This document shows, piece by piece, positions 1 to 64,000 of a stretch of 64,000 nucleotides of DNA. Below the pieces are notes generated by a model that worked only from the letters and a program-made list of their open reading frames with translations, searched no databases and was not told where the DNA came from. Origin of the DNA: an uncultured archaeon (GTDB lineage Archaea > Iainarchaeota > Iainarchaeia > Iainarchaeales > JAAZKV01); contig CAZOVD010000002.1 of NCBI GenBank assembly GCA_964583285.1, positions 2,940 to 66,939 of the forward strand. The letters are read 5' to 3'. Within the stretch, counting starts at the first letter, position 1. Each line of letters begins with the position of its first letter. The position numbers and the translations under genes were made by a program.

Positions 1-1
1 A

Positions 2-313
2 ATAACAAGCAGGAGATATTTTACAAAAAATATATCTCCTGATACTCTCTTTAATCATATAACTGAAAAAGAAAAAACTAAGCTAATTAAAGATAATGAA
101 AAAGATTTAATTATTTTTGGTTTATACGGTGATTATTTTGAAAATAATAATATTGTTGAAATAGATAATGCAACAGAAAAAGCTCTGTTGCAATTGGATA
201 ATGAAATAGACCAATATAAAAAAATGATTAGGCAAATAAAAGTTACCAAAAGAAATTTAATATTAAATAATTCTAAGGATTTTAGAATATGTAAAAAAGA
301 GGAGTGGAAATAA
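2..313 (+). CDS. hypothetical protein, 5'-truncated by the window edge
   Basis: Frame 2 is open from base 2 to TAA 311-313 (...ICKKEEWK*). The stop overlaps the next ATG (TAATG). Absent from the ORF track because it has no start in the window. Confidence 0.5.
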   Translation: MTSRRYFTKNISPDTLFNHITEKEKTKLIKDNEKDLIIFGLYGDYFENNNIVEIDNATEKALLQLDNEIDQYKKMIRQIKVTKRNLILNNSKDFRICKKEEWK

Positions 314-537
314 TGACTGATAAAGAAATATATCAATTTATTAGAGATTTTGAAGATAATGGATTTAATTATAAATCTGATATCTTTAGAAAAACTCTTA
401 TGGAAGAATTTAATTTAACAGAAACTAAAGCAAAATATTATATTAAATTTTATAAAGACCATAAAAAAAATACAGTATCGCATGTAGTAGATATGCTTAT
501 TGAAAATAGAAATAAAAATAAAGGGCGATTAAATTGA
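313..537 (+). CDS. hypothetical protein
   Basis: ATG 313 is preceded by aaagaggagtgg (SD-like). The track start at 304 is a GTG three codons upstream. Stop overlaps the next gene. Confidence 0.6.
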   Translation: MTDKEIYQFIRDFEDNGFNYKSDIFRKTLMEEFNLTETKAKYYIKFYKDHKKNTVSHVVDMLIENRNKNKGRLN

Positions 538-2213
538 GTTTTTTAGTAGATTTTAATATTGATAAACAAAGAGTTGAAGTATTCTTTAAATATAATCCAG
601 AATATGTATCATTAATTAAAACCTTATCTAATAGAAGATGGGTTCCAGATGATAAAGTATGGGTAATTGGTTTATCTGATATTGAAATGCTTATTGAAAT
701 TGCTGATAAAAATGGTATTAGAGTTATACTTGGAGATAATTATTTAAATACATTTAAACAAAATGAAAACACTTTAATTAATACTTGGGAAACAAAATTA
801 GAATTACATAAATATCAAAAAGAAGGTGCAACTAAATTATATTATAATAAAAATTTTGCAATTTTTGATGATACTGGTTTAGGAAAAACAGCACAATGTA
901 TAGCTGTTATCTCAAAGCTTTATTTAGAATCTGATTCAAATAAAGATTTTAAAGTATTAATAATTTGCCCAAGTTCTTTAATGAAGCAATGGCAAGAAGA
1001 ATTTAAAAAGTTTTCTTATATTGATGAAAAAAATATTATATTAATAAAAGGTACTAAATTAAAAAGACAACAACTATGGTCTGAAAATAGTATGATAAAA
1101 ATAATGAATTATGATTTAATTAGATTTGATAATGAACCACTTGAACAAGAATGGGATTTAATTATATTAGATGAAGCAACTAGAATTAAAAATTTAACAG
1201 CAAAAACTACACAACAAATAAATAAATTAAAATCAAATAGAAAAATTGTTGCTACCGCAACTCCAATAGAAAATAATGTTAAAGAGTTATATTCTATTTT
1301 TAATTTTTTAAATCCTGACTTATTAGGAAAATTTTATAATTTTAGAAATGAATATTTTGTTGAAGAACTAATGGAAGCATATGGAAGAACATTTAATCAA
1401 TTAGTTGGATATAAAAATCTTGATAAATTAAAACGTATAATATCTCCATTTTATATTCGTAGAATTAAAGATGAAGTTATGTCTGAATTACCTAGTATTA
1501 TTAATGAAAATATATATATAGATTTAAGCACTAGTGAAAAAACAATATATAACCATATAGAAAAATTAATAGAAGACCAAAAGCAACCAGAAAATATGGT
1601 AGATGGTGGTGGAATAATAGGTCTTTATCAATTACAAAGAGTATTATGCAATGGAGAATATTGCTTTAAATATTCACAATCAACTAATCCTGATATTATG
1701 GCTCTACAAATGAAAGCAACTGAAAAAAGCACAAAAATTAATGAATGCTCTATACTTATAAATCAAATACTTTTAAACAATCCCAATGATAAGATATTAG
1801 TATTTTCAGATTTTACTATTCCATTTGAATTATTAAAACAGAAATTAGTTGATTTAAAAATAGGATATTCAGAATTATTTGGAGATGCAAAAAAAGAAGA
1901 ACAAATAAAACAATTTAAAGAAAATCCAAATATAAAAGTTTTCTTAATTCAAACAAAAACTGGAGGTGCAGGATTGAATTTACAAGAAGCAAATCATGTA
2001 ATATTTTTAAATAAACCTTTTAATCCTGCAACAGAATATCAAGCATTATCTAGAAGCCATAGACAAGGGCAAACAAAAACTGTATTTATCTATAATTTTA
2101 TTGTTGAAGATGGAATTGAAGAAAAAATTATAGATATACTAAAAAAGAAAAAAGATTTAAGTTTAAAGGTTATTGAAAAAGATATCTATAAAACAAGTGA
2201 GGTGATACAATGA
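534..2213 (+). CDS. SNF2/Rad54-family ATP-dependent helicase/translocase
   Basis: Helicase motifs 'DDTGLGKT', 'LDEATRIKN', 'ATATPIEN', 'TKTGGAGLNLQEANHVIF' and 'QALSRSHRQGQTK'. TTG start overlaps the upstream stop. Confidence 0.85.
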   Translation: MSFLVDFNIDKQRVEVFFKYNPEYVSLIKTLSNRRWVPDDKVWVIGLSDIEMLIEIADKNGIRVILGDNYLNTFKQNENTLINTWETKLELHKYQKEGATKLYYNKNFAIFDDTGLGKTAQCIAVISKLYLESDSNKDFKVLIICPSSLMKQWQEEFKKFSYIDEKNIILIKGTKLKRQQLWSENSMIKIMNYDLIRFDNEPLEQEWDLIILDEATRIKNLTAKTTQQINKLKSNRKIVATATPIENNVKELYSIFNFLNPDLLGKFYNFRNEYFVEELMEAYGRTFNQLVGYKNLDKLKRIISPFYIRRIKDEVMSELPSIINENIYIDLSTSEKTIYNHIEKLIEDQKQPENMVDGGGIIGLYQLQRVLCNGEYCFKYSQSTNPDIMALQMKATEKSTKINECSILINQILLNNPNDKILVFSDFTIPFELLKQKLVDLKIGYSELFGDAKKEEQIKQFKENPNIKVFLIQTKTGGAGLNLQEANHVIFLNKPFNPATEYQALSRSHRQGQTKTVFIYNFIVEDGIEEKIIDILKKKKDLSLKVIEKDIYKTSEVIQ

Positions 2214-2425
2214 TATCAGAAAAACCAAAAATAGTAGAAATAGTAATAGTTGAAAAAGGAACAGGTTATTTAAGAAAAAATGAAATAATAATTCCTGCAG
2301 AATTAATAGAAAGTAAAACAAGAAACGAAGTTCGTAAGCATTTAAGAAAAGAAATAGATAATGCAATAGATATGATTCTTAAAGACGAATTTGTTAATCA
2401 AATATTAGGATATAATATAAGGTAG
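2210..2425 (+). CDS. hypothetical protein
   Basis: ATGA overlap with the SNF2 stop; co-oriented operon. Confidence 0.55.
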   Translation: MISEKPKIVEIVIVEKGTGYLRKNEIIIPAELIESKTRNEVRKHLRKEIDNAIDMILKDEFVNQILGYNIR

Positions 2426-2434
2426 GTGATTAAA

Positions 2435-2608
2435 ATGAAAGTAAAGTTAATTGAAATAGATACAAGAGAAGGTTTTGTTAAAAAAGAAGAAGAACTTAAT
2501 AAAGAACTTAATAAGATAAATAATATTGAAAAAGTAGATACTATCATTGAAAATGGTAAACTTAAAACTATTATTTATTATAATGAAACAAAAAAATTTA
2601 AAGAATAA
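2435..2608 (+). CDS. hypothetical protein
   Basis: ATG 2435 follows 'aggtaggtgattaaa' (strong SD). The track start at 2426 is a GTG inside the SD. Confidence 0.55.
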   Translation: MKVKLIEIDTREGFVKKEEELNKELNKINNIEKVDTIIENGKLKTIIYYNETKKFKE

Positions 2609-2628
2609 AGGATTTTGTTTTCCTTTAT
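2605..2628. terminator. hairpin between convergent genes (bidirectional terminator candidate)
   Basis: ATAAAGGA (2605-2612) pairs with TCCTTTAT (2621-2628), with an 8-nt T-rich loop. It overlaps both convergent stop codons. Confidence 0.5.
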
Positions 2629-2882
2629 TCTAATTCAACCCTTGAAAAATAAAAATCAAGGAAACTTAACACTCTTGTTGTTACATAAGTTGCTCCACCA
2701 AGCATTGCAATTATGGCAGCACTTTCTGGATATAAAACAGCTATTGAAACAACTGCTCCTGCAACTATTTTAATAGCAGGTTTATGATTTTTTAGTAATT
2801 TTGCTAGGTCATCAAGAAGCCATTTTTTCAAACTAAATCCTTTAATACTTCCTGCTTCACTAACTTCAACTTTTTTAGCCAT
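2625..2882 (-). CDS. small membrane protein, holin-like
   Basis: 85 aa with two hydrophobic segments ('IKIVAGAVVSIAVLY', 'AAIIAMLGGATYV'). Last gene of the late block, next to the peptidase. Confidence 0.45.
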   Translation of the reverse strand: MAKKVEVSEAGSIKGFSLKKWLLDDLAKLLKNHKPAIKIVAGAVVSIAVLYPESAAIIAMLGGATYVTTRVLSFLDFYFSRVELE

Positions 2883-2948
2883 ATTTTATTCACCTCATCA
2901 TTAAAGCTATTGAAATAAATATTATTCCAATAACAATAAATATAATTT

Positions 2949-3356
2949 TTATAATAATTTTTGAATTAACCATAATAAAAAACTCATAACAATTGGTACA
3001 ACTACTGCAATACCAGCTACCTGAATTTTTAAATTCCAAAGCATTGTTTCAATATTTTTAGCTTCTTTGTCTTGCTCTTTATTTTCTTTAATAAAATCTT
3101 CTCTTAACTTATTAATTTCTGTTCTAAAACCATCTTGACAAGCTAACCTACCATTATTATAACTAACAAAATTATTATCAATACTATTAAACTTTTTTTC
3201 ATGCTCAACAACTTTACCATTAAGAGTTTTCAAATGTTCTTTAATACCAGCAGTTTCAACTTTGATTTCAGTAAGACCTTCTATAATCTTATCAAATCTA
3301 GTATTAATTGCATCAAACTCTTTCTTTGCCATATAACACACACCAATCGCCTTCAC
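2949..3356 (-). CDS. coiled-coil protein with C-terminal membrane anchor (lysis-associated candidate)
   Basis: C-terminal TM 'VAGIAVVVPIVMSFLLWLI'. GTGA overlap with the upstream stop; alternative ATG at 3332. Confidence 0.45.
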   Translation of the reverse strand: MKAIGVCYMAKKEFDAINTRFDKIIEGLTEIKVETAGIKEHLKTLNGKVVEHEKKFNSIDNNFVSYNNGRLACQDGFRTEINKLREDFIKENKEQDKEAKNIETMLWNLKIQVAGIAVVVPIVMSFLLWLIQKLL

Positions 3357-4222
3357 TTGTATTCAAACAAGTTATCCCTGTCCACTCCATCTGTTTCAAA
3401 AGTACTCCAAGCATACAAATCATTATTAGAATGCCACACTCTATAAATACCAATAACATCTTTATCTTGAGCATCTTTACTTGTATAAAAATCACTTAAA
3501 GTAGTTTTTCTTTGAAAATTACCACCATAAGTACTATTCAAATGATGCCATTTACCAGTTTTCTTAGAATAAACATAAACAGTAGAATGACCACCTATTT
3601 TAGTATCACCCACAACTACTCTTCCTAAATGAGCTGGTAATCCAGCTGCCCTATAAAAAGATAATTGAAAATGAGCCCAAGAATCACAATCAAAACCAGC
3701 ATCTTTATCAATTTCTTTTCTCTCAAGAATTTCAAAAGGAAACTCCCAAAATTCAGAAACTTGATAATTATTAGAATCATAAGTATATTTGTAATAATTA
3801 GTTTTAATCCAATTATAAATTTTAACAACATCTTCTTCATAAGTAGATTCTTTAATATGTAATTTATGTTTGTCAATTAAATTATGAATATGAAAATCTT
3901 GAGGAGTAATCAATAATCTAACATCAATAGGAATACGCTTATCATTATCAATAAAAGTCCTACCTCTATACTCAATATCTGACTTTGGGTACTTATTATT
4001 TAATTCTTTAGCAAGAGGGTCATCTTCTTTATTCAACAAAGCAAAGTATTGTTTAGATAACAAATCAAGTTCATTCCCAAGCAACTTAACTTTATCAGTT
4101 TTTGACTCAAGATTTTTTTCAGTATTAGATAACTTAACCTCACATGTATTAGCTCTATTAAGTAAATTGTTAATTGTTGTATCAAAACCGAAAAGGTTAG
4201 CAATAACATCTTTTAAACTCAT
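3353..4222 (-). CDS. transglutaminase-like cysteine peptidase (candidate cell-wall lysin)
   Basis: Transglutaminase-core pattern 'GFDCDSWAHFQLSFYRAAGLPA...GGHSTVYV' (Cys...His). N-terminal coiled coil. Sits just before the membrane proteins. Confidence 0.55.
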   Translation of the reverse strand: MSLKDVIANLFGFDTTINNLLNRANTCEVKLSNTEKNLESKTDKVKLLGNELDLLSKQYFALLNKEDDPLAKELNNKYPKSDIEYRGRTFIDNDKRIPIDVRLLITPQDFHIHNLIDKHKLHIKESTYEEDVVKIYNWIKTNYYKYTYDSNNYQVSEFWEFPFEILERKEIDKDAGFDCDSWAHFQLSFYRAAGLPAHLGRVVVGDTKIGGHSTVYVYSKKTGKWHHLNSTYGGNFQRKTTLSDFYTSKDAQDKDVIGIYRVWHSNNDLYAWSTFETDGVDRDNLFEYK

Positions 4223-4920
4223 TCAATCACCCTTCCTGCAAAAATACTTAAATAACCTGAATTGGTCCACGACGAATTTCCACCACTATCTGTTTCTTTT
4301 GCTCTGGCATACATATTAATATATAAATTTGTGGCATCTAAATTCAAACTACTAATATCTGTTGAATCAGCTAATTGTGTATATGAACTTCCAGCACTTC
4401 CTCCAGAACTAGGGCTAACAACTGCAGTGGTTTGATAATATTTTCCTCTTAAAAATTCTAAATTTTTTAAATCAATAACCATCACTGTAGAAAAACCAGT
4501 TACACTTGTACTATGTGATGCAGTATTTGAACCATCAGTACTCACACTTGCATTTCCATAATATAATTGATAATTTGTAGTTCCATCATCTAATTCTATT
4601 TCAATATTTCCATTAGCTTGTCCAGAATAACTTCCGGCAGTTCCACCTAAACTATATCCTAAAGATATGGTAATACTTCCATTTTTAGAAAATGTTCTCA
4701 AAACTGACCAAGGAATACTCCATACTGCAGTGTATGATGTATCATCAATATCAGCAGTACCATTATTAGCATTAACACTAAAAACTACTCTATTATTAGA
4801 AGTAAAACAACTAGAAATTCTTTTACTTTCATTTAAATCAAATAAAGTTAATGTACCATGCTTTTCAGGAACTATTAAATTTTCATTAGATATAGAACTA
4901 AATTCAATAGGCATTATCAA
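4219..4920 (-). CDS. distal tail/fibre-associated structural protein
   Basis: Ser/Thr/Gly/Asn-rich 233 aa; ATGA-coupled within the tail-fibre gene run. Confidence 0.35.
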   Translation of the reverse strand: MIMPIEFSSISNENLIVPEKHGTLTLFDLNESKRISSCFTSNNRVVFSVNANNGTADIDDTSYTAVWSIPWSVLRTFSKNGSITISLGYSLGGTAGSYSGQANGNIEIELDDGTTNYQLYYGNASVSTDGSNTASHSTSVTGFSTVMVIDLKNLEFLRGKYYQTTAVVSPSSGGSAGSSYTQLADSTDISSLNLDATNLYINMYARAKETDSGGNSSWTNSGYLSIFAGRVIE

Positions 4921-5528
4921 TCACCCACCGCAAACACTCTTATAGTTGTTGTGCCACTAGAAGTTATTCCATCTAATCTATTAGAATTATAATTAATTAT
5001 TAAATTATCTCCAGCTGGAATTTTATAATCAGTAGTAACAGCAGTTGCTGAAAATCTAATATAAACATCTACAGCACCATCATTACTGATTAACCAATTA
5101 TCATAAGTTTGAGTATCATTATAAATTTCTGTACTAGTTGAAGAAACTGAGACATTTGTTGATAAAAATTCAGGGTATCTACTAACTGCTCCAACACCTC
5201 CAATTACTGATAAAGTTGAACTCAATCCAGTATCACAAACAAAATTAAGTTGAGTTTCCCTTGCTTGAAATTTTAATTCTTCAGTTGGTTTTAAATTAAA
5301 GTTATTTGTTGTTGCTGTTGCTCCAAAATTGATAAATACATCATTAGCACCAGTATTTTTTATTAACCAAACTGTTGCTCCAGTAACTGTTTTTGATGCG
5401 TTTGTATCACTTACATTTTGCTCAGAAACATCAATACCACTAGAAATATTATTTGAATTAAAGATATTTACATCTGTAGAATATAATACATCTCCGTCTG
5501 CCTTTGGAAATTCTCCTTCTGCTGCCAT
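4917..5528 (-). CDS. distal tail/fibre-associated structural protein
   Basis: 203 aa with an internally repeated pattern ('VFINFGATATTNNF' / 'VYIRFSATAVTTDY'). Lies in the fibre gene run. Confidence 0.35.
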   Translation of the reverse strand: MAAEGEFPKADGDVLYSTDVNIFNSNNISSGIDVSEQNVSDTNASKTVTGATVWLIKNTGANDVFINFGATATTNNFNLKPTEELKFQARETQLNFVCDTGLSSTLSVIGGVGAVSRYPEFLSTNVSVSSTSTEIYNDTQTYDNWLISNDGAVDVYIRFSATAVTTDYKIPAGDNLIINYNSNRLDGITSSGTTTIRVFAVGD

Positions 5529-5987
5529 CTATTTCACCCTCATAATATAAACAATTTCATAATATGGAGATAGTGTTGATACTGTGTGTGAGTGTGCTGG
5601 TGTTGCTTGGGTAGGATTTCCATCACCAATATTAGCTGTTCCTGCAGTACTTGTTGTTGCTGTATCTACTCCTCCAGAACCACCACTTGTTGTATCTCCT
5701 CTTAAAAATCTTTGATATTTTTGACCATCTGATAAAGCTGCACCTGTTGCATCACCATTAAGATTAGGGATAACTTGACCATCTAATAAACTTTCAGCAT
5801 CAGATAAAGTTTGTCCATTGCACTCAACAAATCTATCATCAAGAGCAGGAACACCTGTTAAAGATTTAGCCCAAGGTAAAATAGTTCCAATAGGAACCAT
5901 TCCAGTCCAAGCAAAATTCTCATTCACTTCTGAACTTTTTGCTAATGTTCCTGATGTAAATACATTTGGTACTGCCATAATAATCAC
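5529..5987 (-). CDS. tail-collar-domain fibre protein (paralog B)
   Basis: Collar-like pattern 'IGTILPWAK...CNGQTLS...IPNLNG...RFLRG'. Paralog of 5984-6442, with the shared end 'YYE(I/V)VYIMR(V/I)K'. Confidence 0.6.
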   Translation of the reverse strand: MIIMAVPNVFTSGTLAKSSEVNENFAWTGMVPIGTILPWAKSLTGVPALDDRFVECNGQTLSDAESLLDGQVIPNLNGDATGAALSDGQKYQRFLRGDTTSGGSGGVDTATTSTAGTANIGDGNPTQATPAHSHTVSTLSPYYEIVYIMRVK

Positions 5988-6442
5988 TTAATCCTCATAA
6001 TATAAACTACTTCGTAATAAGTTGGTAAAATATCTTGCGTAGCACTACCAGCACTACCAGTAGTAGTACTTGTCAAAACATACTGCGCACCAGTACCAGT
6101 GAATCCAACAGTAGTTGATAAACTATGTGTGTGAGATAAATCAACAGTATCATTACCACCAGTACTTCCAGAAGTAGAACTACCTCTTAAGAATCTATTA
6201 TCCCCATTCAAATCAGGAATAGTAACTCCATCATAAGGACTATCAGCATCACTAATAGTAGACCCATCACACTCAACCCAACCATCAGGTAAACTAGGAG
6301 TCCCAGTCAAAGTCTTCAACCAAGGAATAACACTTCCTATTGGGGGAATAACACTTTTTACATAATTAGCATTTGTAGTAACACCATTTTTTATAACAGT
6401 ATTATAACCATTAGTTTCATCAGTATTTCCATTTAAAGACAT
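5984..6442 (-). CDS. tail-collar-domain fibre protein (paralog A)
   Basis: 'IGSVIPWLK...PDGWVECDGSTIS...IPDLNGDNRFLRG'. Same length (152 aa) as the neighbouring paralog. Confidence 0.6.
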   Translation of the reverse strand: MSLNGNTDETNGYNTVIKNGVTTNANYVKSVIPPIGSVIPWLKTLTGTPSLPDGWVECDGSTISDADSPYDGVTIPDLNGDNRFLRGSSTSGSTGGNDTVDLSHTHSLSTTVGFTGTGAQYVLTSTTTGSAGSATQDILPTYYEVVYIMRIK

Positions 6443-6469
6443 ATCTTATTCCTCTTTATTAAATTTATT

Positions 6470-6495
6470 TTTTTATCATTTATAAATATAATTTA
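6470..6495 (-). promoter_or_regulatory. late-type promoter motif copy 1
   Basis: Exact 18-mer tcatttataaatataatt (plus-strand text) at 6476-6493. On the - strand it reads AATTATATTTATAAATGA, about 40 nt upstream of ATG 6442. Confidence 0.6.
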
Positions 6496-6496
6496 A

Positions 6497-6982
6497 TTAA
6501 ATTTTTTGTGTATATTCAATCCTTAATTCTAATGTATTATCTTTAGTTATTTTATCAAATGTTGCTCTGCAATATGCAGTTCCAACTGTTGCTCCGGTTC
6601 CTGTACATAAAATTATTTCTGTTAAATCTGTTGATGTTGTTATTTGTGTAGAACTTAAATATCCTACAAAAGTGATTGTTTGAAAATCGTCTTCTGTAAA
6701 TTCTTCATATGTTTTATAAATATTTGAACCACCATCATAAATTACAGGTATTTCAAGTCCTGTATCTGTAACAGCTGGTGGTGTGGTTCCTATTCCTACA
6801 CCAAATGCTTGTAAATAATTTGTAGTGTCTTCTCCTGTTAATTTATCTCTTAATAGAGTTCTACCAATATTTAAAATCAAGTTATCTTTATCAACTAATA
6901 AATTCCAGTTATTTTCTCCAACTTTTCTTCCAAATATTTTTATATGTCCTTTTAACATTCCTAATTTTAAATCATCTTTCAT
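6497..6982 (-). CDS. tail/baseplate structural protein (unassigned)
   Basis: 161 aa; position in the tail module; SD 'aaaggaggaataa'. Confidence 0.35.
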   Translation of the reverse strand: MKDDLKLGMLKGHIKIFGRKVGENNWNLLVDKDNLILNIGRTLLRDKLTGEDTTNYLQAFGVGIGTTPPAVTDTGLEIPVIYDGGSNIYKTYEEFTEDDFQTITFVGYLSSTQITTSTDLTEIILCTGTGATVGTAYCRATFDKITKDNTLELRIEYTQKI

Positions 6983-6997
6983 ATTTATTCCTCCTTT

Positions 6998-9148
6998 TTA
7001 ATCACTAGGATTAGTTACTAAATTTCCTGAAAATTCACTTGGTATTGTTCCAAGTTTTGAAGTTCCAAGTATTCCTCCTAAACTATTTCCAAGTAAAAAT
7101 GATGTTGTAACATCTTCCCCCCATTCTGCTACACCCCAAACACCTAATAAATCATTGCCCCAAATTCCTGCTCCACCTGCCCAATTATATGTATCCCATA
7201 ATCCAAATGCATCATTATCCCATATTAATTGATTCCCTGTAATACTTCTAGTTCTTATTACAAGTTGTGCACTCGGATTATCAATTAATTCTAAATCATC
7301 TAAAAATTCAATTGCTTCAATTAAAACATCTGATTGTCCTTTTTCTTTTTCTTCAAGAGCATTAATTCTTTCATATAAATTATTTAAGTAATCTTCAACT
7401 GTATTTGGCAATGCTGATAACTTAAGAGTAGTATTTAATTTTCCTCCAATTAAAATACTTTTAGTACTTGTAACAACAAAAGTTTGTGGCGTTGAATAAT
7501 ATTTATCATTTATATATTGTACTGTTTCACCTACATCTATTAACGGATTTATTTTTATCTTACTTGTCCCCACTGGAATAGGGTCTTTATATCTTGATAC
7601 AGTTTGTCTTGCTATTGTTAGAGCATCATCTTTACTAAAAATATATTCATTTTCTATTTTACTTTCTCTTAATCCATAATTACTAATACTTTCAGTATCT
7701 TTATATGTTGCAGTAATTGGAACAGAATATGTATAATTTACAACAATATTATTTGTTCCAACTCCTGGTACAGAACCAGATTCAAAAATAATTTGTCTAT
7801 TTTTTTGGTCTGTTTTATAATCAAATGTTGTTCCAGTCATTCCTGTTTGATAACCTAATTGCTCTGTTCCACCAACAGTTATATAAGTATCTACAGGTTC
7901 ATATGTAAGTGTAAAAGTATCTGTAGAACCATTACCACTAAATTTTTCTTCCCAAGTAAATAATTGCCTTGCTCCATATACTGTTACTTTATTAATAAGA
8001 TTTGTATCATCATCATAAAACTCATCTGATAAAATATTATTTCCTCTAGTTAAGGTTACTCCAGAACTAATTGTTCCTTGAATACCAAAATTTAAATCTT
8101 TATTGATATCAACATAAAAATCATAATCTACTGGTCTTGCATTTGCTATTTTTTTAATTGCTTCATGGCAACTGACATTTTTGAATTGTACTGTTGTATA
8201 ATTATTAGTAAATTCTACTTTATCTGTAGTAAATCCATCTGTTTCATCATTATGCGGGTTTATTCTCATTTCATCTAAATAAAAATAACCAGAATCAGTT
8301 GATGCAACATCTATTGATAATCTTACATAATCATTATTAAACAATGAAACAGTTCCAATATCTGTTTTATTTGCCATATCAAATATTAAATAATTCCAAC
8401 CATTTACTAAAGTTGCTTCATTAGACATTTCATAATAATTAGAATTATCTTGTCCAATTCTAAGAGTTAATCCACTAACATCTGATGCATCTTCAATATA
8501 AAAGTATATTTGAATTCTATCTGTAGGTTGTAATTGATAACCATTGGTATAAGTTTTTTCTATATATCCTATTCCAGTACTAGCTGTTATTACTTTTAAA
8601 CAAGCTGTTCCAAATCTAGCATATAAATGATTATTCGCATCTGTTCCAGTTTCAGAACTAATAGTTGTTAGTATACTACTATCAGAAGTCCACCCAGTTG
8701 TTGCATCAAAACTATCTATAATAGTTCCTTTTAAGATATATTTATTAATAATATCTCTAACAATTATACTAAATTCTTTATCATTATATACTTGTGCTCT
8801 AACAAGAACCTGATTTAGATAAGTTGTATAATCACCACCAGTTATAGATAATTCAAATGCTTTTCCAAGAGTTCTTTCAACTGTTTCAATATATCCACCA
8901 AATATTTTTGCATTATCAGAAGTTCTAAATGCTTTTAATTCATCACCAGAACTAACAGTATTATAAAGAGTATTTGTTGGGTCACTTATTAATAAATTAA
9001 ATTTACCAGATAATTTAGTAAGATTTCTTTCCCAATCAAATTGTTTTACTCTTGTTAATGTAGACCCATTAATAGTTAAATAATATCTAGTACTAGAAAG
9101 TTCCCCGTATGTTGAACTATCATATAAGTCTATATCATATCCTGGCAT
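6998..9148 (-). CDS. large distal tail / baseplate hub-like structural protein
   Basis: 716 aa, one of the largest ORFs in the distal-tail gene run that follows the tape measure. C-terminal Trp/Gly-rich repeats 'WGNDLLGVWGVAEWG'. Confidence 0.5.
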   Translation of the reverse strand: MPGYDIDLYDSSTYGELSSTRYYLTINGSTLTRVKQFDWERNLTKLSGKFNLLISDPTNTLYNTVSSGDELKAFRTSDNAKIFGGYIETVERTLGKAFELSITGGDYTTYLNQVLVRAQVYNDKEFSIIVRDIINKYILKGTIIDSFDATTGWTSDSSILTTISSETGTDANNHLYARFGTACLKVITASTGIGYIEKTYTNGYQLQPTDRIQIYFYIEDASDVSGLTLRIGQDNSNYYEMSNEATLVNGWNYLIFDMANKTDIGTVSLFNNDYVRLSIDVASTDSGYFYLDEMRINPHNDETDGFTTDKVEFTNNYTTVQFKNVSCHEAIKKIANARPVDYDFYVDINKDLNFGIQGTISSGVTLTRGNNILSDEFYDDDTNLINKVTVYGARQLFTWEEKFSGNGSTDTFTLTYEPVDTYITVGGTEQLGYQTGMTGTTFDYKTDQKNRQIIFESGSVPGVGTNNIVVNYTYSVPITATYKDTESISNYGLRESKIENEYIFSKDDALTIARQTVSRYKDPIPVGTSKIKINPLIDVGETVQYINDKYYSTPQTFVVTSTKSILIGGKLNTTLKLSALPNTVEDYLNNLYERINALEEKEKGQSDVLIEAIEFLDDLELIDNPSAQLVIRTRSITGNQLIWDNDAFGLWDTYNWAGGAGIWGNDLLGVWGVAEWGEDVTTSFLLGNSLGGILGTSKLGTIPSEFSGNLVTNPSD

Positions 9149-9161
9149 TTATTAATCACTT

Positions 9162-9437
9162 CTATTCTTCATCTATTGTATAATCATTGTCCTCGTATGC
9201 TTGCCATTTAGTATTAAATTCTTCTCTTTTTGCTTGTACTAAATCAGAAATCACACCTTCGTTAATTTCTCTTGCTGAATCCCTTGCTTTATAAAATTCA
9301 TTTTTTCTTTTTTGTTCTGCATTATCTTGTGCAAATTCTGCAATAGCTCCAAGTAAAGCACTTGCTTTTTCTTGTTCTCCTAATGCTAAATAAGCATCAC
9401 TTGTTATTAATTCTGTTATTTTATCTTCTAAACTCAT
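9162..9437 (-). CDS. hypothetical acidic protein in the tail module
   Basis: 91 aa, helical and acidic, co-oriented. Confidence 0.4.
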   Translation of the reverse strand: MSLEDKITELITSDAYLALGEQEKASALLGAIAEFAQDNAEQKRKNEFYKARDSAREINEGVISDLVQAKREEFNTKWQAYEDNDYTIDEE

Positions 9438-9448
9438 ATTAAATCACC

Positions 9449-10105
9449 TCACTCTATATAAGTTTTTTTATAAAGAGCTTTAATTTCATTATCTGATAAA
9501 ACTCTTTCAAATAACATAAAATTCTTTATATCTCCATTAAATTCATAATATGTTCCACCAGCAATGGTAGAGCCAAAAACATTATTTCCATTGCTTAAAG
9601 TCTGACTAGTATCAGCACCCTCGTCTTCTAAAATACCATTGACATAAAGTTTTTGATATGTTCCGGTATTCATACTTGCACAAACAAAATACCAATCAGT
9701 AATATTAAATGTTGTTGTTGCTGTCACCTTTGCTGTTCCACAACCTATACCAAATGTTAATTCATCTGTTGTTGCATCAAAATATAAATCAGTAGAACTT
9801 GGATTACAACCACTTAAAACTCCATTATGAAATAATCCTCTTTGTGTTCCACCAGCGACAGCGTCTCTTTTAATCCACATACAAATAGTATAACCAGTAG
9901 AAATACTTAATGCAGTTCCTAAACTAATATAGTCACTAGTTCCATTCTGACTAATAGCATAACTACCATCTTTAATTTTAATCCAACTACTAGAACCACT
10001 AGTATAAGTAGAACTACCACCTTGTCCATAATTATTTAGAGTAGTTCCTGTTCCTTCAGTCATAGGCAACCATATTTTTAAATTTGCATCATTAAACAAA
10101 GTCAT
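9449..10105 (-). CDS. LamG/concanavalin-like jelly-roll domain protein (receptor-binding candidate)
   Basis: Pattern 'WYFVCASMNTGTYQKLYVNGIL...FNGDIKNFMLFERVLSDNEIKALY' is typical of Laminin-G-like domains. Confidence 0.6.
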   Translation of the reverse strand: MTLFNDANLKIWLPMTEGTGTTLNNYGQGGSSTYTSGSSSWIKIKDGSYAISQNGTSDYISLGTALSISTGYTICMWIKRDAVAGGTQRGLFHNGVLSGCNPSSTDLYFDATTDELTFGIGCGTAKVTATTTFNITDWYFVCASMNTGTYQKLYVNGILEDEGADTSQTLSNGNNVFGSTIAGGTYYEFNGDIKNFMLFERVLSDNEIKALYKKTYIE

Positions 10106-11811
10106 TTTTTAACACCTCTAATAATTGGAGTTATGTTATTATTTTTAGTAAGATTATATAATTCAAGAACTTCGTCTGCTGAAAGAGCTGAATTTAAAAA
10201 TCCAACATCTGTAACTTGTCCATATAAATATTGCTCAGCAGCATTACTTGCTTTTCCTACAACAAAATTATTATTAGTTGTTGGAAAAGTTCCACTCCAA
10301 GCAGTTTGTGTTACATATTCTCCATCTAAATATAATTGTACATTTGAACCATCAAAAACACCAGTTAAAAAATACCATTGTCCCTTAGTAATGGTTCCGC
10401 TACTTACTTCATGGGTTGTACCTGAAGTATTTCCAACTCCAAATCTAAAAGTATTATTATCTGCAAACACTAATCTATATCTTATATCGGCCCAACTTGA
10501 ACTACTCCCTTTTCCACATATTTGAGCAGAATTTGATGCACTTGGATTAATGTTTACCCAACAAAATAAAGTTAAATTATTTCCACTTGGAACTAAGTTA
10601 GTAGTAGACCCCATATCAATATAATCTCCACTTCCATCAAAACTATAAGCACTATTTACTTGCCCTAAATGATTTATTATTAAAACAGCATTTGTAACAG
10701 TCCCATCATTACTTCCAATTAAATCTTTAGCATCATTTCTAAAATCATAATAAGAAATACAATCATCAAAAATAGAATATTTTTTTGGAACAAAATTTTC
10801 ATAAACAAAAACATGATATGTTATTTTGCTTGTTAGAATAATAAATCTGCCATCATCTGAAATTGCAGAAGTATCAACATCATTAACATTATCAGGTTCA
10901 AGAGTTATTACACGACTATTGCCTTTATATACAAATACTTCTGTTCCATCTCTGATAAGGAAATAAGGACTATAAAAACCATTATCTATATATATACCAC
11001 TTGTAGAAAAACCACTTTCAGAATATGTTTCAGTTCCGCTCATATCATATTTTTTTAAAACACCATCATCCCATACAATCACAAATTCATTATTAATAGT
11101 ATCTAATCCACAATCTAATGGATTTACTCCTACTCGGCTAATGCTGGCATCAACAGTATGTGTGGCAGTTTCATAAATACTAACTGTTCCTGAAGCAAAA
11201 TGAACTAATAAATAATCACCAGTATTATCATAAACAACATTGTCAGTATCTCCGCTTGCAAAAGTTGTCCTGCTCCAAGTAGAAGTATCATATTCATATA
11301 ATGTTTGTGTTCCGGTGTATGCATAAGCTGTTACTACTTTGCTTAAATCTTTTTTGTAAATAGTTCCTGTATTATAATCTGAAATATTTTGGTTAATTGT
11401 ACTTAAATTATCAATTTCATATCTTCTAAATTCTCTGAAAGTTCCAGTAACAATCACTTCTGTACTATCTGGTGTAAAATCCATAGCATAAGGCGCATTA
11501 CTTGAACCTAAATTAAGACTATCAGACAAAGACCATGTTGATGTATTGTATGAATAAATACCATATGGACCTCCTGACCATGGACCACTTTCATAAGTAA
11601 CTAGTCTAGAGCTATCCCAATTAAATCTATTTTTAGATACTGAAGCTGATGCATTTGTTAAAGTTGTTTGTAAATTTAAATCAGCCAAGTTAAAAATATA
11701 TACATTATCATCTTTAGAACCTACAGCACACCATTTATTATCGGGCGATATATTTGCTTGATTTGCTTCGTCTGTTAAATTGGTAAATGTTTTAACTAAT
11801 TTAAAGCTCAT
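10102..11811 (-). CDS. beta-propeller (WD40-like) plus C-terminal LamG-like domain tail protein
   Basis: N-terminal 'AVGSKDDNVYIFNL'-type blades. C-terminal 'WYFLTGVFDGSNVQLYLDGEYV...GQVTDVGFLNSALSADEVLELY'. ATG 11811 follows 'gtggtgggataaa'; the track start 11829 is upstream. Confidence 0.6.
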   Translation of the reverse strand: MSFKLVKTFTNLTDEANQANISPDNKWCAVGSKDDNVYIFNLADLNLQTTLTNASASVSKNRFNWDSSRLVTYESGPWSGGPYGIYSYNTSTWSLSDSLNLGSSNAPYAMDFTPDSTEVIVTGTFREFRRYEIDNLSTINQNISDYNTGTIYKKDLSKVVTAYAYTGTQTLYEYDTSTWSRTTFASGDTDNVVYDNTGDYLLVHFASGTVSIYETATHTVDASISRVGVNPLDCGLDTINNEFVIVWDDGVLKKYDMSGTETYSESGFSTSGIYIDNGFYSPYFLIRDGTEVFVYKGNSRVITLEPDNVNDVDTSAISDDGRFIILTSKITYHVFVYENFVPKKYSIFDDCISYYDFRNDAKDLIGSNDGTVTNAVLIINHLGQVNSAYSFDGSGDYIDMGSTTNLVPSGNNLTLFCWVNINPSASNSAQICGKGSSSSWADIRYRLVFADNNTFRFGVGNTSGTTHEVSSGTITKGQWYFLTGVFDGSNVQLYLDGEYVTQTAWSGTFPTTNNNFVVGKASNAAEQYLYGQVTDVGFLNSALSADEVLELYNLTKNNNITPIIRGVKK

Positions 11812-11812
11812 T

Positions 11813-13006
11813 TTATCCCACCACAACATTTACTCCTAAATCAGTTCCAGCAAGTGTTGAACCAACTTGTGTTACAACAACCCATAAAACATCATCATTA
11901 GTCAAATCATCTCTTGCAGCATCAATTGTAGTTCCTGGAGTTCCAACGGTTGCTCCTGAAGTGTCACAACCAGTAATATACAAACCATTAGTAGCACTTT
12001 GTGCTGTTCCTATTTCTATTTCAGTATCACTAGTAAATATACTATCAGTTGAGGCAGTTCCATTTTTTCTAACATCAACTTTTAAAGCACTTCCAGTTGG
12101 AAGACTTGTTAAATTAATTCTAACTTCTTTAACAACTTTTCCTGCTAAATCATCTGGTATTACAATAGGCATGAATGTTGTTGTATAAGCATCTCCTTCA
12201 ATTTGCCTTTCATAAATCATTGAAGCTCCACCACTTCCACCAGTAGGGTCTTGCCAACTAATATCTGTTCCATCGCTTGTTAATACTTGCCCGTTAGTTC
12301 CAACTCCTAACCTATCAGTAGTATTACTAGAATTTCTAATAATAATATCTCCACGAGTTGTCATAGGGTCTGAAAAACCACTACTTGGTGTAGCCCATTT
12401 AACACCACTAGATTCAGCACTATCAGCAGTTAAAACTTGGTCATTAGTTCCAACACCAAGTTTTGTTAAAGTGCTTGAATCAGTAGCTATTAAAATATCT
12501 CCTTTAGTAAAACTAGTTTGACCAGTACCACCTTTGGTTTCATCAATTTCAGTAGCACTCCAAGTTCCTGTAGAGACAGTACCAAGTGTTGTTATATTTA
12601 CTGAACCTGCCCAAGTGCTTATTGCTGTATTTTCTACATTATCAAGTGATAAATCTGTTTTTACTTCAGAATATGTTCTTTCAACTATAACTCCTGTTCC
12701 ATTTCCTTTAATATAACTATTTGAAGTTATTGAAGAAGCTCCTGTTCCGCCATTTGTAACGGGTAAAGCTCCAGTTACTTGACTTGTCAAATCAACAGTT
12801 CCAAAACTAACATTTGTTATAGTATTATTATTTCCATCAATGGTTAAATTTGAAACATTCCTACTATTATCAATTACTTCTGTTCCAGCAATACTTAATG
12901 CGCTTGTATTAATATTATCTGTTCCATCTGTTAATTTATCTTTTATAATATTAGCTCTTGCTGATGTAATTGTATCTCCTGAACTAACTTCTGTTAAATC
13001 TACCAT
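11813..13006 (-). CDS. tail fibre-like protein
   Basis: 397 aa, Thr/Ser/Gly-rich with repeated 'LGVGTN(D/G)QVLT(A/S)D' segments. Confidence 0.5.
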   Translation of the reverse strand: MVDLTEVSSGDTITSARANIIKDKLTDGTDNINTSALSIAGTEVIDNSRNVSNLTIDGNNNTITNVSFGTVDLTSQVTGALPVTNGGTGASSITSNSYIKGNGTGVIVERTYSEVKTDLSLDNVENTAISTWAGSVNITTLGTVSTGTWSATEIDETKGGTGQTSFTKGDILIATDSSTLTKLGVGTNDQVLTADSAESSGVKWATPSSGFSDPMTTRGDIIIRNSSNTTDRLGVGTNGQVLTSDGTDISWQDPTGGSGGASMIYERQIEGDAYTTTFMPIVIPDDLAGKVVKEVRINLTSLPTGSALKVDVRKNGTASTDSIFTSDTEIEIGTAQSATNGLYITGCDTSGATVGTPGTTIDAARDDLTNDDVLWVVVTQVGSTLAGTDLGVNVVVG

Positions 13007-13019
13007 TTTTAATCACCTT

Positions 13020-13502
13020 TTAAATTATAAATACATCCCTTATTTCTCTAAATGAAATATTATATGTCATATTCGGTCCTTCTAAATCAAAATTAGAAGA
13101 TTCAATTATAACAAACATTAATTTTTCTGTAGTTGTACCATTATCTGGCATATCTATACCAAGAGCATAAATTCTTTCACCATCTGAATTGGAATAATCA
13201 AATTGCCCACCTGTTGGATAACTTGTTGCAATTGTATAATAAGCTTCAAGTTTTTCAAAATTTTCCATTTGTGTTTTAATACTTTCATCTGGATTTAGAT
13301 AACCACTAATAGTAATTTTTCTGGTTTGATAATAACTATCCCATGCCTCAGGCATAAATTCAAGTGGTATTTCATCCATTTCAATTGTTTTTGTATGAGA
13401 AAAACTAATTTTATCTGGAGCCTTATCAAATGTATATATTGCTGAACCTGTTTTATTTAAACTCGGATAAGTTCCAGTCGTATTATAAATTCTTACTGCC
13501 AT
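13020..13502 (-). CDS. distal tail protein candidate
   Basis: 160 aa, immediately downstream of the tape measure gene (positional inference only). Confidence 0.4.
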   Translation of the reverse strand: MAVRIYNTTGTYPSLNKTGSAIYTFDKAPDKISFSHTKTIEMDEIPLEFMPEAWDSYYQTRKITISGYLNPDESIKTQMENFEKLEAYYTIATSYPTGGQFDYSNSDGERIYALGIDMPDNGTTTEKLMFVIIESSNFDLEGPNMTYNISFREIRDVFII

Positions 13503-13512
13503 TTAATCACCT

Positions 13513-15279
13513 TTATGCATATTTCCTCATAGTATCTCTTACAAATTGGTCTAGATATTTCTTCATTTCATTACCATCATTTGCATTAACTGTAATATTA
13601 AAAGTCATATTACTTCCATTTCCACCTGCTCCTGGAAGATTATTTCCAAATCTTGTTGCTATAATAGTATCATTTGGATTAGTATAAATTGCTTCACCGT
13701 TAGGCCTTAAAATAACATCCTGTGCTGTTTTTGATTTACTACTTGAAGAATCATTTGAAGCTTTTTTTGCTGCACTTGCTGCTTTCCTTGCTTGTTCAGC
13801 AAAATTTTTGGCTTGACTAACAGCACTATCAATCGCTTTAATTGCTCTAACTGTACTTTTATTAAAATCATTCATAGATGATGTACTACGAATTACAATT
13901 TCATTATTTTTTCCAAACAGACCTATACTTTTTGATACTTCTGTTTGCAATTCAACAAAACCATGCCCACCTTCTCCATGTAAATTCATTGTTGCTGTTT
14001 GTAATTCTGTAAAACCTGTAATTACAAGATTTGCTATTTCAAATAATGAATGTATAGGATTAATTAAATTTATTAATTCTTCAAATACTTTACCTATATC
14101 TCCTGTTACTGCTCCTTGGAATATACCAAATAATTCATCTAATGGACCAATTTGTAATCCTGCTCCTAATAAATTTGCTGCACTATTTGTAGTTCCATCT
14201 TCATTTCCAAACATTTCTGGAAACATATTTTTTAAAGCTTCTGCAAATGATTTAGCTTTTTCTGAACTTTCATCTAAACCAGCATTTACAACATCTGTGA
14301 TGTTTTGTATAAAATCAAGTCCTAATGATTCTGAAAATACTTTAAATGCATTATTAGTTGTATTAGTTTGCAATATTAAATCTTCTAATGCAATATTTAA
14401 TTTTTCTTGCGCTGAACTAACATTTTCTGTACTTGTATTTAATGGGTCTAATCTATCTTTTAATTTTCCTATATCTTCAACTAATTGGTCTTTAAACCCA
14501 TCTAATCCTTTACTTGCCTGCTCAACACCTACATCAACCATTGCTTTTAATACATTAGTTCCTGCATCAATTTGATTCTTAAATTCACCCATATAAGAAT
14601 TCCAATTATCTATTGATTGTGAAGATGCACCAAGTGCACTTAAAATAATAGTTCCTAGTCCAGCAAAAACATCAACAATAAGTTTTTGTTGATTAGCAAA
14701 TATATCTACTAAAAATTTTGTAACTTCACCACCGACAACAACAAGCATTTTCATTAAACCTGTACCTAAAATTAATGCACCTTTACCAAGAGCTTCATTT
14801 GCTCCTTCTACATCGCCAGCTTTTCTTAATTGTGCACTTACTCTCATAGCATTTCTTGCTTCTTGTATATAAGGTTTCATCAAAGCATTAATAAACATCG
14901 CCATTGGTTTCAAAAACATAAGTAATGGCATTAATAATATTGATAACATATCTGCTATCGGTCTTAAAAACATTAATAATATTTTTCCTATTCTATCTAG
15001 CATCATTTGTAATGATTTAGAAGACATTACAAGTCCTGCAATACCTGTAGCAATTCCAAGTAAAGTAAACAAAGGCTTTGCTAACACCATTATACTTCTA
15101 ATAACTCCTGTAATTCCTGAACCAACTTTATTTAAACCTGATTGAATAATTTTTGCACTTCCTATTCCTGCATTTGCTGCACCAGAAGATGCAGACTGAG
15201 TGGCAGCTTTAACTGCTCCAGAAACTGAATTAGTATTTTTTGCTTTTACATTTAAAATAATATCTTGCTGTATTGTCAT
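13513..15279 (-). CDS. tail tape measure protein
   Basis: 588 aa with central hydrophobic helices ('LLMFLRPIADMLSILLMPLLMFLKPM'). Lies directly after the chaperone frameshift pair. Confidence 0.75.
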   Translation of the reverse strand: MTIQQDIILNVKAKNTNSVSGAVKAATQSASSGAANAGIGSAKIIQSGLNKVGSGITGVIRSIMVLAKPLFTLLGIATGIAGLVMSSKSLQMMLDRIGKILLMFLRPIADMLSILLMPLLMFLKPMAMFINALMKPYIQEARNAMRVSAQLRKAGDVEGANEALGKGALILGTGLMKMLVVVGGEVTKFLVDIFANQQKLIVDVFAGLGTIILSALGASSQSIDNWNSYMGEFKNQIDAGTNVLKAMVDVGVEQASKGLDGFKDQLVEDIGKLKDRLDPLNTSTENVSSAQEKLNIALEDLILQTNTTNNAFKVFSESLGLDFIQNITDVVNAGLDESSEKAKSFAEALKNMFPEMFGNEDGTTNSAANLLGAGLQIGPLDELFGIFQGAVTGDIGKVFEELINLINPIHSLFEIANLVITGFTELQTATMNLHGEGGHGFVELQTEVSKSIGLFGKNNEIVIRSTSSMNDFNKSTVRAIKAIDSAVSQAKNFAEQARKAASAAKKASNDSSSSKSKTAQDVILRPNGEAIYTNPNDTIIATRFGNNLPGAGGNGSNMTFNITVNANDGNEMKKYLDQFVRDTMRKYA

Positions 15280-15512
15280 TTTCTACCACTCATCATTTTA
15301 CTTTTTTCTGCCTCTAATTGCATTTTCTTTTCTCTATTTTCTTGGTTTATTATCTTTCCAAAATAATACATTAATACTGCATCTTGGTCAGCTAATCCAC
15401 CATCTGCGGGCAGACAACGAAAGGTTTTACAGATATTATATTGTTCAAATATTGGAACAATATCTTCATCTGTAATTTCCCGTCCTCTCCTTACTGCCCA
15501 TTCTATTTTTCC
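15276..15512 (-). other. -1 frameshift extension of the tail chaperone (GT-like product)
   Basis: The -1 frame is open from the A5 run (15506-15510) to TGA 15276-15278, which overlaps the tape-measure ATG. It has no start codon or SD of its own. Confidence 0.6.
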
Positions 15513-15841
15513 ACAATCTCCTGCTTTGGATAATTAAATTCATCAATGAATTTATCTAATTCTTCTCCATCTTCTGCTTTTATATTATCCAAGTCTTCTT
15601 CTGTACATTTTTTTCCTTTTTGAAGCCAAGGAGCCTCTACAATACATCTCCAAGCACTTTCCATACTTGCAACAGCAGAATCAAATGTAGCAATTCTTTC
15701 TGCTACATTCTTATCATCAGCAATCGCCTGTGTTTTTAGAGCTTTGCTCTGTATTATTTTCTTTTCTCTATATGTTAATCTTCTTATAAGATATTTATCG
15801 CCACTTGGTGCAATAAATTCTTTAGTCTCTGTTTGAACCAT
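15503..15841 (-). CDS. tail assembly chaperone (G-like, frame 0 product)
   Basis: 112 aa acidic protein between the major tail and tape measure genes. Ends GAA AAA TAG. Confidence 0.6.
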   Translation of the reverse strand: MVQTETKEFIAPSGDKYLIRRLTYREKKIIQSKALKTQAIADDKNVAERIATFDSAVASMESAWRCIVEAPWLQKGKKCTEEDLDNIKAEDGEELDKFIDEFNYPKQEIVEK

Positions 15842-15856
15842 TTATATCTCCTCCAT

Positions 15857-16849
15857 TTAGAACGGGTCACTAGCATTTTCATCAAAATCTGAAAATCTTA
15901 CCCCTTCTGCATTAATATTATATGTTTCTTCAACTGCTGAACCATCTAAAGGTAATCTTTTATCTCTTGTTCCAAGTTTTGTTCTTAGAATTTGCCCATA
16001 AACTCCTCTATATGCTGCTGCAGTTGTTGTTTCACTATTATCTAACAAGAAATTTGTTTCAAATTCTGTTCCTGCATCAAACAATGAACCAAATTGTTGA
16101 TAATCACTATAATTAATTGTTATTGAACCATCAACTGTTCTAGTTCCTTGTAATATAGCATCAACTGTTCTAACACCATCTCCGCCACCTGCTGAAAATG
16201 TTCTTTTCATATTATTATTTACAGTAACAGATAAATTTGTTAGATTTGCAACTGATTCACTATTCACATTTATTGTCCCCTTATTATGGTACATATAAGG
16301 ACCTGTACATAATTGAGAATAACTTTCAAGAGAATCTTCTTGTATTGCTGTTTGCGCATATATATCTGCACTTGCTCTTAATGGTTCATTAAGTGATAAT
16401 GTCAAAGTTAATGAATTAACTTTACACCCTGTTAACTTAATTACATCATCTGTTCCACCGTTTTCTAATCCAAACATTAATGAAAAACTCTTAGATTTAT
16501 ATTCAACTGGCGCTGCACAAGTTGATGTACTATCTTCAGTTCCTCCCATATGTTTATAATTAGACCCATTTGTTACAGGAGATGTTGTATCATAATCTCC
16601 AAGTGCTGCAATTATAAATGCTGCATCTTGAACAAACCAATCTACTTTAGCTCCTACAACTTTACTTCCTAATAAAATTGCTCTTGTATTGATATTACCT
16701 GCGCTTGAAACAGGAACTAAAGCATTATCAGCAGTAAAAGTTGGGTCAGCTTGAACCTCACCAATACTTCTATAACCTGTTCCTGGGTCAGTACCGTAGG
16801 TAGATTCAATAGCATAAGCAATTCTTTGATTTACTCCACCTATTGCCAT
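15857..16849 (-). CDS. major tail protein candidate
   Basis: 330 aa, directly upstream of the chaperone pair (canonical order for long-tailed viruses). Confidence 0.5.
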   Translation of the reverse strand: MAIGGVNQRIAYAIESTYGTDPGTGYRSIGEVQADPTFTADNALVPVSSAGNINTRAILLGSKVVGAKVDWFVQDAAFIIAALGDYDTTSPVTNGSNYKHMGGTEDSTSTCAAPVEYKSKSFSLMFGLENGGTDDVIKLTGCKVNSLTLTLSLNEPLRASADIYAQTAIQEDSLESYSQLCTGPYMYHNKGTINVNSESVANLTNLSVTVNNNMKRTFSAGGGDGVRTVDAILQGTRTVDGSITINYSDYQQFGSLFDAGTEFETNFLLDNSETTTAAAYRGVYGQILRTKLGTRDKRLPLDGSAVEETYNINAEGVRFSDFDENASDPF

Positions 16850-16980
16850 TTTTTACCACCTTTTTTCTTTTTATAAGTTTGAGCCTTTGCTTCATCTTCA
16901 TATTCCTGTATAGGAACCTTTTCAGTTTTAGCAAGAGCTTTTTTCTTAATATAATTATTCCATTGGGAATCATCAACCAT
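16840..16980 (-). CDS. small lysine-rich ORF (46 aa)
   Basis: ATG 16980, 2 nt after the upstream stop (TAA 16983-16985). MVDDSQWNNYIKKK...GGKKWQ*. Below the track threshold. Confidence 0.3.
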   Translation of the reverse strand: MVDDSQWNNYIKKKALAKTEKVPIQEYEDEAKAQTYKKKKGGKKWQ

Positions 16981-16982
16981 TT

Positions 16983-17708
16983 TTAACACACTCCATTATA
17001 CCATTGTTGAAATTGGAAAGTTAAAGATATTTCTCTTCTATTTAATCCAAAATCACTATCAAAAGGTATATCTGATACATTCGTTACTCTAGCTTTAATT
17101 AAACCATGTATTGTATTATTGTATCTAATATATCTTATTTTTTGATAAATATCATTTTCTATAAAATCTAATAACTTATCACCTGTATATTTAAACGAAT
17201 TAATAGTATATGAATCTGTATTTCTTGCCCATATACTTACTCTTGTATCAAAATCAATAAATTCACCTTGGTCTCCAACACCAGAAGGAACACTCCCTCC
17301 ACCTGTTCTTAAAAAACCAATTCTTGGAAGTTTTTTATTGTCTTCCACATTTGGTGTTCCTGGGTATATCCAATTTTCCCCATAATAATAAGTTACAGAA
17401 ATATTATCTGTTCCCGAAGTAGGAGCAGTAACAAAAGTAATACTTGGTTTTTCATTACCTCGTCCAAAATCTAAAGAATATTCTCTATTTAATTTTTGTT
17501 CTGTACTTGAAATAGATACAGAATCAATATACATTAATGCTTGCATATAATTATCTGTTATATCATTAGGTGGTGTTAATTCAAATTTAGTAATTATACC
17601 ATTTCCAGAAAAAGTTTCAGTTCTTGAAGTTCCTCTATTTGCAGGGTCCTCTAAGTATTTTCTTAATTCATTAATAAGTGCTGTTTTAAATTTATTTGAA
17701 TCTACCAT
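16983..17708 (-). CDS. tail terminator / neck protein candidate
   Basis: ATG 17708 follows 'caaggtggcgaaagaca'. The track start 17738 is a TTG. Call is by position, between the gp10-like and major tail genes. Confidence 0.4.
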   Translation of the reverse strand: MVDSNKFKTALINELRKYLEDPANRGTSRTETFSGNGIITKFELTPPNDITDNYMQALMYIDSVSISSTEQKLNREYSLDFGRGNEKPSITFVTAPTSGTDNISVTYYYGENWIYPGTPNVEDNKKLPRIGFLRTGGGSVPSGVGDQGEFIDFDTRVSIWARNTDSYTINSFKYTGDKLLDFIENDIYQKIRYIRYNNTIHGLIKARVTNVSDIPFDSDFGLNRREISLTFQFQQWYNGVC

Positions 17709-17774
17709 TGTCTTTCGCCACCTTGCGAATAAATGCAATCACCACCTCGCAATTACATTCTTTAAAAATATTTA

Positions 17775-17800
17775 TTTTTTATCATTTATAAATATAATTT
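17775..17800 (-). promoter_or_regulatory. late-type promoter motif copy 2
   Basis: Exact 18-mer tcatttataaatataatt at 17782-17799, overlapping the stop of the upstream gene. Confidence 0.55.
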
Positions 17801-18200
17801 AAAGTTCTTTATTCTTTGCTTTATTTAGTGTTAAATTAATAGCTGGTTCAACAAATGGAGACGCTTTAATACCTTTAACTTTATGCCCTTTAGAAAACCG
17901 TCTTTGGCCTTCTTGTATCCAAGAAAGTGCTTTTTTATATTTAGGAAAAATAGAATGGTCTTTTGTTCCAAATTCAATATATGCCGCATATTCAGCTTCT
18001 ATATGTATTTGGTAATCATGTTTACCTATTTTTTTATAAGAAATAGAATTAATTAAATTACCAGTTTTAATATGGCCTTGCACTCTAAGATTATTTTTCA
18101 TTTCAGTAACCATTCGTTTAGTTAGTTCTTCCATAAATAAATCTAGCCAATCATCAAATACTTTTTGTATTTCATCAATATTGTTTATATCTTTTTCCAT
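17799..18200 (-). CDS. HK97 gp10-like head-tail joining protein
   Basis: 'IKTGNLINSISYKK...EAEYAAYIEFGT' matches the gp10-family signature (TGxLxxSI ... YAxYxEFGT). Confidence 0.65.
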   Translation of the reverse strand: MEKDINNIDEIQKVFDDWLDLFMEELTKRMVTEMKNNLRVQGHIKTGNLINSISYKKIGKHDYQIHIEAEYAAYIEFGTKDHSIFPKYKKALSWIQEGQRRFSKGHKVKGIKASPFVEPAINLTLNKAKNKEL

Positions 18201-18204
18201 ATTA

Positions 18205-18594
18205 TCATGCTGTATCTTGTTTTCTTATAATCATGTAACTCTTTACTGCAGTTGAAAAATTATAAGATTCAAGAGCATCTGAAAAAATAGGCTTTTCCAT
18301 TAATTCTTTAACAATATATTCTTGTCCACCTATTATTAAATGGTCATTAATATTAATATCTGCTTCGCCTTTAACTGTTAAATTAAAAGTATTTTCATCA
18401 AGAGTTGTCGGATTCATTATTCTTTCTCTTTTTGTGAAACTATAAATAAATCCTCTTATACTAGATGTTGTGTATGTTTCAATTGGGTCACCAGTTTGAT
18501 TATCAAAATATCTAGTGGTATTTTTTAAAGTGATTAAAGTTCCAAATTCATCAATAAACGCATCAACATCATCTTGTGGGTCAAAACCTGACAT
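18205..18594 (-). CDS. head-tail adaptor/closure protein candidate
   Basis: 129 aa; position between the connector-like and gp10-like genes. Confidence 0.4.
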   Translation of the reverse strand: MSGFDPQDDVDAFIDEFGTLITLKNTTRYFDNQTGDPIETYTTSSIRGFIYSFTKRERIMNPTTLDENTFNLTVKGEADININDHLIIGGQEYIVKELMEKPIFSDALESYNFSTAVKSYMIIRKQDTA

Positions 18595-18598
18595 TTAA

Positions 18599-19351
18599 TC
18601 ACCTAATTCTTTGATTGTAATAATTAAACCTATTAACATCATCTGGATTATCTAAATTATCTCTTTTCGCAGGTTGTCTAATACTATTTGGAAATTGTGT
18701 TGCGCCACTATTGCCTTTCCATAATACAACCCTTCTTGGTTTGTATTTTCCTAATAATTCCATTTTTCTTTCAATTTGGTCTTTCATTAGGTCTTTAAAT
18801 GTATTATAATCTCTATTAATAGAAAAACCACTTGTTGATTGACTTGATACACCTCTTTTAAATGCTCTAGTCATTTGATATCTTATTGCATACTCCATTG
18901 CATAGCAATAATTTAATTCTTCTAATTCACTTGTTACTTGAGAATCCGTTATTGGGTATCTTGTCCATCTATAAGTAACATATATATTTGCTCCTGAAGT
19001 TGGGTATCCTGAGTTTAAAGTAAAATAGCCATCAATTAAATCTATTGATGCTACCTGAGCTGTAATATCGTTTTCAATTGTTCCGTCAGAATTAATTTCT
19101 TCAACTTTAATATCATCTTTATTAACAGTACCATCTAAATTATCATCTGCTAAATACTGATGAGAAAAATAATATCTGTCTTCCCCATCTACAGTTGTTT
19201 TACCTATATATTCACGTCTCCTTAAAATATAACATTCATCTCTTAAAGTTCGTGCACCTCTATTAATAAAATCTGTAATAATTGTATCACTTATTTCTGC
19301 TGTTGAAAAAGTACTATCTTGTCTAAATTTACTAATTGTTATATAAGCCAT
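18599..19351 (-). CDS. head-tail connector candidate
   Basis: 250 aa, first gene after late promoter copy 3. Positional inference. Confidence 0.35.
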   Translation of the reverse strand: MAYITISKFRQDSTFSTAEISDTIITDFINRGARTLRDECYILRRREYIGKTTVDGEDRYYFSHQYLADDNLDGTVNKDDIKVEEINSDGTIENDITAQVASIDLIDGYFTLNSGYPTSGANIYVTYRWTRYPITDSQVTSELEELNYCYAMEYAIRYQMTRAFKRGVSSQSTSGFSINRDYNTFKDLMKDQIERKMELLGKYKPRRVVLWKGNSGATQFPNSIRQPAKRDNLDNPDDVNRFNYYNQRIR

Positions 19352-19375
19352 TATTTCACCTTATTATAAAATTTT

Positions 19376-19402
19376 TATTTTTATCATTTATAAATATAAT
19401 TA
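19376..19402 (-). promoter_or_regulatory. late-type promoter motif copy 3
   Basis: Exact 18-mer at 19383-19400, about 40 nt upstream of ATG 19351. Leader carries 'aaggtgaaataATG'. Confidence 0.6.
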
Positions 19403-19403
19403 A

Positions 19404-19550
19404 CTATTTTTTATCAAAATTCTTAGTAATATCATAACTCAATAAAGCCAAACAACAACCAGCAAAAACGGCAGGCAAACCATGTATAAAATATAAATAA
19501 CTAATAAAAAATAAAAAAAGAATTAACCTAAAAATTAAATTAACATTCAT
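19404..19550 (-). CDS. small hydrophobic membrane peptide (48 aa)
   Basis: ATGA overlap with the upstream stop. MNVNLIFRLILFLFFISYLYFIHGLPAVFAGCCLALL... Below the track threshold. Confidence 0.4.
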   Translation of the reverse strand: MNVNLIFRLILFLFFISYLYFIHGLPAVFAGCCLALLSYDITKNFDKK

Positions 19551-19834
19551 TCAACTTCACTATCCATATCTTCAGGAACAATAGACTCATCCCAACCCTG
19601 TTGCTTACAAACTTCAACATAAACTTCCCTATGATTATTCCATCTTTCATAAAAGTCAGTTCTTTCATCACCAGAAAGAATAACCATATAATTAGGATTA
19701 ACTCTTTCTCCATTAATAAAAGTACCAAAATAAAGATTAATAGTTTTAACAGGAACATCTAATTCAAATTGCTCAACTTTAGTACAAACAACATTATTTT
19801 CAACTCCATTAATTTCAACAAAAATCCCAGCCAT
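19547..19834 (-). CDS. hypothetical protein
   Basis: 95 aa with SD 'agggagtgatttaattATG'. Confidence 0.5.
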   Translation of the reverse strand: MAGIFVEINGVENNVVCTKVEQFELDVPVKTINLYFGTFINGERVNPNYMVILSGDERTDFYERWNNHREVYVEVCKQQGWDESIVPEDMDSEVE

Positions 19835-19848
19835 AATTAAATCACTCC

Positions 19849-20007
19849 CTATAAACTTAAACTTGAACTCTCCTCAATAACCAAAGTTGGACTACTAAAA
19901 TTAGCTTTTTTAGGAAAACTATAACCATTTCCAAATTGAGCATCTCCAACATTTTGAAACTTTGTAACAAAGTGTAAATCAAAACCAATAGTAACAATTC
20001 CTTTCAT
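19849..20007 (-). CDS. small ORF (52 aa)
   Basis: TAATG junction with the 843-aa gene. MKGIVTIGFDLHFVTKF... Below the track threshold. Confidence 0.35.
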   Translation of the reverse strand: MKGIVTIGFDLHFVTKFQNVGDAQFGNGYSFPKKANFSSPTLVIEESSSLSL

Positions 20008-22538
20008 TATGTATCATCTGTATAAAAATTAAGTTGTGTATTATTACTCTCAAATTCAAACTCAAGAGTCAATAAACCATCTTCACTAATACTTCCAGCA
20101 CTAGCAGTAATATTATGAGTATCCCAACTACCATTACTAATACTAGTAATAGCACTTAAAGTAGTAACAGTAACTCCATTAAGTTTTAATTTAGGAATAA
20201 TACTTCCTGTCCAACTACCATTTGCTCTAACATAAAAATTAAAGTCTTGTGCTTGTCCTGCAGAAACATATCTAGAATCAACAATCCAATCAATATCCAA
20301 AGCACTAACTGTTGTTGTAAATGTAACAGCAACAGTATCATAACCACTAGGAGTAGTAATAGTACTATCTTTCATAATAGTACCTCTACCATAAATTTTT
20401 CCTGTTTTTCCAAAACTATTTTGTAAAACATATTGAGGAACAACATATTGGTCAATTGCAGTTAAAGCATAAGCTTTTGATAAACTTGGAGCATCAATAC
20501 TACAATTAATTAAAGTAACATTTCCAGCCCTATAATTTGATTCATAAGCCCAAGTACTTGGAGTTGTATGAGAACAATTAATTACTTTACAAGAACCACT
20601 ATATTGGTCTAAATAAACATCTTCTCCATTGGATTCAAAAGTACAACTATTTACTTCAATATTAGATGTTGATGTAAAATAAATAGCATGTCCTGTATTT
20701 GAAGTAAAAGAACAATTTTTAATAATAATATCATTAACTAAAGTTCCTATATACATAGCTCTAAAATTTCCTTCAAAATCACAATTATCAACAACAAGAT
20801 TATATTTTGAAGTATTAGAATTAATACCATAATAACAATTTTTAATAGTTGCATTTCTAACAGTTATTGATGTAGCTTCAAATTCTATACCAGCACCATA
20901 ACAAGAATCAATAGTAACACCCGAAAAATCATAATCACCACTAGATAATTGAAAAGCTGATGCAGCAGTACTTGTACCAAGACTATTAACTTTAACATCA
21001 TTAAAAGAAACTCCAGTACCAAAACTTAATCTAATTGAACTATAACTTGCATTACTATTTGAATTAATAAATACATTATCTAAAGTTAAATGTGTGCTAG
21101 TGCATTGTATTGTATAAACTCCTCCACCAGCAAAAGTACAATTTGTTATGTCAGCATTTGGATTTAAAACATAAGCACAAATATATGATTCAACAACATT
21201 AATTTTATTAAGACTACCACCTTCAGTATTAAAATAAATACCATACCAAGAAGTTGAAGTTCTTGTTCCTCTACCAAGTAAAGTTGTACCATCTTGAGTA
21301 CAATCTTCAACATCCCACCCGCCATCAATATTTTGACCCCTAGTATAAAATATAACTGTTCCAGTAGTTCTATTCATATTTGTAGCATAAGGGTATTTGT
21401 AAATACTTGAAGTATCAGTACCAGTTGTTCCAACATAATTAGATTCAAGAGTAATTGTTGTAGAACTAATTGCAGTAACTCTATAAATAGTTTCATCATC
21501 ACCATCTAAAGCAGTACTACTTCTACTAATATAATTTCCAACAGCAATACTTCCAACCAAACTTGCACTTGTTGAAACAGTTCTTGAGCCTTTAGTCCAA
21601 GTACAATTAGCAGCAGTGTATTGAGTTGGTCCTGAAGTTTTTTCAACTCTAATAAAATCATAAGGAATTTTTACATTACTATATGAACCATTTGTAGCAG
21701 CATCAATAGTAGCATAAACTTCTCTAACAAAAGTATTTTCATTATCAACAAAAGTTCCAAAAACACTTGAATCAATTCCACCACTAGAATTAGCTAACTC
21801 AAAAGTATTACCACTAACATTTTGGACTTTATAACTTTTACCATTAACTTCTTCCATATCTCCAACATCTTGTCCATTAATAAAAATATAATCTCCATTA
21901 CTAAAATTATGTCCATTAGCAGTAACAACAGCAGGATTAGCATTAGTAATATTTGTAATCAAAAACCCATCATAAATATAAAGACTTCCACCAGTACCAT
22001 TATAAGCTGAATAAACAGATGTATTAACATCAGTTCCATTATCAACATCTTTTATTGAAATACTATTTTCTCTAACTGCTTTAACTCTATAAAAAGTACT
22101 ATTATGTTGTGACATTCCACCAATACCAACACAATAAAATATTTGTCCAACACTAAAAATATCTTCAGCACCAGCAACAGTAAAACTACCTTCAGTATAT
22201 CTAGTAGCTCCAGGCTGCCGCATTACTCCACCACTTGTATAAGCAGTATACCCAGTAGTATTATCACTAATAGTAAAATTAGTAGAATCAACAACACTAA
22301 CAACAACAGTTTTTGTAGCCCTTGTTTCATACTCTGGTTGTGTAGAATTTAATTGTGTCATACCACCAAGATTATTAAAAATAATATGGTCACCAGGACT
22401 TAAACCATGTGCAGTAGAAGTTGTAACTTGTCCATTACTGGCTTGAGTAACATTAGTTACACTAACTTCCCTAGTTGCAATAGTATAATAAACATCAGTA
22501 TCATTACCATTTGTTGAAACATACGCATTTACAGTCAT
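20007..22538 (-). CDS. right-handed parallel beta-helix spike (depolymerase-like)
   Basis: Repeated Cys/Asn-ladder units 'VRNATIKNCYYGI', 'VVDNCDFEGN', 'IIIKNCSFTSNTGHAIYF', 'VNSCTFESNGEDVYL', 'VINCSH' and 'LINCSI'. Confidence 0.65.
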   Translation of the reverse strand: MTVNAYVSTNGNDTDVYYTIATREVSVTNVTQASNGQVTTSTAHGLSPGDHIIFNNLGGMTQLNSTQPEYETRATKTVVVSVVDSTNFTISDNTTGYTAYTSGGVMRQPGATRYTEGSFTVAGAEDIFSVGQIFYCVGIGGMSQHNSTFYRVKAVRENSISIKDVDNGTDVNTSVYSAYNGTGGSLYIYDGFLITNITNANPAVVTANGHNFSNGDYIFINGQDVGDMEEVNGKSYKVQNVSGNTFELANSSGGIDSSVFGTFVDNENTFVREVYATIDAATNGSYSNVKIPYDFIRVEKTSGPTQYTAANCTWTKGSRTVSTSASLVGSIAVGNYISRSSTALDGDDETIYRVTAISSTTITLESNYVGTTGTDTSSIYKYPYATNMNRTTGTVIFYTRGQNIDGGWDVEDCTQDGTTLLGRGTRTSTSWYGIYFNTEGGSLNKINVVESYICAYVLNPNADITNCTFAGGGVYTIQCTSTHLTLDNVFINSNSNASYSSIRLSFGTGVSFNDVKVNSLGTSTAASAFQLSSGDYDFSGVTIDSCYGAGIEFEATSITVRNATIKNCYYGINSNTSKYNLVVDNCDFEGNFRAMYIGTLVNDIIIKNCSFTSNTGHAIYFTSTSNIEVNSCTFESNGEDVYLDQYSGSCKVINCSHTTPSTWAYESNYRAGNVTLINCSIDAPSLSKAYALTAIDQYVVPQYVLQNSFGKTGKIYGRGTIMKDSTITTPSGYDTVAVTFTTTVSALDIDWIVDSRYVSAGQAQDFNFYVRANGSWTGSIIPKLKLNGVTVTTLSAITSISNGSWDTHNITASAGSISEDGLLTLEFEFESNNTQLNFYTDDT

Positions 22539-22576
22539 TTATATATCATACTCCTTTCTTATTAATAAATATATTT

Positions 22577-25471
22577 TTACTTTTCAATATCAATTGTTAA
22601 AGTAAATTGATTCACCCCACTAATAGAATCTATATTAAAACATAAAACATCTCCTGCACTAACTGAAGTAGTCCAAGTTCCAAGACTTGTATCGCTATTC
22701 AAATCATTAGCACTAAGAGTTGGTTTTTCTGAACCAGTGATACTTTGTGCTGAACTAGTTGGTTTTGCCCCACTAGCTTTCCAAATATCAACAACAACAT
22801 CTCCAGCAGTTTTACTCACAATTCTCCAACCTTTAATAGTACAATCATAACCTATTACACCATATTGTTTAATTCCAGTTCCATTACCAGTATAATTAAA
22901 AGTCCAAGTATCTTTGCTAACAGCATTTAATTCATTTTGTAAATCTGTTTGGTCAGCAAGAGTTCCACTTATTGAACCCCAAGTAGCACTCCCAGTACTT
23001 CCAGCGGCATTAAGAGTATTTCCACTTAAACTTAAATTAGAACCAATAACTATTTCTTGAAAAACACCACTACCAGCACTATACCTTCCTAATAATACTT
23101 CATTAGTTGTAGCATCAACTAATTTACTAAGAGTAACATTAGAATTAGCTATCTTACTTGTAGTCACAGCATCATTAGCAATAGTTGTAGAAAAACTTCC
23201 TGTTCCAGTTCCAGTAACATCTCCAGTTAAAGTAATTGTTTGGTCGCCAGTGTTTGTGCCTGATAAGTTTGTAGCACTAATTGCTCCAGTAAATGTTGCA
23301 CCACTTAATTGAGCATAAGCAGTTAAGTCACTATCAACAACAACATCAGCAATAGCAACACCACTATCTTGAATGGTCTTTCCATTAACACCATCAAAAG
23401 TAACTATGTTATTATCAACACTACTCGCAGGTCCATTAACATCTCCACCACCAGCCGCATTAATTGCTTCTCTTACTGCTTGTTCAGTTGGAATATTCGT
23501 ATCAGTTCCTGGACTTCCAATTGTAGTAACCTTTGTTCCTTCAACATATCCACTAAGGTCTTGGTCACCTGTATTAGTTCCAGATAAATTATTTCCTGAA
23601 ATATCTCCAGTAACTTGTAATTCTCCTTGTTCATTAAAAAATGCTTGTTGAGTCCAACTGCTAATAGGATTACTTCCACTTGTTGCAGTTAAAAAAGTCA
23701 TTATTGCATTTCCACTAGTATCAGTTTGAAACTTTAATCTAGTAGCAGGTTTGCTTGTATCAATTCTATTCCATTGACTTCCAGTCCAAACAGCATTGCT
23801 TGTAATCTCAGAATTATCATTATCACTCTTATTAATACCTAATAAATCTTTAACACTAATTTCTCCTGTAAAATCAGCACCATCAAGTCTAGCATAAATA
23901 CCATCTAAATAAGTTCCTAAAGCACTAGTATCAATATCAACTTCAAGAGTTTCATCACTAGCATCATCTACTTCTGTTAAAGTAATATAATCACCAACAA
24001 CTAACTTTCCATTCAAATAACCAGCAGTAGTATCATTAGCACTAACCTTTACTAATTCATCAGTAATAGATAAAGTTTGATTAGTCCAATAACTACCATT
24101 ATATCTAAGAACTTGATTACTTGTAACACCACTAATAGTAACATCACTTAAATCACCAATACTTTCAGAATTAATATTAGCAATACTATTATCAGTAATA
24201 GTAAAATCAGGATAAGTTCCACTAATTGTTACATTAGTTCCACCAGTAAATGAAACTGTTTTATCAAAAAGATTTGTAGCACCTTCGCTAATATCATCAG
24301 TATCATCAACAGCTTTTTCAAAATATTCACTAAGTGTTTTTGTAGAATCTTTTAAAATTTTTCCAGTAGTCCCATCATATAAAGGTATAGCATTATCAGT
24401 TGCACTTGCAGGTCCAGTAACATCACCACCGCCACTAGCACTTATTGCTTCACGAACAGCTTGTTCACTAGGTACATTAGAATCACTACCTGGAGTTCCT
24501 ACTGTAGTAACTAAAGTACCTTGTATATAACTAGATAAATCTTGGTCGCCAGTATTAGTTCCACTAGTATTTCCAATAACAGTTTTTTCAGCATCTGTAA
24601 CATATCTTCTGTTAGTAGAATCATTAATATCAGCAGTAGTTGCATTAGCACCAGCAGTAACTAAACCATCAGCATCATAAGTAATCTTTGTTTTTGTACT
24701 CGCAGTAATAGGAGTATTTTTATCTAATTTATCATCTAACACATTTTGTAAATCTGTTTGGTCAGCAATATCTCCAGCAATTCCACCCCATGTAGCAGTT
24801 CCTGCAGCACTACTTGCATTTAAAACTCCAGCTGAAAAAGAAAGTCCAGTTCCAATTTGTATTTCTTGAGCATCACCACTAGAAACATCATACCTTCCTA
24901 ATAATCTTTCACCAGCAACATTTTGAAGTTTAGCATAAGTAATTGCATCATTTAAAACTTTGGCAGTTGTAACAGCATTGTTAGCAAGAGTAGTTGAAAT
25001 ACTTGTTGTTCCACTCCCAGTTATTGCTCCACTAAGAGTTATTGTTTCATTATTTGTTAAATAAGTATTTGAATCAAGTGAACCATCGCCCTTAACAAAA
25101 TCACTACTAGTTCCACCATCAGTCACAAAACTATTAGCCTCAATATTATTAGTAGTAACACTACCATTATCAGTCACATCTTGCAAATCTTGAGTTTCAG
25201 GAGTAACATTACCAAGAACAGTCCAATTAGTACCATTCCAAACAACTTCATCACCATCAACAAAACTCTGCCCAGTATTAGTATAAGTAACCCCAGCATC
25301 ATCAGTTACTGAAGCAAGAACACGATAAAACCAACCATTCTCAACACTTGCAATTAAAGGAAAATCAGTAGAAACACTAATAGTGCCCTTGAAAATAATA
25401 GGGTTAACAATACTTGTTCCACTTGTATCAATATCAAATTGGCCTGTGAAAGGATTAAATTTCAATGACAT
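22577..25471 (-). CDS. long fibre protein with large internal duplications
   Basis: 964 aa with N-terminus 'MSLKFNPFTGQFD'. Two repeat pairs: aa 143-247 with 745-848, and aa 302-376 with 629-703. Confidence 0.65.
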   Translation of the reverse strand: MSLKFNPFTGQFDIDTSGTSIVNPIIFKGTISVSTDFPLIASVENGWFYRVLASVTDDAGVTYTNTGQSFVDGDEVVWNGTNWTVLGNVTPETQDLQDVTDNGSVTTNNIEANSFVTDGGTSSDFVKGDGSLDSNTYLTNNETITLSGAITGSGTTSISTTLANNAVTTAKVLNDAITYAKLQNVAGERLLGRYDVSSGDAQEIQIGTGLSFSAGVLNASSAAGTATWGGIAGDIADQTDLQNVLDDKLDKNTPITASTKTKITYDADGLVTAGANATTADINDSTNRRYVTDAEKTVIGNTSGTNTGDQDLSSYIQGTLVTTVGTPGSDSNVPSEQAVREAISASGGGDVTGPASATDNAIPLYDGTTGKILKDSTKTLSEYFEKAVDDTDDISEGATNLFDKTVSFTGGTNVTISGTYPDFTITDNSIANINSESIGDLSDVTISGVTSNQVLRYNGSYWTNQTLSITDELVKVSANDTTAGYLNGKLVVGDYITLTEVDDASDETLEVDIDTSALGTYLDGIYARLDGADFTGEISVKDLLGINKSDNDNSEITSNAVWTGSQWNRIDTSKPATRLKFQTDTSGNAIMTFLTATSGSNPISSWTQQAFFNEQGELQVTGDISGNNLSGTNTGDQDLSGYVEGTKVTTIGSPGTDTNIPTEQAVREAINAAGGGDVNGPASSVDNNIVTFDGVNGKTIQDSGVAIADVVVDSDLTAYAQLSGATFTGAISATNLSGTNTGDQTITLTGDVTGTGTGSFSTTIANDAVTTSKIANSNVTLSKLVDATTNEVLLGRYSAGSGVFQEIVIGSNLSLSGNTLNAAGSTGSATWGSISGTLADQTDLQNELNAVSKDTWTFNYTGNGTGIKQYGVIGYDCTIKGWRIVSKTAGDVVVDIWKASGAKPTSSAQSITGSEKPTLSANDLNSDTSLGTWTTSVSAGDVLCFNIDSISGVNQFTLTIDIEK

Positions 25472-25764
25472 TATACCTTCTCCGCACTACTTAAATTATT
25501 TTTTGTTGAATCTGTATATGCTAAATTAATTGTAGCTACTGTTGTTCCAGAAGACCCACCTTGTTTAAAAACATATGATTCAGTTGTTGAACTTGGATAT
25601 GTTACAGAAACATAATCATAAATAATTCCATTTAATAATCCACCAACACCAACAGATAATGGATTATCTGAATTAATGGAATTACCATTTGAATCAACAT
25701 TTAAAACTTTTTGTGCATAATTAGTAAATCCATTTTCAGGTACTGGTATTTCTGCTTTAACCAT
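25471..25764 (-). CDS. hypothetical structural protein, leaderless candidate
   Basis: 97 aa. ATG lies 24 nt after the late TATA-like box with no SD. Confidence 0.45.
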   Translation of the reverse strand: MVKAEIPVPENGFTNYAQKVLNVDSNGNSINSDNPLSVGVGGLLNGIIYDYVSVTYPSSTTESYVFKQGGSSGTTVATINLAYTDSTKNNLSSAEKV

Positions 25765-25778
25765 AATAATAAAATTTA

Positions 25779-25805
25779 TTTTTTATCATTTATAAATATA
25801 ATTAA
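25779..25805 (-). promoter_or_regulatory. late-type promoter motif copy 4
   Basis: Exact 18-mer at 25786-25803. The TTTATAAA box ends 24 nt before ATG 25764. Confidence 0.6.
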
Positions 25806-25814
25806 TAAAAAAGT

Positions 25815-25856
25815 AGTATTAAAGAAGAGGAAAATAATAACCTCTTCTTTAATACT
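25815..25856 (-). terminator. strong hairpin plus U-tract after the major capsid gene
   Basis: Perfect 16-bp stem (25815-25830 with 25841-25856) and a 10-nt loop. On the - strand it is followed by ACUUUUUUAUU. Confidence 0.65.
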
Positions 25857-25871
25857 TTCAGTTTAATTTAT

Positions 25872-26840
25872 CTAGCTTGCTGCCATTACTACACCAGCAA
25901 CAGCTAATACAGATTGTATTCCAATTCCGTATGATTGTACTGCAAGTATTTCAGTATCTAAACTTCCTGAAACTCTTCCATCTACAACTTCAACATCTGT
26001 TTCTTTTACAAATGTTCCAAGTTCATTTGAATCAACTATTAAAGTTGTTCCACTTGTTACTTGTGATGTTACAACAATCTTCATACCTCTAAAGTATTCA
26101 GCTGTTGGGAACACTCTTGCTACTGCACCAGCATCTGCTACAGCATTTGAAATAACACCTCTTGATAGTGCTTCTTTGAAATCTGTATCTTTACTTAGTG
26201 CTGCATAGTCAGCAGGATTAACTACCAAATGTGTTGGTTTATAATCATTACCTTCTATAATAGCAATAGCATCAATTAGTTTATCATAACTAATTCTTGT
26301 ACTTGCTCCACCTGTTGCAACTCTATTTGCATTTCCTGCAGTTACTACAGCTTCAATTCCTGATATGATATCAGAGTCAATTTTTCTTGCAAGTGCTTTA
26401 CCAGCTCTTTTAGCTTCTAAAGCAATCATTGAAGTCATTCCTCTTTTCATCATTTCCCAAGTAATTTTACTTGCAGCAACTTTCTTTGTTGGAGTTACAG
26501 TTATTGAACTATATCCTACAGATGTATAAGAAATACTTCCACCTTCTGAAACTTCAGCAGCAGTTATTCTTGCATCTTTTGGTAGTTTAATTGCACCTTT
26601 TCCTCCACCATTCATTAAGTCATCATTAACTTGTAATAGTTCTAGTCCTGTTAAATTTGGTTCAACAGCTTCTCTAATTATTGTAGCCAAAGCAGTTGTA
26701 TACAGAGCACTAGCATTACTTGTTGATATATCTTCTTTAAATCTAATTGATTCTGCGTAACCTTTAGAAATTGAGTCTTTTAATAGAGCTTTTCCTACAG
26801 CTTCACATAATCTTGTTCCACTTTCTTCAAAGTATGCCAT
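25872..26840 (-). CDS. major capsid protein (HK97 fold)
   Basis: 322 aa directly after the protease and scaffold genes. Composition and pattern fit the Phage_capsid family ('YKPTHLVVNPADYAAL'). Confidence 0.8.
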   Translation of the reverse strand: MAYFEESGTRLCEAVGKALLKDSISKGYAESIRFKEDISTSNASALYTTALATIIREAVEPNLTGLELLQVNDDLMNGGGKGAIKLPKDARITAAEVSEGGSISYTSVGYSSITVTPTKKVAASKITWEMMKRGMTSMIALEAKRAGKALARKIDSDIISGIEAVVTAGNANRVATGGASTRISYDKLIDAIAIIEGNDYKPTHLVVNPADYAALSKDTDFKEALSRGVISNAVADAGAVARVFPTAEYFRGMKIVVTSQVTSGTTLIVDSNELGTFVKETDVEVVDGRVSGSLDTEILAVQSYGIGIQSVLAVAGVVMAAS

Positions 26841-26841
26841 G

Positions 26842-27486
26842 TTAATACCTCCCTACATTTTTAGCATATTCTTTCATCATTTGTTCAATAGTTGCACCAT
26901 CTTCTTTCAAAGTTGACACACTACCAATAACAACTCTTCTTCCTAATAAACTTTCATTTAATTTTTGAACATTATTTAAAGGTTCTTTAGGAATTGCTTC
27001 TTCTGATTCTTCTTCTGTTTTATTTGTTGAATCTTGTGATATATCTTTATTTAATAGACCACCATCAACATCAGATTTAGCACCATAACTTGGGCCAGAT
27101 GGATTATCGCCTTCAAAACCAACAGCATCTTCTTCCATTACTTTAGGTTTTGTTGGGTCAATTTCTGGTTCATCATTAGCTTCTTCCATTTCTGTTGATT
27201 CTTCAGCTTCTAATTTAGAAAGTCTTGCTTCAATTCCTTCTAATTTAGCCATAACTTGATTCAAAACATCAGAATTATCATTTACTTCTTCTGTTAAAGC
27301 TTTTGCTTTGTCCAAAGGTTCAGTTGGTTCAGCATCACTAGCTGGTGCATCTACTTTTGATACTACAGCAGGTTCAGCCATATCTTTTTTAAGAATTCCA
27401 CCTTCATTTGTATCGGCTTGTTCTTTCTTAACTTCTTCTTCGTCTTCAACTACTTGCTCAACAAAATATTTTTTTGTCTTAGCCAT
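26842..27486 (-). CDS. scaffolding protein
   Basis: 214 aa, highly acidic with a coiled coil ('LSKLEAEESTEMEEANDE'). Lies between the protease and capsid genes. Confidence 0.65.
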   Translation of the reverse strand: MAKTKKYFVEQVVEDEEEVKKEQADTNEGGILKKDMAEPAVVSKVDAPASDAEPTEPLDKAKALTEEVNDNSDVLNQVMAKLEGIEARLSKLEAEESTEMEEANDEPEIDPTKPKVMEEDAVGFEGDNPSGPSYGAKSDVDGGLLNKDISQDSTNKTEEESEEAIPKEPLNNVQKLNESLLGRRVVIGSVSTLKEDGATIEQMMKEYAKNVGRY

Positions 27487-27501
27487 AAAATGCCCTCCTT
27501 T

Positions 27502-27520
27502 TCATTTTATAAATATAATT
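27502..27520 (-). promoter_or_regulatory. late-type motif variant (one extra T)
   Basis: tcattttataaatataatt overlaps the protease stop. It is only about 20 nt from ATG 27486, which has a strong SD, so function is uncertain. Confidence 0.3.
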
Positions 27521-28400
27521 ATACTTGACATGCTTTAATCACTTCAAGTATTTCCTCTAATTCTTTTTTTGTTGGTTCAACATCTTTTCTAATTGTTTTT
27601 GTTAATGCTGGGCCACCAACTAATGTTCCTGCATTTATTGTTGATATATCTTCTTTTTTTTGTTCATCTTCTGTTTTAATTTCTTCTTTTATTATTTCAT
27701 CTTTTACTGGTTCATCTTCAACTTTTATTTCTTCTTCAACACCATCATCTAAAACATAATTAATATTTCCACCTTCTCTTGTTTTAGTATGAACTTTTAA
27801 TTTATTCTTTTTAATAATATTTTCAAAAAAATCTTCATCTTTCTTTTCAATAGACGCTGTAACTAATTTTTCTTTCCCTATATGAGATAGTTTTAAAGCT
27901 TCTGCCATATTAATTGTTGAATCAGCATAACCAGGAATAGTAACAATACTAATTTCTGCCCAATCATTTGGAAACGCTCTTGTATATTGTTTTCCATCAA
28001 TTGATTCTTCGTGTGAAACTTCATCAACTAATGCTTGAATTGAAACATTATTAATATCTCCTCTTTTAATTTTTCTAACTAAATCTGTTTCTTCAGGGTC
28101 AATATTTCCTCTATATTTTAAAATTGGTCCTTCCATCCATACTTTTTCAATATGCCCCACTGGCAATTTTGCTTCATCATGGTTTAAAAGCATTGGTCTT
28201 CCTTCAAGTTTTTTATGTGAATTCATTACAGAATTATAATCATACAAAATCTTATTTCTTGTAGGTTTAGTTGTATCAAGTGCATCTCCTTCAATTATAA
28301 CACCATCAACTTTATTAGTTTCTGGATTAATACTTTCTTTTAAAACATAACCATTAACTGGCTGAAAAACAGTTTCTTTAAAAACAATTCTATTGGACAT
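27519..28400 (-). CDS. prohead maturation protease (HK97 gp4-like)
   Basis: 'RPMLLNHDEAKLPVGHIEKVW' resembles the prohead-protease signature. Position is portal-protease-scaffold-capsid. Confidence 0.7.
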   Translation of the reverse strand: MSNRIVFKETVFQPVNGYVLKESINPETNKVDGVIIEGDALDTTKPTRNKILYDYNSVMNSHKKLEGRPMLLNHDEAKLPVGHIEKVWMEGPILKYRGNIDPEETDLVRKIKRGDINNVSIQALVDEVSHEESIDGKQYTRAFPNDWAEISIVTIPGYADSTINMAEALKLSHIGKEKLVTASIEKKDEDFFENIIKKNKLKVHTKTREGGNINYVLDDGVEEEIKVEDEPVKDEIIKEEIKTEDEQKKEDISTINAGTLVGGPALTKTIRKDVEPTKKELEEILEVIKACQV

Positions 28401-28621
28401 TATTTACTCACCTCAACCCGCATGTATTCAATAGGAGTGATTCCTCTCTGAGAATTTGCTCTTTCTTTATACCTATAATAAACATCCCCATTTTTCTTCA
28501 TTTGGAGAATTTTTTTATTTACTCTAGCTATATTCTCATTTAATTCATCTGCGAGTTGAGGCACAGTTTTCCATTCATCTGAAATACTATTTAAAATTTC
28601 ATCATAAATGTTTGTAATCAT
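28400..28621 (-). CDS. small winged-helix DNA-binding protein
   Basis: 'EWKTVPQLADELNENIARVNKKILQMKKNGDV' is HTH-like. One-base overlap with the protease start (the two genes share base 28400). Confidence 0.45.
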   Translation of the reverse strand: MITNIYDEILNSISDEWKTVPQLADELNENIARVNKKILQMKKNGDVYYRYKERANSQRGITPIEYMRVEVSK

Positions 28622-28698
28622 TAATTAAATTATTATATTAAGTAGTATATAAATGTATAATATAAATAAAGCAAAAAACAATATATAATAGGGTATTT

Positions 28699-28959
28699 TT
28701 ATAATGATTTCTTTAAATCATTTAAATTATTATATATCTTAACCTTGTTATTTATGATGACGCCGTAGGTATTTGATTTATCATCAAAATATATATCCTT
28801 ATTTCCTATTTTATCAATTATTTTATAATTCATTGAAAATTCTTCCTTGTTCCTATTTAAAATTTTAAGAATTAACCAAGAAACAAATAATATCTTAGCA
28901 ATACTCCATGAAGGATTATTGCTCCTTATAAATGCTTTAATTGTTTCAATATTAACCAT
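28699..28959 (-). CDS. small membrane-anchored protein
   Basis: TM segment 'WSIAKILFVSWLILKIL'. One-base overlap with the portal stop (TAATG junction; shared base 28959). Confidence 0.45.
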   Translation of the reverse strand: MVNIETIKAFIRSNNPSWSIAKILFVSWLILKILNRNKEEFSMNYKIIDKIGNKDIYFDDKSNTYGVIINNKVKIYNNLNDLKKSL

Positions 28960-30398
28960 TATTCATCACTTTCCATATTTTTTAGTAATTCAAGAGCTCT
29001 TCTAGCAATTTGCTCATTTGGAGTAAATTGTTGAGTTTGAGGATTTTGCACTATTTGTGGTTGTTCTTCTTTTTGTCCTAATTGACTAAAATCTTTATAG
29101 AAAATATTTCCTTCTGGTAATGTAGATTCTCCAATAGCTTTTCTCATTTCATTATAAGTAATTTGGTTATTTAACCATTTTTCTCTAATTTCATTATTTC
29201 TCTCTTGTGGTGTTCTAAAGTCAATATCTCCAAATCTTATCTCGCATTTTTGTAAATACTGTAATTTTTTCTGATATGGTTTAATTATAGCATCTGTTAA
29301 TAATTTACTCCATAATCTTCTCTTTGTTTCAAGTCTAAGCATGAATGCAATTAAGATTTGTTCAGCAGTGGCTCTGTTTACATCCATTCCATATCCAATT
29401 AAAAACTCTGGTGCTAAACCAGAAATAATCTTTCTTCTAACATGGTCAGTAAATCCATCCATTGAAACATCTTTACCACTATAAGATAAATCTTCTAATT
29501 TTACTTCTCTATCAAGAACAGCATTTTCGTCATCTTCAAGCCCTTCAAAATAAGTGGCTAAATCAACTATATCATCCTGCGAAAACTTTTCACCTTCTTT
29601 TGGCATAATAAGTTTTTTTGGAACAGCTTTATATTTAGCAATAATTCCAGAAGCTTTTTCAATCCTCTTTAAAATTTCATGGTCATCAAGAACTGATGCA
29701 ATAAAAGAACGACCATATAAACCATCATCTCCTTTTCCCCATCTAAAATGAATTAATTTATCTTTATGAATAGGGATACCAAATATCTTTAATTCTTTAT
29801 ATCCTGAAAATGTATATGATAAAGTATAAAATCTTGGTTGTGGGTATCCAGGAGCACTTCTAAAACCTTGGGGTACTTCTTGAATATAATATTCATCTAA
29901 ATTTGGAACTGTTATTAAATTACCATTAATATCCGTTTTAGTAGTAGTTAGAGGATTTCCAAATGGGTCAGTATTTAAATAAATTCTACTTGAATCTGAA
30001 ATGGCATATAAGGCAATAGGAAGACCATCATTGCTATATTCTATTTCTAAATAACCATTACCGGTTTTAATAGCTTGTTCAACTGCTTCATGAACTTCTG
30101 AAAATAAATCTGGTTTAATTGTATCAATTATTTTTTGAAAAAACTGTTCTGTTTTATTATCTTGTGAATAAACAACTAATTCACGACCCATTGTAAAATC
30201 CGTAAAATTATCTACTGCTGAAGAAATAAGACCATTATTATTAAAAGCATTTCTGCATCTTACTTGTAATTCAATAGGATTATCCCAATATTCGCCAAAT
30301 AAATCTGTATTATTCTTTTTTAATTTACCTTTTACAGTTCTAGATTTTTCTTTGAATACCATTGGGCTATTTCCAAAAATTTCTTTTAATGATTTCAT
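28959..30398 (-). CDS. portal protein
   Basis: 479 aa. Called from size and its position upstream of the protease-scaffold-capsid genes. N-terminus MKSLKE. Confidence 0.7.
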   Translation of the reverse strand: MKSLKEIFGNSPMVFKEKSRTVKGKLKKNNTDLFGEYWDNPIELQVRCRNAFNNNGLISSAVDNFTDFTMGRELVVYSQDNKTEQFFQKIIDTIKPDLFSEVHEAVEQAIKTGNGYLEIEYSNDGLPIALYAISDSSRIYLNTDPFGNPLTTTKTDINGNLITVPNLDEYYIQEVPQGFRSAPGYPQPRFYTLSYTFSGYKELKIFGIPIHKDKLIHFRWGKGDDGLYGRSFIASVLDDHEILKRIEKASGIIAKYKAVPKKLIMPKEGEKFSQDDIVDLATYFEGLEDDENAVLDREVKLEDLSYSGKDVSMDGFTDHVRRKIISGLAPEFLIGYGMDVNRATAEQILIAFMLRLETKRRLWSKLLTDAIIKPYQKKLQYLQKCEIRFGDIDFRTPQERNNEIREKWLNNQITYNEMRKAIGESTLPEGNIFYKDFSQLGQKEEQPQIVQNPQTQQFTPNEQIARRALELLKNMESDE

Positions 30399-30400
30399 AT

Positions 30401-30664
30401 CTATACACTCTCCAAACTACATTTACAATTTTTATGAAGTGGAGGTCTATCAACAGGGCTAAATGCTCCTGTTGGGTCAGTAAACTTTTCTCCAACTGCT
30501 CTCACTTGGCCACCCATCGCTTTACAAGATTTACAACTATTTTCACTTGGATGAAAAACCCATCTTCTTTTAGCTTTGCTACCAGACTTTCCTCTACCAT
30601 ATTTCTCTTTAAAATTATTAGCAACATATTCTTTAAGTAATTCTTTTAAAGATTTTTTATTCAT
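30401..30664 (-). CDS. minor head protein, Mu F / SPP1 gp7-like C-terminal motif
   Basis: 'VDRPPLHKNCKCSL' matches the conserved (P)PxHxNCRC motif. N-terminus MNKKSLKE. Confidence 0.5.
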   Translation of the reverse strand: MNKKSLKELLKEYVANNFKEKYGRGKSGSKAKRRWVFHPSENSCKSCKAMGGQVRAVGEKFTDPTGAFSPVDRPPLHKNCKCSLESV

Positions 30665-31125
30665 AATGATGAGACACCTTCTGTTTGTTCGCCAAGTTCT
30701 TTATCTATAATTAATTTCTGGTCACCGTTTAATTGATGATAAGATTTTCCATATTTCTTAAATGATATAACATCTTGTGGTTCTAAAATATTTTCTTTTT
30801 CTTCAAGTTCTGCAAGTTTCTTTTTAATTCCATCAGGATTAATAATTACTAATTCATCATCTTCAAGAGTTATAAATTTACCATCACCAAAAACTACTTT
30901 ATTTAATTTCTTTACTTGAACTTCGTGAACAATTCCGATGTCTCCTTTTTTATTCTTAACAATATCTCCAGCAACATATTCTTTAAGAGATTCCTTTCCT
31001 TTCATTTTTTGAAAAATTCCCATAATATAGTCCCATTCCTCTTCATGACCTTGGTCCGCTGCAACTTGTTTAGCTTTATTCCAAAGTTTTTCATCTTCTG
31101 CTGTTTTAACTACATTTGCTGGCAT
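30661..31125 (-). CDS. SLKE-motif head-associated protein
   Basis: 154 aa with an internal 'GKESLKEY'. Shares repeat modules with the 487-aa neighbour. Confidence 0.45.
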   Translation of the reverse strand: MPANVVKTAEDEKLWNKAKQVAADQGHEEEWDYIMGIFQKMKGKESLKEYVAGDIVKNKKGDIGIVHEVQVKKLNKVVFGDGKFITLEDDELVIINPDGIKKKLAELEEKENILEPQDVISFKKYGKSYHQLNGDQKLIIDKELGEQTEGVSSL

Positions 31126-32589
31126 TTATAAACCCATCCATAAATCTAACATTACTTCATCGTCAACTTGTTTCTTTTGTTGGTCATTTAATTCATCATA
31201 TGATTTATTAAACATTTTTTTAGCAGTTAATTCAAGACTTCTTCCTTCTTCTTTTAAAGATTCTTTTAATTCTAATTCATTTGCCTTAAACCATCCAATT
31301 AATCCTGTTTGTGGTTGTGCTGTCACTCTAATTTCATCGTTTTGAATTTGATAAACATATCCAACTTTTCCGCTAGGTGTAATTACTTTGTCTCCACCAC
31401 CAATCCATTTACCATTTTTATCAACAATCTTTTTAGCATAAGAGCCTTCTTTTAAAGATTCTTTTTTACTAATATTTCTTGAACCACATTTAGAACATTT
31501 ATCATTATCATTGCCTTGAAATTGGTTTCCACAATCTAAACATTTTTGAATTGGATTTCTTTCAAAATCATCTTCATTATATTCTTTTTTATATCCTTCG
31601 CCCAATTCCTTTTGTAAGTCATTCAATTCAACTTGAACCTCTTTCTTTTCATCAGGAGTACATTGAGCATAATTTTTCTTAAATAAGAATTGTGCCATTT
31701 CATCTGGTGTTCTTGCATACTTTTCTGTTTTTTGCGGGTCAGCAACTAATATTTTCCATTCTTCATCTGGGCCGTCACCTTCAGCTTCTTTAGGATATAA
31801 TGTTTCTCCTTCTTCCTTATCATAATAATTTGGGTTTTCTTCTAAATGGTCCATTACTAAATTTTTAATAGCTTCATCATCTAAAGTTGGGTGTTCTGAT
31901 TTTTCTATATCAAAACCTTTAGAAAAATTATCATCAAGTGCTTCCACTTTAAAAGTATTTTCATCATCTTGTGAAATAACAGCTTCAATTCCTTTTAATT
32001 TTAATTCAGCATCTATTTTTGCTTTATTCTCTGGAGTACAATCAGCATATCTTTTTTTATCAAACATTGAATCTGCTAATTGGTCGCGTGCTTGAGTTAA
32101 AGAAATAGTTGCTTCACTTCTTAATTGTTTTTGCATTAAAGAATCAAACTTATATTGGTCATCAGAATTTAAATCATCATATTTTTTCCCACCAAAATAT
32201 TTTTTTGATATTATATCTTCTGCAGAACTTTCTTTATAACTTTCAGCATTTCTAGCCATATCTATTGCATCGCCAGAGTCTAAATTATATAAAGATACTA
32301 ATTGTTTAACAATTTCTTGTTCAGATTTTCCTTGCTTTTTTAATACTGTTGCTGTTTGCATAGCAGCATTAAATTGAGCTTGATTTACTTCTTTTAAACT
32401 TTCTTTTGTTGTTCTTTTTTTTGCTTCATCATACTTCTTTTGAAGTATATCTCTTTTATTCTTCCAAGCGTCATAATCTTCTGACTTTGGATTTAAAATT
32501 GATAATAATTCATCAATTTTATCTATTTCTGCTTTTATCTGAAGAGCCTCATCATAATCCCCAGATACTAATTCTTTTAAACTAACCAT
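31126..32589 (-). CDS. modular SLKE-motif protein with zinc ribbon (polyprotein-like)
   Basis: SLKE at aa 3-6, 64-67, 378-381 and 443-446. Four 'KxYxxxxxxxKxxxDxE' modules. Zinc ribbon 'CLDCGN...CSKCGS'. Confidence 0.5.
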   Translation of the reverse strand: MVSLKELVSGDYDEALQIKAEIDKIDELLSILNPKSEDYDAWKNKRDILQKKYDEAKKRTTKESLKEVNQAQFNAAMQTATVLKKQGKSEQEIVKQLVSLYNLDSGDAIDMARNAESYKESSAEDIISKKYFGGKKYDDLNSDDQYKFDSLMQKQLRSEATISLTQARDQLADSMFDKKRYADCTPENKAKIDAELKLKGIEAVISQDDENTFKVEALDDNFSKGFDIEKSEHPTLDDEAIKNLVMDHLEENPNYYDKEEGETLYPKEAEGDGPDEEWKILVADPQKTEKYARTPDEMAQFLFKKNYAQCTPDEKKEVQVELNDLQKELGEGYKKEYNEDDFERNPIQKCLDCGNQFQGNDNDKCSKCGSRNISKKESLKEGSYAKKIVDKNGKWIGGGDKVITPSGKVGYVYQIQNDEIRVTAQPQTGLIGWFKANELELKESLKEEGRSLELTAKKMFNKSYDELNDQQKKQVDDEVMLDLWMGL

Positions 32590-32595
32590 CTATAA

Positions 32596-32802
32596 TCACC
32601 TTACATTTCTATTTATTTCTCCTAAAAGTTGTTTAATTTTAAAGTAAGTATTTGGGTCTTTCGTCCTATCTATTTCAATAGCTAATTGTTTTAATTCATC
32701 AGCTTGCTGTGCTAATTGATTAGGATTAGCAACCCCAGCTTCTTTAAATGTAAAATTATTTTTAAGATATTCTCTCATATATTCTTTTAATCGTTTATTC
32801 AT
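32596..32802 (-). CDS. hypothetical protein (N-terminus MNKRLKEY)
   Basis: 68 aa. Its N-terminus is similar to that of 30401-30664. Confidence 0.45.
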   Translation of the reverse strand: MNKRLKEYMREYLKNNFTFKEAGVANPNQLAQQADELKQLAIEIDRTKDPNTYFKIKQLLGEINRNVR

Positions 32803-33122
32803 CTCTTATCGCCTTTTTTCCAATCATAAAATAATACAAAGTTATTTTCTCTAAGAACATTAATAAAATCAACTAAAACAAAATATGCACCACCAAACCC
32901 GAGAATTCCAATTATTGAAAATTCAATGCCATTATGGAGGATAGATATTATTAAATTAATAAATATACCATAGACTACAATTTCAATACAATTAATCAAT
33001 AAAGAGTTAATTATATCTTTTTTCTGTACTAAGTATATCTTTAAGCTTTTTGTCCAAGCAGAGACTTTTTTCTTATAAACTTCCAATAATTGGAATCTTT
33101 CCCAGATTTGTTTCATTTGCAC
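32799..33122 (-). CDS. membrane protein, first gene of the late block
   Basis: Two TM segments ('VVYGIFINLIISIL', 'IIGILGFGGAYFVLV'). Alternative ATG at 33116. Confidence 0.45.
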   Translation of the reverse strand: MQMKQIWERFQLLEVYKKKVSAWTKSLKIYLVQKKDIINSLLINCIEIVVYGIFINLIISILHNGIEFSIIGILGFGGAYFVLVDFINVLRENNFVLFYDWKKGDKR

Positions 33123-33159
33123 TCAACTCTTACAAACTATAATTATTATTAAATTTTAA

Positions 33160-33178
33160 TCATTTATAAATATAATTT
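33160..33178 (-). promoter_or_regulatory. late-type promoter motif copy 5
   Basis: Exact 18-mer tcatttataaatataatt at 33160-33177, overlapping the stop of 33177-33365. Confidence 0.6.
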
Positions 33179-33365
33179 ATTTCAAGTGACTTGCTAGTTT
33201 TTCAATTGCTGCTTTTTCACTAATAATATATGTATTAATCTTATTCGGCAAATCTTTTATTGTCTGTACTGGGCATAATCCATATATAGATATTAATTCT
33301 CGCCTACGTGAATGAAATTCTGTCTCAGTAACCATTTTATCTTCAATATAATATCTTACTTTCAT
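33177..33365 (-). CDS. hypothetical protein
   Basis: 62 aa, ATGA-coupled. Confidence 0.45.
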   Translation of the reverse strand: MKVRYYIEDKMVTETEFHSRRRELISIYGLCPVQTIKDLPNKINTYIISEKAAIEKLASHLK

Positions 33366-33643
33366 TTTATCACATTATTAATATCAAATATCGGTAATCG
33401 TTTTTCTATTGTTGGTTCATGTTCTTCAACACAAATATTAAGGGTTGTTGCGCATGAATTATAAGCATCCGTGCATGCTACTAGTGTCGTTTCTAATTTT
33501 TCTGTTCTATCTTTATAATATTCTTTACCAAATTCAGAAACTACTCCCCAAAAAGTAAAATATAAAAATAAAAAAATTAATACTATTGCAATTATTTTCA
33601 TATCATTATACTTCTTTTTATAATCAATTGTTTCTTTTTTCAT
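33362..33643 (-). CDS. N-terminally anchored membrane protein
   Basis: TM segment 'IIAIVLIFLFLYFTFWGVV'. Confidence 0.45.
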   Translation of the reverse strand: MKKETIDYKKKYNDMKIIAIVLIFLFLYFTFWGVVSEFGKEYYKDRTEKLETTLVACTDAYNSCATTLNICVEEHEPTIEKRLPIFDINNVIK

Positions 33644-33846
33644 TATTTCTCCTCCTTTTTCTTACAAGCATCAATAATATCTTGTAAACATTTATCATAT
33701 CCTTTTATGTATTCAGATGGTTCTGGGTCTTGTACCGTGTTAAAATAAACGGATACTTCTTTCATAGCGGTGGCCCATTTGCCAATAGCTTCAATTTGTT
33801 TTTCTGTAAATTTATACTTTTTAAAAACTTCACTTAAATTACTCAT
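33643..33846 (-). CDS. hypothetical protein
   Basis: 67 aa, overlapping junctions on both sides. Confidence 0.45.
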   Translation of the reverse strand: MSNLSEVFKKYKFTEKQIEAIGKWATAMKEVSVYFNTVQDPEPSEYIKGYDKCLQDIIDACKKKEEK

Positions 33847-33979
33847 TTTTATTCACCTCTCCATAAACACCTGAAAGGCATTTACCATCTTCATCAAGAA
33901 TAACTCCGCACCCTTGACAAACAAAAATATGTTCCCGCTCAACATAAACAAAACTATGTCCACAATCTACACATTTCAT
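33839..33979 (-). CDS. stand-alone TFIIB/TFB-type zinc-ribbon mini-protein (46 aa)
   Basis: MKCVDCGHSFVYVEREHIFVCQGCGVILDED... follows the pattern CxxCG..(n)..VCxxCGxV(I/L)xE. ATGA overlap upstream. Below the track threshold. Confidence 0.5.
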   Translation of the reverse strand: MKCVDCGHSFVYVEREHIFVCQGCGVILDEDGKCLSGVYGEVNKNE

Positions 33980-34206
33980 AAGTACCCCTTCTCCTCTATT
34001 TCTTTCATTATTTCTTCTCCATTTTGTTCTGGTATTTCTTCTATTCTATATTGAACCTTATCTTTATCAAATTGAACATCTTGTTCAATAAACTTTCCTG
34101 CTGATAATCTTGTTTCAAATAAAGCAAGCTCAGCATTTCTATCATAACAAGGCAACCAATTTTTTACCCATCTTTCTTTTCTCTTAACCATTACTAAATA
34201 TTTCAT
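33976..34206 (-). CDS. hypothetical protein
   Basis: 76 aa, ATGA-coupled at both ends. Confidence 0.5.
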   Translation of the reverse strand: MKYLVMVKRKERWVKNWLPCYDRNAELALFETRLSAGKFIEQDVQFDKDKVQYRIEEIPEQNGEEIMKEIEEKGYL

Positions 34207-34334
34207 TTTTTCCTCTCCAATAATTGTACCATTTCTTCTGCATCTTCATAGCTTGTGCTGATTAAAGCCATTTGATGTCCGCCTCTCATTATTTTCCAAC
34301 CTTTTTTGGTTTCAATGATTTTTAATTCCATCAT
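34203..34334 (-). CDS. small ORF (43 aa)
   Basis: MMELKIIETKKGWKIMRGGHQ... ATGA overlaps at both ends. Below the track threshold. Confidence 0.4.
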   Translation of the reverse strand: MMELKIIETKKGWKIMRGGHQMALISTSYEDAEEMVQLLERKK

Positions 34335-34426
34335 TTTCTCACCTCAGGTATTTCCCATACTTCATCTGCTGGGCCATTATATTTTTCTACTTTATATACT
34401 TCTCCATTTTTAACAATATATTTCAT
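34331..34426 (-). CDS. small ORF (31 aa), first gene after an early-type promoter
   Basis: ATG 34426 preceded by 'ggaaggtgattagca'. MKYIVKNGEVYKVEKYNGPADEVWEIPEVRK. Confidence 0.4.
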   Translation of the reverse strand: MKYIVKNGEVYKVEKYNGPADEVWEIPEVRK

Positions 34427-34462
34427 TGCTAATCACCTTCCTTTCATAATAATATATTAGAT

Positions 34463-34483
34463 AAAAAGGTTTTTAAATATATG
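34463..34483 (-). promoter_or_regulatory. early-type promoter motif
   Basis: The - strand reads CATATATTTAAAAACCTTTTT, with the box 43 nt upstream of ATG 34426. Confidence 0.55.
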
Positions 34484-34934
34484 TTTTGGAGTTAGTTCCA
34501 TTATTTATTTCATCATTAAATATCTCAATAGCTTCATAAATAGAATATTCTTTATTTTTCTTTTTAGACATATTATCAATATAATTTTTTATACCTTGAA
34601 TATCAAAAAAGTCTGAAACAATACCGGATTTAATTAGTTTCTTTACAAACGCACTATAAGTAATAAAGGAATTAAAATCTTCACTAAAATGTGTTTTCCA
34701 AATAGTATATCCTATTTTTCGCCCATATGATTTAGGTAAAGTACTTTTTGACCTAAAAACTTTACGCCTAACAAAATCAGTTTTTCTATTTAAAGAAAAA
34801 TCTAAATCATCTATCCTTTGTTGTCTTAATTCATCATTTCTACATTTTCTACAAATCTTTTTTGCTATTAAAACAGAATTAACTTTGGCACCGCATCTTC
34901 TACAAATCTTCTTCTCCACGTTGTTTCGCCTCAT
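34473..34934 (-). CDS. zinc-ribbon protein
   Basis: N-terminal 'CRRCGAKV...CRKCRN'; 153 aa. Confidence 0.45.
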   Translation of the reverse strand: MRRNNVEKKICRRCGAKVNSVLIAKKICRKCRNDELRQQRIDDLDFSLNRKTDFVRRKVFRSKSTLPKSYGRKIGYTIWKTHFSEDFNSFITYSAFVKKLIKSGIVSDFFDIQGIKNYIDNMSKKKNKEYSIYEAIEIFNDEINNGTNSKTYI

Positions 34935-35799
34935 AAACTTTTTTCATAAAATCAGCATACTCCATAATGCAATCTTCTATCTTAAATTCATTTAAAATAA
35001 TCTGTCTATTTTGTTCTCTTAACCACTTATTATTCCTACTATCATCAATAACAGAAAACATTGTTTGTTCACAAAAAAGTGATTGTGGTGGCAATATTTC
35101 TTTAGCACCTCCACCAGCAATAGAAGCTACAGGCATACCACATGCCATAATTTCAAGTAATAAATTAGGCATACAATTTTGATAATCTAGATGCACAACA
35201 ATATTGCATTTATTTAAAAGCGCAAATAATTCATCTGCGGTAGAAAATTTTTCTATAAATACAATATTGTCTGCGCCATAATGCTCTGTTAAAGATTTAA
35301 TAGCTTCATATTCAAATGGGAGAAGACTTTTTTTAATAATACCAATTTTATCTCCAGAATGATTAATCTTTCTTGGATTATAAAAATTAGTATCAACACC
35401 ATTAAAAATAATTTTTGAAGCAAAATGCTCTTGTTTACTAACATACTTCTTGTATCCTTTCTTACTATAATATGATTGATATATTATACCATCAGCTTCA
35501 TCATAATGCCACTTTAAAGATTCATTCATACTAGCATAGTTATTTTCATAACCTTTCACATATGGTTTAAAAACACCATTTACTCTATTAATAAAAACAC
35601 CATTATTCATTCTACAAGCGAGTACTTCATCATTTGTAAGCCAGTTATTTAAACCAAAAACAATATCTGCAATTCTTGGATTATCAACAACTTCAAAATA
35701 TTTTCTAATTTCTCTATTAAAATATTGCATAAAGGTTTTTGGGCCACCTGCAAGTTTTTCTATTCTATCAACTGGGTAGTATAATTTGTATTTTTTCAT
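34900..35799 (-). CDS. glycosyltransferase (GT-B, family 1/4-like)
   Basis: C-terminal 'NLLLEIMACGMPVASIAGGGAKEIL' fits the GT1 nucleotide-sugar-binding motif. Confidence 0.6.
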   Translation of the reverse strand: MKKYKLYYPVDRIEKLAGGPKTFMQYFNREIRKYFEVVDNPRIADIVFGLNNWLTNDEVLACRMNNGVFINRVNGVFKPYVKGYENNYASMNESLKWHYDEADGIIYQSYYSKKGYKKYVSKQEHFASKIIFNGVDTNFYNPRKINHSGDKIGIIKKSLLPFEYEAIKSLTEHYGADNIVFIEKFSTADELFALLNKCNIVVHLDYQNCMPNLLLEIMACGMPVASIAGGGAKEILPPQSLFCEQTMFSVIDDSRNNKWLREQNRQIILNEFKIEDCIMEYADFMKKVYEAKQRGEEDL

Positions 35800-36140
35800 A
35801 ATATTCTCCTCATTCTTTTTCTTGTCATACTTAAATATTTATTCTTATCTTTTAAAGTAGCAAAAAATTTCTTTTCGCATAAAGAACATTTTAAATACTC
35901 TACTTTTTGCTTACGAGCTCTTAACGTTATTTCTAACGAACATTGATGTGTATTATGCCAACCTTTTGCGCAATATTTTTTTATTTTTTGTAAATAAAAA
36001 AAATATTCTGTCTTCTGTTCAATAATAAATAAGCCTGATTTATATTTAAAACATTCAAAAGCGAAGATTAAATCCCATTTAAAATTTCGGAATAGGCTAA
36101 TTAATCTTCGCTTCTTACTATCCGATTTCGTAAGTTTCAT
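35796..36140 (-). CDS. Cys-rich hypothetical protein
   Basis: 114 aa, basic, with 'CSLCEKK'; ATGA-coupled. Confidence 0.4.
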   Translation of the reverse strand: MKLTKSDSKKRRLISLFRNFKWDLIFAFECFKYKSGLFIIEQKTEYFFYLQKIKKYCAKGWHNTHQCSLEITLRARKQKVEYLKCSLCEKKFFATLKDKNKYLSMTRKRMRRIL

Positions 36141-36466
36141 ATTTTATCAACAACCTTTTTTGCTTTATCTATTTTTTTATTATTTTGTTTTTGAACCCAG
36201 TTTTGATATTGTTTTAATAATTTGTCTCTTTTAAATTTATAATCTTTTTTAGCAATGCAATTATTTTGTTTTAATAGAATAAGAGCAATAGCTTTATTTT
36301 TTAAATATTGCGGGTGCTCACACAAAAAAGAATATGCAGAATATTCTGCCAAATCATATAAGTCATTACATTTATCGCATCTGCCTTTATATTTAGATTG
36401 TGTTCCGCAATAACAATACACCCATCTTTCAACGGCTTGTGTCTTAAAAATATCCCAAATACTCAT
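36137..36466 (-). CDS. Cys-rich hypothetical protein
   Basis: 'YCYCGTQSKYKGRCDKCND' is zinc-binding-like. Confidence 0.4.
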   Translation of the reverse strand: MSIWDIFKTQAVERWVYCYCGTQSKYKGRCDKCNDLYDLAEYSAYSFLCEHPQYLKNKAIALILLKQNNCIAKKDYKFKRDKLLKQYQNWVQKQNNKKIDKAKKVVDKI

Positions 36467-36651
36467 TTCTTCACCTTCAATTTTTTCATAGTTGATTTTT
36501 TTATTCCTCTATCAATTAATCCTTTATATCCAAACAATTTATGTTTTATAATGTCTAATATATCTTTCCACTCATATTTAAAATAAGTAGGAACCATTAA
36601 TGTTCTTCTTTTTGTATAATATGATTTAGATTCCTTATCAATTATTTTCAT
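36463..36651 (-). CDS. hypothetical protein
   Basis: 62 aa, basic, ATGA-coupled. Confidence 0.4.
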   Translation of the reverse strand: MKIIDKESKSYYTKRRTLMVPTYFKYEWKDILDIIKHKLFGYKGLIDRGIKKSTMKKLKVKK

Positions 36652-36656
36652 TTTTC

Positions 36657-36863
36657 TTACCCCTCATAATCTAACATTTCTTCATTAATTTCAAAACCAT
36701 TTTTAGCATGATAAATTAATGTCTTAACTTCTTCCTGAGTTAATCTACAAATTACATCACCTAATTCCAAAAAATATTCACCATTAAAACAATGTTTCCA
36801 AACATGGAAATATGTTGGCTCACCTGACTTTTTTCCACTTAATATTGTACATTTTACACTCAT
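36657..36863 (-). CDS. hypothetical protein
   Basis: 68 aa, ATGA overlap upstream. Confidence 0.4.
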   Translation of the reverse strand: MSVKCTILSGKKSGEPTYFHVWKHCFNGEYFLELGDVICRLTQEEVKTLIYHAKNGFEINEEMLDYEG

Positions 36864-37360
36864 TTCTTAATCACTTCCTTTTTATAAATACAAATATTTG
36901 TGTCTGGGTTCTTTGGGTTTCCTTCTTTATAATGTTCTACCCTTTTTAATTCCTTAAATAAATAATCAATAGCAAACTCTGTCATCCGCCAATAATCTTT
37001 TGGATAATCATGATAAATATGATGAAAAGGTACACTAAAAAATAATATTCCATTATCTTCTAATAAATTAACTACGTTTTTTGCAGCAGTAAAAATATCA
37101 TCCACATGTTCAAAAGTTTCAGTACAAATAATACAATCAAATTTTTCTTGTGGTAATGTTTCAACTTTAGTAATATCTCCTTTTTGGTCCACATATGGTC
37201 CATTAACCAAATCAATTGCCAAATATTTTTGTGTTTTAATAAACGTTCTTGGGTCAGCAAATCTTCCTTGATGACAGTCATATGCACCAATATTAAGTGT
37301 TGATTTAAAAGAATGCTTGCTAGCAAATCTATATAAATGATACATTATAAATTCTTTCAC
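36860..37360 (-). CDS. class I SAM-dependent methyltransferase
   Basis: 'YLAIDL' (motif I-like) and 'FDCIICTETFEHVDD...ILFFSVP', typical of the Methyltransf_11 type. Confidence 0.55.
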   Translation of the reverse strand: MKEFIMYHLYRFASKHSFKSTLNIGAYDCHQGRFADPRTFIKTQKYLAIDLVNGPYVDQKGDITKVETLPQEKFDCIICTETFEHVDDIFTAAKNVVNLLEDNGILFFSVPFHHIYHDYPKDYWRMTEFAIDYLFKELKRVEHYKEGNPKNPDTNICIYKKEVIKK

Positions 37361-37707
37361 TCGCTCACCTTTTTAAATGCTAATTTAATTTCTTCTTGCG
37401 CTATCAATCTAATATAATTTCTTAAATTTTCTAATGTAAGAGCACCTTCATTATAAGGTAAATTATTTTCTTTAAAAATCTTCTCCAATTTATCAATATT
37501 TTTATTTAATCGTTTGATGTCTTTAAAAATAGAATTAGTCACTTGTAATTGTTTTTTGTTTAATTGTTTTTTATGTTCTTTATAATCAAAACAACCAAAA
37601 TATTCTTGTGATTTATATTTATTACAAACCTTTTCTAATAAATCCCATTTTTCATGAACTTGTTTTTTCAATTTATTATGCTCATCAATTAATTCTAACA
37701 TTCCCAT
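37357..37707 (-). CDS. hypothetical coiled-coil protein
   Basis: 116 aa with SD 'tggaagtgattaaATG'. Confidence 0.45.
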   Translation of the reverse strand: MGMLELIDEHNKLKKQVHEKWDLLEKVCNKYKSQEYFGCFDYKEHKKQLNKKQLQVTNSIFKDIKRLNKNIDKLEKIFKENNLPYNEGALTLENLRNYIRLIAQEEIKLAFKKVSE

Positions 37708-37736
37708 TTAATCACTTCCATAATAAAATATTTAAT

Positions 37737-37758
37737 AAAAATATTTTTAAATATATTG
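37737..37758 (-). promoter_or_regulatory. early-type promoter motif
   Basis: The - strand reads CAATATATTTAAAAATATTTTT, about 42 nt upstream of ATG 37707. Confidence 0.55.
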
Positions 37759-37759
37759 T

Positions 37760-37921
37760 CTATTCTTCTAAATTATTTTTACAATTTGAACATACTGCTA
37801 CAACTAATCCTTCTGCATCAATTGAAAGAGTTACATCAGAACCATCTTCAATATCTTCTGCACAAAGATAGCATTTTGGTACTTCTTCTTTTAATAATTT
37901 AATTCCTTTAATTGCTATCAT
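37760..37921 (-). CDS. zinc-ribbon mini-protein (53 aa)
   Basis: MIAIKG...CYLCAED...CSNCKNNLEE. ATGA overlap upstream. Below the track threshold. Confidence 0.4.
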   Translation of the reverse strand: MIAIKGIKLLKEEVPKCYLCAEDIEDGSDVTLSIDAEGLVVAVCSNCKNNLEE

Positions 37922-38082
37922 TCCTTATCACCATCCAATGTACAATTTTTATGCACTAAAAATAAAGCTCCTTTATTATTTGGAACAGCTCTAACTTCTG
38001 TACCAATACTTATATATTTCTTGCAAATAAAACATTTACATTTTGTTTGATTCTTTTGTAATGTTACAAGTAAATTACCCAT
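37918..38082 (-). CDS. Cys-rich mini-protein (54 aa)
   Basis: MGNLLVTLQKNQTKCKCFICKKY...HKNCTLDG. Start overlaps the upstream stop (TGATG). Confidence 0.4.
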   Translation of the reverse strand: MGNLLVTLQKNQTKCKCFICKKYISIGTEVRAVPNNKGALFLVHKNCTLDGDKE

Positions 38083-38948
38083 CACTTCACCTCAATTAAT
38101 AATCCTGTATCTAAAGCATTCTTTGTTATCTCATCTATATAATCAGGCAATCTTTTTACTTGACCTTTCATAATAAAGAACTTTGGTTCTTGCCCGTTAC
38201 CCCAGTAATCATTTCTGCACTTTACAAATGTTGTCTTTTCAAGTTTTATAAAACCTTTTTTATAAGGAGTCTGGTCTTCAGTCCTAAGATGCTTTGTCCA
38301 TAATCTTGGAAGAACATAAACATTTATACCTGCTTTTTTCAAATCAATATACCAATATGTATCTGGAGCAGCATTTAGAGCTTCGTGAATATTTTCTTCT
38401 TTCTTTAATCTAAAAGGTATTTTATCAAGTACAGTTCTATTAATTAATACACAACCATGACCAACTCCCCAAACTTGCTGAGGATTATCTGGCATTAATT
38501 CAATGTCTTTTGCATTTAGTACTTGCTCTGTTTTATAATCATGCACACAAACTACACCAAGATTAGCATCAAGTAAATATGGAGCACCAACTACATCTAA
38601 TTTAGTCTCAACTAATTTTTCCAAAGTTTCTGGCTGTGGTATTTGGTCAGCTTCAAGAAACCAAGCACAATCATATTGAATATTGCTAGCAATATATTTT
38701 CGGGCCACGTTATATGCTTCTAATAATACTTCATTAATATTTGGGCCAGATTTAATATTTACTACTCCACCATACTTTAAAAGTTTTCCTCTAAAATCTC
38801 CATGCTCTTCTGGAGAACTATCTATAAATAATATATCAAATTCTTTATAAGTCTGTTTTTTTAGAGCAGCAATATATTCCAATAAGTATTTCTCCATCTT
38901 ATAGTATGTTGCACATACTACTAATACTTTTGGAATACTACTTGCCAA
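38082..38948 (-). CDS. glycosyltransferase-like protein (GT-A/family 2-like)
   Basis: N-terminal 'KVLVVCATYYKMEKYLLEYIAALKKQTYKEFDILFIDSS' resembles a GT2 Rossmann start; 'FLEADQ' is DxD-like. Confidence 0.45.
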   Translation of the reverse strand: MASSIPKVLVVCATYYKMEKYLLEYIAALKKQTYKEFDILFIDSSPEEHGDFRGKLLKYGGVVNIKSGPNINEVLLEAYNVARKYIASNIQYDCAWFLEADQIPQPETLEKLVETKLDVVGAPYLLDANLGVVCVHDYKTEQVLNAKDIELMPDNPQQVWGVGHGCVLINRTVLDKIPFRLKKEENIHEALNAAPDTYWYIDLKKAGINVYVLPRLWTKHLRTEDQTPYKKGFIKLEKTTFVKCRNDYWGNGQEPKFFIMKGQVKRLPDYIDEITKNALDTGLLIEVK

Positions 38949-39297
38949 GATACCACTCTACTAATTTTCTATAAAGATTTGCTTTTTCTCCAATTAGAGT
39001 GGCTTTATCTGGATTTTTCTTTTGCATCTTAATTAATTTTTCTTCAAGAGCAATAAATACTTTATTATCTAAATGAAATCCTTCAAGCCTTGTTTTAACA
39101 TCTTCTTTATAAGATTGTTCTTTAAGCAAATCAATATCTAGTTTACCATCAATGTACTCTTTTACAAGTTGAGCCAATTTCTTATTCTTACTCATTCTAC
39201 GTTCGCCTTCTTGTACTTTTTCCGCAACGGCTTTTTGTTCAAACTTTATAATATCGTCTTCTGATACTACAAAACTTGTCATTCTTTTTTCACTCAT
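38938..39297 (-). CDS. hypothetical protein behind a long structured leader
   Basis: 119 aa with SD 'aaaaaggagaaattagtATG'. Confidence 0.5.
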   Translation of the reverse strand: MSEKRMTSFVVSEDDIIKFEQKAVAEKVQEGERRMSKNKKLAQLVKEYIDGKLDIDLLKEQSYKEDVKTRLEGFHLDNKVFIALEEKLIKMQKKNPDKATLIGEKANLYRKLVEWYLGK

Positions 39298-39322
39298 ACT
39301 AATTTCTCCTTTTTTATTGGGG

Positions 39323-39413
39323 GTGATTAGGAAGGAACAAACTTAATTGCTCCTTCCAATGAATCACATTGTTTGTTTATTTGGTTCGTATTACCGGCAC
39401 CCAACTAGTGCCG
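39323..39413 (-). promoter_or_regulatory. structured GC-rich 5' leader (two hairpins)
   Basis: Hairpin 39395-39413: CGGCAC/GTGCCG with a 7-nt loop. Long hairpin 39323-39367: GUGAUU/AAUCAC plus a 9-bp GGAAGGAGC/GUUCCUUCC stem. Confidence 0.4.
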
Positions 39414-39448
39414 ATTCTTACTTACTCTTTAACATATATATTAAATAT

Positions 39449-39469
39449 AAAAATATTTTTAAATATATG
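39449..39469 (-). promoter_or_regulatory. early-type promoter motif
   Basis: The - strand reads CATATATTTAAAAATATTTTT. The next ATG (39297) is about 160 nt downstream. Confidence 0.5.
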
Positions 39470-39471
39470 TT

Positions 39472-39810
39472 TTATTGGTAAATAAATCTTAATACTGCAT
39501 CATTATCATTTTTACTTAATTCCTCTTTCATTAATTTCATTACTTCTTTTATTTGTGCAATACTTAATTGTTTTTTCTTTCCTTCTTTTTTAGCAATAGC
39601 TTTTGCTAAATCATTGAAATCAATTTTCAATTTAGTTTTTTGATATATACCAATATCATTTTGATTTATTACTATTTCTCCATTTCCAAGATACAGCATT
39701 GGTGTTTTCAATTCCTTGTGCCCATATCTAACGGGATTTGTTGATACCACAACATCAACATAGTTATGTCTTCCTTCAATTTTTTTTATTAATAGATTTC
39801 CTACTATCAT
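39472..39810 (-). CDS. hypothetical protein
   Basis: 112 aa with SD 'aaaggagatgaaataaaATG'. Confidence 0.5.
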   Translation of the reverse strand: MIVGNLLIKKIEGRHNYVDVVVSTNPVRYGHKELKTPMLYLGNGEIVINQNDIGIYQKTKLKIDFNDLAKAIAKKEGKKKQLSIAQIKEVMKLMKEELSKNDNDAVLRFIYQ

Positions 39811-39825
39811 TTTATTTCATCTCCT

Positions 39826-40095
39826 TTACTTTTTATAATATGCTTCTCTTAATTTTCTATTAATTTCAACTACTCGTTTATTATAGTCCTTTAGTTCTTT
39901 TATTTGTTTCTGTATTTTCTTTTTTTCTTCAACTGTTTGAAGCAATGTTTTCCATATAGTTCTTTTTTCTGCTCCTTCAATTTGAAAATTAAAAAAGTCA
40001 GCTTCAGTAGATTTTTGGTCTTCAGTAGGTTCTAATTTTTTTGCCTCCATCTCACCAAAAATTTCATCTGCTATTTCTCCATTATCTTTTTCCAT
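39826..40095 (-). CDS. hypothetical acidic protein
   Basis: ATG 40095 follows 'aggaagtgataaaa'. The track start 40104 is a GTG inside the SD. Confidence 0.5.
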   Translation of the reverse strand: MEKDNGEIADEIFGEMEAKKLEPTEDQKSTEADFFNFQIEGAEKRTIWKTLLQTVEEKKKIQKQIKELKDYNKRVVEINRKLREAYYKK

Positions 40096-40124
40096 TTTTA
40101 TCACTTCCTAATATAATTATTAAC

Positions 40125-40145
40125 AAAAACCTTTTTAAATATATT
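40125..40145 (-). promoter_or_regulatory. early-type promoter motif
   Basis: The - strand reads AATATATTTAAAAAGGTTTTT, overlapping the stop of 40145-40414. Confidence 0.55.
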
Positions 40146-40414
40146 TATTCGGCTTCTTCAGTATCAAACGTCGCTGACCTTAACGCTTTTAAATAGCACT
40201 TTCTAGAGCAATATTTATTATTATGAATTAATTGCTTCTTTGTAAACGAGCCACCACATACTTGACATTTATCATATTTTGGTATAGGAGCAAGTTTAGC
40301 ACAATCTTCGCAAACAGGCTTCTTTCTAATACAAATTTTATATTGTATTGGCTTTTGACGACCACAAATAGGGCATGTTTTTCTAGTTATTTTATCACCT
40401 TTATTTTTCTCCAA
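40145..40414 (-). CDS. double zinc-ribbon protein
   Basis: 'CPICGRQ...CEDC' and 'CQVCGG...CSRKC'. Confidence 0.45.
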   Translation of the reverse strand: MEKNKGDKITRKTCPICGRQKPIQYKICIRKKPVCEDCAKLAPIPKYDKCQVCGGSFTKKQLIHNNKYCSRKCYLKALRSATFDTEEAE

Positions 40415-40602
40415 TCTTCAAGCCATTCATCTTTAATCATACCCATTGTTTTTTTAAGTTCATCATAATCAATTATTTTTACACGACACCTACAGAAAAA
40501 TTGTATTAATTGTTTTTTATTATCAAGTATCATTGGTTTTTTATCTACAAGTGAATTACATTTAGGACAAACATAATACTTTCCATTTTTAATCAAATTC
40601 AT
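40387..40602 (-). CDS. zinc-ribbon protein
   Basis: ATG 40602 in ATGA overlap with the upstream stop. 'MNLIKNGKYYVCPKCNS...FFCRC'. Confidence 0.45.
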   Translation of the reverse strand: MNLIKNGKYYVCPKCNSLVDKKPMILDNKKQLIQFFCRCRVKIIDYDELKKTMGMIKDEWLEDWRKIKVIK

Positions 40603-40934
40603 TTTTTTATCACTTTTCTTTGTTCCCAAATATCATCTAAGATATCTTGATATTCAAAAACTTTTTTTGGCTTTTGGTTTAATTCCTTTAATCTTTTTCT
40701 ACAATCTTTCATATGACCTTTTAAACTATTGATATCTGTAAAGTAATCTGTGTATGGAAAAAGATTACAATTCTGTAACATTGCTCCAGTATCATTATCT
40801 ATATAAATTACTCCATAAATTGTAGCATTATAGACTAAAGCTTTTTCTATTTTAACAAGACCAAGCTTTTTTAGTATTCTTTCAAATAATTTATTTGATT
40901 CTATTTTCATAATATTAATATATCCACTTCTCAT
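40599..40934 (-). CDS. hypothetical protein
   Basis: 111 aa, co-oriented. Confidence 0.45.
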   Translation of the reverse strand: MRSGYINIMKIESNKLFERILKKLGLVKIEKALVYNATIYGVIYIDNDTGAMLQNCNLFPYTDYFTDINSLKGHMKDCRKRLKELNQKPKKVFEYQDILDDIWEQRKVIKK

Positions 40935-40942
40935 TTATTTTT

Positions 40943-41374
40943 TCACACTCCTTTATATATTTCTCTCCACTCATCTATAGTTAATCTTTTTCCATAATAC
41001 GTATACCAATCCGGCTTCATTTCTAGCCTACTAACAATACGCGAAATAATAATTTTATAATCTTTTTTGGTTGGAGACCAATTACCAAATTGCTCTTCTA
41101 ATAACTTGTCAGCTCTTACATAATCTTTAATATATTTATTTGCTTTAAACCCTCGGGCTTTAAATTCCTCTTTTAACGCAATAAATCGCCTAGATAAATA
41201 CTCTAATTTATTTTTAAAAAAGTTTATATGCCCTTTTCCTAAACAATACTCTGCCGGAATTCTATCACTATTATATTTATGAGCAGTAGAAAACAGCATT
41301 AATATTTCTACATACTCGGCCCGTAAATGTTGGTCACTCAACAATTTCGGTTCTATAATATTTATACGAACCAT
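40943..41374 (-). CDS. denV: pyrimidine-dimer DNA glycosylase (T4 endonuclease V family)
   Basis: N-terminal 'MVRINIIEPKLLSDQHLRAEYVEI' compares with T4 '[24 protein letters not shown]' (Arg3 and Glu23 conserved). Also 'GHINFF' and 'PDWYTYYGK'. Confidence 0.8.
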   Translation of the reverse strand: MVRINIIEPKLLSDQHLRAEYVEILMLFSTAHKYNSDRIPAEYCLGKGHINFFKNKLEYLSRRFIALKEEFKARGFKANKYIKDYVRADKLLEEQFGNWSPTKKDYKIIISRIVSRLEMKPDWYTYYGKRLTIDEWREIYKGV

Positions 41375-41598
41375 TAGAAATATCCCTCCTCATCAATTAT
41401 TTCAAAATCGGTTCGTGGAATTTCAATATATTCAAATTCCACATCCTTTCCTTGAAATGCTTTTTTCCATTCTTCTTTGGTTCCTACTGGGCCAACGCCA
41501 TCTAATTGCCATTCTTTATTTTCTTCTGAGGTATCAGCTGCTCCCCAACTTACTCTTTCTAATCTTACTTTTACTACCATTATATCACAGCCTTTCAT
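41374..41598 (-). CDS. hypothetical protein, leaderless candidate
   Basis: ATG 41598 lies exactly 22 nt after the early TATA-like box with no SD. The track start 41652 would include the promoter. Confidence 0.45.
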   Translation of the reverse strand: MKGCDIMVVKVRLERVSWGAADTSEENKEWQLDGVGPVGTKEEWKKAFQGKDVEFEYIEIPRTDFEIIDEEGYF

Positions 41599-41613
41599 AA
41601 TAATTATATACAT

Positions 41614-41634
41614 AAAAACCTTTTTAAATATATT
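41614..41634 (-). promoter_or_regulatory. early-type promoter motif
   Basis: The - strand reads AATATATTTAAAAAGGTTTTT, with 22 nt between the box and ATG 41598. Confidence 0.6.
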
Positions 41635-42100
41635 GTTTAGGTTTTTTACCATTATTTACTCGCCTATCAGGATATTTTTTTATATCTTCCTGGGCCATTA
41701 AATCTAATTTTTTATACATTGCTAAATTATTGGCATAAAGTAATTTAATAACATTCTGTCTAATATAATTATGCTGATATTGTGCAGTATGATAATTCCA
41801 TGTTTCTTGTTCAGTTAATTCTTTATATACTCTATCAAATATTGCTTGAAAATAATTAGGATATTTCTCTTTTAATAAACTATATATTCTATTTCTAATT
41901 GCTTGCCGTCTTTTTATTATATCATATTTATGAACTTTTTGGGCCAATGGTAATAAATCAGCAAAGACCATTCTTGGGCCACGGCGCTTTTTTATTTCTT
42001 CAACAGCTTTTCTTCGGTCCTGAGGTGTTTTAAAATAAGCCTGGGAAGAAACTGTTTCATTCCATTGCTTATATTTATCATCCCATCGTTTCTTAATCAT
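41624..42100 (-). CDS. hypothetical basic protein, leaderless candidate
   Basis: 158 aa. ATG 42100 lies 22 nt after the box with no SD. Confidence 0.5.
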   Translation of the reverse strand: MIKKRWDDKYKQWNETVSSQAYFKTPQDRRKAVEEIKKRRGPRMVFADLLPLAQKVHKYDIIKRRQAIRNRIYSLLKEKYPNYFQAIFDRVYKELTEQETWNYHTAQYQHNYIRQNVIKLLYANNLAMYKKLDLMAQEDIKKYPDRRVNNGKKPKQYI

Positions 42101-42115
42101 AAAATATTCTTGTAT

Positions 42116-42136
42116 AAAAACCTTTTTAAATATATT
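42116..42136. promoter_or_regulatory. bidirectional early-type promoter
   Basis: aaaaacctttttaaatatatt sits between divergent genes. It is 22 nt from ATG 42100 on the - strand. On the + strand, TTTAAATATA lies about 40 nt from ATG 42171, which has an SD. Confidence 0.55.
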
Positions 42137-42170
42137 GTAACATTATTTTATTATAAAGGAGTGATTTATC

Positions 42171-43007
42171 ATGCATGAAAAATTTGAAAATCTACAGGAG
42201 TTATCTGTTCTACTAGAAAAAACAGACCAAGCAGAAATCAGACCTATCAATGATAAAAATAATATTGATATTCCTGAATTCGTACAAATATATAATATAC
42301 AAAAAGACCATACAGAAAATATTGTTCCAAAAACAAAGGGCGGAGTAATAAACCATAAAGATGCGTTTGAACCTTTTGTTAATGCCTTGGAGCAACAACA
42401 AACAACTGATTACTTTGGTTTCTTTCACAATCATGGTGGAAGAGTTTCAGCTGAAGTTTTCTTTAAAAATGTTGTAATAAAAGACGATTCTGATAATGGA
42501 GTATATCTTGGTTTCAAATTTACCAATGATTATTCACGCCAATCATTTTTTGGAGAAATGTTTGGTTACAGAAGCTTTTGTTCAAATGGTATGGCCCTTG
42601 GAAAATCTACTTTAGGTAATTTTTCAAAAAACCATAAATCTATTAGTGGGCTTGAAAAAGAACTTTTAAGCTATATTGACCACGGCCTTTCTAAAACACA
42701 GTTTTTGGAAGAATCTATTCAAAAAGCTATTGAGGATAAATTAATTTCCGAAGAAGATGCACTTAAGGTTCTTATTGGTGCAGGAATTAGAGAAAAGACT
42801 GGAAAGAAGATTTTAGAGCTTTTAGAAGTTCCTGATGTATTTTCGCGTTATGCTCTTTATAACGGAATTACAGCACATGCTACTCATAATATTAGCGGTG
42901 AATATATCAAATCTTATTATCAAGGTATAGCACAAAAGATTCTTGTAACAGATTCTAATAGATTAGTTCGTGGACAAACTAAAGCAGAATTAAATAACGA
43001 CTTTTAA
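42171..43007 (+). CDS. DUF932-like phage/plasmid protein
   Basis: 'FGYRSFCSNGMALG' resembles the conserved core of DUF932; 278 aa with SD 'aaaggagtgatttatc'. Confidence 0.4.
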   Translation: MHEKFENLQELSVLLEKTDQAEIRPINDKNNIDIPEFVQIYNIQKDHTENIVPKTKGGVINHKDAFEPFVNALEQQQTTDYFGFFHNHGGRVSAEVFFKNVVIKDDSDNGVYLGFKFTNDYSRQSFFGEMFGYRSFCSNGMALGKSTLGNFSKNHKSISGLEKELLSYIDHGLSKTQFLEESIQKAIEDKLISEEDALKVLIGAGIREKTGKKILELLEVPDVFSRYALYNGITAHATHNISGEYIKSYYQGIAQKILVTDSNRLVRGQTKAELNNDF

Positions 43008-43046
43008 AACAAATTGGGCCAGTAGTGGCCCATTCTGTTTTTTGTA

Positions 43047-43733
43047 TTATTGTATATTTACTTTACATAGATATTCTGTTTTGTTATCTTCTTTTTTTAT
43101 AAATACTATTTTCCCCATTTTAGTTAATTCTGCAACTGTATTAATAATTGAATTATGGCCGTAGCCAGTTTTTAATTTTAAAATTTCATATATTTCAGTT
43201 TTTGTTTTATCAATAAGTTCTGGTGTGCTTTGAAAAATTGCTCCTATTTGTCCGAATAATTTTTTATTTTTAATATTTTTCATATCATATTCTGGAACAG
43301 AGTAAATTTGTATATTATTTCCTAAATTATAGACATCTAGAACTTCTCTTAATATACTCATTGATTTTAACATATACTGTATTAAAGATTTGCAAAAAAT
43401 ATTATTATCTAATAAGTCTATATAAGTGATTTTTTCTACAGGTATTATATTTGATTTTTCGCCTAATGTTGCTATTATGCCTTCAACAGTAAATGAGTCA
43501 TACTTTTGCTGTACTAAATCCATATATTCATACAATTGCTCAATTGCTGGCATTTTATTATTTATTTTTAGTTCAATTACTTTTATTTTTTTATTAAGTT
43601 TATCTATATATAATAAATCTATTCTTTTATTATTGATTTTATATTCTGAAAGTAATTGAGTATATTCATTGCTTTTTTTATCAAAAATTTCATTTGACAT
43701 TATTATTTGTTTTATTATTTGTTCACTTATCAT
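43047..43733 (-). CDS. PD-(D/E)xK nuclease-like N-domain plus winged-helix C-domain protein
   Basis: 'RIDLLYID...IKVIELK' (D...ExK). C-terminal 'EIYEILKLKTGYGHNSIINTVAELTKMGKIV' is HTH-like. Confidence 0.35.
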   Translation of the reverse strand: MISEQIIKQIIMSNEIFDKKSNEYTQLLSEYKINNKRIDLLYIDKLNKKIKVIELKINNKMPAIEQLYEYMDLVQQKYDSFTVEGIIATLGEKSNIIPVEKITYIDLLDNNIFCKSLIQYMLKSMSILREVLDVYNLGNNIQIYSVPEYDMKNIKNKKLFGQIGAIFQSTPELIDKTKTEIYEILKLKTGYGHNSIINTVAELTKMGKIVFIKKEDNKTEYLCKVNIQ

Positions 43734-43837
43734 TATATCACCTTATTAATTTATTTTTAAAATATGTTTATAAAAATATGTTTAAAATAATGATTTAAAA
43801 TTATTATTTTAGATAGTACATAAAATAATGATTCTAA

Positions 43838-43857
43838 GAGAAAACCAAGGTTTTCTC
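43838..43857. repeat. perfect 9-bp palindrome (operator candidate)
   Basis: GAGAAAACC aa GGTTTTCTC. Extends to 12 bp per arm with one mismatch (43835-43860). Confidence 0.6.
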
Positions 43858-44006
43858 CTATTTTATTATATATTAATTCATATATTTATTAATTTATATA
43901 TATTATTATATATTATAGATATAGATAGAGAGATATATATATAGGTAAGGATAGTTAAATATATATATAGTAATAGTTTTAGTAAAATAATAAAAATGTA
44001 AGTAAT

Positions 44007-44090
44007 CATATGATTTACACCATTTAAATGCAGAATCCGCGATTAAACAAATAAAAATATTAGCTACATATGGTTTTACACTATTTAAAT
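44007..44090. repeat. two 23/24-nt direct repeats, 60 bp apart
   Basis: CATATGATTTACACCATTTAAAT (44007-44029) and CATATGGTTTTACACTATTTAAAT (44067-44090). Confidence 0.6.
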
Positions 44091-44171
44091 AGGTTTTAGC
44101 GTTTTTTCCCCCAAAAAAATTTTTCAGTTTTGCTTAAAATCATTGTTTTACTACTAAAAAAACAAATAAAC

Positions 44172-44246
44172 AAGTATAAAAAAATGAGCAAATTTTTATA
44201 CTTAATTATAAATTTCTGAACAAATTTTTATACCTAAGTATAAAAA
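44172..44246. repeat. four copies of the 9-mer GTATAAAAA in alternating orientation
   Basis: Copies at 44174-82 (forward), 44193-201 (reverse), 44225-33 (reverse) and 44238-46 (forward). The 13-mer CAAATTTTTATAC repeats at 44189 and 44221. Confidence 0.6.
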
Positions 44247-44251
44247 AATAC

Positions 44252-44264
44252 ATATATTTTTAAA
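44252..44264 (+). promoter_or_regulatory. early-type promoter variant
   Basis: ATATATTTTTAAA. The box ends 22 nt before ATG 44287, which has no SD. Confidence 0.5.
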
Positions 44265-44286
44265 CACAACCTATAATAAAATTAAT

Positions 44287-44958
44287 ATGGAAAAACAAAA
44301 ATTAATACCTGTATCAAATGCGTTACACACCAAGTTAAAAGAATCAAAAGGTAAACTGACATTTGAAGAATACATACAAACAAATTTATCTCCAAAAAAG
44401 GTTCAATTATTTGAACAAATGTCAAAAAAATTCAATGAATTATTCTATTTATATGATATTGACAGAACAGATGATTTTGAACAAGATTATTTGGCTCTTT
44501 TAAAATGCTTAAAATTTAGCGACCAAAAACAAGTAAAAGTACAAACAATAAAACAAATTGAAAAAACCAAAAAAGAAGAACCTGAACCATTAGAAATAAA
44601 ATACTATTTAGAACTACCTGTCTCAAAACCAAAGTATCTGGCATGGCTTGAAACACTTACATTTGAAGAAATAAAGAAAACATTGACATTGCCTCCGGCC
44701 TCAGAAGTTCCAGATGCAAAAGACTTAAGAATAATAAATGATGAAGAAAACATTATTGCACGCGACAAATATATTCTGGATTGGCCGAGTGAGGATAAAA
44801 TATTATTATTAAATATTTATAATAAAATAAATGATGCAGCAGAAGATTCTTTGCATTTAGTTAAAACAACTAATGAAGAAAAAGAACTGTTACTAAAATT
44901 ACCAAGTGAATGTTTAACATTTAAACTAGATTATTGGAAAGATATTAACAAAAAATAA
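44287..44958 (+). CDS. hypothetical protein, first gene of the rightward block (leaderless candidate)
   Basis: 223 aa with no SD upstream ('cctataataaaattaatATG'). Confidence 0.55.
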   Translation: MEKQKLIPVSNALHTKLKESKGKLTFEEYIQTNLSPKKVQLFEQMSKKFNELFYLYDIDRTDDFEQDYLALLKCLKFSDQKQVKVQTIKQIEKTKKEEPEPLEIKYYLELPVSKPKYLAWLETLTFEEIKKTLTLPPASEVPDAKDLRIINDEENIIARDKYILDWPSEDKILLLNIYNKINDAAEDSLHLVKTTNEEKELLLKLPSECLTFKLDYWKDINKK

Positions 44959-44975
44959 ATATATTTAAAAAGGTT
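44957..44975 (+). promoter_or_regulatory. early-type promoter motif
   Basis: AAATATATTTAAAAAGGTT. The box ends 24 nt before ATG 44996. Confidence 0.55.
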
Positions 44976-44995
44976 ATTGGTAATTAATTTTATTT

Positions 44996-45175
44996 ATGCA
45001 TGAAAGAAGTGAAAAAATAAGAATAAAAAATTTTTTGCAAGAGCTGGTGCAACAGACTACACCTGTTTTTAAATCACTTCCTTTCATGCAAAAGTTGATT
45101 AAAAAGCAACAAGTAGTCTATGCGGGTTCAATTCCCGCATCTTGCGTTAAAGGTGATTTAAATGGGACTGTTTGA
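44996..45175 (+). CDS. 59-aa ORF (leaderless candidate), or a non-coding transcript
   Basis: MHERSEKIRIKNFLQELVQQ... is one codon below the track threshold. It overlaps the next gene by 14 nt and contains the tRNA-like element, so coding status is uncertain. Confidence 0.3.
   Translation: MHERSEKIRIKNFLQELVQQTTPVFKSLPFMQKLIKKQQVVYAGSIPASCVKGDLNGTV
45113..45146 (+). other. tRNA 3'-half-like element (anticodon-stem 3' strand, T-arm, acceptor 3' strand)
   Basis: GTAGTC-TAT-GCGGG-TTCAATT-CCCGC-ATCTTGC-G. A perfect T-arm with a TTCAATT loop. Complementary GCAAGA (45037-42) and GACTAC (45055-60) lie upstream, but there is no D-arm or valid anticodon loop. Confidence 0.4.
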
Positions 45176-46832
45176 AGAAGCTGAAAAAATTCCTTCAATA
45201 GACGAATTAGCTTCATTTACAGATACCGAATTGTTAAATCAAGAAATAGATGGTTTATGTTGGGAATTATATAATTATGATTCTGCAACAGTTTATGGTG
45301 AATCAATCTATACTTATTCAAAAGAAAGATTAGAAGAAATATTAAATGATTTAAAAGAAAAAATAAATCTAGATAAAAAAATAGAACATACAACAAAAGG
45401 CCAATACAAACTAAAAGAACTTTGGAGAAGAGCCTGGAATAGTGTGATATATGAACAACCAGAAATGTGTGACTTCTATTTCTATGTTTTAATGGGGCAA
45501 TTATTTTTTCCTTACTATAAAATATTTAGAAAAGGAGATGAAGATGATTTACGAATACATTCTGTAGTAATAGGTGGTTCTGGAACTGGAAAGACCCAAG
45601 CAAATAATTTCCTTGCAGGAATAATACAACAGGTGAAGAAAACTGAATATACTGACCCAGAAACTGGAGATTTAAAAATAAAATACTATGAAGTTGCATC
45701 TCCAATAAAGTATACAGATGCATCATTAATTGGTAATCTTGATTCAGAATTATTTAAAGAACAAAAACGAAGAAGAATAAACGAAGAAGATGATAGATAT
45801 ATTGCGCCAATACAAAAAGGATTATTACAATCTGGAGACCTAGTAGTATTTGATGAAGCAGAATCTGTTTTAGAGCCTGGAAGATTTGGACAAGAATCAC
45901 AACGAATACTTAGAAATGCTATGAACAAATATGGTAGTAAATATAATTTATTATCAAATGATTCTTTAGGTTCAAAAGGACTAGTTAAATTTCATTGTGC
46001 TGCATCAATTATTTTAACAAGTTATCCATTAAAAAAATTTGATGAAACATTTAAAACTGGTGGACTATTACAAAGGTGTGTAATATTAATACTACCTCCA
46101 GACCCAGAAAAGAAACAAGAAATAACGACTAGAATGTTTAATGATGTTCCTACTACTGATGAAGAAGCTGAACAATATGAAATAGAGCATTCAAAAGATG
46201 TACAAAATCTTGTTAATGCTTTAAATTTAATATTAGATAAAATAAAAGACGATACTAAAATAAAATATTGGATAGAAGATTTATATATAAAAGCAAACGA
46301 TATGAGAAAAAAACTAATACATAGTAAAAAAGCTAGAAAATTATATGATAAATATTCTAATGAAATAGAAAATATATTACCAATGCCAAATTTAGAAGAC
46401 CAAGAAAATTTTAACAGTATAATGTCAAGAATAAACTTAATACAAATGAAAGCTTCTGGAATAAATTTTTTATGCGCTAAATATTTTGATAATAGAAAAG
46501 AATCAAAAATACTATCTGTAGATGTAGATGAAGCATTCAAGACTTTAATAAAACCTGCAGCATTATCTAGTGCAGAACATATAAAGATGGGCTCAAAAGA
46601 AACAAGATTAGACCAACAAAAATTAATACAAACTTTAAGAAAAATATTAATAAAACCAATGAAGAAAGGTGAATTAGTAGACCAGATGATGGATGAAATA
46701 GGTTATGGAAAGAATAGGGTTATCAGTATATTAAAACAAATGAAAGCAGCAGGATATTATGAAGAAAAGAAAGATGCAATAGATAATAAAACAATAATAT
46801 GCGAGATAACAAAAAAATATAAAATGTTTTAA
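45162..46832 (+). CDS. AAA+ ATPase, MCM-like replicative helicase candidate with C-terminal winged helix
   Basis: Walker A 'GGSGTGKTQ', Walker B 'LVVFDEAES', 'CAASIILTSYP' (sensor-1-like) and 'LLQRCVILIL' (compare MCM 'LLSRFDLIF'). C-terminal 'ELVDQMMDEIGYGKNRVISILKQMKAAGY'. Confidence 0.45.
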   Translation: MGLFEEAEKIPSIDELASFTDTELLNQEIDGLCWELYNYDSATVYGESIYTYSKERLEEILNDLKEKINLDKKIEHTTKGQYKLKELWRRAWNSVIYEQPEMCDFYFYVLMGQLFFPYYKIFRKGDEDDLRIHSVVIGGSGTGKTQANNFLAGIIQQVKKTEYTDPETGDLKIKYYEVASPIKYTDASLIGNLDSELFKEQKRRRINEEDDRYIAPIQKGLLQSGDLVVFDEAESVLEPGRFGQESQRILRNAMNKYGSKYNLLSNDSLGSKGLVKFHCAASIILTSYPLKKFDETFKTGGLLQRCVILILPPDPEKKQEITTRMFNDVPTTDEEAEQYEIEHSKDVQNLVNALNLILDKIKDDTKIKYWIEDLYIKANDMRKKLIHSKKARKLYDKYSNEIENILPMPNLEDQENFNSIMSRINLIQMKASGINFLCAKYFDNRKESKILSVDVDEAFKTLIKPAALSSAEHIKMGSKETRLDQQKLIQTLRKILIKPMKKGELVDQMMDEIGYGKNRVISILKQMKAAGYYEEKKDAIDNKTIICEITKKYKMF

Positions 46833-46860
46833 ATTTAATTTATAAAGGAGTGATTTAATT

Positions 46861-47964
46861 ATGGAAGAACAAATAAATAAAATAAAAGAAACATTTGCAG
46901 TTTGGGAAACTAAACTAGGAATTCCAAAAGAACAATTGTTTCAAGAATTTGAACATAATATGAAATCTCTTGAAAAAAACTATAGTGGACCTACATTATT
47001 AGCAAGAGCAATTCAAATTATGAGAGGAGCATATAGTAAACAATTCAATAATAAAGCAAAAGCATTTGAATGTGTTGTTATTGGATTAGGGCAAGTTTAC
47101 GATAGATATAAGAAAGTAAGACAAGATGCTGTAGATAAAGGTTTCTTAAATGAAAATGGACAACCTATTTTTACAGATTATAAATGGAGAGAAGGAAAAA
47201 TTATTCCGCCAGCAAATAGTACAGAAAGTATGCAATCAAGAGTATATGGATTATTCAAAGAAAATACTCAAGGACAATGGAAACCTGGAGTAATGTTTTA
47301 TGATGGAAATCCACTTGATTCAAAACTATTATTTGCAAAAACACAAGTTCGTGGTGGAATAAAGGACGAAGCATTAGCAGACCCAGTATTAACAATAAAT
47401 AGTACAAATGTAACTAGATTTATTAAAACTGAAGATGCTAAAGATGTGGAAGAAATGTTTAAACAATTAATGCCACAGAATTGTATAGCATTAGAAAATA
47501 CAGGACAAGCTAATCCTGATTCATTACCATTAAATTTGGTTGTGACGAAAGGAACAGTAGTTAATGTAAATATTACTGAAGGAGATAAATCAAATATTGT
47601 TGAATTAGCTAAACCAATAAATGATTTAAATGATATTGATTTATCAGCAGTTGGTCCAGAAGAAACACCAAACTATACTATTTGGATGCCTAAACAAATT
47701 GACTTAACAAAAGTTGGAATAGGTTCTGAAGTATTAATTGTGACACAAATATCTAAAATAACAGATAAAGATAATAACTTAAAAACAAATTACAATGGAA
47801 TTGGATTATATGTATTAAATGGAGTTGTACCAGAAATACAAGATATTCCAGCACCAGTAGAAGAACAAACAAAAATAGATATAGTAACACCAAAAGTAGA
47901 GGAGCCAAAGACAGAAGCTCCTTCTGCACCAGTTGAAGAGCAAGGAAGTGATGTACCATGGTAG
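46861..47964 (+). CDS. ssDNA-binding protein candidate
   Basis: Lies between the helicase-like and RecA-like genes. Pro/Glu-rich linker and acidic C-terminal tail '...VEEQGSDVPW' resemble SSB tails. Confidence 0.3.
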   Translation: MEEQINKIKETFAVWETKLGIPKEQLFQEFEHNMKSLEKNYSGPTLLARAIQIMRGAYSKQFNNKAKAFECVVIGLGQVYDRYKKVRQDAVDKGFLNENGQPIFTDYKWREGKIIPPANSTESMQSRVYGLFKENTQGQWKPGVMFYDGNPLDSKLLFAKTQVRGGIKDEALADPVLTINSTNVTRFIKTEDAKDVEEMFKQLMPQNCIALENTGQANPDSLPLNLVVTKGTVVNVNITEGDKSNIVELAKPINDLNDIDLSAVGPEETPNYTIWMPKQIDLTKVGIGSEVLIVTQISKITDKDNNLKTNYNGIGLYVLNGVVPEIQDIPAPVEEQTKIDIVTPKVEEPKTEAPSAPVEEQGSDVPW

Positions 47965-48851
47965 AGCAAGTAAATATGAGTGGAACATCAACGTGGGGAG
48001 CAAAATCTCCCAACGCTATGCCAGAAGAAGAACTATTTCAAGATAAACCATTTGTGGAAAAAGGAAAAGATATTCTTTTATTTGGTGATAGTAATACAGG
48101 AAAAACATATATTGCATCAACTTGTCCTGCACCAATATTCTTTATAGATACTGAGGGGCGTGCTGACCTAACAAAAAAATATTACTTTAATAATAAAGAT
48201 ATAAAGATATTCTGTCCATTAGAAGTAAGACTTGATTTTAATGAACAAAATGCAGTAGAGAAAGCAATTAATCCAACGGAAAGTATCATGAAAATAAAAA
48301 AAGCTATTGCACAACTTGGAAAAAAAGCACAACTTGGGCAAATAAAAGGTGGAACTATTGTTGTAGATAGTATGTCTGATATTTGGTCTTGGTGCCAAGA
48401 AGATGGAAAAGAAAGACTCGCAAAAGCTGGAAAAATTGATTCATTAACCTTTCGTATGAAGAATCAATTTGATTGGGGTCCGATAACGCAAGAATATTTA
48501 AATATTCTAATAAGTTTGAAAAAATTTACAGAATATGGAATAAATGTTGTGATAACAAGCAGAGAAAAAAGTACTCCACCAGAATATGTGAAAGCATCAG
48601 AACCAACAACATTTGATGAAAAAATTAAAACACAAAAAGATACAGCATATTATATGAGTACAATTATTCATTTGACTGCAAGACAAATGAAAACAGAAAC
48701 TGGAGCAATAAAGAAAAGAAGATTTGCAAAAATTGAAAAATTAGAATCTGTATCAAGTATAGAAAATTTAGTTGAAGATATTACATATGATAAATTAATG
48801 GAAATACTTGACGCTAAAAGAAAAGAATTATTAGGAGGTGCACAAAAATGA
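47958..48851 (+). CDS. RecA-like/AAA_24-type ATPase (recombination or replication accessory)
   Basis: Walker A 'FGDSNTGKT' and Walker B 'TIVVDSMSDIW'. Confidence 0.5.
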   Translation: MVEQVNMSGTSTWGAKSPNAMPEEELFQDKPFVEKGKDILLFGDSNTGKTYIASTCPAPIFFIDTEGRADLTKKYYFNNKDIKIFCPLEVRLDFNEQNAVEKAINPTESIMKIKKAIAQLGKKAQLGQIKGGTIVVDSMSDIWSWCQEDGKERLAKAGKIDSLTFRMKNQFDWGPITQEYLNILISLKKFTEYGINVVITSREKSTPPEYVKASEPTTFDEKIKTQKDTAYYMSTIIHLTARQMKTETGAIKKRRFAKIEKLESVSSIENLVEDITYDKLMEILDAKRKELLGGAQK

Positions 48852-49072
48852 TTGATTTAGATTTAGACGCAGGTGTTTATTGTTCAATAACAGGAAAAAG
48901 AATTACAGGTAGTCAATTTGTTGATTTTTATACAGATAAAAATGGTAATTTAAAAATCAAATTAAAAACCGCAGTAGTTCCAAAAATGACAGAAGAAGGG
49001 TTCGCTGAGGAACCTGTTAATCTAAAAGATGAAATTATAAAGCATATTGACGAATATGAAGAGGAACAATAA
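48848..49072 (+). CDS. hypothetical protein
   Basis: 74 aa, ATGA-coupled. Confidence 0.45.
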   Translation: MIDLDLDAGVYCSITGKRITGSQFVDFYTDKNGNLKIKLKTAVVPKMTEEGFAEEPVNLKDEIIKHIDEYEEEQ

Positions 49073-49090
49073 ATATATTTAAAAATGTTT
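49071..49090 (+). promoter_or_regulatory. early-type promoter motif
   Basis: AAATATATTTAAAAATGTTT, with the box 45 nt upstream of ATG 49131 (SD 'gaaagggagatgat'). Confidence 0.55.
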
Positions 49091-49130
49091 TGGACTAAAA
49101 AATAATATATTGAAAGGGAGATGATTAAAT

Positions 49131-49838
49131 ATGAAAATAAAATCCGAAATACTAACTAAATTTTTAACGCAAGTATGTAATAATGGAGAAACAAAAATTA
49201 TATCGTTAAAAATGAAATTTGAAGAAAATGGTTTAAATATTAATGCATTAAATACTGAAAAAACGGTATTAGCAAAAGCATTTATGCCAGCAACACAGTT
49301 TACCGATTATAAACCAATTGGTAATATAGCATCAGAAAATATACAAGAATTAATAAAAATTTTTAATACATTCAATGAAATGGAAATTGAAAAACAAGAT
49401 GCTTTATTAGTGATTAAAGAGGGCAAAAATAAATTTGAAACTTTATTAACAAGTGAAGAATTTGTTGAAGAAGGACCAGATAAAGCATTTGAATTTGACC
49501 AAATAGTAACAATAAATGCAGATGAAATAAAAGCATTAATTGATAGTGCATCTGTAAATAAAGAATTTATATTAAAAATAAAAACTCAAAAAGGAGCAAT
49601 TGAAATAGCAAATACAGGAAAATATAAATTTACAAAATTAATAGATTCTTTAGAAGCAGATGTAGGCATTGAATTAGCAGTTTCAAAACCATTTATTGAT
49701 GCAATAAAATCATTTACAGGAAATATTAAATTAGGACTAAAAAATAACTATCCTGTTCAAATATTAAATAAAACAGAAGTTAGTATGATAAGTATCATTG
49801 CTGCACCTTATACTGAAAAGAAAGAAGGTGCACAATAA
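49131..49838 (+). CDS. sliding clamp (PCNA-like) candidate
   Basis: 235 aa, acidic, the right size for a two-domain clamp subunit. Immediately precedes the RFC-like loader (TAAATG junction). Confidence 0.5.
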   Translation: MKIKSEILTKFLTQVCNNGETKIISLKMKFEENGLNINALNTEKTVLAKAFMPATQFTDYKPIGNIASENIQELIKIFNTFNEMEIEKQDALLVIKEGKNKFETLLTSEEFVEEGPDKAFEFDQIVTINADEIKALIDSASVNKEFILKIKTQKGAIEIANTGKYKFTKLIDSLEADVGIELAVSKPFIDAIKSFTGNIKLGLKNNYPVQILNKTEVSMISIIAAPYTEKKEGAQ

Positions 49839-50747
49839 ATGAATATAGCATCAATTGCATGGCAAGAAAAATATAGGCCTATAATAGTAGATAATATTAT
49901 CGGAGACCATACTAATAAAATAAAGAATTATATTTCTAATTTTGATAGTATGCCAAATATATTACTTGTTTCAAGACAACCTGGAACAGGTAAAACAACT
50001 ACTGCTAAGGCTATAATTAATGAAGTAAAAACCGATGCATTGATGCTTAATGCCTCCGATGAACGCGGTATTGATACTATAAGAGAAAAAGTAAAAAACT
50101 TTTCTATTACTATGGGATTGCAAGGAAAAAGAAAAATAATATTTCTAGATGAAATGGACAATCTTACTAAAGATGCTCAAATGAGTTTAAGAGCTATGAT
50201 GGAAGATTATACTAAAAATGTTGTTTTTATTTTATCTTGCAATTACATTAACAAAGTAATAGAACCATTAGTATCTAGATGTGTAACGATTAACTTATCA
50301 TTACCAAAAAAGGAAGGCATATATCAATATCTTGAAGATATTTGTAAAAAAGAAAATTTACAATATGAGAATACAGGTTTAAATGTTCTTATACAGCAAT
50401 ACTATCCTTCTATAAGAAATATGGTAAATGTTTTACAGGATTTACATAATGAAAATAAATCTGTAACTATTGATAATGTTTCTAAAAGTAATAATAATGA
50501 ATTTATTGATTATCTAAAACAAGGTAATTATGATGCTATAAGAATAAAATTATTTAAACAAGAGTATGATGCAGTTGAATTAAATCGTACATTGTGGCAT
50601 TATATTAATACTAGTAACTTTGATAGTAGTAAAAAAATATCACTAATAAAACTACTAGCAAATAATGAAAGGGATTTTTCTACAAGTGCAGATAAAAACA
50701 TAGTATTTTGTTCAATAATACCAAATTTAATAGAGGTTTTTAAATGA
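49839..50747 (+). CDS. clamp loader, RFC small-subunit-like AAA+ ATPase
   Basis: 'WQEKYRP', 'RQPGTGKTTTA', 'LNASDERGIDTIREKV', 'IIFLDEMDNLTKDAQ' and 'LVSRC' are the canonical RFC boxes. Confidence 0.85.
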   Translation: MNIASIAWQEKYRPIIVDNIIGDHTNKIKNYISNFDSMPNILLVSRQPGTGKTTTAKAIINEVKTDALMLNASDERGIDTIREKVKNFSITMGLQGKRKIIFLDEMDNLTKDAQMSLRAMMEDYTKNVVFILSCNYINKVIEPLVSRCVTINLSLPKKEGIYQYLEDICKKENLQYENTGLNVLIQQYYPSIRNMVNVLQDLHNENKSVTIDNVSKSNNNEFIDYLKQGNYDAIRIKLFKQEYDAVELNRTLWHYINTSNFDSSKKISLIKLLANNERDFSTSADKNIVFCSIIPNLIEVFK

Positions 50748-51238
50748 ATCTTTTTCAAGTAATTAGTCATATTTATACAGATAAAAATACTTTATGGATT
50801 GATTCTATAGAGGAAGATGAATTTGCACAATTACACCCTTTTATTATTACAAAATTTTTATCAATGAATAAATCATTATCTAATATAATAAAAATTTTAG
50901 ATAAATATTCATTTATTTTAGAACCAAAAAAATTTTTATTTGTAGCTTGGGCTGTTGTCCCTAAACAACCAACAGCACCATTTGTTAAATATATAAAGAA
51001 AGAAGAAGAAGTTCAAGAACTAGCATTCTTATATGAAAAAATAAAACATAATACAAAAGTGTATGGTAATGATTTTAAAACAATAAAAAAATATTTAGAC
51101 AAAGATATACAATCTGATATGAAAAAATATTTTATAAGGTTTGCTATTGATAAAAAATACTGGAAAAAATACGGATTAGAATATCCTAAATTTGAAAAAA
51201 AAGAAGAAAAACCGGTTGGTTTGGATGCGTGGTTTTAA
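50744..51238 (+). CDS. hypothetical protein (clamp-loader accessory candidate) ending in a PIP-like peptide
   Basis: 164 aa, ATGA-coupled to the RFC-like gene. C-terminus 'PVGLDAWF*'. Confidence 0.35.
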   Translation: MNLFQVISHIYTDKNTLWIDSIEEDEFAQLHPFIITKFLSMNKSLSNIIKILDKYSFILEPKKFLFVAWAVVPKQPTAPFVKYIKKEEEVQELAFLYEKIKHNTKVYGNDFKTIKKYLDKDIQSDMKKYFIRFAIDKKYWKKYGLEYPKFEKKEEKPVGLDAWF

Positions 51239-51369
51239 TGCAAGAATTATGTAAAAGATGTAATAGAAAATTAACAAGCGAGGAGAGTAGAATTAGAGGA
51301 TATGGCCCAAGTTGTTGGAAAAAAATTAAAAAAGAAGAACAACCAAACCTTGAAAAGTGGCTGGATTAA
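51238..51369 (+). CDS. zinc-ribbon mini-protein (43 aa) ending in a canonical PIP box
   Basis: MQELCKRCNRKLTSEESRIRGYGPSCWKK...EEQPNLEKWLD* (QxxLxxWL). TAATG junction. Below the track threshold. Confidence 0.5.
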   Translation: MQELCKRCNRKLTSEESRIRGYGPSCWKKIKKEEQPNLEKWLD

Positions 51370-51390
51370 CATTATATTTAAAAAGGTTTT
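51370..51390 (+). promoter_or_regulatory. early-type promoter motif in front of the deazaguanine operon
   Basis: CATTATATTTAAAAAGGTTTT, with the box 39 nt upstream of ATG 51424 (SD 'aaaggagtgattat'). Confidence 0.6.
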
Positions 51391-51423
51391 GTTAAAATAA
51401 TATATTATGAAAGGAGTGATTAT

Positions 51424-51870
51424 ATGAAAAAATTTTCAGTTACAAAACATATAAGATTTGATTATGGACATAGAGTACCATTTCATAAATCTAAATGCTA
51501 CAATACACACGGTCACAATGGAGAAGTTCATGCTACAATTGAAGGACCATTAGTAGATATTAATAACGATAATGATTTTGGTATGGTAATGGATTTTAGT
51601 AAAATAAAAGAATTACTAATGAAAGTGAGTCATGATAGATTTGACCACAAATTTTTACTTTGGAAAGATGACCCATTATATTTACAATATAAAGATTTAC
51701 CAGGTATGGTTACTGTTGATTTTGTTCCAACAGCAGAAAATTTAGCTAAACATATTTACGAAGAATTACAAAAAGAACTAGATAATATTAATTTTAAAGG
51801 AAAAGTAACTAATGTTAGGTTTTTTGAAACACCAACAAGTTATGCTGATTATAGTGGAGATGATGAATAA
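51424..51870 (+). CDS. queD: 6-carboxy-5,6,7,8-tetrahydropterin synthase (QueD, PTPS family)
   Basis: 'FDYGHRVPFHKSKCYNTHGHNGEV' carries the His/Cys zinc and catalytic pattern of PTPS/QueD; 148 aa. Confidence 0.85.
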   Translation: MKKFSVTKHIRFDYGHRVPFHKSKCYNTHGHNGEVHATIEGPLVDINNDNDFGMVMDFSKIKELLMKVSHDRFDHKFLLWKDDPLYLQYKDLPGMVTVDFVPTAENLAKHIYEELQKELDNINFKGKVTNVRFFETPTSYADYSGDDE

Positions 51871-52628
51871 TGCCAATAACTTTAATTGATTCATTTCCTA
51901 AAGAAAAAAGAGAAGCAAGAAAAGATGGTTCTGCTATTTTACATATAGCAGAAAATTTTATGGATACTATTCAAGGTGAAAATATGGTTGGTGTTCCTAG
52001 TACTTTTTTAAGATTGCAAGGTTGTACTCTTAATTGTGTCTGGTGTGATACTGCTGAAGTATGGAGACAAGGAAACCCATATTCTGTAGATGAAATACTT
52101 GATATATGGGACCAAACTGGTTTACTTTTTAAATTTGAAGAAGGCCAACATTTAATTTTAACAGGTGGAAGTCCATTAAAGCAACAAGATGCTTTAATTG
52201 AATTAATTACTAAAGTAAAAGAAATTAGTCCAAAAACAATTGTTGAAATAGAAAATGAATGCGTATTAATGCCAAAACAAGAAATGATTGATTTAGTAGA
52301 TATTTGGAATAATAGTCCAAAATTAAAAAATAGTGGCATGAATGAATTAGTTAGATATAAACCTGAAGTATTAACAAAAGTTTCTGGTTTAGAAAATAGT
52401 TATTTTAAATTTGTAATAACTTCAGAAGAAGATTGGCAAGAAATTAAAAATGATTTTTTAGACCCTGGTTGTATTAAAAAAGAACAAATAGTATTAATGC
52501 CAGAAGGACAAACAAGAGAAGAATTACAAAAACATTATGATATTGCGGTAAACATTGCTGTAAGAGAAAATGTAAGATTTACAGATAGATTGCATGTAAC
52601 AATTTGGAATAAGAAGACGGGCGTATAA
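51870..52628 (+). CDS. queE: 7-carboxy-7-deazaguanine synthase (QueE, radical SAM)
   Basis: 'FLRLQGCTLNCVWCDT' (CxxxCxxC) and 'LTGGSPL'. TAATG junction with queD. Confidence 0.85.
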   Translation: MPITLIDSFPKEKREARKDGSAILHIAENFMDTIQGENMVGVPSTFLRLQGCTLNCVWCDTAEVWRQGNPYSVDEILDIWDQTGLLFKFEEGQHLILTGGSPLKQQDALIELITKVKEISPKTIVEIENECVLMPKQEMIDLVDIWNNSPKLKNSGMNELVRYKPEVLTKVSGLENSYFKFVITSEEDWQEIKNDFLDPGCIKKEQIVLMPEGQTREELQKHYDIAVNIAVRENVRFTDRLHVTIWNKKTGV

Positions 52629-52630
52629 TT

Positions 52631-53044
52631 ATGGTAAAAAAAGTATATGTTAGTTATGAAGACGTAAAATCAGCAATAGAATTATTATGGGAATTATATA
52701 ATTCTGAAGCAGAAGTTGAACAAATGAAATATGTTTATGGTGTTCCAAGAGGTGGAATTATTCCAGCAATAATGTTTTCAAATATATCTGGTTTAAAATA
52801 TATTGATATATTAGATAAAAAAATTCATACACCACAAAATACTATTGTTATTGATGATATAGTTGATAGTGGCAAAACAAGAAAAAAATATATTGATTAT
52901 TTTTTTTCAGCAATTATTGATAAAATAGAAGCTCAAGATTATAAAGGTAAATGGATTGAATTTTTTTGGGAAAAAACAGAAGCAGATGATAAAGATTTAG
53001 TATTAAGAATAGCACAAAGATTAGGAGTTGATATAAAATGCTAG
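52631..53044 (+). CDS. type I purine phosphoribosyltransferase, XGPRT-like
   Basis: 'YGVPRGGIIPAIMF' and the PRPP loop 'IVIDDIVDSGKT'. Colinear with E. coli Gpt blocks ('AVSRGGLVPGALL', 'FIVIDDLVDTGGT', 'WIEQPWD' versus 'WIEFFWE'). Confidence 0.7.
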   Translation: MVKKVYVSYEDVKSAIELLWELYNSEAEVEQMKYVYGVPRGGIIPAIMFSNISGLKYIDILDKKIHTPQNTIVIDDIVDSGKTRKKYIDYFFSAIIDKIEAQDYKGKWIEFFWEKTEADDKDLVLRIAQRLGVDIKC

Positions 53045-53706
53045 ATAAAAGTAAAACTAATCCAGAACTTGGAAAAAAAGTAAATGATTATTTAAAAGAA
53101 AAAGGAGTTCATACGCCAACAGAAATGCATAATAATATGGACAATAAAGAAAAGAAAGAGTATATTGAATCATTATATAATAATATAATGGAAGCTCTTA
53201 ATCAAGATTTAAATGATGATAGTTTAAAAGATACTCCTAGAAGAGTTGCTAAAATGTATGTTGATGAATTATTTTGGGGTATGGATTCAAATAATTTTCC
53301 TAAATGTACAGCAGTTGAAAATAAAATGAAATATGATGAAATGGTTGTTGAAAAAAATATTAAAGTAGCTTCAGTATGTGAGCATCATATACAACCTATT
53401 TGGGGTAAATGCCATATAGCATATATACCAGATAAAAAAGTAATTGGTTTAAGTAAAATGAATAGAATAGTAGAATATTTTTGTAGAAGACCACAAATAC
53501 AAGAGCGTTTAACAGAACAAATTTATTATGCATTATCTTATATTTTAGAAACACCAAATGTAGCAGTAGTAATTGATGCTGAACATTTTTGTGTAAAACT
53601 AAGAGGAGTAGAAGATATTAATTCTAGTACTGTAACAAGTAAACTTGGAAAAAAATTTATTGAAGAACCAGAATTAAGAGCTGAATTTATGGGGTTGATA
53701 AAATGA
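53038..53706 (+). CDS. folE: GTP cyclohydrolase I (FolE type 1)
   Basis: 'TPRRVAKMY', 'SVCEHHIQPIWGKCHIAYIP' and 'RPQIQERLT'. Confidence 0.9.
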   Translation: MLDKSKTNPELGKKVNDYLKEKGVHTPTEMHNNMDNKEKKEYIESLYNNIMEALNQDLNDDSLKDTPRRVAKMYVDELFWGMDSNNFPKCTAVENKMKYDEMVVEKNIKVASVCEHHIQPIWGKCHIAYIPDKKVIGLSKMNRIVEYFCRRPQIQERLTEQIYYALSYILETPNVAVVIDAEHFCVKLRGVEDINSSTVTSKLGKKFIEEPELRAEFMGLIK

Positions 53707-54476
53707 GTGAAAAAGCTGTAATAATATTGTCTGGAGGAATGGATTCTGTAGTGTTACTACATTATCTAATAAAAAAATTAAATAAAAAAGTGCATGCCTT
53801 AAGTTTTGATTATGGACAAAAACATAATATTGAACTTGAAATGGCTAAAAAAAATATTGAGGAATTGAAAGAAAATATTGTTGATTGGAAAATTCTTGAT
53901 ATTACATTTATGAAAGAATTATTAAAAGGAAGCAATGCCTTAACAGATGATAATATTGAAGTTCCAACTCTTGAAGAAGTAATTGGAGAGCCACAACCTA
54001 TTACATATGTTCCAATGAGAAATTTAATGTTTTTAACTCTTGCATCAGCTTATGCTGAAGCTGTTGGAGCATCTGATGTGTATTATGGAGCACAAAAACA
54101 TGATGAATATTCAGGTTATTGGGATACTACTTCAATGTTTAGAGATAAATTAAATGATGTTTTAACACTTGATAGAAAAAATACTATTAAGATTAAAGCA
54201 CCATTTGTTAACTTGCATAAATCAGAAGAAGTTATTCTTGGTAATGATTTAGGAGTTGATTTTTCTAAAACATGGACTTCATATAAGGTAATTGATATAG
54301 AAAATTTAATTGCTGATATTGATAATCCCACAAGTAGGGATAGAATTAAAGCGTTTGCAGAAGCAGGTATTCCTGACCCACAAAAATATAATAAAGAAAT
54401 TAATTGGGAAGAATTATTTGAAAAATATAAAAAAGATTTTACAGTTGAAGAAGTATCTAAAAAATTGGTGTTATAG
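53703..54476 (+). CDS. queC: QueC-like PP-loop ATPase lacking the four zinc-ligand cysteines
   Basis: 'AVIILSGGMDSVV' and 'YVPMRNLMFL' are QueC-like. Where B. subtilis QueC has 'LTCYNG...GCGECPACHLR', this protein has 'TWTSYKV...IDNPTSRDRIK'. Confidence 0.7.
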   Translation: MSEKAVIILSGGMDSVVLLHYLIKKLNKKVHALSFDYGQKHNIELEMAKKNIEELKENIVDWKILDITFMKELLKGSNALTDDNIEVPTLEEVIGEPQPITYVPMRNLMFLTLASAYAEAVGASDVYYGAQKHDEYSGYWDTTSMFRDKLNDVLTLDRKNTIKIKAPFVNLHKSEEVILGNDLGVDFSKTWTSYKVIDIENLIADIDNPTSRDRIKAFAEAGIPDPQKYNKEINWEELFEKYKKDFTVEEVSKKLVL

Positions 54477-55055
54477 ATGTGTGGTATTGTTGGTTGGAAA
54501 GAATGGAATTCAAGTATTAAAAATTTACAATATTTAAACAGCAAACGCGGTGGATATTCTACAGGTGTATTTAATTTTGAAAATAATTATTCGTTTTCAA
54601 ATGAAGGAACATTTTTTCCAACTGATACAAATAATTCTATTGTTCAATACCGTGCTCCAACTGCAGGTATTAATAATTTTATAAAACAAGAAAATTATCC
54701 ATTGAAATATAAAAATTGGAATTTATTTGGAAATGGTGTAATTAATGCTGATTTTTTTAAGCAAATTAAAGATGAAGATAACAATAATGATTTATACTAT
54801 ATATTAAAAGGAATTGTGAATAATGGTTTTAAATGGCTTGAAAAAGTTGAAGGAACATTTGCATTGGTTATTATTGATGACAATCATAATATTTATCTAA
54901 TACGAAAAGATTTTCCATTATTTTTTAATAAAAATCAATTTAGTAGTATTCAATTTGATAATAGTGAAAAACTTAAAAGTGGAATTTTATATGATTGGAC
55001 GTATAATAAACATGTTAAAGAATTAAATTTTAAAGAAGAATATTTACATTTATAG
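54477..55055 (+). CDS. stand-alone class II (Ntn) glutamine amidotransferase domain
   Basis: N-terminal 'MCGIVG' (Cys2 nucleophile). AsnB-like blocks 'KRGGYSTGV', 'GNGVINA' and 'VEGTFALVIIDDNHNIYLIRKDFPLFF'. Confidence 0.7.
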   Translation: MCGIVGWKEWNSSIKNLQYLNSKRGGYSTGVFNFENNYSFSNEGTFFPTDTNNSIVQYRAPTAGINNFIKQENYPLKYKNWNLFGNGVINADFFKQIKDEDNNNDLYYILKGIVNNGFKWLEKVEGTFALVIIDDNHNIYLIRKDFPLFFNKNQFSSIQFDNSEKLKSGILYDWTYNKHVKELNFKEEYLHL

Positions 55056-55067
55056 GAGTGATTTAAA

Positions 55068-55547
55068 ATGAGTAGAAATGATGAAGAATTAAAAGATGTT
55101 ACCTTATTAGGTAATCAAAATACAAAATATGAAATGGATGAGGTTAAACCAGAATTACTTGAAACGTTTGATAATAAACACCCAGAAAATGATTATCTTG
55201 TTTCTTGGAAGTGCCCAGAATTTACAAGTACTTGCCCAAAAACAGGACAGCCAGATTTTGCAACAATAATAATTCAATATGTTCCAAGAATTAAAATGGT
55301 TGAATCAAAATCATTAAAACTATATTTATTTAGTTTTAGAAATCATGGAGATTTTCATGAAGATTGCGTAAATATTATTATGAAGGATTTAATTAAATTA
55401 ATGGACCCTAAATGGATTAGAGTAATAGGAGATTTTACACCAAGAGGTGGAATAAGTATAAATCCAATTGCAGAATATACAGCAAAAGATTATACACCAC
55501 CGGCACATTATCTAGCATTACCACAAATACATCAAAGACATCTATAG
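55068..55547 (+). CDS. queF: NADPH-dependent preQ0 reductase (QueF, unimodular type)
   Basis: Catalytic '[13 protein letters not shown]' and the QueF motif '[21 protein letters not shown]'; 159 aa. Confidence 0.85.
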
Positions 55548-55556
55548 AGTGATATT

Positions 55557-56021
55557 ATGAATCAGTTACTAATAGATGTTGATGTAGATTTATTACAAGT
55601 TAGGGGACCAGTTGAAGATGATATTCGTCAATGTCAAAAATTACTTGAACAATGCAGTACATTTGTTTATGCTACAACTTTGAAGGAAATGATAAAAAAA
55701 CATAGAGTATTTATTCTTGGTGAAATTGGATGCCCTATTGGAATAATTGTATTTAATGCATCATTTAATACAATATCATATTTAGCAGTTCATACGCAAT
55801 TCAGACAAAAAGGTATTGCTCAAAAGTTATTTAATTATGGTATAGATTATCATAATATAAATAGTTTAATAATAAAAGCAATGATTGATGAACCAAGTTC
55901 TGAACCATTTTGGTCTAAACTTGGTTTCATTTCTACTCAAAAAATCTATACCACTAAACGAAAAAAGTTACTTGAAATGATTTGGTATAGAAAAAAATCA
56001 TGTGAGGTTAGTTTAATATGA
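55557..56021 (+). CDS. GNAT-family N-acetyltransferase
   Basis: Acetyl-CoA motif A 'LAVHTQFRQKGIAQKLF' and C-terminal 'FWSKLGF'; 154 aa. Confidence 0.65.
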   Translation: MNQLLIDVDVDLLQVRGPVEDDIRQCQKLLEQCSTFVYATTLKEMIKKHRVFILGEIGCPIGIIVFNASFNTISYLAVHTQFRQKGIAQKLFNYGIDYHNINSLIIKAMIDEPSSEPFWSKLGFISTQKIYTTKRKKLLEMIWYRKKSCEVSLI

Positions 56022-57202
56022 ATAGAAATTTTTTTGAAGCAAATAAATTAGTATATTTACCTGCAATTTTGCCAGCAAAAGGTCTTTATTGTAATAATCA
56101 TGGGTTGGATTTTGAACCTCAATTTTGGAACAATAAAGGTATATGGCAATATGATAATTTACTAGTATCAACATATCATGCAAAAGAAATAAAAAATTTT
56201 AGAGAAGAACTTGAAATAGATAATAAAGTAAAAATACTTGGCGATAGCGGAGGTTTTCAAGCTGTAACACTTGGCGGTGATTTAAACGCTAAAGAAGTAA
56301 TTAAATGGCAATTAAGTAATTGCGATGCAGGATTAATTCTTGATAGACCGCCATATGAATTTAATAATACTGCTCAATTTAGTGGAACTCCAACTGAAGA
56401 ATTTTTTAATAAATGCTTACAAATAACATATGATAATGCAAAAATTGCTTTATTATATAATAATGAATCATATGAAAATCACTCTGATAAACCTATAAGA
56501 TTATATGGAGTTATTCAAGGTGAAACTTGGCAACAGATGATTAATTGGTATAAAAGAATGCATGAATTAGAAATTGAAACAAAATATGAATTTAATGCTT
56601 GGGCTATGTCTCCAAAACCATCTTATGACCCAATTAAAATTGCTATGTTTGGAATTATTGCTCTTGAATATAAATTAAATAAACCAATTCATATTTTACA
56701 AGTTAGTGGAAAAGGTGGTATCTTTATTGGAGCATTAATTAGAAAATTGACAGGCCAACCTGTAACAATTGATTCATCTACTTGGGGTGTTTCAGCAAGA
56801 TATGGAACAGCAATTGACCCATTAAATATTCCAGATTTAACGCCTGTTGGGCAAAAACTTAATACAGATAATATGTCTGGATGGTTTTGTGATTGTCCAA
56901 TATGTTCTAAATTAAAAATAAATGTAGAAAAAATTGGAGAAAAATATACTCATTATTTAAATGTTCATAATTTATATCAACTTGCTAAAATTACAAAATA
57001 TTTTGATTTTATGATTCAAAATAAAAACGAAGATATTATTTTAATTGCAAGAAGAATTTCTAAAGATTGCGAAACTGCAGCGCAAATGCTATTAGATTAT
57101 AAACAATTTGGATTTAAATATACTGCAAATAAATATAGAGAGGTTTTTAATGATGAAAATAAAATAAATTTAAAAAATCAAACAAATATATTTAATTTTT
57201 AA
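56018..57202 (+). CDS. dpdA: DpdA-type DNA-guanine transglycosylase (TGT superfamily)
   Basis: 'KILGDSGGFQ' and the zinc motif 'FCDCPICSKL...YLNVHNLY'; 394 aa, ATGA-coupled. C-terminus 'QTNIFNF*'. Confidence 0.8.
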   Translation: MNRNFFEANKLVYLPAILPAKGLYCNNHGLDFEPQFWNNKGIWQYDNLLVSTYHAKEIKNFREELEIDNKVKILGDSGGFQAVTLGGDLNAKEVIKWQLSNCDAGLILDRPPYEFNNTAQFSGTPTEEFFNKCLQITYDNAKIALLYNNESYENHSDKPIRLYGVIQGETWQQMINWYKRMHELEIETKYEFNAWAMSPKPSYDPIKIAMFGIIALEYKLNKPIHILQVSGKGGIFIGALIRKLTGQPVTIDSSTWGVSARYGTAIDPLNIPDLTPVGQKLNTDNMSGWFCDCPICSKLKINVEKIGEKYTHYLNVHNLYQLAKITKYFDFMIQNKNEDIILIARRISKDCETAAQMLLDYKQFGFKYTANKYREVFNDENKINLKNQTNIFNF

Positions 57203-57216
57203 GGAGGGGATTTGAG

Positions 57217-59127
57217 ATAGAAAAAATTTTAATATATGATTTAGAGACAAAAACTCCAGAAAAAGCACCTAATCCTGAACTTGATGAAGTCAGAGTTATT
57301 GGTTTTTGGTCTAGTATTACTAATGAATATCATATTGAATTTTATGATAATTATAAAACAAAACAAGACTTTCTGAATAAAATTAAAAATATTTTTGCTG
57401 TTCATGATTTTTTAGTTGGTTTTAATAATTTACAATACGATAATTCAGTTTTATATCATAATAAATTACATGGCATAAATACTAATAAATGGGGTGATTA
57501 TACAATTATTGGCAAAGTGAATATTGATTTAATGCAAATATTTAAAATGCGCGCTGGTGCAATGAAAATAGATAAAGGGATGCTTGGAGATTTATTAATG
57601 AGTTATAGTCTTGATTTTATTTCTCAAACAATTGGTATTGTTAAAAATAATGGAAAAATTAAAGATTTTGATTATATGTTATTAAATAAAGATTCTTGGA
57701 GTAAAGAAGAAAAAGAAAACATAAAAGAATATACATTAAAAGATATTGAAGTAACTAAAAAAATGTATGATTGGCTTGAAAATTATTTTGAAGGATTTAA
57801 GCCTTTTTTAAAAGAAGAAGATAATAAAAAGAAAGATTATTTAACAATACCAATAAGTGTTTTTGCTTATAAATCAATATGTAAAGCAATGAATTGGCAA
57901 GAAGAATATGCAAAGAAAAATCATCATACAAGTTATGGTGGAGGATATGTTGCTTATCCTGCTGGAGAACATTTTTCAGGAAATATTTATTGTCTTGATT
58001 TTAATTCTTTATATCCTTCTATAATGCATCAATGTAATATTTATTCACCTGTAGCTTATAGTAATGATGGTGATGAAGCAATTAAAACTTGTTGGACAGG
58101 AAATAATAAGTTTAAGGTAGAAGGATGTTATGATACTAGACAACAAGGCAAAGTAGAAAAATTATTAAAAGAATGGTATGAACAAAGATTAATTTGGAAA
58201 AAACAAAGAGACCCAAGAGAATATTCTATTAAAATAATTATTAATACAATTTATGGATTATTAGGAAATGAAGCGTTTAAACATATTGCTAATCCTATTT
58301 CTGCCGGTGATGTAACTAGAATTGGACGTCAATGGGTAAAACTCTCAAGAACAAGATTTAAAGAAGCTGGATATGAAGTAATTTATACTGATACTGATTC
58401 TGTATATATTATTGATAAAGTTAATGATAAAGAAAAAATGTTAAAAGTAAAAGATAAAATAATACAAGAAATAAAAGAAAATATTCCATTCCCATATGAA
58501 AATTTTGATATGGGAGTTGATGATGAAATATCTGATATGTGGTTCTTTAAAGGTGGAATAAAAGATAAAGATACTGATGATGAAATGGACGAAATGGATT
58601 TTGAAAATAAATCAAAAGGTTTTATGAAAAAAAATTATATCTATAGAACAATAGATGGTAAAGTAAAAGTTAAAAACCTTGGTGTTAGAAAAAAATCTAC
58701 TAGTGCTTTAACAAGAAAAATATTTTGGGATTATTTAATACCAAAAATCAGTCAAGAACGAAAAGTTAAATTTCCAAAAGAATATTTTGTTGAAGTAATA
58801 GATGAAATATTAAAAAAAGATATCAAAACTGCAGCAAAAAGATTTCAGGTTGCACCATTAGAAACTTATAAATTAGATGGACAATTACAAGCACAAATAG
58901 CCAAAGAATATGGCCCAGGAATACATTTTTTAATTAGAAATAAAAGAATAGGAATAGGAAAAGGTGTAAAATATTGTACTATAGATGAATTTATTTCTAG
59001 TAAATTAACAACAAAAGATTTAGTTCTTACAGGTATTTGGAAAGAATTAGCTTATTTTATTGATGGAGATATAGAATTAGAATCTGAAAAATATTCCCAA
59101 AGTACTGCATTAACGGAGTGGTTTTAA
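57217..59127 (+). CDS. polB: family B DNA polymerase with 3'-5' exonuclease; apparent non-ATG (ATA) start
   Basis: ExoI 'ILIYDLET', ExoII 'GFNNLQYDNSVL' and ExoIII 'YTLKDIEV'. Pol motifs A 'DFNSLYPSIM', B 'KIIINTIYGLLG' and C 'YTDTDS'. The track ORF (57517) omits ExoI and ExoII. Confidence 0.85.
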   Translation: MEKILIYDLETKTPEKAPNPELDEVRVIGFWSSITNEYHIEFYDNYKTKQDFLNKIKNIFAVHDFLVGFNNLQYDNSVLYHNKLHGINTNKWGDYTIIGKVNIDLMQIFKMRAGAMKIDKGMLGDLLMSYSLDFISQTIGIVKNNGKIKDFDYMLLNKDSWSKEEKENIKEYTLKDIEVTKKMYDWLENYFEGFKPFLKEEDNKKKDYLTIPISVFAYKSICKAMNWQEEYAKKNHHTSYGGGYVAYPAGEHFSGNIYCLDFNSLYPSIMHQCNIYSPVAYSNDGDEAIKTCWTGNNKFKVEGCYDTRQQGKVEKLLKEWYEQRLIWKKQRDPREYSIKIIINTIYGLLGNEAFKHIANPISAGDVTRIGRQWVKLSRTRFKEAGYEVIYTDTDSVYIIDKVNDKEKMLKVKDKIIQEIKENIPFPYENFDMGVDDEISDMWFFKGGIKDKDTDDEMDEMDFENKSKGFMKKNYIYRTIDGKVKVKNLGVRKKSTSALTRKIFWDYLIPKISQERKVKFPKEYFVEVIDEILKKDIKTAAKRFQVAPLETYKLDGQLQAQIAKEYGPGIHFLIRNKRIGIGKGVKYCTIDEFISSKLTTKDLVLTGIWKELAYFIDGDIELESEKYSQSTALTEWF

Positions 59128-59942
59128 TGCCAAAATTATGGAATTCAATTAGAATAGAAATGTACAATAAACTTCTTGATAAAAATATTGAAGAAAAAGT
59201 ATTATATGATATTATGAACCATGCAAGTTATCTTGGTTTGCAAAACATTGTTTTAGATAATATTAATATAAATTGTTTTTCAAAATTTAATTTTAATACA
59301 ATTATTTCATATGTAAAGAAAAAAGAATTAAGTATAAAATTAATATTTACTGATTTTATTAGTGAAGGATTAATGAAACAATATATTCAAGAATATAATG
59401 ATATATGTTTTATTCGCACACAAAGTAATGAAGGTTTAGATTTATTTAAAAATATTATTTTTGAAATTTCAACTAATAATTTAAATTTAAATTATGAGAA
59501 AGTATTTATTGATTTTAAAAATAATAAGAAAAAAATATGGTTAGAAATTGTTAATTATTATGATAAGAATCAAGAAACATTTTGGTGCGGGGGAGAAAGA
59601 ATTGCTGGAAATGGATTTAGTATAAATGATAGAAGTAGAATTAAATCTATTATTCGTTCTGCAAAGAAACATAATATCCAAAACTTTGACTATTTATTGA
59701 AAGCTGATACTTATGGTATTACGCAAAATTTTAACTGTAAGTATTTATTATTACCTACTGTTAAAATTGATGGAAGTATTTGGAATTGTAAACAAAGACC
59801 ATTTATAAAACCTATATCATTCTTAGATATAAAACCGAGAGAAGAAAATGTATTATCAGGACTATTAATTAATACTAGCAAAAATTGTACTGGATGTTGG
59901 CAACCAGAATTATTTGGAGGTATTACCAATGAAATTAGATAG
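59118..59942 (+). CDS. radical-SAM/SPASM-like protein lacking the CxxxCxxC cluster
   Basis: C-terminal 'LLLPTVKIDGSIWNCKQ...NCTGCW' is SPASM/twitch-like. No N-terminal Cys triad. Confidence 0.3.
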   Translation: MVLMPKLWNSIRIEMYNKLLDKNIEEKVLYDIMNHASYLGLQNIVLDNININCFSKFNFNTIISYVKKKELSIKLIFTDFISEGLMKQYIQEYNDICFIRTQSNEGLDLFKNIIFEISTNNLNLNYEKVFIDFKNNKKKIWLEIVNYYDKNQETFWCGGERIAGNGFSINDRSRIKSIIRSAKKHNIQNFDYLLKADTYGITQNFNCKYLLLPTVKIDGSIWNCKQRPFIKPISFLDIKPREENVLSGLLINTSKNCTGCWQPELFGGITNEIR

Positions 59943-60675
59943 AGTTCATTCTTATTCAAGTTTATCTTCTTATGAATGGTGTAAACAAAAATATAAATAT
60001 TCATATATTGATAAGTTAGATTCAGGAGTCAAATCTCCACACCTTATTAAAGGTGGAGATATACATGAATTATTTCAAAATTATTACAAAGGGTTTGAAG
60101 GAAAGATAACAAAAGAAAATATTGATAAACAGAGATTATTAATTCCTACTCATATGTATTTAAAATATAAATCTCATATAGATAATTTTTTTGCATTTAA
60201 CAAAAGAATTTTTGAATCAATTCATCAAGATGAGTTAGGAACAAAATTTCTTCCAATATGCGTTGAAGAAGAATTTGTTGATGAAATGTATAATATAAAA
60301 GGATTTATTGATGCTGTATATGAAGATAATAATGGAAATATTGTTATTCTTGATTTTAAAACTGGCAAATATCCTAAAGATAATAAAATAAGCGCGTCAT
60401 ATCAAAAACAGTTATACATTTATGTTCATTTATGGAATTTGCATCATCCTGATAAACCTGCTAAATTTATTGCACATTTTTACACTATTAAAGAACCAGA
60501 TAAAAATAATCCAATAATACTAAAAGTTGATAGTAATAAATTAAATGAAACCCGAAAATGGATTATAGATACACAAAAGAAAATTAATAATGGTGAATTT
60601 ACAAAATGCTCAGACTTATATAAATGTAAAAAATGCGAATTTTATATGAATTGTTATGGCGGTGTAATTTGGTAA
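59914..60675 (+). CDS. Cas4/RecB-like PD-(D/E)xK exonuclease with 4-Cys cluster
   Basis: 'IDAVYED...VILDFKTGK' and 'SYQKQLYIY' (QxxxY). Cys at 'YEWCKQ' plus 'CSDLYKCKKCEFYMNC'. Confidence 0.75.
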   Translation: MEVLPMKLDRVHSYSSLSSYEWCKQKYKYSYIDKLDSGVKSPHLIKGGDIHELFQNYYKGFEGKITKENIDKQRLLIPTHMYLKYKSHIDNFFAFNKRIFESIHQDELGTKFLPICVEEEFVDEMYNIKGFIDAVYEDNNGNIVILDFKTGKYPKDNKISASYQKQLYIYVHLWNLHHPDKPAKFIAHFYTIKEPDKNNPIILKVDSNKLNETRKWIIDTQKKINNGEFTKCSDLYKCKKCEFYMNCYGGVIW

Positions 60676-60690
60676 TATATATTTAAAAAT
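60675..60690 (+). promoter_or_regulatory. early-type promoter motif
   Basis: ATATATATTTAAAAAT, with the box 42 nt upstream of ATG 60732 (SD 'gaaaggaagtaat'). Confidence 0.5.
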
Positions 60691-60731
60691 ATTTATATAT
60701 TTTATTTATATTATGAAAGGAAGTAATTTAA

Positions 60732-61769
60732 ATGGTTGAAATTCTAAATAAATTATATAATAGATTTCCAAGACAGATAGGTATCCCGTATAGATATACT
60801 TTCAATAATTATGCTGAATTTTATAATTTTATTAATAGAAAAAAATTTCATCATAGAATATATGCGTCTTTATATAATTATACTGGCGATGATGTAATTG
60901 ACAAAAAGAATCTAATGGTAGATAAAATATTTTTTGATTTGGACAATGATAAATGTTTTGAAAATGTTAAATTACTACATGAAAAAGCAATGAAAAATAA
61001 TTATAAACATTGTATCTTTTTTAGTGGTGGAGGATTTCATTTTTATATTTTTACAAAAAATTATGAAAAATTAAAAAATAAAAAAGATGCTTTATTTAAT
61101 GCACAACAATTTATTGCAAAAAATACTAGTTTAAAAATTGGTGAAGCACATGAATATGATTTAGATGAAAAAATAATTGGAGATATTGCAAGAATAGCAA
61201 CTGTTCCATTTACATATAATCATAAACGAAAAAGGTTTTGTATAGGTGTTAGTGAAGAAATGCTTAATACTAGTTATAAAGATATTAAAGAACAAGCAAA
61301 ACAACAAATATTTAAATCATATGTATATGGAACAGATTTATTTGATATATCTAAATTTGATACAGAAAGACCAATACATATTAAAGAATTTGAAATAACA
61401 AAAGATTTACAGATAGAAATTGATTCAGATTCCATGTTAAAAGAATTACCACCTTGTGCTATTAATTGGTTAAAACAACCACATGTAGGATATAAAAAAC
61501 GCGGTTATATTATTATGTTACTAAGGGATAAAGGATATTTATTAGAAGAAACCGAAGAATTTTTAAAAAGACATTTACAACCAGCAGAATTTATACACTG
61601 TTGTACAAGACAATTTGCTCCAGGTTATAATGAACCAGGAGAAAATCAACATGTATATCTTTATAATAATAGAAAAACAGTATTTCCTAATTGTAGTACT
61701 TTAAAGTTTTTAGGAGAATGTGTTTGCCCTGATAAAGAAAAATGCAAAGAGGTTGATTTTTATAAATAA
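60732..61769 (+). CDS. archaeo-eukaryotic primase (PriS-like) fused to a PriL-CTD-like Cys-rich domain
   Basis: AEP motifs 'KIFFDLDND', 'FFSGGGFHFYIF' and 'DIARIATVPFTYNHK'. C-terminal 'LPPCAINWL' plus 'HCCTRQF' and 'CSTLKFLGECVCPDKEKC'. Confidence 0.75.
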   Translation: MVEILNKLYNRFPRQIGIPYRYTFNNYAEFYNFINRKKFHHRIYASLYNYTGDDVIDKKNLMVDKIFFDLDNDKCFENVKLLHEKAMKNNYKHCIFFSGGGFHFYIFTKNYEKLKNKKDALFNAQQFIAKNTSLKIGEAHEYDLDEKIIGDIARIATVPFTYNHKRKRFCIGVSEEMLNTSYKDIKEQAKQQIFKSYVYGTDLFDISKFDTERPIHIKEFEITKDLQIEIDSDSMLKELPPCAINWLKQPHVGYKKRGYIIMLLRDKGYLLEETEEFLKRHLQPAEFIHCCTRQFAPGYNEPGENQHVYLYNNRKTVFPNCSTLKFLGECVCPDKEKCKEVDFYK

Positions 61770-62412
61770 ATTACAAGTAGATAATAGAGAAGATAAGGTA
61801 TCAAAAAAAATATTTACATATCTAGACGATGCTAAAATTGAATATGAAGTAGCTCAATTAACTATAGGAGATTATAGACTGCCAAATGGAGAAATTGTAG
61901 AGAGAAAATCTTTAATGGATTTTGTTCAAAGTTATATTAATCATCATCTACAAAATCAGCTTGATTCTATGGATTTAAATTTAGAAAGATATTATGTATT
62001 TATTTCAGGAAAATATAATTATTTTGATTTTCAAAATAGAAATCTGCCATATATTACTGAAAATGTTATTTCAAAAATGTGTTTGCATCTGTTACAAAAC
62101 TATCCTAAATTAAGAATAGTTTATTTCCCTAATGATAAAGCATTAATAGAAATAGGAATAAAAGAATTATTAACATATGAAGGACAGAGATTTAAAGAAA
62201 CTTATATTAAAAAACAACAGCGCAAAGAGGATATTGTTGCAAGTATGCTTACTTGCATTCCTGGTGTAGGATTAAAAAGAGCAACAGAAATTGTTGCTGT
62301 ATGTCCAACATTAGATAATTTGCGGATTTCAATTGCAGAAAGAAACCCAGATTTATTTAATATTAAAGGAATTAGTGAAAAAAAATTATTGGAGATTTTA
62401 ACATATATTTAA
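61720..62412 (+). CDS. XPF/Mus81/Hef-family (ERCC4) structure-specific nuclease with HhH
   Basis: 'VDNRE', 'GDYRLPNGEIVERKSLMDFVQS' (GDxnERKx3D) and 'IPGVGLKRATEIV'. Start overlaps the primase by 50 nt. Confidence 0.75.
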   Translation: MFALIKKNAKRLIFINKLQVDNREDKVSKKIFTYLDDAKIEYEVAQLTIGDYRLPNGEIVERKSLMDFVQSYINHHLQNQLDSMDLNLERYYVFISGKYNYFDFQNRNLPYITENVISKMCLHLLQNYPKLRIVYFPNDKALIEIGIKELLTYEGQRFKETYIKKQQRKEDIVASMLTCIPGVGLKRATEIVAVCPTLDNLRISIAERNPDLFNIKGISEKKLLEILTYI

Positions 62413-62420
62413 AAATATTT
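62401..62420 (+). promoter_or_regulatory. early-type promoter motif
   Basis: ACATATATTTAAAAATATTT overlaps the XPF stop. The box is 36 nt upstream of TTG 62452 (SD 'ggaagtgatta'). Confidence 0.5.
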
Positions 62421-62451
62421 TTATTATAAAAATAAATATGGAAGTGATTAT

Positions 62452-63387
62452 TTGAAAATTGGTTATTTATTTGGAACACAAAATGATAAATCAGCATCTA
62501 CTAGATTTAGAATGCTCAACAATAGAGAAGAATTAAAAGATAAAAATATAGAAATAGAATTTTTTCAAAAAGGAAATGATTATGATATATTAGTTTTCAG
62601 CAAAATGTTTCGTCCAGAGCATTTTATATTAGCTAAAGAATATAAAAATAAAGGAACTAAAATTGTTTTTGATATTAATGATAATCATTATATTTCAAGT
62701 TCTTTTAATCCAGAATATATGAAACATGAATGTATAGAATTTACAAAATTGGCAGATGCAATTACAACATCAACAGAAACAATAGCTACAGAAGCAAAAA
62801 AATATAATGACAAAGTATTTGTAATTGAAGATAATGTTGATTATATACCTTATACAGCAATCTTTGTGTGGCAAGGACTTGCTAGTAACTTTAAAGAATT
62901 TTTAGAGTATATAGATGTCTTTAAAGATTTAAAAAATGAAGGAAAAGAATTTATTGTTGTATGCTTTGGCGACTGGAAAACAAATATAAATTTAACAAAT
63001 GAATATAAATTAAAATTAGATAATTTACTTGATACAGAGTTTCAATTAAAGGAATATAATATAAAAAAATTTCAGGATATTTGTACAAAATCTGAAGCTT
63101 TTTTATCACCGAGAAATAATAATGAGTGGTACAAATCAAAAAGTTTTAATAGATTAATACTGCCTTTAAGATTAAATACACCATGTATAATTAGCAATAT
63201 ACCAAGTTATTTAGAATTAAAACCTTATTTTAATGATTTATTGCATTTTGTAGAAAATAAAGAACAATTTAAAGATAAATTAAATTTTTTTCTAACAAAA
63301 CATACATTAAGATATTCATGCTTTACTCCAAAATTAATTTCAGAAAAATGGCAATATGTATTTGAAGAGGCGAAAAAAAATGTTTAA
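62452..63387 (+). CDS. glycosyltransferase-like protein (GT-B-like, weak)
   Basis: 311 aa with a TTG start. Called only from overall size and its context next to a GT2 gene; no clear motif recognised. Confidence 0.3.
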   Translation: MKIGYLFGTQNDKSASTRFRMLNNREELKDKNIEIEFFQKGNDYDILVFSKMFRPEHFILAKEYKNKGTKIVFDINDNHYISSSFNPEYMKHECIEFTKLADAITTSTETIATEAKKYNDKVFVIEDNVDYIPYTAIFVWQGLASNFKEFLEYIDVFKDLKNEGKEFIVVCFGDWKTNINLTNEYKLKLDNLLDTEFQLKEYNIKKFQDICTKSEAFLSPRNNNEWYKSKSFNRLILPLRLNTPCIISNIPSYLELKPYFNDLLHFVENKEQFKDKLNFFLTKHTLRYSCFTPKLISEKWQYVFEEAKKNV

Positions 63388-63814
63388 GATATTTAATTTT
63401 ATTAAAAGTTTCAATAAACCAACACGAAATAATATATTAAAAGATATGCATGAATTAGAAATAATTCAAGGTGATGATAAAATAGGATACAAAATAAATG
63501 ATGAAATATTAAAAAAGTCAGCAGAATTAGAAAAATTTTTTCAAGAAAATCCAAAAATAATGCAAGAATTTTTTAACGTAAAAGAAAACATACAAGTTAA
63601 TCAAAAAGAAATTAGTAAATTATTTATAAAAGTTCATACATTTATAATAAAAAGAGCTATTATGCACTATTTAAATTGCGAATCATTTGAGTTATTAGAC
63701 TTTAAGCAGAAACCAGAATTTATGACATTAGCGGAAGAAAAAAATATTATAAATTATTCAAAAATAATACTTGAAATGCTTGAGGGAATGAAACATGGAA
63801 GAGCCAAAAATTAG
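63380..63814 (+). CDS. hypothetical protein
   Basis: ATG 63380 follows 'gaagaggcga'. The track start 63356 is eight codons upstream. Confidence 0.4.
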   Translation: MFKIFNFIKSFNKPTRNNILKDMHELEIIQGDDKIGYKINDEILKKSAELEKFFQENPKIMQEFFNVKENIQVNQKEISKLFIKVHTFIIKRAIMHYLNCESFELLDFKQKPEFMTLAEEKNIINYSKIILEMLEGMKHGRAKN

Positions 63815-64000
63815 TGTGATTATTCCTGCATATAATTGTGAAAATTATATTGATGAAACTATCTCAAGTATTTTAATTCAATCTTATTCTAATTGGGAAA
63901 TTATTATCATTGATGATTGTTCTACAGATAACACAAAAAATATTATTCAGTATAGAGTAAATCAATATCCTAATAAAATTAAATTGCTAGAAAACACGGA
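63795..64000 (+). CDS. family 2 glycosyltransferase, 3'-truncated by the window edge
   Basis: 'ISVIIPAYNCENYIDETISSILIQSYSNWEIIIIDDCSTDNT' is the canonical GT2 N-terminus. Not in the track because there is no stop in the window. Confidence 0.8.
   Translation, partial: MEEPKISVIIPAYNCENYIDETISSILIQSYSNWEIIIIDDCSTDNTKNIIQYRVNQYPNKIKLLENT

What the first reader, a model, noticed from the sequence alone, without database searches (positions are those of the whole stretch)
6470..33178. Late-type promoter family: an invariant 18-mer AATTATATTTATAAATGA in front of structural operons
The string tcatttataaatataatt (plus-strand text, with genes on the minus strand) occurs identically five times: 6476-6493, 17782-17799, 19383-19400, 25786-25803 and 33160-33177. 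Each copy follows a T-run (2 to 7 T's, shortest at 33158-33159). Each sits immediately after the stop of the upstream gene and 24-90 nt before the next start. A sixth copy with one inserted T lies at 27502-27520. All copies are confined to the head, tail and fibre block, and none lies in the early or replication blocks. The shared core ATATTTA(T/A)AAA links it to the early motif, but the flanks differ (TGATAAAAA versus GGTTTT). This suggests a temporal switch mediated by a factor that reads the flanks. The many small zinc-ribbon and winged-helix proteins, including a TFB-ribbon-like one, are candidate factors.
Basis: seen in the sequence. Interest (0 to 1): 0.6.

Follow-up and report, generated by a model that had tools for sequence, protein, structure and literature searches.

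The report
Late-gene promoter repeats of a virus
An identical 18-30 base sequence repeated six times in front of the head, tail and fibre gene groups of an uncultured tailed virus from activated sludge is most likely a set of archaeal-style (TATA-box) late promoters, a useful but fairly ordinary finding.

Summary
The 18-mer occurs five times exactly, against 0 expected by chance. One coordinate is off by one (19384-19401). A sixth copy with one extra base lies at 27502-27520. All six copies lie on the coding strand in intergenic gaps of the structural block.

A second class (ATATATTTAAAAA+GGTTTT/TATTTT, 11 sites) marks the small-gene and replication blocks. In both classes the 8-mer TTTA(T/A)AAA lies 22-26 nt upstream of either an SD-less ATG or a purine just before a Shine-Dalgarno site. 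That is archaeal BRE/TATA/initiator geometry. No conserved -10 box is present, and sigma-70-like sites are not enriched.

The virus carries an archaeal-type PCNA, an RFC-like clamp loader and a Hef/XPF nuclease. Relatives carry their own TATA-containing intergenic repeats at orthologous positions, and oligo-T terminators.

A 1-9% diverged strain keeps all five exact 18-mers. The only motif substitution falls in the imperfect sixth copy.

No RNA data exist, so start sites and early/late timing remain inferred. No viral TFB, TBP or sigma factor was found.

The closest known case is halovirus HF2, whose two classes of intergenic repeats were shown experimentally to be promoters. Verdict: a real promoter family and a new member of a known kind.

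The parts
6463..6493 (-). Late promoter copy 1: AATTATATTTATAAATGATAAAAAAATAAAT. TATA-like 8-mer at 6479-6486. Predicted start near G 6454, 12 nt before the ATG at 6442 (fibre-like genes, down to the end of the block).
   Evidence: No substitution across 6414-6496 in the variant strain, while the flanks are 4.4% diverged.
17770..17799 (-). Late promoter copy 2. It overlaps the upstream stop codon by 1 nt. TATA 17785-17792. Predicted start near G 17760. The 5'UTR hairpin begins there. Heads the tail operon (251-aa protein, tube, tape measure and others).
   Evidence: In the variant strain 17749-17827 is unchanged, and a 33-nt unitig (17770-17802) sits at 2.6x depth.
19373..19401 (-). Late promoter copy 3. 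TATA 19387-19394. Predicted start near A 19362, 11 nt before the ATG at 19351. Heads three head-tail joining genes.
   Evidence: 19337-19403 is unchanged in the variant strain, while the flanks are about 7.5% diverged.
25774..25803 (-). Late promoter copy 4. TATA 25789-25796. The ATG at 25764 lies exactly 24 nt after the TATA 8-mer with no Shine-Dalgarno site, so a leaderless mRNA is predicted. Heads the 97-aa, 964-aa and 843-aa fibre genes.
   Evidence: Unchanged in the variant strain.
27502..27520 (-). Imperfect copy 5 (one extra base), directly before the scaffold and major capsid genes. The ATG at 27486 is only 19 nt after the TATA 8-mer and a Shine-Dalgarno site lies between them. Its geometry is atypical.
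   Evidence: It carries the only motif substitution in the variant strain (27517 A>C).
33160..33177 (-). Late promoter copy 6, at the boundary between the small-gene block and the structural block. TATA 33163-33170. Predicted start near A 33138. Heads the portal/protease operon.
   Evidence: Unchanged in the variant strain. Orthologous promoters lie before the same gene in L029 and L027.
25807..25856 (-). Terminator after the major capsid gene: a 16-bp hairpin (25815-25856) followed by T6 (25807-25812), just upstream of copy 4.
   Evidence: -21.8 kcal/mol, z -5.3.
19506..19519 (-). Oligo-T terminator (T7-A-T6 on the gene strand) ending the fibre operon, about 100 nt upstream of copy 3.
   Evidence: The same T6-7/A/T6 tracts recur after capsid genes of relatives.
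34464..42135 (-). Early-class promoters on the minus strand: ATATATTTAAAAA + GGTTTT/TATTTT/CCTTTT, with TATA 8-mers ending at 42130, 41628, 40139, 39463, 37751 and 34477.
   Evidence: 13 matches against 0.48 expected.
44959..62421 (+). Early-class promoters on the plus strand (replication and DNA-modification block), with TATA 8-mers starting at 44964, 49078, 51377, 60682 and 62408.
28646..28661 (-). Extra, non-class TATA element (CATTTATATA), 24 nt before the SD-less ATG at 28621 of a 73-aa winged-helix-like protein. It is preceded by T6 at 28673-28678.
   Evidence: weak ArsR-like hit.
22559..22576 (-). Degenerate late-like element AAATATATTTATTAATAA, 23 nt before the ATG at 22538 (843-aa fibre gene).

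Best explanation
The six copies are transcription promoters for the structural ('late') genes of a tailed virus whose host is probably an archaeon.

Proposed mechanism, read on the gene strand:
- TTTATAAA is the TATA box, bound by host TBP.
- The AATTATA just upstream takes the place of the BRE, read by TFB, and sets the direction on an otherwise palindromic TATA box.
- RNA polymerase starts about 24 nt downstream of the 8-mer.
- The product is either a leaderless mRNA (gene 25471-25764) or an mRNA whose short leader begins just before the Shine-Dalgarno site.

The copies split the 30-kb co-directional structural block into six units. Two of these units are closed by terminators: a hairpin plus T6 after the capsid gene, and T7-A-T6 after the fibre genes.

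A second promoter class has the same core geometry but a T-rich block (GGTTTTT/TATTTTT) instead of the A-rich block (TGATAAAAAATAAAT) between the TATA box and the start site. It serves the small-gene and replication blocks.

Shown:
- the sequences, their positions, orientation and spacing;
- conservation between strains;
- analogous repeats in relatives.

Inferred:
- promoter activity and start sites;
- the host domain;
- that the block downstream of the TATA box sets class-specific timing, through a viral or host regulator that binds there or through ease of melting.
For: (1) Statistics and placement. Five exact copies against 0 expected. The core has 19 matches against 3.4 expected, all on the local coding strand. 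Late and early variants are fully separated by genome block.

(2) Geometry.
- In 5 of 6 late sites and all 11 early sites, 22-26 nt after TTTAWAAA there is either an SD-less ATG (42100, 44996, 25764) or a purine just before the SD.
- Pooled with relatives, TATA-to-ATG distances for SD-less genes cluster at 21-24 nt. For SD-led genes they cluster at 29-45 nt.
- In relatives with 43-47% GC (L049, L050) the distances are 21, 22, 23, 23, 23, 29, 29 and 30 nt, with no -10-like box.

(3) Sigma-70-like sites are not enriched: 128 found against 129.7+-12.8 in shuffles.

(4) Archaeal-type replication proteins.
- A profile of the clamp family hits archaeal PCNAs best (E 7e-19). No T4 gp45 appears among the 60 best of 100 matches.
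- The clamp loader matches the archaeal RFC small-subunit family (NCBIfam E 1e-58) and P. furiosus RFCS (PDB E 3e-42).
- A Hef/XPF-like nuclease matches at E 2e-16.

(5) Relatives carry their own TATA-containing intergenic repeats.
- L029 24-mer x2; L033 35-mer x2; L035 and L037 21-22-mer x2; L039 20-mer x2; L046 24-mer x2.
- Orthologous positions: L029 has one after the capsid terminator and one before the homologue of gene 32799-33122. L027 has one before that same gene.

(6) Oligo-T tracts follow highly expressed genes in the window and in relatives.

(7) A strain 1-9% diverged keeps all five 18-mers.
- About 260 nt of stop-to-start intergenic DNA at these sites carries 2 substitutions, where about 9 would be expected.
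- The only motif change is in the imperfect copy 5.
- Assemblies of that strain break at the repeat.

(8) Experimental precedent: the two classes of intergenic repeats of halovirus HF2 are promoters, with a TATA box at -26. One class II repeat (IR12c) drives the 35-kb late morphogenesis transcript (PMC8707807).
Against: - No transcript data exist. No RNA run holds the sequence, so promoter activity, start sites and timing are all inferred.
- The host is unknown. Capsid relatives have been binned both with an Asgard archaeon and with a CPR bacterium.
- The clamp loader is about as similar to gp44 of T4-like phages (34% identity, E 1e-37 to 1e-39; phrog_168 E 9e-68). The order clamp / loader / small loader subunit is T4-like.
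- Copy 5, before the most highly expressed genes, does not fit the 24-nt spacing.
- The element upstream of the TATA box is A/T-rich but is not a textbook purine-rich BRE.
- My choice of the start purine near +25 is partly circular.
- AT-rich DNA (28% GC) yields many TATA-like strings by chance.
Confidence: 0.68

Rival explanations
1. T4-style late promoters in a bacteriophage. TATAAATG (7 of 8 matches to the T4 late consensus TATAAATA; own knowledge) would act as a -10 element read by host RNA polymerase carrying a phage late sigma. Activation might come from the phage sliding clamp. Transcripts would start 6-7 nt downstream.
For: The motif contains TATAAATG. The virus encodes a clamp, a gp44-like loader (phrog_168 E 9e-68; 34% identity to gp44 of T4-like phages) and a gp62-like small subunit in T4 order. 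It also encodes a DenV-like glycosylase. Copy 5 fits this geometry better, because the start would fall just before its SD site.
Against: The clamp is PCNA-type, not gp45-type. No gp55-, gp33- or sigma-like protein was found with Pfam or PHROGs. Conservation extends over 24-30 nt, including 10 nt upstream of the 8-mer. The early class and the relatives' repeats use TTTAAAAA or TTTAAATA with the same spacing. SD-less genes would be left with 15-18-nt leaders that have no ribosome-binding site, whereas they sit exactly at the archaeal leaderless distance.
Confidence: 0.1
2. Promoters for a virus-encoded RNA polymerase (T7-, N4- or phiKZ-like). This would explain the unusual invariance over 18-30 nt.
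For: Invariant promoters of 20-30 nt are typical of phage-encoded polymerases (own knowledge). About 5 kb of the 69-kb contig lies outside the window, and the terminase is also missing from the window.
Against: No RNA polymerase domain was found in the window. The only hit is a chance-level Rpb1 match, E 0.014, in a 112-aa protein. Both classes share a host-like TATA core with the relatives, and the relatives' repeats differ from one genome to the next.
Confidence: 0.05
3. The repeat is not itself a promoter. It could be an operator for a DNA-binding regulator (the 10-bp palindrome ATTTATAAAT would suit a dimer). It could be a terminator for antisense transcription (a T5-T7 run on the opposite strand). 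It could be a recombination or module-boundary repeat.
For: The motif holds a perfect 10-bp palindrome and is followed by an A-run, which is a T-run on the other strand. In the variant strain a 1013-nt insertion lies directly upstream of copy 4, and homology ends 38 nt upstream of copy 3. Module junctions therefore lie next to the repeats.
Against: Orientation is strictly co-directional with the genes. The distance to start codons is fixed. The core is shared with the second class, which sits in front of nearly every early operon. These roles also do not exclude promoter function.
Confidence: 0.1

Closest known systems
Intergenic repeats (class I, 58 bp; class II, 29 bp) of halovirus HF2 and other Haloferacalesvirus (Russ, Pfeiffer and Dyall-Smith 2021, PMC8707807)
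   Same: A tailed archaeal virus with two classes of near-identical intergenic repeats. Each carries an AT-rich TATA box about 26 nt before the start site. Conservation extends beyond the TATA box into the start-site region. Position is conserved among related viruses. One class II repeat heads the long late morphogenesis transcript.
   Different: There is no sequence similarity. HF2 is GC-rich and halophilic with 9 repeats, whereas this genome is 28% GC with 6 + 11 sites. Here the late class is multi-copy and splits the structural block into six units. HF2 drives its structural block from one promoter. The HF2 repeats were tested by reporter assay, primer extension and mutagenesis. Nothing has been tested here.
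Canonical archaeal BRE/TATA/Inr promoters (own knowledge: box A TTTAWATA centred near -26, purine-rich BRE upstream, pyrimidine-purine at -1/+1, frequent leaderless mRNAs)
   Same: An 8-bp A/T box lies 22-26 nt before SD-less ATGs or before a purine preceding the SD site. No -10 or -35 elements are present. Oligo-T terminators are present.
   Different: Cellular promoters are degenerate, whereas these are invariant over 18-30 nt. The upstream element AATTATA is not a typical purine-rich BRE.
Bacteriophage T4 late promoters (TATAAATA; gp55, gp33, gp45 clamp; own knowledge)
   Same: A short A/T-rich late-gene motif (7 of 8 identical) sits in front of structural operons of a virus that encodes its own clamp and clamp loader.
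   Different: The clamp is PCNA-type. No gp55 or gp33 was found. Conservation is much longer. The spacing fits a -26 element rather than a -10 element.
T7-type promoters of phage-encoded RNA polymerases (own knowledge)
   Same: Multiple near-identical promoters of about 20-30 bp spread along the genome, in classes that differ in timing.
   Different: No viral polymerase gene was found, and the core resembles a host TATA box.

Membership tests
Archaeal BRE/TATA promoter | A/T-rich 8-bp TATA box centred about 26-27 nt upstream of the transcription start | tested here: inconclusive
   Start sites are not mapped. A proxy is met: the 8-mer lies 22-24 nt before SD-less ATGs (42100, 44996, 25764, 28621) and 22-26 nt before a purine preceding the SD site. 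The same distances cluster in relatives. Copy 5 has only 19 nt.
Archaeal BRE/TATA promoter | Purine-rich BRE directly upstream of the TATA box, read by TFB | tested here: inconclusive
   The upstream 7 nt are conserved: AATTATA in the late class, A(A/C)ATATA in the early class. AATTA recurs in the relatives' repeats. The sequence is A/T-rich rather than the textbook purine-rich consensus.
Archaeal BRE/TATA promoter | The host is an archaeon (transcription by TBP, TFB and archaeal RNAP) | tested here: inconclusive
   For: archaeal-type PCNA, RFC small-subunit family, Hef/XPF, oligo-T terminators, and no excess of sigma-70-like sites. Against or ambiguous: the loader is equally gp44-like, and relatives were binned both to Hodarchaeales and to Moranbacteria. 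There is no CRISPR or provirus link; the genome-contig scan found nothing.
Archaeal BRE/TATA promoter | Promoter activity with the archaeal basal machinery | not testable with these tools
   No RNA runs hold the sequence. In vitro transcription or a reporter assay is needed.
Virus promoter-bearing intergenic repeats (HF2 type) | Near-identical repeats confined to intergenic gaps, co-oriented with downstream genes, in at least two sequence classes | tested here: met
Virus promoter-bearing intergenic repeats (HF2 type) | Repeats and their genomic positions conserved among related viruses | tested here: met
   A variant strain keeps all five 18-mers. Promoters at orthologous positions occur in L029 and L027. 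The relatives' repeat sequences differ from those of the window.
Virus promoter-bearing intergenic repeats (HF2 type) | Experimentally shown promoter activity and mapped start sites | not testable with these tools
   None available.
T4-type late promoter | TATAAATA at -10, with no other conserved element | tested here: not met
   TATAAATG matches 7 of 8, but conservation spans 24-30 nt, including 10 nt upstream. Relatives use TTTAAATA.
T4-type late promoter | Virus encodes gp55-type late sigma and gp33 co-activator | tested here: not met
   No hit in Pfam or PHROGs scans of about 60 window proteins. Highly diverged homologues, or genes in the unseen 5 kb, cannot be excluded.
T4-type late promoter | gp45-type sliding clamp and gp44/62 loader | tested here: inconclusive
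   The loader is gp44-like, a gp62-like subunit follows it, and the gene order is T4-like. The clamp, however, is PCNA-type.
Phage-encoded RNA polymerase promoter | Virus encodes its own RNA polymerase | tested here: not met
   None in the window. About 5 kb of the contig was not seen.

The most novel reading that the evidence does not exclude
The invariant 15-nt A-rich block between the TATA box and the start site (TGATAAAAAATAAAT) may be read by a virus-encoded factor. The T-rich block at the same place in the early class may be read in the same way. Candidates are the many small zinc-ribbon or winged-helix proteins, for example the 73-aa protein at 28400-28621, which has its own TATA element. 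Such a factor would redirect the host TBP/TFB/RNAP from early to late promoters. This would be an archaeal-virus counterpart of phage promoter-switching systems, possibly coupled to replication through the viral PCNA. The pattern of identity within a genome and divergence between genomes (window against L029, L033, L039) would then reflect co-evolution of the factor and its site.
Probability: 0.2. Interest if true: 0.7.

Novelty: new member of a known kind. Interest (0 to 1): 0.4.

Why it matters
Temporal control of transcription is well understood for bacteriophages. It is hardly studied for tailed archaeal viruses, and not at all for uncultured ones from non-extreme habitats.

A clean two-class promoter map (6 late and 11 early sites, with terminators) has several uses:
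- It gives operon structure, predicted start sites and leaderless genes for a 69-kb virus with no cultured relative.
- It provides a sequence-based argument that this widespread capsid lineage infects archaea.
- It offers compact, strong and probably orthogonal promoter parts.
- It defines a simple test, swapping the 15-nt block downstream of the TATA box, of how an archaeal virus might switch from early to late genes.

Tried and rejected
- Megablast of the structural block against GenBank phages: no match.
- tRNA and Rfam scans of the window and of relatives: nothing.
- Exact scans of IMG/VR for the late 18-mer and the early 17-mer, and of JGI metagenomes for the late 24-mer: only single-copy chance hits in unrelated contigs, several of them giant-virus or GC-rich.
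- Genome (GTDB) scan with a capsid profile to find proviruses or host-binned contigs: no relative found.
- Tail-tube scan of IMG/VR: nothing.
- RNA-run search: none.
- Host inference from named homologues: weak. The closest named RFC is from an uncultured Methanobrevibacter, at 46% identity over 69% of the query. The XPF search returned only a near-identical copy of the query. Capsid tblastn against GenBank phages gave only 24-27% hits to actinophage and Leuconostoc phage capsids.
- The transglutaminase-like protein 3353-4222 was considered as a pseudomurein endoisopeptidase. It has no PDB, NCBIfam or PHROGs support, so the idea was dropped.
- Enrichment of TTTAWAWA in the relatives' intergenic DNA is 4.8-fold. 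It is confounded by AT-richness and was given little weight.
- The excess of A-runs over T-runs on the sense strand is confounded by codon usage.
- A first narrow read-laying run gave no coverage for 27250-27800. A wider call showed that the strain does cover this region. I therefore dropped an earlier idea that the head module had been replaced.


Full report
**1. Observation**

The plus-strand 18-mer TCATTTATAAATATAATT occurs exactly five times: at 6476, 17782, 19384, 25786 and 33160. No dinucleotide-preserving shuffle contained any copy. A sixth copy with one extra T is at 27502-27520.

The genes between about 2.6 and 42.1 kb lie on the minus strand. On that strand the motif reads AATTATATTTATAAATGA. 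In four copies identity continues as TAAAAA(A)(A)TAAAT, which gives about 30 nt in all.

Five copies begin within 3 nt of the upstream stop codon or overlap it. The copy at 25786 follows the capsid-gene stop by 68 nt. Those 68 nt hold a strong hairpin (-21.8 kcal/mol, z -5.3) followed by T6. The next start codons lie 16-73 nt downstream of the motif.

**2. What the genome is**

The window is 28% GC. The near-identical source sequence is in an activated-sludge metagenome run.

The minus-strand block carries these structural genes:
- HK97-type major capsid protein (25872-26840)
- scaffold protein (assigned by position, not by a family hit)
- S78 prohead protease
- portal protein
- tail tube protein
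- tape measure protein (assigned by position, not by a family hit)
- beta-helix and DUF5907 fibre proteins

The plus-strand block carries these replication and modification genes:
- SNF2 helicase
- sliding clamp
- RFC-like clamp loader
- a 7-deazaguanine DNA-modification cluster
- PolB
- ERCC4/Hef-type nuclease

No GenBank phage is close in DNA. Capsid similarity to GenBank phages is at most 27%. Capsid relatives at 35-73% identity are common in metagenomes.

**3. A second motif class and a common geometry**

The shared core ATATTTAWAAA has 19 matches against 3.4 expected. Every match lies on the local coding strand.

- The T-variant gives the six late sites plus one intragenic match at 6713-6723. 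All of them lie at or below 33173.
- The A-variant gives eleven intergenic sites in the small-gene block (34.5-42.1 kb) and the replication block (44.9-62.4 kb), plus one intragenic match at 36298-36308. At the eleven intergenic sites it is extended to ATATATTTAAAAA + GGTTTT/TATTTT (13 matches against 0.48 expected).

I aligned the sites on the 8-mer TTTA(T/A)AAA. In all eleven early sites and five of the six late sites, one of two things follows 22-26 nt after the 8-mer:
- an ATG with no Shine-Dalgarno site (42100, 44996, 25764), or
- a purine directly in front of the Shine-Dalgarno site, typically ...TAT|GAAAGGAG.

What is conserved is the block from about -35 to -10 relative to that point. 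The -10 region is only loosely A/T-rich. This is the layout of archaeal BRE/TATA/initiator promoters, not of sigma-70 promoters. Sigma-70-like sites are no more frequent than in shuffles (128 against 129.7+-12.8).

**4. Relatives**

I pooled the window with 21 non-redundant related loci.
- For genes without a Shine-Dalgarno site, distances from TTTAWAWA to the ATG cluster at 21-24 nt.
- For genes with one, they cluster at 29-45 nt.

In distant relatives of 43-47% GC (L049, L050) chance A/T strings are rare. There the element T(G/T)A(A/T)TATTTTTAAATA sits 21, 22, 23, 23, 23, 29, 29 and 30 nt before start codons. No -10-like box is present.

Several relatives carry their own duplicated intergenic elements built around the same core:
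- L029: AGAAAATATATTTAAATAGAAAAA, twice
- L033: a 35-mer, twice
- L035 and L037: TTAAATTATTTTTATATATTA, twice
- L039: AATTATATTTAAATAATACA, twice
- L046: a 24-mer, twice

The two L029 copies sit at orthologous positions. One follows the capsid terminator, like window copy 4. The other precedes the homologue of gene 32799-33122, like window copy 6. L027 has AATTATATTTAAGTATGATAAAAAAT before the same gene.

Tandem oligo-T tracts (T6-7 A T6 ...) recur after capsid genes of relatives. They also occur at 19506-19519 in the window. Some come with short hairpins and some without. Oligo-T tracts alone suffice for archaeal termination (own knowledge).

**5. Strain-level conservation**

Runs X2-X4 hold a strain that is 1-9% diverged in the coding DNA around these sites.
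- All five exact 18-mers are unchanged in that strain.
- The substitution-free stretches are 6414-6496, 17749-17827 and 19337-19403. The coding DNA around them differs by 3.5-7.5%.
- Copy 6 is unchanged, in a region that is only 1.3% diverged.
- Over the stop-to-start gaps at the five sites (about 260 nt) I count 2 substitutions. About 9 would be expected at the flanking rate. This test is post hoc.
- The only change inside a motif is 27517 A>C, in the imperfect copy 5.
- The assemblies of that strain break at the repeat. A 33-nt unitig (17770-17802) has 2.6 times the flanking depth, so several copies are identical over at least 31 nt there too.
- The strain has a 1013-nt insertion between the capsid stop and copy 4. 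Homology ends 38 nt upstream of copy 3. Module junctions therefore lie next to the repeats.

**6. Host domain**

A profile built from 55 relatives of the clamp matches archaeal PCNAs best:
- P. furiosus, E 7e-19
- T. kodakarensis, A. fulgidus and H. volcanii next
- eukaryotic PCNAs after those
- no T4 gp45 among the 60 best of 100 matches

The clamp loader matches the archaeal RFC small-subunit family (E 1e-58). It also matches P. furiosus and A. fulgidus RFCS structures (E about 1e-42). The closest named cellular homologue is from an uncultured Methanobrevibacter, at 46% identity over 69% of the query. A Hef/XPF-type nuclease and a NucS-like domain are present.

The loader evidence is ambiguous on its own. 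It is equally similar to gp44 of T4-like phages (34% identity; phrog_168 E 9e-68). It is followed by a gp62-like subunit in T4 order. Capsid relatives have been binned both to a Hodarchaeales MAG and to a Moranbacteria MAG.

I put the probability of an archaeal host at roughly 0.8. The main grounds are the PCNA, the promoter geometry and the terminators.

**7. Mechanism and its limits**

The most likely reading is as follows.
- Host TBP binds TTTATAAA.
- TFB reads the upstream AATTATA. This fixes the direction on a palindromic TATA box (ATTTATAAAT is a perfect 10-bp palindrome).
- Transcription starts about 24 nt downstream.

The six copies re-initiate transcription along a 30-kb co-directional block, and two of the units end at terminators.

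The early and late classes differ in three places:
- one base just upstream of the core (AT|ATATTTA against TT|ATATTTA);
- one base inside the TATA box;
- above all, the 15 nt downstream of it, which are T-rich in the early class and A-rich in the late class.

That downstream region is where archaeal repressors and the TFB/TFE/RNAP melting contacts act (own knowledge). It is the obvious place for class-specific control.

No viral TFB, TBP, sigma, gp55 or gp33 was detected. Many small zinc-ribbon proteins and one winged-helix-like protein remain unassigned.

Copy 5, in front of the scaffold and capsid genes, has only 19 nt between the 8-mer and the ATG. A Shine-Dalgarno site lies in between, and this copy is the one that varies between strains. 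It may be weaker, or it may work differently.

With no RNA data, promoter activity, start sites and the early/late timing all remain inferences.

**8. Comparison with what is known, and novelty**

The closest known case is halovirus HF2. Its two classes of intergenic repeats were shown to be promoters by reporter assay, primer extension and mutagenesis. They have a TATA box at -26 and essential conserved sequence around the start site. One class II repeat (IR12c) drives the 35-kb late morphogenesis transcript. The repeats are conserved in position within the genus (PMC8707807).

The present family has no sequence similarity to the HF2 repeats. It lies in a very AT-rich, non-halophilic, uncultured lineage, and its late class is multi-copy. 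It is therefore a new member of a known kind.

The T4 late promoter resemblance (TATAAATG against TATAAATA) is noted. It fails on the extent of conservation, on the clamp type and on the absence of gp55 and gp33.

Noticed in passing
window 39300-39445 (minus strand): The early-class promoter at 39456-39466 is followed by about 140 nt with no ORF start. This stretch folds into two strong hairpins (MFE -37.5 kcal/mol, z -4.4) before gene 38938-39297. It may be a structured leader or a small RNA. There is no Rfam match.
   Followed up: partly
window 57193-57517 (plus strand): The PolB reading frame is open from about 57193 and already encodes the exonuclease motif ILIYDLET. It contains no ATG, GTG or TTG before the listed GTG at 57517. 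A Shine-Dalgarno site AGGAGGGG lies at about 57203-57210. This suggests a non-canonical start codon (ATA or ATT) or some other unusual initiation.
   Followed up: partly
window 49131-51238 (plus strand): A PCNA-type clamp, a gp44/RFC-like loader and a gp62-like small subunit (phrog_225, E 4e-4) lie in the same order as T4 genes 45-44-62. The module mixes an archaeal-type clamp with a T4-like layout. A DenV-like pyrimidine-dimer glycosylase is at 40943-41374.
   Followed up: partly
window 51424-57202 (plus strand): A complete-looking 7-deazaguanine DNA-modification cluster: QueD, QueE, a PRTase-like protein, FolE, QueC, a class-II amidotransferase, a QueF-like protein, an acetyltransferase and a TGT/DpdA-like transglycosylase. 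Most assignments are from reading the translations. Only the TGT-like protein and the PRTase-like protein have family hits.
   Followed up: no
window 25803-25888, variant strain in runs X2 and X3: The related strain has 1013 extra bases between the capsid-gene stop and late promoter copy 4. They replace the 84 nt that hold the terminator hairpin. Upstream of copy 3, homology ends at 19439. Gene-content differences therefore sit next to the promoter repeats.
   Followed up: partly
L035:700-800, L037:6204-6300, L039:603-700, L033:3830-3930: In four relatives one copy of the promoter repeat is followed by a long hairpin. Its stem sequences differ between genomes but stay complementary, and the loop is GGGTT(T/C)(A/G)A-like. 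Neither a tRNA scan nor Rfam finds anything there. It may be a conserved 5' leader structure or a small RNA.
   Followed up: partly
window 28400-28699 (minus strand): A 73-aa winged-helix-like protein (weak ArsR hit, E 0.011) sits inside the late portal/protease operon. It has its own T6 tract, a TATA element (TTTATATA) and an SD-less ATG exactly 24 nt downstream. It is a self-contained unit and a candidate regulator.
   Followed up: partly
window 17708-17760 (minus strand): The predicted 5'UTR of the tail operon folds into a hairpin that begins at the predicted start site (z -3.4). It contains a duplicated GCGAGGTGG / GCAAGGTGGCG element. The variant strain has a G>A change in the first of the two.
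   Followed up: no
whole window; L029:1-1017: No large terminase gene is present in the 64-kb window (tblastn with the relatives' TerL finds nothing). In relative L029 TerL lies directly upstream of the orthologue of late promoter copy 6. The gene is presumably in the 5 kb or so of the contig outside the window.
   Followed up: partly
window 43015-43032: A perfect 7-bp GC-rich hairpin with T-runs on both strands lies between the convergent genes 42171-43007 (+) and 43047-43733 (-). It is a likely bidirectional terminator. The 550-nt AT-rich gap at 43734-44286, with many short TATATA repeats, may hold divergent promoters or the replication origin.
   Followed up: no

Follow-up and report, generated by a model that had tools for sequence, protein, structure and literature searches.

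The prohead protease gp21 of T4 (MEROPS S77) cuts after L/I-x-E and removes capsid-targeting leaders of 10 aa from the internal proteins IPI-III, and the T4 scaffold gp22 receives multiple cuts. In HK97, the C-terminal part of the protease targets it to the procapsid. Chains that combine such a protease with a further head protein are common. HK97 gp4 reportedly cleaves its capsid protein after a lysine (K), and in staphylococcal phage 80alpha a host L27-specific protease, Prp, is said to remove the leaders of the capsid and scaffold proteins. To our knowledge, a glutamate (E) rule is documented solely for T4/phiKZ-type S77 enzymes, no E-S-Phi-K-E code is known for HK97 cleavage sites, and MuF toxins are not known to have a motif that recurs at their junctions. 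The protease of phiKZ, 201phi2-1 and SPN3US (gp175/gp245) cuts many head and ejection proteins after S/A/G-x-E or A-x-E (PMC10052503, PMC5694885); in SPN3US, gp245 processes nine head proteins after A-x-E, with the portal and gp245 itself among them (PMC10052503). The P1 Dar proteins carry an N-terminal packaging signal, which comprises 30 residues in DarB (PMC9024508).

A search of the literature revealed no characterised S78 protease with ES(L/F)KE-type specificity. Here we analysed a DNA stretch of 64,000 nucleotides from an uncultured archaeon (the window, in its full length) and its relatives. Peptides of the form (E)S[LFY][KR]E or ES(L/F)KE mark the starts and the internal module joints of head proteins in this archaeal tailed virus and its relatives, and this motif is probably the recognition and cleavage code of the lineage's own S78 prohead protease, which would have a cargo polyprotein as its substrate; in its loosest form the code may read hydrophobic-[K/R]-E.

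Motif copies in the head genes

The genes and motif copies of the head block are the following.

32596..32802, minus strand: 68-aa protein, starts MNKRLKE (RLKE at nt 32782-32793)
31126..32589, minus strand: 487-aa modular 'beads-on-a-string' protein, starts MVSLKE
32572-32583, minus strand: SLKE, aa 3-6 of the 487-aa protein
32389-32403, minus strand: ESLKE, aa 63-67 of the 487-aa protein
32230-32244, minus strand: ESYKE, aa 116-120 of the 487-aa protein
32113-32127, minus strand: QLRSE, aa 155-159 of the 487-aa protein
31447-31461, minus strand: ESLKE, aa 377-381 of the 487-aa protein
31264..31446, minus strand: KOW/SH3-like small beta-barrel module, ~aa 382-442 of the 487-aa protein, ESLKE on either side
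31249-31263, minus strand: ESLKE, aa 443-447 of the 487-aa protein
30661..31125, minus strand: 154-aa protein (ESLKE aa 45-49, nt 30979-30993)
30401..30664, minus strand: 87-aa protein, starts MNKKSLKE-LLKE (MNKKSLKE nt 30641-30652; motif stretch nt 30629-30652)
28959..30398, minus strand: portal protein, 479 aa, starts MKSLKE (motif nt 30381-30392)
27519..28400, minus strand: S78 (HK97-type) prohead protease, 293 aa (Pfam Peptidase_S78)
28374-28385, minus strand: VFKE, aa 6-9 of the protease
27621-27659, minus strand: C-terminal segment KKEDISTINAGTL, aa 248-260 of the protease, resembling the mature N-terminus of the capsid protein
26842..27486, minus strand: scaffold-like acidic protein, 214 aa (STLKE aa 191-195, nt 26902-26916)
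25872..26840, minus strand: major capsid protein (MCP), HK97-fold, 322 aa, with a 36-aa leader

The N-termini MNKRLKE, MVSLKE, MNKKSLKE and MKSLKE listed by a first, sequence-only reading of this DNA are all present on the minus strand, as is its GKESLKEY in the 154-aa protein (aa 43-50). Two of the internal SLKE copies that it placed in the 487-aa protein lie exactly where given (aa 64-67 and 378-381), while the third, given as 443-446, was off by one and lies at 444-447. Two further copies in this protein had been overlooked, ESYKE (aa 116-120) and the degenerate QLRSE (aa 155-159).

The window proteome (99 ORFs, 20,038 aa) contains seven SLKE sequences, all of them inside four adjacent head genes (1,207 aa) and none in the rest of the window, compared to ~0.64 expected from composition for the whole window; these copies are partly non-independent, as some were made by a module and its motif duplicating together. 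[LFYIM][KR]E occurs within the first 10 residues of 7 of the 99 ORFs, five of which lie in the 10-gene head block, the protease (MSNRIVFKE) among them. Counting S[LFY][KR]E in 33 family members revealed 43 copies versus 1.7 in shuffles, a number that, like all counts over homologues, is inflated by shared ancestry. The recurrence is real and far above chance. The tail genes of L017-L019 contain no copy. The codons vary between the copies in the window, and relatives of higher GC content use alternative codons at every motif position. Because its codons vary freely, the motif is, judged by codon usage, selected as a peptide.

The N-terminal ~20 aa of the 68-aa protein are similar to those of the 87-aa protein. 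In the latter, the segment after the motif is a putative C-terminal part of a MuF/SPP1 gp7 domain, with PPLHKNCKC (signature PPLH.NC.C); the match to PF04233 (Phage_Mu_F) spans only profile positions 62-111 of 112 and, with 25.7 bits, stays below the cut-off of 29.6, and head-morphogenesis families in PHROGs match at 1.7e-8 to 2e-4. The portal protein matches PF04860 with 39.7 bits (cut-off 39.1) and phrog_9232 at 8.6e-12. Portal N-termini read M-x-x-[LIF]-[KR]-E in 33 of 37 homologues, and in portal-MuF fusions the motif is found at the joint. The 154-aa protein consists of an N-terminal helical module, ESLKE, a beta-rich module and a helical 'F.K.Y..L...K..ID.EL' module, in this order.

The leader of the capsid protein ends with ESIRFKE (aa 30-36, nt 26733-26753), followed by the conserved DISTSNASALYTT. 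In 96 homologues this boundary reads [F/L/T/Y]-[K/R]-E|D-[V/I] and lies 29-61 aa from the N-terminus; the density of [LFYM][KR]E is 3.74 per 100 aa in their leaders versus 0.127 in the mature part, and many leaders carry ES[LF]KE, LKE and FRE|D in tandem. STLKE in the scaffold is located ~20 aa from the C-terminus, and the scaffolds of most lineages display [LF]-[KRTS]-E ~20-25 aa from theirs. In the window as in L001, L003, L012 and L013, the portal gene is followed in turn by two small ORFs and the genes for protease, scaffold and MCP.

The S78 protease

The HK97-type prohead protease assigned to 27519-28400 by the sequence-only reading was confirmed by a match to PF04586 (Peptidase_S78) of 30.3 bits (cut-off 21, E 5.5e-7). 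PHROG head maturation protease families match as well, including fused 'major head and protease' proteins. Searches in Pfam and PHROGs gave S78/HK97-type matches alone and none to the gp21/S77 family; nor did these matches reveal a second protease in the head block. A sequence search for a solved relative found none. Histidine (H) 74 and serine (S) 120, the latter in the motif NVSIQ, are invariant in six homologues (alignment A5) and by analogy form the putative catalytic pair.

An S78 protease gene is present beside motif-bearing genes at every locus examined. In three relatives, P0005 (869 aa), L019:6800-9559 (919 aa) and L015:7766-9328 (520 aa), the S78 domain comes first and a string of modules continues the chain; the modules are of the same kinds and are joined by ES[FL]KE or [ILF]KE.

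Modules and linkers of the 487-aa protein

In an AF2 model of the full-length 487-aa protein, pLDDT falls below 50 at residues 1-11, 60-68, 118-122, 372-386 and 444-450, which coincide with motif copies, and the modules between the copies score 70-83. Residues 160-376 comprise several modules with no canonical copy. When the barrel was modelled in isolation, pLDDT reached 86-94 in the core and ~50 in the motif flanks; its best Foldseek matches are the Spt5 KOW and UvrD Tudor domains, with E-values of at least 0.012. Homologues of the barrel also occur as stand-alone ORFs of 56-66 aa (P0011, P0013), and their methionine aligns with the residue directly after the motif (alignment A3). The confidence dips, the stand-alone homologues and the shuffling of modules between relatives mark the modules as autonomous units, with a short conserved site in the flexible linkers between them. 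The motif positions and the modules also fit the earlier suggestion of a polyprotein of about five pieces, for which we predict cuts giving residues 7-67, 68-120, 121-381 (or 121-159 and 160-381), 382-447 and 448-487.

Conservation in relatives and exchange between strains

Even relatives with only 31% portal identity retain the motif in the form (E)S[LFY][KR]E. L001 (57% portal identity) displays MKTISLKE, ESFRE, ESLRE (two copies), ESLKE (three copies) and the portal N-terminus MKTFRE; L012/P0004 has ESYKE, ESFKE (two copies) and ESLKE; and L003 (31% portal identity, 43% GC) has ESFKE, and PEGFREG at its portal-MuF joint. The motif is also conserved in L013 and L019. Relatives have the MuF domain in one chain with the portal and with additional modules. 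Relatives further revealed an amphipathic long form of 15 residues, ESLSRLDKLHESVCKE and M[KR]YTEKL..LH.E, the latter at three consecutive N-termini of L003. In appearance, this form is closer to a docking peptide of helical structure than to a plain scissile site.

Module order and content vary among all relatives, with the joints kept. Strain L016, whose flanks share 97-98.5% nucleotide identity with the window, has two replaced cassettes in the 487-aa gene, and each of the four breakpoints is flush with a motif copy. The motif is thus also a point of cassette exchange between strains, which the sequence-only reading had not foreseen.

Discussion

The suggestion that the motif is a cleavage or targeting signal is supported by every in-silico prediction that was tested: the peptide is conserved in distant relatives, its sites are placed in linkers, at the end of the capsid leader, at portal N-termini and portal-MuF joints and near the scaffold C-terminus, and in relatives the protease is fused in cis to motif-bounded module strings. 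The cut at the motif, its position, the enzyme and the function of the modules are inferred. In the proposed mechanism, the protease would enter the procapsid, tethered by its C-terminal copy of the mature capsid N-terminus, and would there cut after the motif glutamate. The cut would remove the 29-61-aa leader of the capsid protein, free the C-terminal capsid-binding end of the scaffold and clip the short tags off the N-termini of portal, MuF fragment, 68-aa protein and the protease itself. The 487-aa and 154-aa proteins would be cut to free modules of 40-220 aa (helical hairpins, the KOW/SH3-like barrel, a Zn-ribbon, a DUF5661-like domain and 'F.K.Y..L' helices), which would remain in the head, either as internal proteins or as proteins for ejection. 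N-terminal motif copies may also bring the tagged proteins to the protease, and hence into the capsid.

Some observations argue against cleavage, among them the lack of a canonical copy between residues 160 and 376, the docking-like long form, the lysine site reported for HK97 gp4 and a Glu rule documented solely for S77 enzymes. Residues 60-68 of the 487-aa protein are modelled within a long low-confidence helix and not as an extended loop, and the look-alike segment at the protease C-terminus reads QKKE|D, in which the hydrophobic residue is absent. The putative N-terminal propeptides of 6-8 residues would be unusually short, which likewise speaks against a cut.

The present observations are compatible with a motif that is cut or with one that is bound yet left uncut. 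In the latter case the motif, chiefly in its 15-residue form, would be a short linear motif for docking or capsid targeting, with the protease, the scaffold or the capsid interior as its binding partner, and tagged proteins would be loaded into the procapsid with their chains intact. The amphipathic long form, the placement of the motif right at the start of proteins that have nothing else in common, and the precedents of the T4 capsid-targeting sequence and the 30-residue signal of P1 DarB (PMC9024508) point in this direction. We nevertheless regard docking alone as unlikely: one targeting tag per chain is enough, yet five or six internal joints carry the motif; its positions between the variable leader and the conserved body of the capsid protein and before the C-terminal end of the scaffold are classical cleavage positions; and the protease-module fusions require release of the enzyme. 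Just as improbable, in our estimate, is a structural hinge kept as a recombination joint and recognised by no protein, at which in-frame cassette exchange occurs or survives. The flush breakpoints in L016 and the reshuffling of modules between constant joints fit such a hinge, but the same exchange is expected if viable swaps must preserve cleavage sites. Microhomology cannot explain a peptide that is kept despite free synonymous change in genomes of 28-43% GC, and a hinge leaves unexplained both the motif in non-modular proteins (capsid leader, portal N-termini, scaffold) and its absence from modular tail fibres.

If the motif is a processing signal, the enzyme could be a host (archaeal) or another viral protease; the 80alpha Prp case would be a precedent. 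This is very unlikely given the S78 gene accompanying the motif genes at every locus, its fusion to motif-bounded modules in three relatives and the head block in which no second protease was seen. Hardly credible is a reading at the nucleotide level, in which T_TTA_AAA is a programmed -1 frameshift site yielding nested truncated products, or the recurrence reflects AT-rich composition. The slippery-type heptamer does occur in 5 of 8 window copies, with -1 frame stops 3-7 codons downstream, but it is found in none of 11 copies of L003, L012, L013 and L019, and in L016 copy 64 has changed TTA to TTG with the peptide unchanged; these relatives contradict a frameshift. Composition predicts 0.64 SLKE in the window, against the clustered seven.

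Beyond cleavage by the S78 protease, it is conceivable, though doubtful, that archaeal tailed viruses of a widespread and so far overlooked group use the motif as a plug-and-play address for cargo of the capsid, with the protease acting as receptor and then as scissors. An S78 protease tethered by its N-arm copy would recruit any E-S-Phi-K-E chain and then free the modules, and cassettes could be swapped at the joints, as in the two swaps between the window and L016, because each module has the same joint. If true, these viruses would deliver a fast-evolving set of small head-internal proteins into the host together with the DNA, and the KOW/SH3-like modules would be possible nucleic-acid binders among them.

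Comparison with known systems

The system resembles that of T4 in its short motif ending in glutamate with a hydrophobic residue two positions earlier, in the spread of this motif over capsid leader, scaffold, protease and internal proteins, and in the very short N-terminal leaders on cargo. It differs in a motif that is longer and stricter (E-S-Phi-K/R-E), in cargo made of unrelated modules strung in one chain, and in an archaeal host, and its processing is predicted from sequence. The sequence-only reading had noted that L-K-E fits the T4 rule; as the protease is of the HK97-type S78 and not the T4-type S77 family, the L/I-x-E rule holds as an analogy and not as membership of a T4-type system. 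With the giant phages phiKZ, 201phi2-1 and SPN3US it would share a lineage-specific variant of a Glu-ending code and the processing of many head proteins, portal and protease included, with propeptides cut at several sites; in contrast, the giant phages have enzymes of the T4-like kind, most of the propeptides there are long (111-254 aa), and the substrates do not consist of strung modules that have a site at each joint.

HK97 gp4, the type member of Peptidase S78, belongs to the same protease family by Pfam, whereas HK97 lacks a separate scaffold and a cargo polyprotein, and the C-terminal part of the protease contains a copy of the mature capsid N-terminus in the window's lineage. In the polymorphic toxins of temperate phages that belong to the MuF/SPP1 gp7 type, a portal-associated MuF domain likewise bears passenger domains, which vary and are transported within the capsid; in the window, however, a separate fragment of 87 aa holds the putative MuF part, and the variable modules are tiny and non-enzymatic. 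The arrangement also recalls the polyproteins of RNA viruses and retroviruses, in which folded units are split by a conserved short site and, as in some relatives, the protease is part of the same chain, although here the virus is a dsDNA tailed virus and only accessory head proteins, not the replication machinery, are so organised. Taken by analogy, the system of the window may work like that of T4 without being an S77 member.

Organisation of the head-gene locus

Head-gene features of the window
32596-32802, minus strand: 68-aa protein, first in transcription order
31126-32589, minus strand: 487-aa protein, second in transcription order
30661-31125, minus strand: 154-aa protein, third in transcription order
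30401-30664, minus strand: 87-aa protein with the C-terminal half of a MuF/SPP1-gp7 domain
28959-30398, minus strand: portal, followed in transcription order by two small ORFs
27519-28400, minus strand: Peptidase_S78 (S78) prohead protease, after the two small ORFs
26842-27486, minus strand: acidic scaffold-like protein
25872-26840, minus strand: HK97-fold major capsid protein (MCP)

The window belongs to a ~69-kb viral contig that looks like a complete or near-complete tailed-virus genome. The genome bin in which this contig is placed (G000; ~1 Mb, 69 contigs, 27% GC) is archaeal, since it encodes TATA-binding proteins (two genes, both on contig 16). Searches of Pfam and PHROGs revealed no significant match for the 487-, 154- or 68-aa proteins. 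A cluster of glycosyltransferase, methyltransferase, sulfotransferase and APS-kinase genes (34900-38948) adjoins the capsid gene, as in relatives; similar clusters lie by the capsid gene in two metagenomic loci (L013:11137-15513; L018:1345-6882 and 14424-18046), which suggests that glycan modification of the virion or host surface is a trait of this virus group.

Copies of the motif in the window

All N-termini and internal copies listed in the sequence-only reading were found in the sequence; its sole slip concerns the third internal copy of the 487-aa protein, which was placed at aa 443-446 and lies at aa 444-447. Two additional copies were detected in this protein, at aa 116-120 (ESYKE) and at aa 155-159 (QLRSE, a degenerate form). 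In the window proteome (99 ORFs, 20,038 aa) all seven SLKE peptides fall within four head genes, compared with about 0.64 expected from composition for the entire window, and 33 family proteins contain 43 copies of S[LFY][KR]E versus 1.7 in shuffles. These counts rule out chance or composition as the source of the motif. Its loosest form, hydrophobic-[K/R]-E, is found in the first ten residues of seven ORFs, five of them in the ten-gene head block; the S78 protease itself is among these N-terminal carriers (MSNRIVFKE).

The Ser and Leu codons differ between the window copies, and alternative codons were found at every motif position across lineages (GAA/GAG; six Ser codons; TTA/TTG/CTG/CTC/CTT/TTT/TTC; AAA/AAG), which shows that it is the motif peptide that is under selection. 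Because the motif codons vary freely, a DNA-level repeat or recombination signal was ruled out as the sole cause. Programmed -1 frameshifting was considered because five of the eight window copies contain the heptamer T_TTA_AAA; it was ruled out, since the heptamer is present in none of 11 motif copies of higher-GC relatives and a synonymous change destroys one heptamer in strain L016. An origin by fusion of small genes each starting with M-x-SLKE was also ruled out, because the internal copies have K-E and not Met before the Ser and an in-frame ATG is absent. A SUMO-like Psi-K-x-E consensus was dropped because SLKEE is the only copy that fits it.

Conservation in metagenomic relatives

Searches of an annotated phage collection (tblastn with the portal and the 487-aa protein) identified no cultured relative; metagenomic relatives do match. 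In the locus L001, with a 57% identical portal, a 649-aa protein begins with MKTISLKE and contains ESFRE, two copies of ESLRE and three of ESLKE, and the portal begins with MKTFRE. Four more distant loci (L003-L006; portal 31% identical, 43% GC) encode a portal-MuF fusion with PEGFREG at the joint and a 589-aa protein whose beta-rich module is flanked by SESFKKG and KKESFKEF; M[K/R]YTEKL..LH.E begins three consecutive ORFs there. The 530-aa protein of L012 contains ESYKE, two copies of ESFKE, ESVKKE and ESLKE, and in the same locus the portal begins with MKIRE and a 152-aa protein with MVELKE. Scanning 1.84 billion representatives in full with HMMER revealed 31 relatives, each a mosaic of the same small modules, a number that like the other homologue counts is inflated by shared descent. 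Some relatives show a 15-residue long form of the motif (ESLSRLDKLHESVCKE or KESYIEKLRNMSE), written in general as ESY.EKL..L.E. A literature search for ESLKE, ESFKE and DUF5661 found no paper.

Cassette exchange in a closely related strain

In strain L016, whose flanks are 97.2-98.5% identical to the window at the nucleotide level, the homologue of the 31126-32589 gene (L016:2542-4311) encodes 589 instead of 487 aa. BLAST and inspection showed two replaced cassettes and three conserved blocks. Identity stops right after ESLKE (aa 63-67), returns after QLRSE in the window and ESLRLNE in L016, stops a second time after KESL[K/N]E (aa 376-381), before returning at [K/R]ES[L/F]KE (aa 442-447). 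Since identity breaks at motif copies, the motif is a joint for module gain and loss. Module turnover within this gene is very recent, the genomes being otherwise near-identical.

Modules of the 487-aa protein

The modular proteins were aligned globally with MAFFT; this alignment, poor because the modules are shuffled, served solely as AlphaFold2 input and to view shared blocks. The full-length model had low overall confidence (mean pLDDT 53). Apart from the poorly modelled middle (about residues 154-361), it contains six short low-confidence segments (1-11, 60-68, 118-122, 372-386, 444-450 and 484-487); five are exactly the five motif copies and the remaining one is the last four residues. 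The modules between motif copies reach pLDDT 70-83. Residues 160-376 comprise several modules with no canonical copy.

The module enclosed by the last two copies (about aa 382-442) was predicted from an alignment of 15 sequences to be a small five-stranded beta-barrel, with pLDDT 86-94 in the core and ~50 in the flanks. Foldseek returned generic KOW/Tudor/SH3 similarity only (best E 0.012), so no function can be assigned to it; speculatively, the KOW/SH3-like fold of the model hints at nucleic-acid binding. The motif directly precedes the barrel in 13 of 15 family members, and two stand-alone barrel ORFs (P0011 and P0013, 56-66 aa) start at the residue that follows the Glu of the motif.

Further recurring elements were observed. 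A helical motif of ~30 aa, F.KK.Y..L....K..(I/V)D.E(L), is present in five copies in the 487-aa protein (aa 127-156, 172-200, 300-330 and 455-483) and the 154-aa protein (aa 118-146), and in relatives too, for example as AKKMYNQHWDNLSTSQQDAIYKKLG in L001 and L003. The stretch EKSEHPTLDDEAIKNLVMDHLEENPNYYDKE (487-aa protein, aa ~220-265, window about 31800-31930) resembles DUF5661 (PF18905), an assignment reached only indirectly through relatives; there the domain is attached to the protease in L012, L015 and P0005 and in other cases to unrelated proteins, one of which (P0029) has a minimal CRISPR polymerase domain. A four-Cys zinc ribbon, CLDCGNQF...CSKCGS (aa 345-372, window about 31480-31560), lies directly before an ESLKE copy, and the L019 protease fusion contains many such ribbons. 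The 154-aa protein begins with the module MPANVVKTAEDEKLWNKAKQVAADQGHEEEWDYIMGIFQKMKG (aa 1-44, given as window 30661-30800), which is N-terminal in several family members (P0003, P0010, P0018 and P0028; MP.W.KD.K.WDKAK...YKKMGG) and always followed by the junction motif.

The motif in capsid, portal, scaffold and tail proteins

The sequence [F/L/T/Y]-[K/R]-E|D-[V/I]-[S/T]-T marks a boundary 29-61 residues from the N-terminus in 96 capsid homologues (56-73% identical), with variable length and sequence before it and high conservation after it. The density of hydrophobic-[K/R]-E is 3.74 per 100 aa in the capsid leaders versus 0.127 in the mature parts, the latter close to the compositional expectation. 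Many leaders contain ES[LF]KE, LKE and FRE|D in tandem; the window version is compact (ESIRFKE|D), with Asp37 as the predicted first residue of the mature protein. The portal N-terminus reads M-x-x-[L/I/F]-[K/R]-E in 33 of 37 homologues, and portal-MuF fusions are joined by PESFRESIG, SERFKEIVT or LETLKEDLK. In most lineages [L/F]-[K/R/T/S]-E lies ~20-25 residues before the scaffold C-terminus (STLKE in the window). The tail genes of three relatives contain no copy. In L015, a relative that shares a bin with an Asgard (Hodarchaeales) genome, the portal gene (L015:2858-6286) encodes 1142 aa including intein/homing-endonuclease-type domains (PF14890, PF07591, DUF559).

Association of the motif with the S78 protease

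In three relatives a single chain carries the S78 domain together with a series of the same modules, with ES[FL]KE or [ILF]KE at the joints.

Protease-module fusions in relatives
P0005: 869 aa
L019:6800-9559: 919 aa
L015:7766-9328: 520 aa

All compared proteases share His74 and Ser120. The activity of S78 enzymes may depend on procapsid assembly. The C-terminal part of the window protease (aa 248-260, window 27621-27659) resembles the mature N-terminus of the capsid protein (KKEDISTINAGTL in the protease, KEDISTSNASAL in the MCP). The same holds for L013 (8460-9323; LSTANASALATTALAKTIR in the protease, ISTSNASALYTTALATVIR in the MCP), and the protease of L015:7766-9328 too carries a copy of the capsid segment. 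As judged from these sequences, the segment may plausibly tether the protease into the procapsid, so that it co-assembles with the capsid protein. Some of the 'KED' similarity therefore reflects homology or mimicry and not necessarily a cleavage site. A PDB sequence search gave nothing for the protease and only remote matches for the capsid protein (8qpq, E 2e-4), and no S78 specificity of this kind was found documented in the literature.

Discussion

The motif is under peptide-level selection, lies in flexible linkers and is restricted to head-interior proteins. It co-occurs with the S78 protease, sometimes fused to it, and is placed at classical tailed-phage protease sites: in the leader of the capsid protein, at the end of the scaffold, in the portal and in the protease itself. 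For these reasons the motif is probably the recognition and cleavage code of the virus's S78 protease, which is the best explanation. The sequence-only reading had proposed a protease-cleavage or capsid-targeting signal, and this is supported to the limit of what sequence analysis can provide. Cuts after the Glu (P1, with Leu as P3) would divide the 487-aa protein into residues 7-67, 68-120, 121-159, 160-381, 382-447 and 448-487, with predicted sizes of about 7, 6, 4.5, 25, 7.5 and 4.5 kDa, or 30 kDa for an undivided 121-381. Weak points of the cleavage reading are the very short six-residue propeptides, the modules at 160-376 without a canonical copy and the low-confidence full-length model.

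An uncut docking or capsid-targeting peptide would account for the N-terminal positions and for the long form with its helical character, but not for the numerous internal copies or the boundary in the capsid leader, and we regard it as unlikely. The L016 cassettes would also be expected if the motif were a pure linker retained as a recombination joint, an explanation made improbable by the free synonymous variation and by the presence of the motif in non-modular proteins. Cleavage by a host or other protease appears very improbable.

If the cleavage code is right, the mature ends of capsid, portal, scaffold and protease become predictable across a large group of uncultured viruses, represented by at least 100 capsid homologues in metagenomic data, and several large hypothetical proteins would be defined sets of small head-internal proteins. 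Module-cassette exchange at protease sites would be a route of fast evolution. The short tag M-x-S-L-K-E would then be a candidate for directing foreign proteins into capsid-like particles; MKSLKE and MNKKSLKELLKE are candidate forms of such a targeting signal.

Sequence-coded proteolytic head maturation is textbook knowledge for T4 and giant phages. To our knowledge HK97-type (S78) proteases offer few comparable cases and archaeal tailed viruses none; literature searches on protease cleavage in archaeal viruses and on the specificity of T5 pb11 found nothing usable. The system described here would belong to a known category, that of head-protease cleavage codes combined with a cargo polyprotein, the protease here being HK97-type, the virus group archaeal and cassette exchange demonstrable at the sites. 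The proposed code follows the same logic as T4, with gp21, L/I-x-E sites and 10-residue capsid-targeting leaders, and as the head-protease codes of giant phages; in SPN3US, gp245 processes nine head proteins by cleavage after A-x-E, its own chain and the portal among them (PMC10052503). The enzyme family, however, differs from the T4 and giant-phage proteases, and the proposed system is therefore best described as working like these systems and not as a member of them.

Follow-up and report, generated by a model that had tools for sequence, protein, structure and literature searches.

A short repeat (19-25 nt) occurs twelve times among genes for replication and DNA modification in an uncultured tailed virus, the contig of which (C2) contains the window analyzed here, a stretch of 64,000 nucleotides. 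Within this window, 13 matches to ATATATTTAAAAAKRTTTT with at most two mismatches were found, against a mean of 0.48 and a maximum of 3 in shuffled sequences, which confirms the repeat family as real. Eleven of the twelve sites listed in a preliminary description of this DNA were recovered, 1-2 nt away from the positions given there (minus strand, 34464, 37738, 39450, 40126, 41615, and 42117; plus strand, 44959, 49073, 51372, 60677, and 62403). The twelfth, described as a variant at 44252, is outside the family: it falls under the matrix threshold, and its TATA box, TTTTTAAA (44257-44264), lies within the third unit of a 32-nt tandem repeat (family D16), also 22 nt before an ATG. The remaining two-mismatch matches, one within a gene (59440) and one in the gap ahead of PolB (57377), resemble chance occurrences or degenerate copies. 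Strong copies were defined with a 31-nt weight matrix scanned over C2 and the other contigs of the bin. Twelve copies scored 21-35 bits, every one on C2 and one of them (C2:2485) just beyond the window edge; the 927 kb of other bin contigs held no family copy, the top matrix score there being 18.6 bits. The sites in the window, with the genes that follow and their Shine-Dalgarno (SD) sequences, are as follows:

34447-34484, minus strand: early-type copy; ACATATA, TTTAAAAA (34477-34470), CC, and T5; predicted +1 at A34447 (cassette-box ATG), then SD AAGGAAGGTGAT and the real start
37721-37758, minus strand: early-type copy; TATA box 37751-37744, centre TA, predicted +1 at A37721; SD GGAAGTGAT, real start 37707
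39433-39470, minus strand: early-type copy; TATA box 39463-39456, ATG at 20 nt, then a structured leader of ~110 nt and the gene at 38938-39297
40109-40146, minus strand: early-type copy; TATA box 40139-40132, centre GG; predicted +1 at A40109 (AGGAAGTGAT, without ATG), real start 40095
41598-41635, minus strand: early-type copy; TATA box 41628-41621, predicted +1 at A41598 (cassette ATG, in frame with the SD-led ATG 41580)
42100-42155, both strands: apparently bidirectional copy; both sides have the palindromic TATA core TTTAAA (42125-42130) in common; minus side, TTTAAAAA (42130-42123), 22 nt, candidate leaderless ATG 42100 (158-aa gene); plus side, TTTAAATA (42125-42132), 22 nt, A42155, SD AAGGAGTGAT, ATG 42171 (278-aa gene)
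44257-44289, plus strand: TATA site outside the family; TTTTTAAA 22 nt before candidate leaderless ATG 44287 (223-aa gene)
44957-44998, plus strand: early-type copy; TATA box 44964-44971, GGTTAT, ATG 44996 at 24 nt (59-aa ORF, possibly leaderless), then a 556-aa primase/helicase-like gene
49071-49111, plus strand: early-type copy; TATA box 49078-49085, centre TG, predicted +1 near A49109; SD GGGAGATGAT, start 49131; PCNA-like gene, then RFC small subunit
51370-51409, plus strand: early-type copy; TATA box 51377-51384, predicted +1 at A51407 (cassette ATG, out of frame); SD AGGAGTGAT, start 51424; 7-deazaguanine operon
60675-60715, plus strand: early-type copy; TATA box 60682-60689, cassette ATG 60713 at 23 nt; SD AAGGAAGT, start 60732
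62401-62440, plus strand: early-type copy; TATA box 62408-62415, predicted +1 at A62438 (cassette ATG); SD GGAAGTGAT, TTG start 62452; glycosyltransferase-like gene

All 12 matrix copies sit between genes or at the stop codon that closes the upstream gene (P of ~2e-13, given an intergenic share of 8.8% for C2) and all have the orientation of the downstream gene (2e-4 by chance). The upstream stop codon is inside the motif or 0-12 nt before it in 11 of the 12. Each copy is laid out as an A-rich, BRE-like A(C/A)ATATA, the TATA box TTTAAAAA, (GG/CC/TA)TTTTT, an AT-rich spacer, and a T|A(TG) initiator. The proximal (GG/CC/TA)TTTTT element is virus specific and forms, with the A5 of the TATA box, a dyad A5-N2-T5; of 21 copies, 20 have GG, CC, or TA at its centre, and the genome is 72% A+T. 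This dyad overlapping the TATA box is a new detail and is confined to the viruses, and the 19-mer is conserved far beyond the needs of a core promoter. The fixed box-to-ATG spacing noted previously is real and extends more widely than had been claimed, with an A exactly 22 nt past TTTAAAAA in 8 of 12 copies, a T at -1 in 11 of 12, and an ATG at the 22-nt position in 7 of 12. Since the ATG belongs to the promoter cassette in those seven copies, it is no marker of a leaderless gene. Furthermore, four copies take in the 3' end of the upstream ORF, so that these ORFs end in a motif-encoded (T/Q)YI*, and two of them have ~25 further nucleotides in common. The copies are paralogous cassettes, and their similarity therefore stems in part from recent duplication rather than selection.

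Four leaderless starts had been proposed, at 41598, 42100, 44287, and 44996. The first gives no evidence of a leaderless gene, as its ATG is simply that of the cassette box TATTATGAAAGG, a box that recurs where the real start follows an SD and whose ATG is out of frame in copy 51372. The other proposals fared better to differing degrees. ATG 42100 is the only solid leaderless candidate, because the N terminus of its product is conserved in a relative; 44287 is a supported candidate because the geometry of TATA, 22 nt, and ATG is retained in a relative's replaced segment; and 44996 may perhaps be leaderless, the 59-aa ORF itself being of uncertain reality. The copy at 42117 does look bidirectional, in agreement with the preliminary description, with TTTAAATA, 22 nt, A, AAGGAGTGAT, and ATG 42171 on the plus strand mirroring the minus side.

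The bin is archaeal by its small-subunit rRNA (1341 bits with the archaeal model versus 1070 bits with the bacterial model) and encodes one TBP and one TFB; neither is encoded on C2. In this host, a tiny, AT-rich, probably DPANN archaeon, 48 of 801 ORFs have a TTTAWAWA that starts at -30/-29 relative to the ATG, a peak that compares with 2-5 per neighbouring position. TATA boxes of host leaderless genes peak 21-22 nt before the ATG, like the viral 22-nt distance, and the genome-wide enrichment of ATG 21-22 nt past TATA-like boxes has a surplus made of long ORFs. The promoters of host tRNA and 16S genes have TTT(T)AAAAAG, and GTGAT-centred SDs are common to the virus and the bin. The flanks ATATA and KRTTTTT are virus specific and essentially absent from host promoters: ATATA precedes 1 of 1095 host TTTAAAAA sites and KRTTTT follows 7 of 1095, versus 11 of 57 and 9 of 57, respectively, on C2. 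The link between virus and host is drawn only from binning, GC content, promoter geometry, and SD type; the bin holds no CRISPR array, and a related capsid gene was absent from 214 other genomes of the phylum. Archaeal RFCS is the best match of the viral RFC small subunit (E of 3e-42, compared with 6e-27 for T4 gp44 and 2e-6 for bacterial gamma), and the virus also carries an ERCC4 nuclease and a PCNA-like gene of archaeal/eukaryotic type.

In related uncultured viruses (TerL 50-61% identical), TTTAAAAA-SS-TTTT stands before orthologous genes. L086 (92% nucleotide identity) retains three copies exactly, and in its replaced segment TATA, 22 nt, and ATG occur again. In L109 and L102 (TerL 61% identical), ataTTTAAAAAccTTTT(T) occurs at least 8 times, before orthologues of genes C2:2560, 38938, and 39826 with 34-48% protein identity; SSTTTT follows 7 of 20 TTTAAAAA sites in L109. 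L104 (TerL 50% identical) carries TTTAAAAATATTTTTATA. The T-run in relatives is often just T4, and neither relatives nor host leadered promoters have the +1 ATG. The copy at L109:3831 is used in reverse orientation; thus, the extended motif is no strict setter of direction. The early-type element after TerL in L102 has nothing but a late-type promoter and a late gene behind it.

The archaeal TATA geometry claimed in the preliminary description is upheld by the host box positions, the archaeal rRNA, the TBP and TFB of the bin, and the lack of sigma-70 enrichment; with identical geometry in the host and the element kept in relatives, the archaeal-promoter reading holds. We therefore consider it likely that the repeats act as archaeal core promoters, dependent on TBP and TFB, in a ~69-kb tailed virus that uses the TBP, TFB, and RNA polymerase of its host. 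The twelve copies head nonstructural operons (replication, DNA modification, nucleases, glycosyltransferases, and small ORFans). Packaging and structural operons, here and in relatives, have a second class at their head (TTTATAAA...; TTATATTTATAAATGATAAAAA), so the two classes most likely separate early/middle from late expression. The label "early" is inferred only from gene content and the separate late class; viral sequence was present in none of the RNA runs searched. The sequence that discriminates the classes lies directly downstream of the TATA box.

Several alternatives were weighed against this promoter model. The copies may be ordinary strong promoters without class meaning or any early/late switch, spread as cassettes and homogenised by recombination, with flanks, dyad, and +1 ATG as hitch-hiking ancestry. 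We regard this as possible but doubtful. Copying is visible in the four motif-encoded (T/Q)YI* ends and the ~25 nt common to two of them, and the absence of the +1 ATG from relatives and host leadered promoters makes at least that feature look like ancestry. However, TTTAAAAA-SS-TTTT was retained at 34-61% protein identity while the box-to-start spacers diverged freely, the dyad centre is GG, CC, or TA in all but one copy despite the A+T content, and a distinct class serves structural genes here and in relatives. A comparably tentative proposal is that the 19-mer is mainly an operator, bound by a dimeric repressor or activator that the virus encodes, and that the TATA box simply overlaps it; the orientation-coupled "stoperators" of mycobacteriophage L5 and the Aca-type control of early genes in archaeal systems offer comparisons. 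The symmetry of the dyad with interchangeable GG and CC centres, the lack of these flanks in host promoters, and the need for a further factor to tell the classes apart, given a single TFB and TBP in the host, would fit, as would the AbrB-like protein and many small Zn-ribbon proteins that the virus encodes. Early motifs of the SIRV2 type are also thought to be regulator bound (PMC11065993). Conversely, the analysis identified no regulator, family matches were lacking for the genes that come first in the divergent region, neither an integrase nor a repressor was found, and an A5/T5 tract carries low information in an AT-rich genome. An operator would in any case complement the promoter reading rather than exclude it.

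Alternatively, the element might mainly punctuate transcripts, its T5 run just past the TATA box ending the upstream operon and the next transcript starting 14 nt further on. Archaeal terminators are oligo-T tracts, T5 occurs on both dyad strands, upstream stop codons are close in 11 of 12 copies, and in two virus lineages an early-type element directly follows TerL. This is nonetheless improbable: T5 or longer occurs 174 times on the sense strand within C2 genes, so T5 alone is no efficient terminator, relatives often have only T4, and late-class repeats have no sense-strand T-run. Least probable is a misbinned phage of an AT-rich bacterium, with bacterial promoters (a -10-like TAATAT/TATATT plus an A/T-rich UP element or -35 substitute) or phage sigma sites. 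A -10-like hexamer can indeed be read 4-9 nt before the conserved ATG, the host link comes from binning with neither CRISPR array nor related capsid behind it, and the HK97-fold capsid matches in isolates are all bacterial phages (24-27% identity). Sigma-70-type sites, however, number 130 versus 129 expected, with no repeat copy among the top sites, and the invariant 8-mer TTTAAAAA is 20 nt from TATTAT, too far for a -35. The geometry and GTGAT-centred SDs shared with the archaeal bin, together with the RFC, ERCC4, and PCNA-like genes, also speak against it.

Under the archaeal core-promoter model, the virus would depend on the single TBP, single TFB, and RNA polymerase of the host. Transcription would start at the A of T|A(TG), 22 nt past the box, giving a leaderless mRNA for 42100, 44287, and perhaps 44996, and otherwise a leader of 15-40 nt with a GTGAT-type SD. 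The class-discriminating sequence just past the TATA box could be a binding site for an accessory factor of viral or host origin. The family should be useful for annotation, although it is an ordinary kind of element.

The generic archaeal core promoter comprises a BRE, a TATA box centred near -26/-27, an AT-rich proximal element, and a pyrimidine/purine initiator. The repeats resemble it in their 8-bp TATA box with an A-rich segment upstream, the fixed 22 nt to a T|A step, and candidate leaderless ATG starts at that distance in virus and binned host, but the viral 19-mer is far more conserved and its flanks set it apart from host promoters. Leaderless mRNAs are frequent in archaea; a dRNA-seq study of Haloferax volcanii (PMC4983044) is one example. 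SIRV2 early genes have a conserved regulatory sequence in common. In SIRV2 and other Sulfolobales viruses, as here, the BRE/TATA core is nearly identical between copies and lies within a conserved sequence particular to the virus (PMC11065993). This sequence recurs ahead of many small early genes of low conservation (anti-defence there), and its flanks vary between viruses around a core like that of strong host promoters. The Sulfolobales viruses differ in being crenarchaeal, with rod- or spindle-shaped particles, measured expression timing, and an identified regulator, Aca8, and several of our copies head replication and DNA-modification operons, not just small ORFans.

The closest known elements are the class I/II intergenic-repeat promoters of halovirus HF2, which were shown to be promoters by reporter assay and primer extension and have a TATA box starting at -26 (PMC8707807). 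The two sets have no sequence similarity, the HF2 motifs being GC richer (e.g., TCTTTAAGTC and CGTCTNNTAGAG) and the present host AT rich and probably a DPANN archaeon; the repeat here is shorter (about 20-45 nt), has the A5-N2-T5 dyad over its TATA box, and carries a 5'-ATG where transcription is predicted to start. Nevertheless, HF2 is likewise a tailed archaeal virus with a near-identical intergenic repeat class (7 copies) among early/middle replication genes and a second, different class in the morphogenesis module, every repeat having a BRE, a TATA box, and a conserved initiator block, with position and orientation conserved in related viruses.

The early-type repeat was confined to C2 (contig CAZOVD010000002.1), the viral contig within the archaeal bin. 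A search of the window with the pattern ATATATTTAAAAAKRTTTT, allowing at most two mismatches, returned 13 matches, against a mean of 0.48 and a maximum of 3 in dinucleotide-preserving shuffles. A 31-nt weight matrix built from the copies and scanned over the whole 996-kb assembly found 12 sites of 21 to 35 bits, every one of them on C2, while the best score in the other 927 kb was 18.6 bits. The window spans C2:2940-66939, and one of the 12 copies falls shortly before it, at C2:2485. Eleven of the twelve sites listed in the preliminary description were recovered, 1-2 nt from where it had placed them, but its variant at 44252 falls outside the family, the TATA box there lying within unit 3 of a 32-nt tandem repeat. 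That description would have given up the promoter reading had the motif been equally frequent inside genes and randomly oriented, which is not the case. All 12 copies are intergenic or lie on the preceding stop codon, on a contig whose intergenic share is 8.8%, and all 12 are co-oriented with the next gene. The stop codon of the upstream gene precedes the motif by 0-12 nt and lies inside it in four cases, and four upstream open reading frames end in (T/Q)YI*, encoded by the motif itself (ACATATATTTAA):

Window 34473-34934, open reading frame ending in (T/Q)YI*
Window 41624-42100, open reading frame ending in (T/Q)YI*
Window 61720-62412, open reading frame ending in (T/Q)YI*
C2:884-2494, TerL, ending in (T/Q)YI*

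Two of the four also have NNGxxxK(T/Q)YI* in common. Because four frames share this motif-encoded end, the early-type cassettes must have been copied along with the 3' end of a gene. An Rfam scan of the window gave no match.

The consensus of the repeat consists of A(C/A)ATATA-TTTAAAAA-(GG/TA/CC/TG)-TTTT(T)-AT, about 12 variable AT-rich nucleotides, (T)ATT|A(TG), GAAAGGAGTGAT and the start codon. Its 8-bp TATA box, TTTAAAAA, is of the TTTAWAWA type and invariant in 12/12 copies. An A follows the box after exactly 22 nt in 8/12 copies, with T at -1 in 11/12, and the ATG at the predicted +1 (positions +1 to +3; hereafter the cassette ATG) stands 22 nt from the box in seven copies and 23, 24 and 20 nt from it in one copy each. 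Where a BRE would be expected, the viral copies read A(C/A)ATATA (A at -7 and -5), the host consensus is only weakly A/G-rich from -7 to -5, and related viruses vary. T5 and the A5 of the TATA box form a dyad around a centre of 2 nt. Of 21 copies from C2 and its relatives, 20 have GG, CC or TA at this centre, in a genome of 72% A+T. A terminator role for the T5 was rejected, since 174 sense-strand runs of T5 or longer lie inside genes.

Comparison with the host supports the reading of the repeat as an archaeal promoter. The bin is archaeal (1341 bits with the archaeal SSU model versus 1070 with the bacterial one) and encodes one TFB and one TBP, and C2 carries neither. Among 801 host open reading frames, TTTAWAWA starts peak at -30/-29 from the ATG (48 genes versus 2-5 at neighbouring positions), which corresponds to a 21-22 nt spacer, and the sequence immediately before the ATG is T-rich. 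Across the genome, ATG is over-represented 21-22 nt downstream of TATA-like boxes, the excess being made up of long open reading frames. In addition, host tRNA and 16S promoters carry RAAAC/G-TTT(T)AAAAAG at a matching distance, and the 8-mer type of TTTAAAAA also occurs in host tRNA, 16S and leaderless-gene promoters. Given the host peak at 21-22 nt, the viral repeat therefore has the geometry of host leaderless promoters to the nucleotide. This is also the canonical archaeal geometry, in which the TATA box lies at about -30 to -23. A sigma-70 scan for -35/-10 hexamers 16-18 nt apart found 130 sites versus 129.2 expected, with the repeat copies not among them; in early-type copies the invariant TTTAAA lies 20 nt from TATTAT, versus 16-18 nt for -35/-10 pairs. 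The flanks of the early-type TATA box are the virus-specific part: at the 1095 host TTTAAAAA sites ATATA precedes once and KRTTTT follows 7 times, and at the 57 sites on C2 these counts are 11 and 9.

Two host features were also noted. Upstream of many host tRNA genes are short palindromes centred on CAAAG and flanked by GC (gccaaaggc, ttccaaaggaa, ctcgcaaagcgag), which may represent a host-wide regulatory or processing motif. A scan of 215 host-phylum genomes with the viral motif returned scattered single matches and no second provirus, and exact 19-mer matches in three of them (G135, G122 and G139) mark a conserved host locus without an Rfam match.

C1:83392, CAAAG palindrome upstream of a host tRNA gene
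C10:7555, CAAAG palindrome upstream of a host tRNA gene
C45:4436, CAAAG palindrome upstream of a host tRNA gene
C49:4283, CAAAG palindrome upstream of a host tRNA gene
L098:7457, minus strand, host-family locus containing ttatacataatATATTTAAAAAGGTTTTgg, matching the viral 19-mer exactly
L100:301, plus strand, the same host-family locus
L099:9297, plus strand, the same host-family locus

Early-type copies head replication, modification and ORFan operons, and several precede small ORFans without family matches. A late-type repeat, TTATATTTATAAATGATAAAAA or TTATATTTATAAATGAT(A/T)AAAA, occurs in six copies (window 6446-33179 and C2:~100-140) before the AbrB-TerS-TerL block and the head, tail and fibre operons. 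It has the same 22-24 nt geometry, and some of its genes are predicted to be leaderless at 24 nt (25764), as is 28621, with a unique TATA box. Both classes have (T)ATATTTAWAAA in common and differ immediately 3' of the box. Related viruses have ATACATTTATAAATA before structural genes and show the same early/late split as C2. These observations suggest a two-class early/late promoter code common to a group of related uncultured viruses, the timing of which we infer from the genes that each class precedes. If the classes are indeed discriminated, an accessory factor reading the segment just downstream of the TATA box would be needed, because the host has a single TBP and a single TFB.

The early-type element also occurs in related viruses. 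In L086, a viral contig with 92% nucleotide identity to C2, the three copies of the common region are unchanged, and a TATA box again stands 22 nt before the first gene of a replaced segment. In more distant contigs, L102, L107 and L108-L110, whose TerL is 56-61% identical, the form (ata)TTTAAAAA-CC-TTTT(T)(g)g occurs at least 8 times; in L109, 7 of 20 TTTAAAAA sites have the -CC-TTTT(T) form, all 7 of them intergenic, and the copy at L109:3831 serves a gene in reverse orientation. L104, with a TerL 50% identical, carries TTTAAAAATATTTTTATA. Conservation in relatives covers the TATA box, SS centre and T-run and excludes the upstream ATATA and +1 ATG. Three of the relatives' copies precede orthologues of genes that stand behind a C2 copy, the proteins being 34-48% identical; on the C2 side these are:

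C2:2560-2931, gene behind an early-type copy
38938-39297, gene behind an early-type copy
39826-40095, operon behind an early-type copy

In two lineages an early-type element also lies on the TerL stop codon or directly behind it (C2:2485-2503 and L102:11622); 45 nt beyond the one in L102 come a late-type TATA box and a late gene.

The four leaderless starts proposed in the preliminary description differ in how well they stand. The ATG at 42100, without a Shine-Dalgarno sequence (SD) and exactly at the predicted +1, is a good candidate, and the N-terminus of its product is conserved with substitutions in L086 (MIKKRWDDKYK versus MIKRRWDSKHK). The start at 44287 gains support from L086, where a non-homologous replacement keeps the geometry. 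At 44996 a 59-aa open reading frame, intact in both C2 and L086, is a candidate gene that may be leaderless. The start at 41598 is ambiguous, since it is the cassette ATG, part of the ATGAAAGG box, which in other copies is out of frame (51372) or followed by a stop (34464), yet here happens to be in frame with the SD-led ATG at 41580. The layout of a 5'-ATG followed by an SD is found in 1/111 host promoters and is absent from relatives; a role of the +1 ATG as a leaderless mini-uORF is of low probability on these grounds, and the layout is most simply a mark of cassette ancestry. The proposal that the copy at 42117 works in both directions gained support at the level of sequence, its palindromic TTTAAA core (42125-42130) having correct downstream parts on both sides: on the minus strand, 22 nt to the ATG at 42100, and on the plus strand, TTTAAATA, 22 nt, A42155, AAGGAGTGAT and the ATG at 42171.

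On the minus strand at window 39300-39440, behind the copy at 39450, is a leader or a small RNA, about 110 nt long and relatively GC-rich. It is predicted to fold into two strong hairpins (MFE -36.9 kcal/mol, z -3.8), and GGAAGGAG is sequestered in the second; it has no Rfam match. Between divergent first genes predicted to be leaderless, window 43830-44265 is AT-rich and free of open reading frames. It contains three tandem repeats of 32 nt (44172-44265) besides repeats of the (TA)n/GATA type, shows 80% conservation in L086, has an analogous block at L109:4800-4900 and is a candidate replication origin or control region.

C2 is a 69-kb tailed-virus genome of 28% GC. Its packaging and head genes comprise a TerS-like protein, TerL, portal, MuF-like protein, protease and HK97 capsid, the last four named by homology to annotated relatives. 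The replication block encodes a 556-aa primase/helicase-like protein, AAA_24, a PCNA-like protein, an RFC small subunit and PolB; further genes encode a PD-(D/E)XK nuclease, an ERCC4 nuclease of archaeal/eukaryotic type, a SNF2 helicase, an endonuclease-V-like glycosylase and several glycosyltransferases. Archaeal RFCS gives the best match to the RFC small subunit (3e-42), ahead of T4 gp44 (6e-27) and bacterial gamma (2e-6). The ends of C2 (C2:1-140 and C2:68990-69133) have in common an imperfect repeat, about 130 nt long, which is the 3'-terminal part of an NAD-dependent epimerase/dehydratase gene and could be read as att sites of a provirus in a host dehydratase gene. This was rejected because TerS-TerL in relatives come right after glycosyltransferase and epimerase genes, an order that suggests instead that C2 is a complete, circularly permuted viral genome. 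A NucS-C-like nuclease gene (window 43047-43733, minus strand) is missing from L086 and is thus a recent indel; it is adjoined by a GC-rich hairpin (43015-43032) with T-runs on both sides, between convergent genes. In L108-L110, an IS200/IS605 element (Y1 transposase and a TnpB/Cas12f-like gene) is inserted in the early region at 6072-7651.

We infer the virus-host link from binning, equal GC, and the promoter geometry and GTGAT-type SD that the two have in common. The host bin contains no CRISPR arrays, and among the 215 genomes of the host phylum searched the capsid gene was found in the host bin itself (G000) alone, with no related gene in the 214 others, so that there is no independent host link. 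An exact-motif scan of IMG/VR returned 75 contigs with one match each and no multi-copy relative, the single matches being chance in AT-rich viruses. IMG/VR searches with PolB and the 556-aa protein found no relatives, blastn against isolate phages gave no match, and among isolates the capsid protein matches only distant bacterial phages. The sequencing runs that match the virus are DNA only and come from activated sludge.

In a more specific reading, the A5-N2-T5 dyad would be a dedicated operator that the virus group conserves and host promoters lack. Its reader would be a small dimeric protein encoded by the virus, such as the AbrB-like protein (C2:170-310) or one of the Zn-ribbon proteins (33839-33979, 37760-38082 and 40145-40602), which would turn the entire TTTAAAAA-class regulon on or off as opposed to the late regulon of the TTTATAAA class. 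With a single TBP and a single TFB in the host, this task would fall to such a factor. The symmetry would let one cassette fire either way, as at 42117 and L109:3831. Taken jointly with the dimeric reader and the regulon switch, we regard this proposal as unlikely. A low-probability addition to it is that the 5'-terminal AUG of leadered transcripts might load ribosomes in leaderless mode onto mini-ORFs ending at the SD-led start.

To our knowledge, almost nothing is known about the transcription signals of DPANN archaea and their viruses, and these organisms are all uncultured. Together with the host peak of TATA box, 22 nt and ATG, the early-type family provides a testable promoter model (BRE/TATA, proximal dyad and initiator) and an operon map of a 69-kb virus, fixes several start codons and points to candidate leaderless genes. 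The small ORFans behind early-type copies may, by the logic applied to other archaeal viruses (PMC11065993), be considered candidates for host-takeover or anti-defence roles.

The early-type family is not a new kind of element; it occurs in an uncultured archaeal virus group (probably DPANN). In halovirus HF2, class I repeats occupy the early/middle region and class II repeats the late region; these intergenic repeats are proven promoters with a conserved TATA box and initiator and are kept in relatives (PMC8707807). Like them, the early-type repeats are multi-copy, restricted to the virus contig, intergenic and co-oriented, two sequence classes are split between the replication/early and morphogenesis/late regions, and the early-type element is conserved at corresponding genes of related viruses (L086, L102/L109 and L104). 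Unlike them, the alpha/beta/gamma motif strings of HF2 (PMC8707807) bear no resemblance to the early-type repeat. In SIRV2 and other Sulfolobales viruses, virus-specific conserved sequences surround a common BRE/TATA before early genes (PMC11065993); several early-type copies precede small ORFans. The early-type family is analogous, not homologous, to the HF2 and SIRV2 elements.
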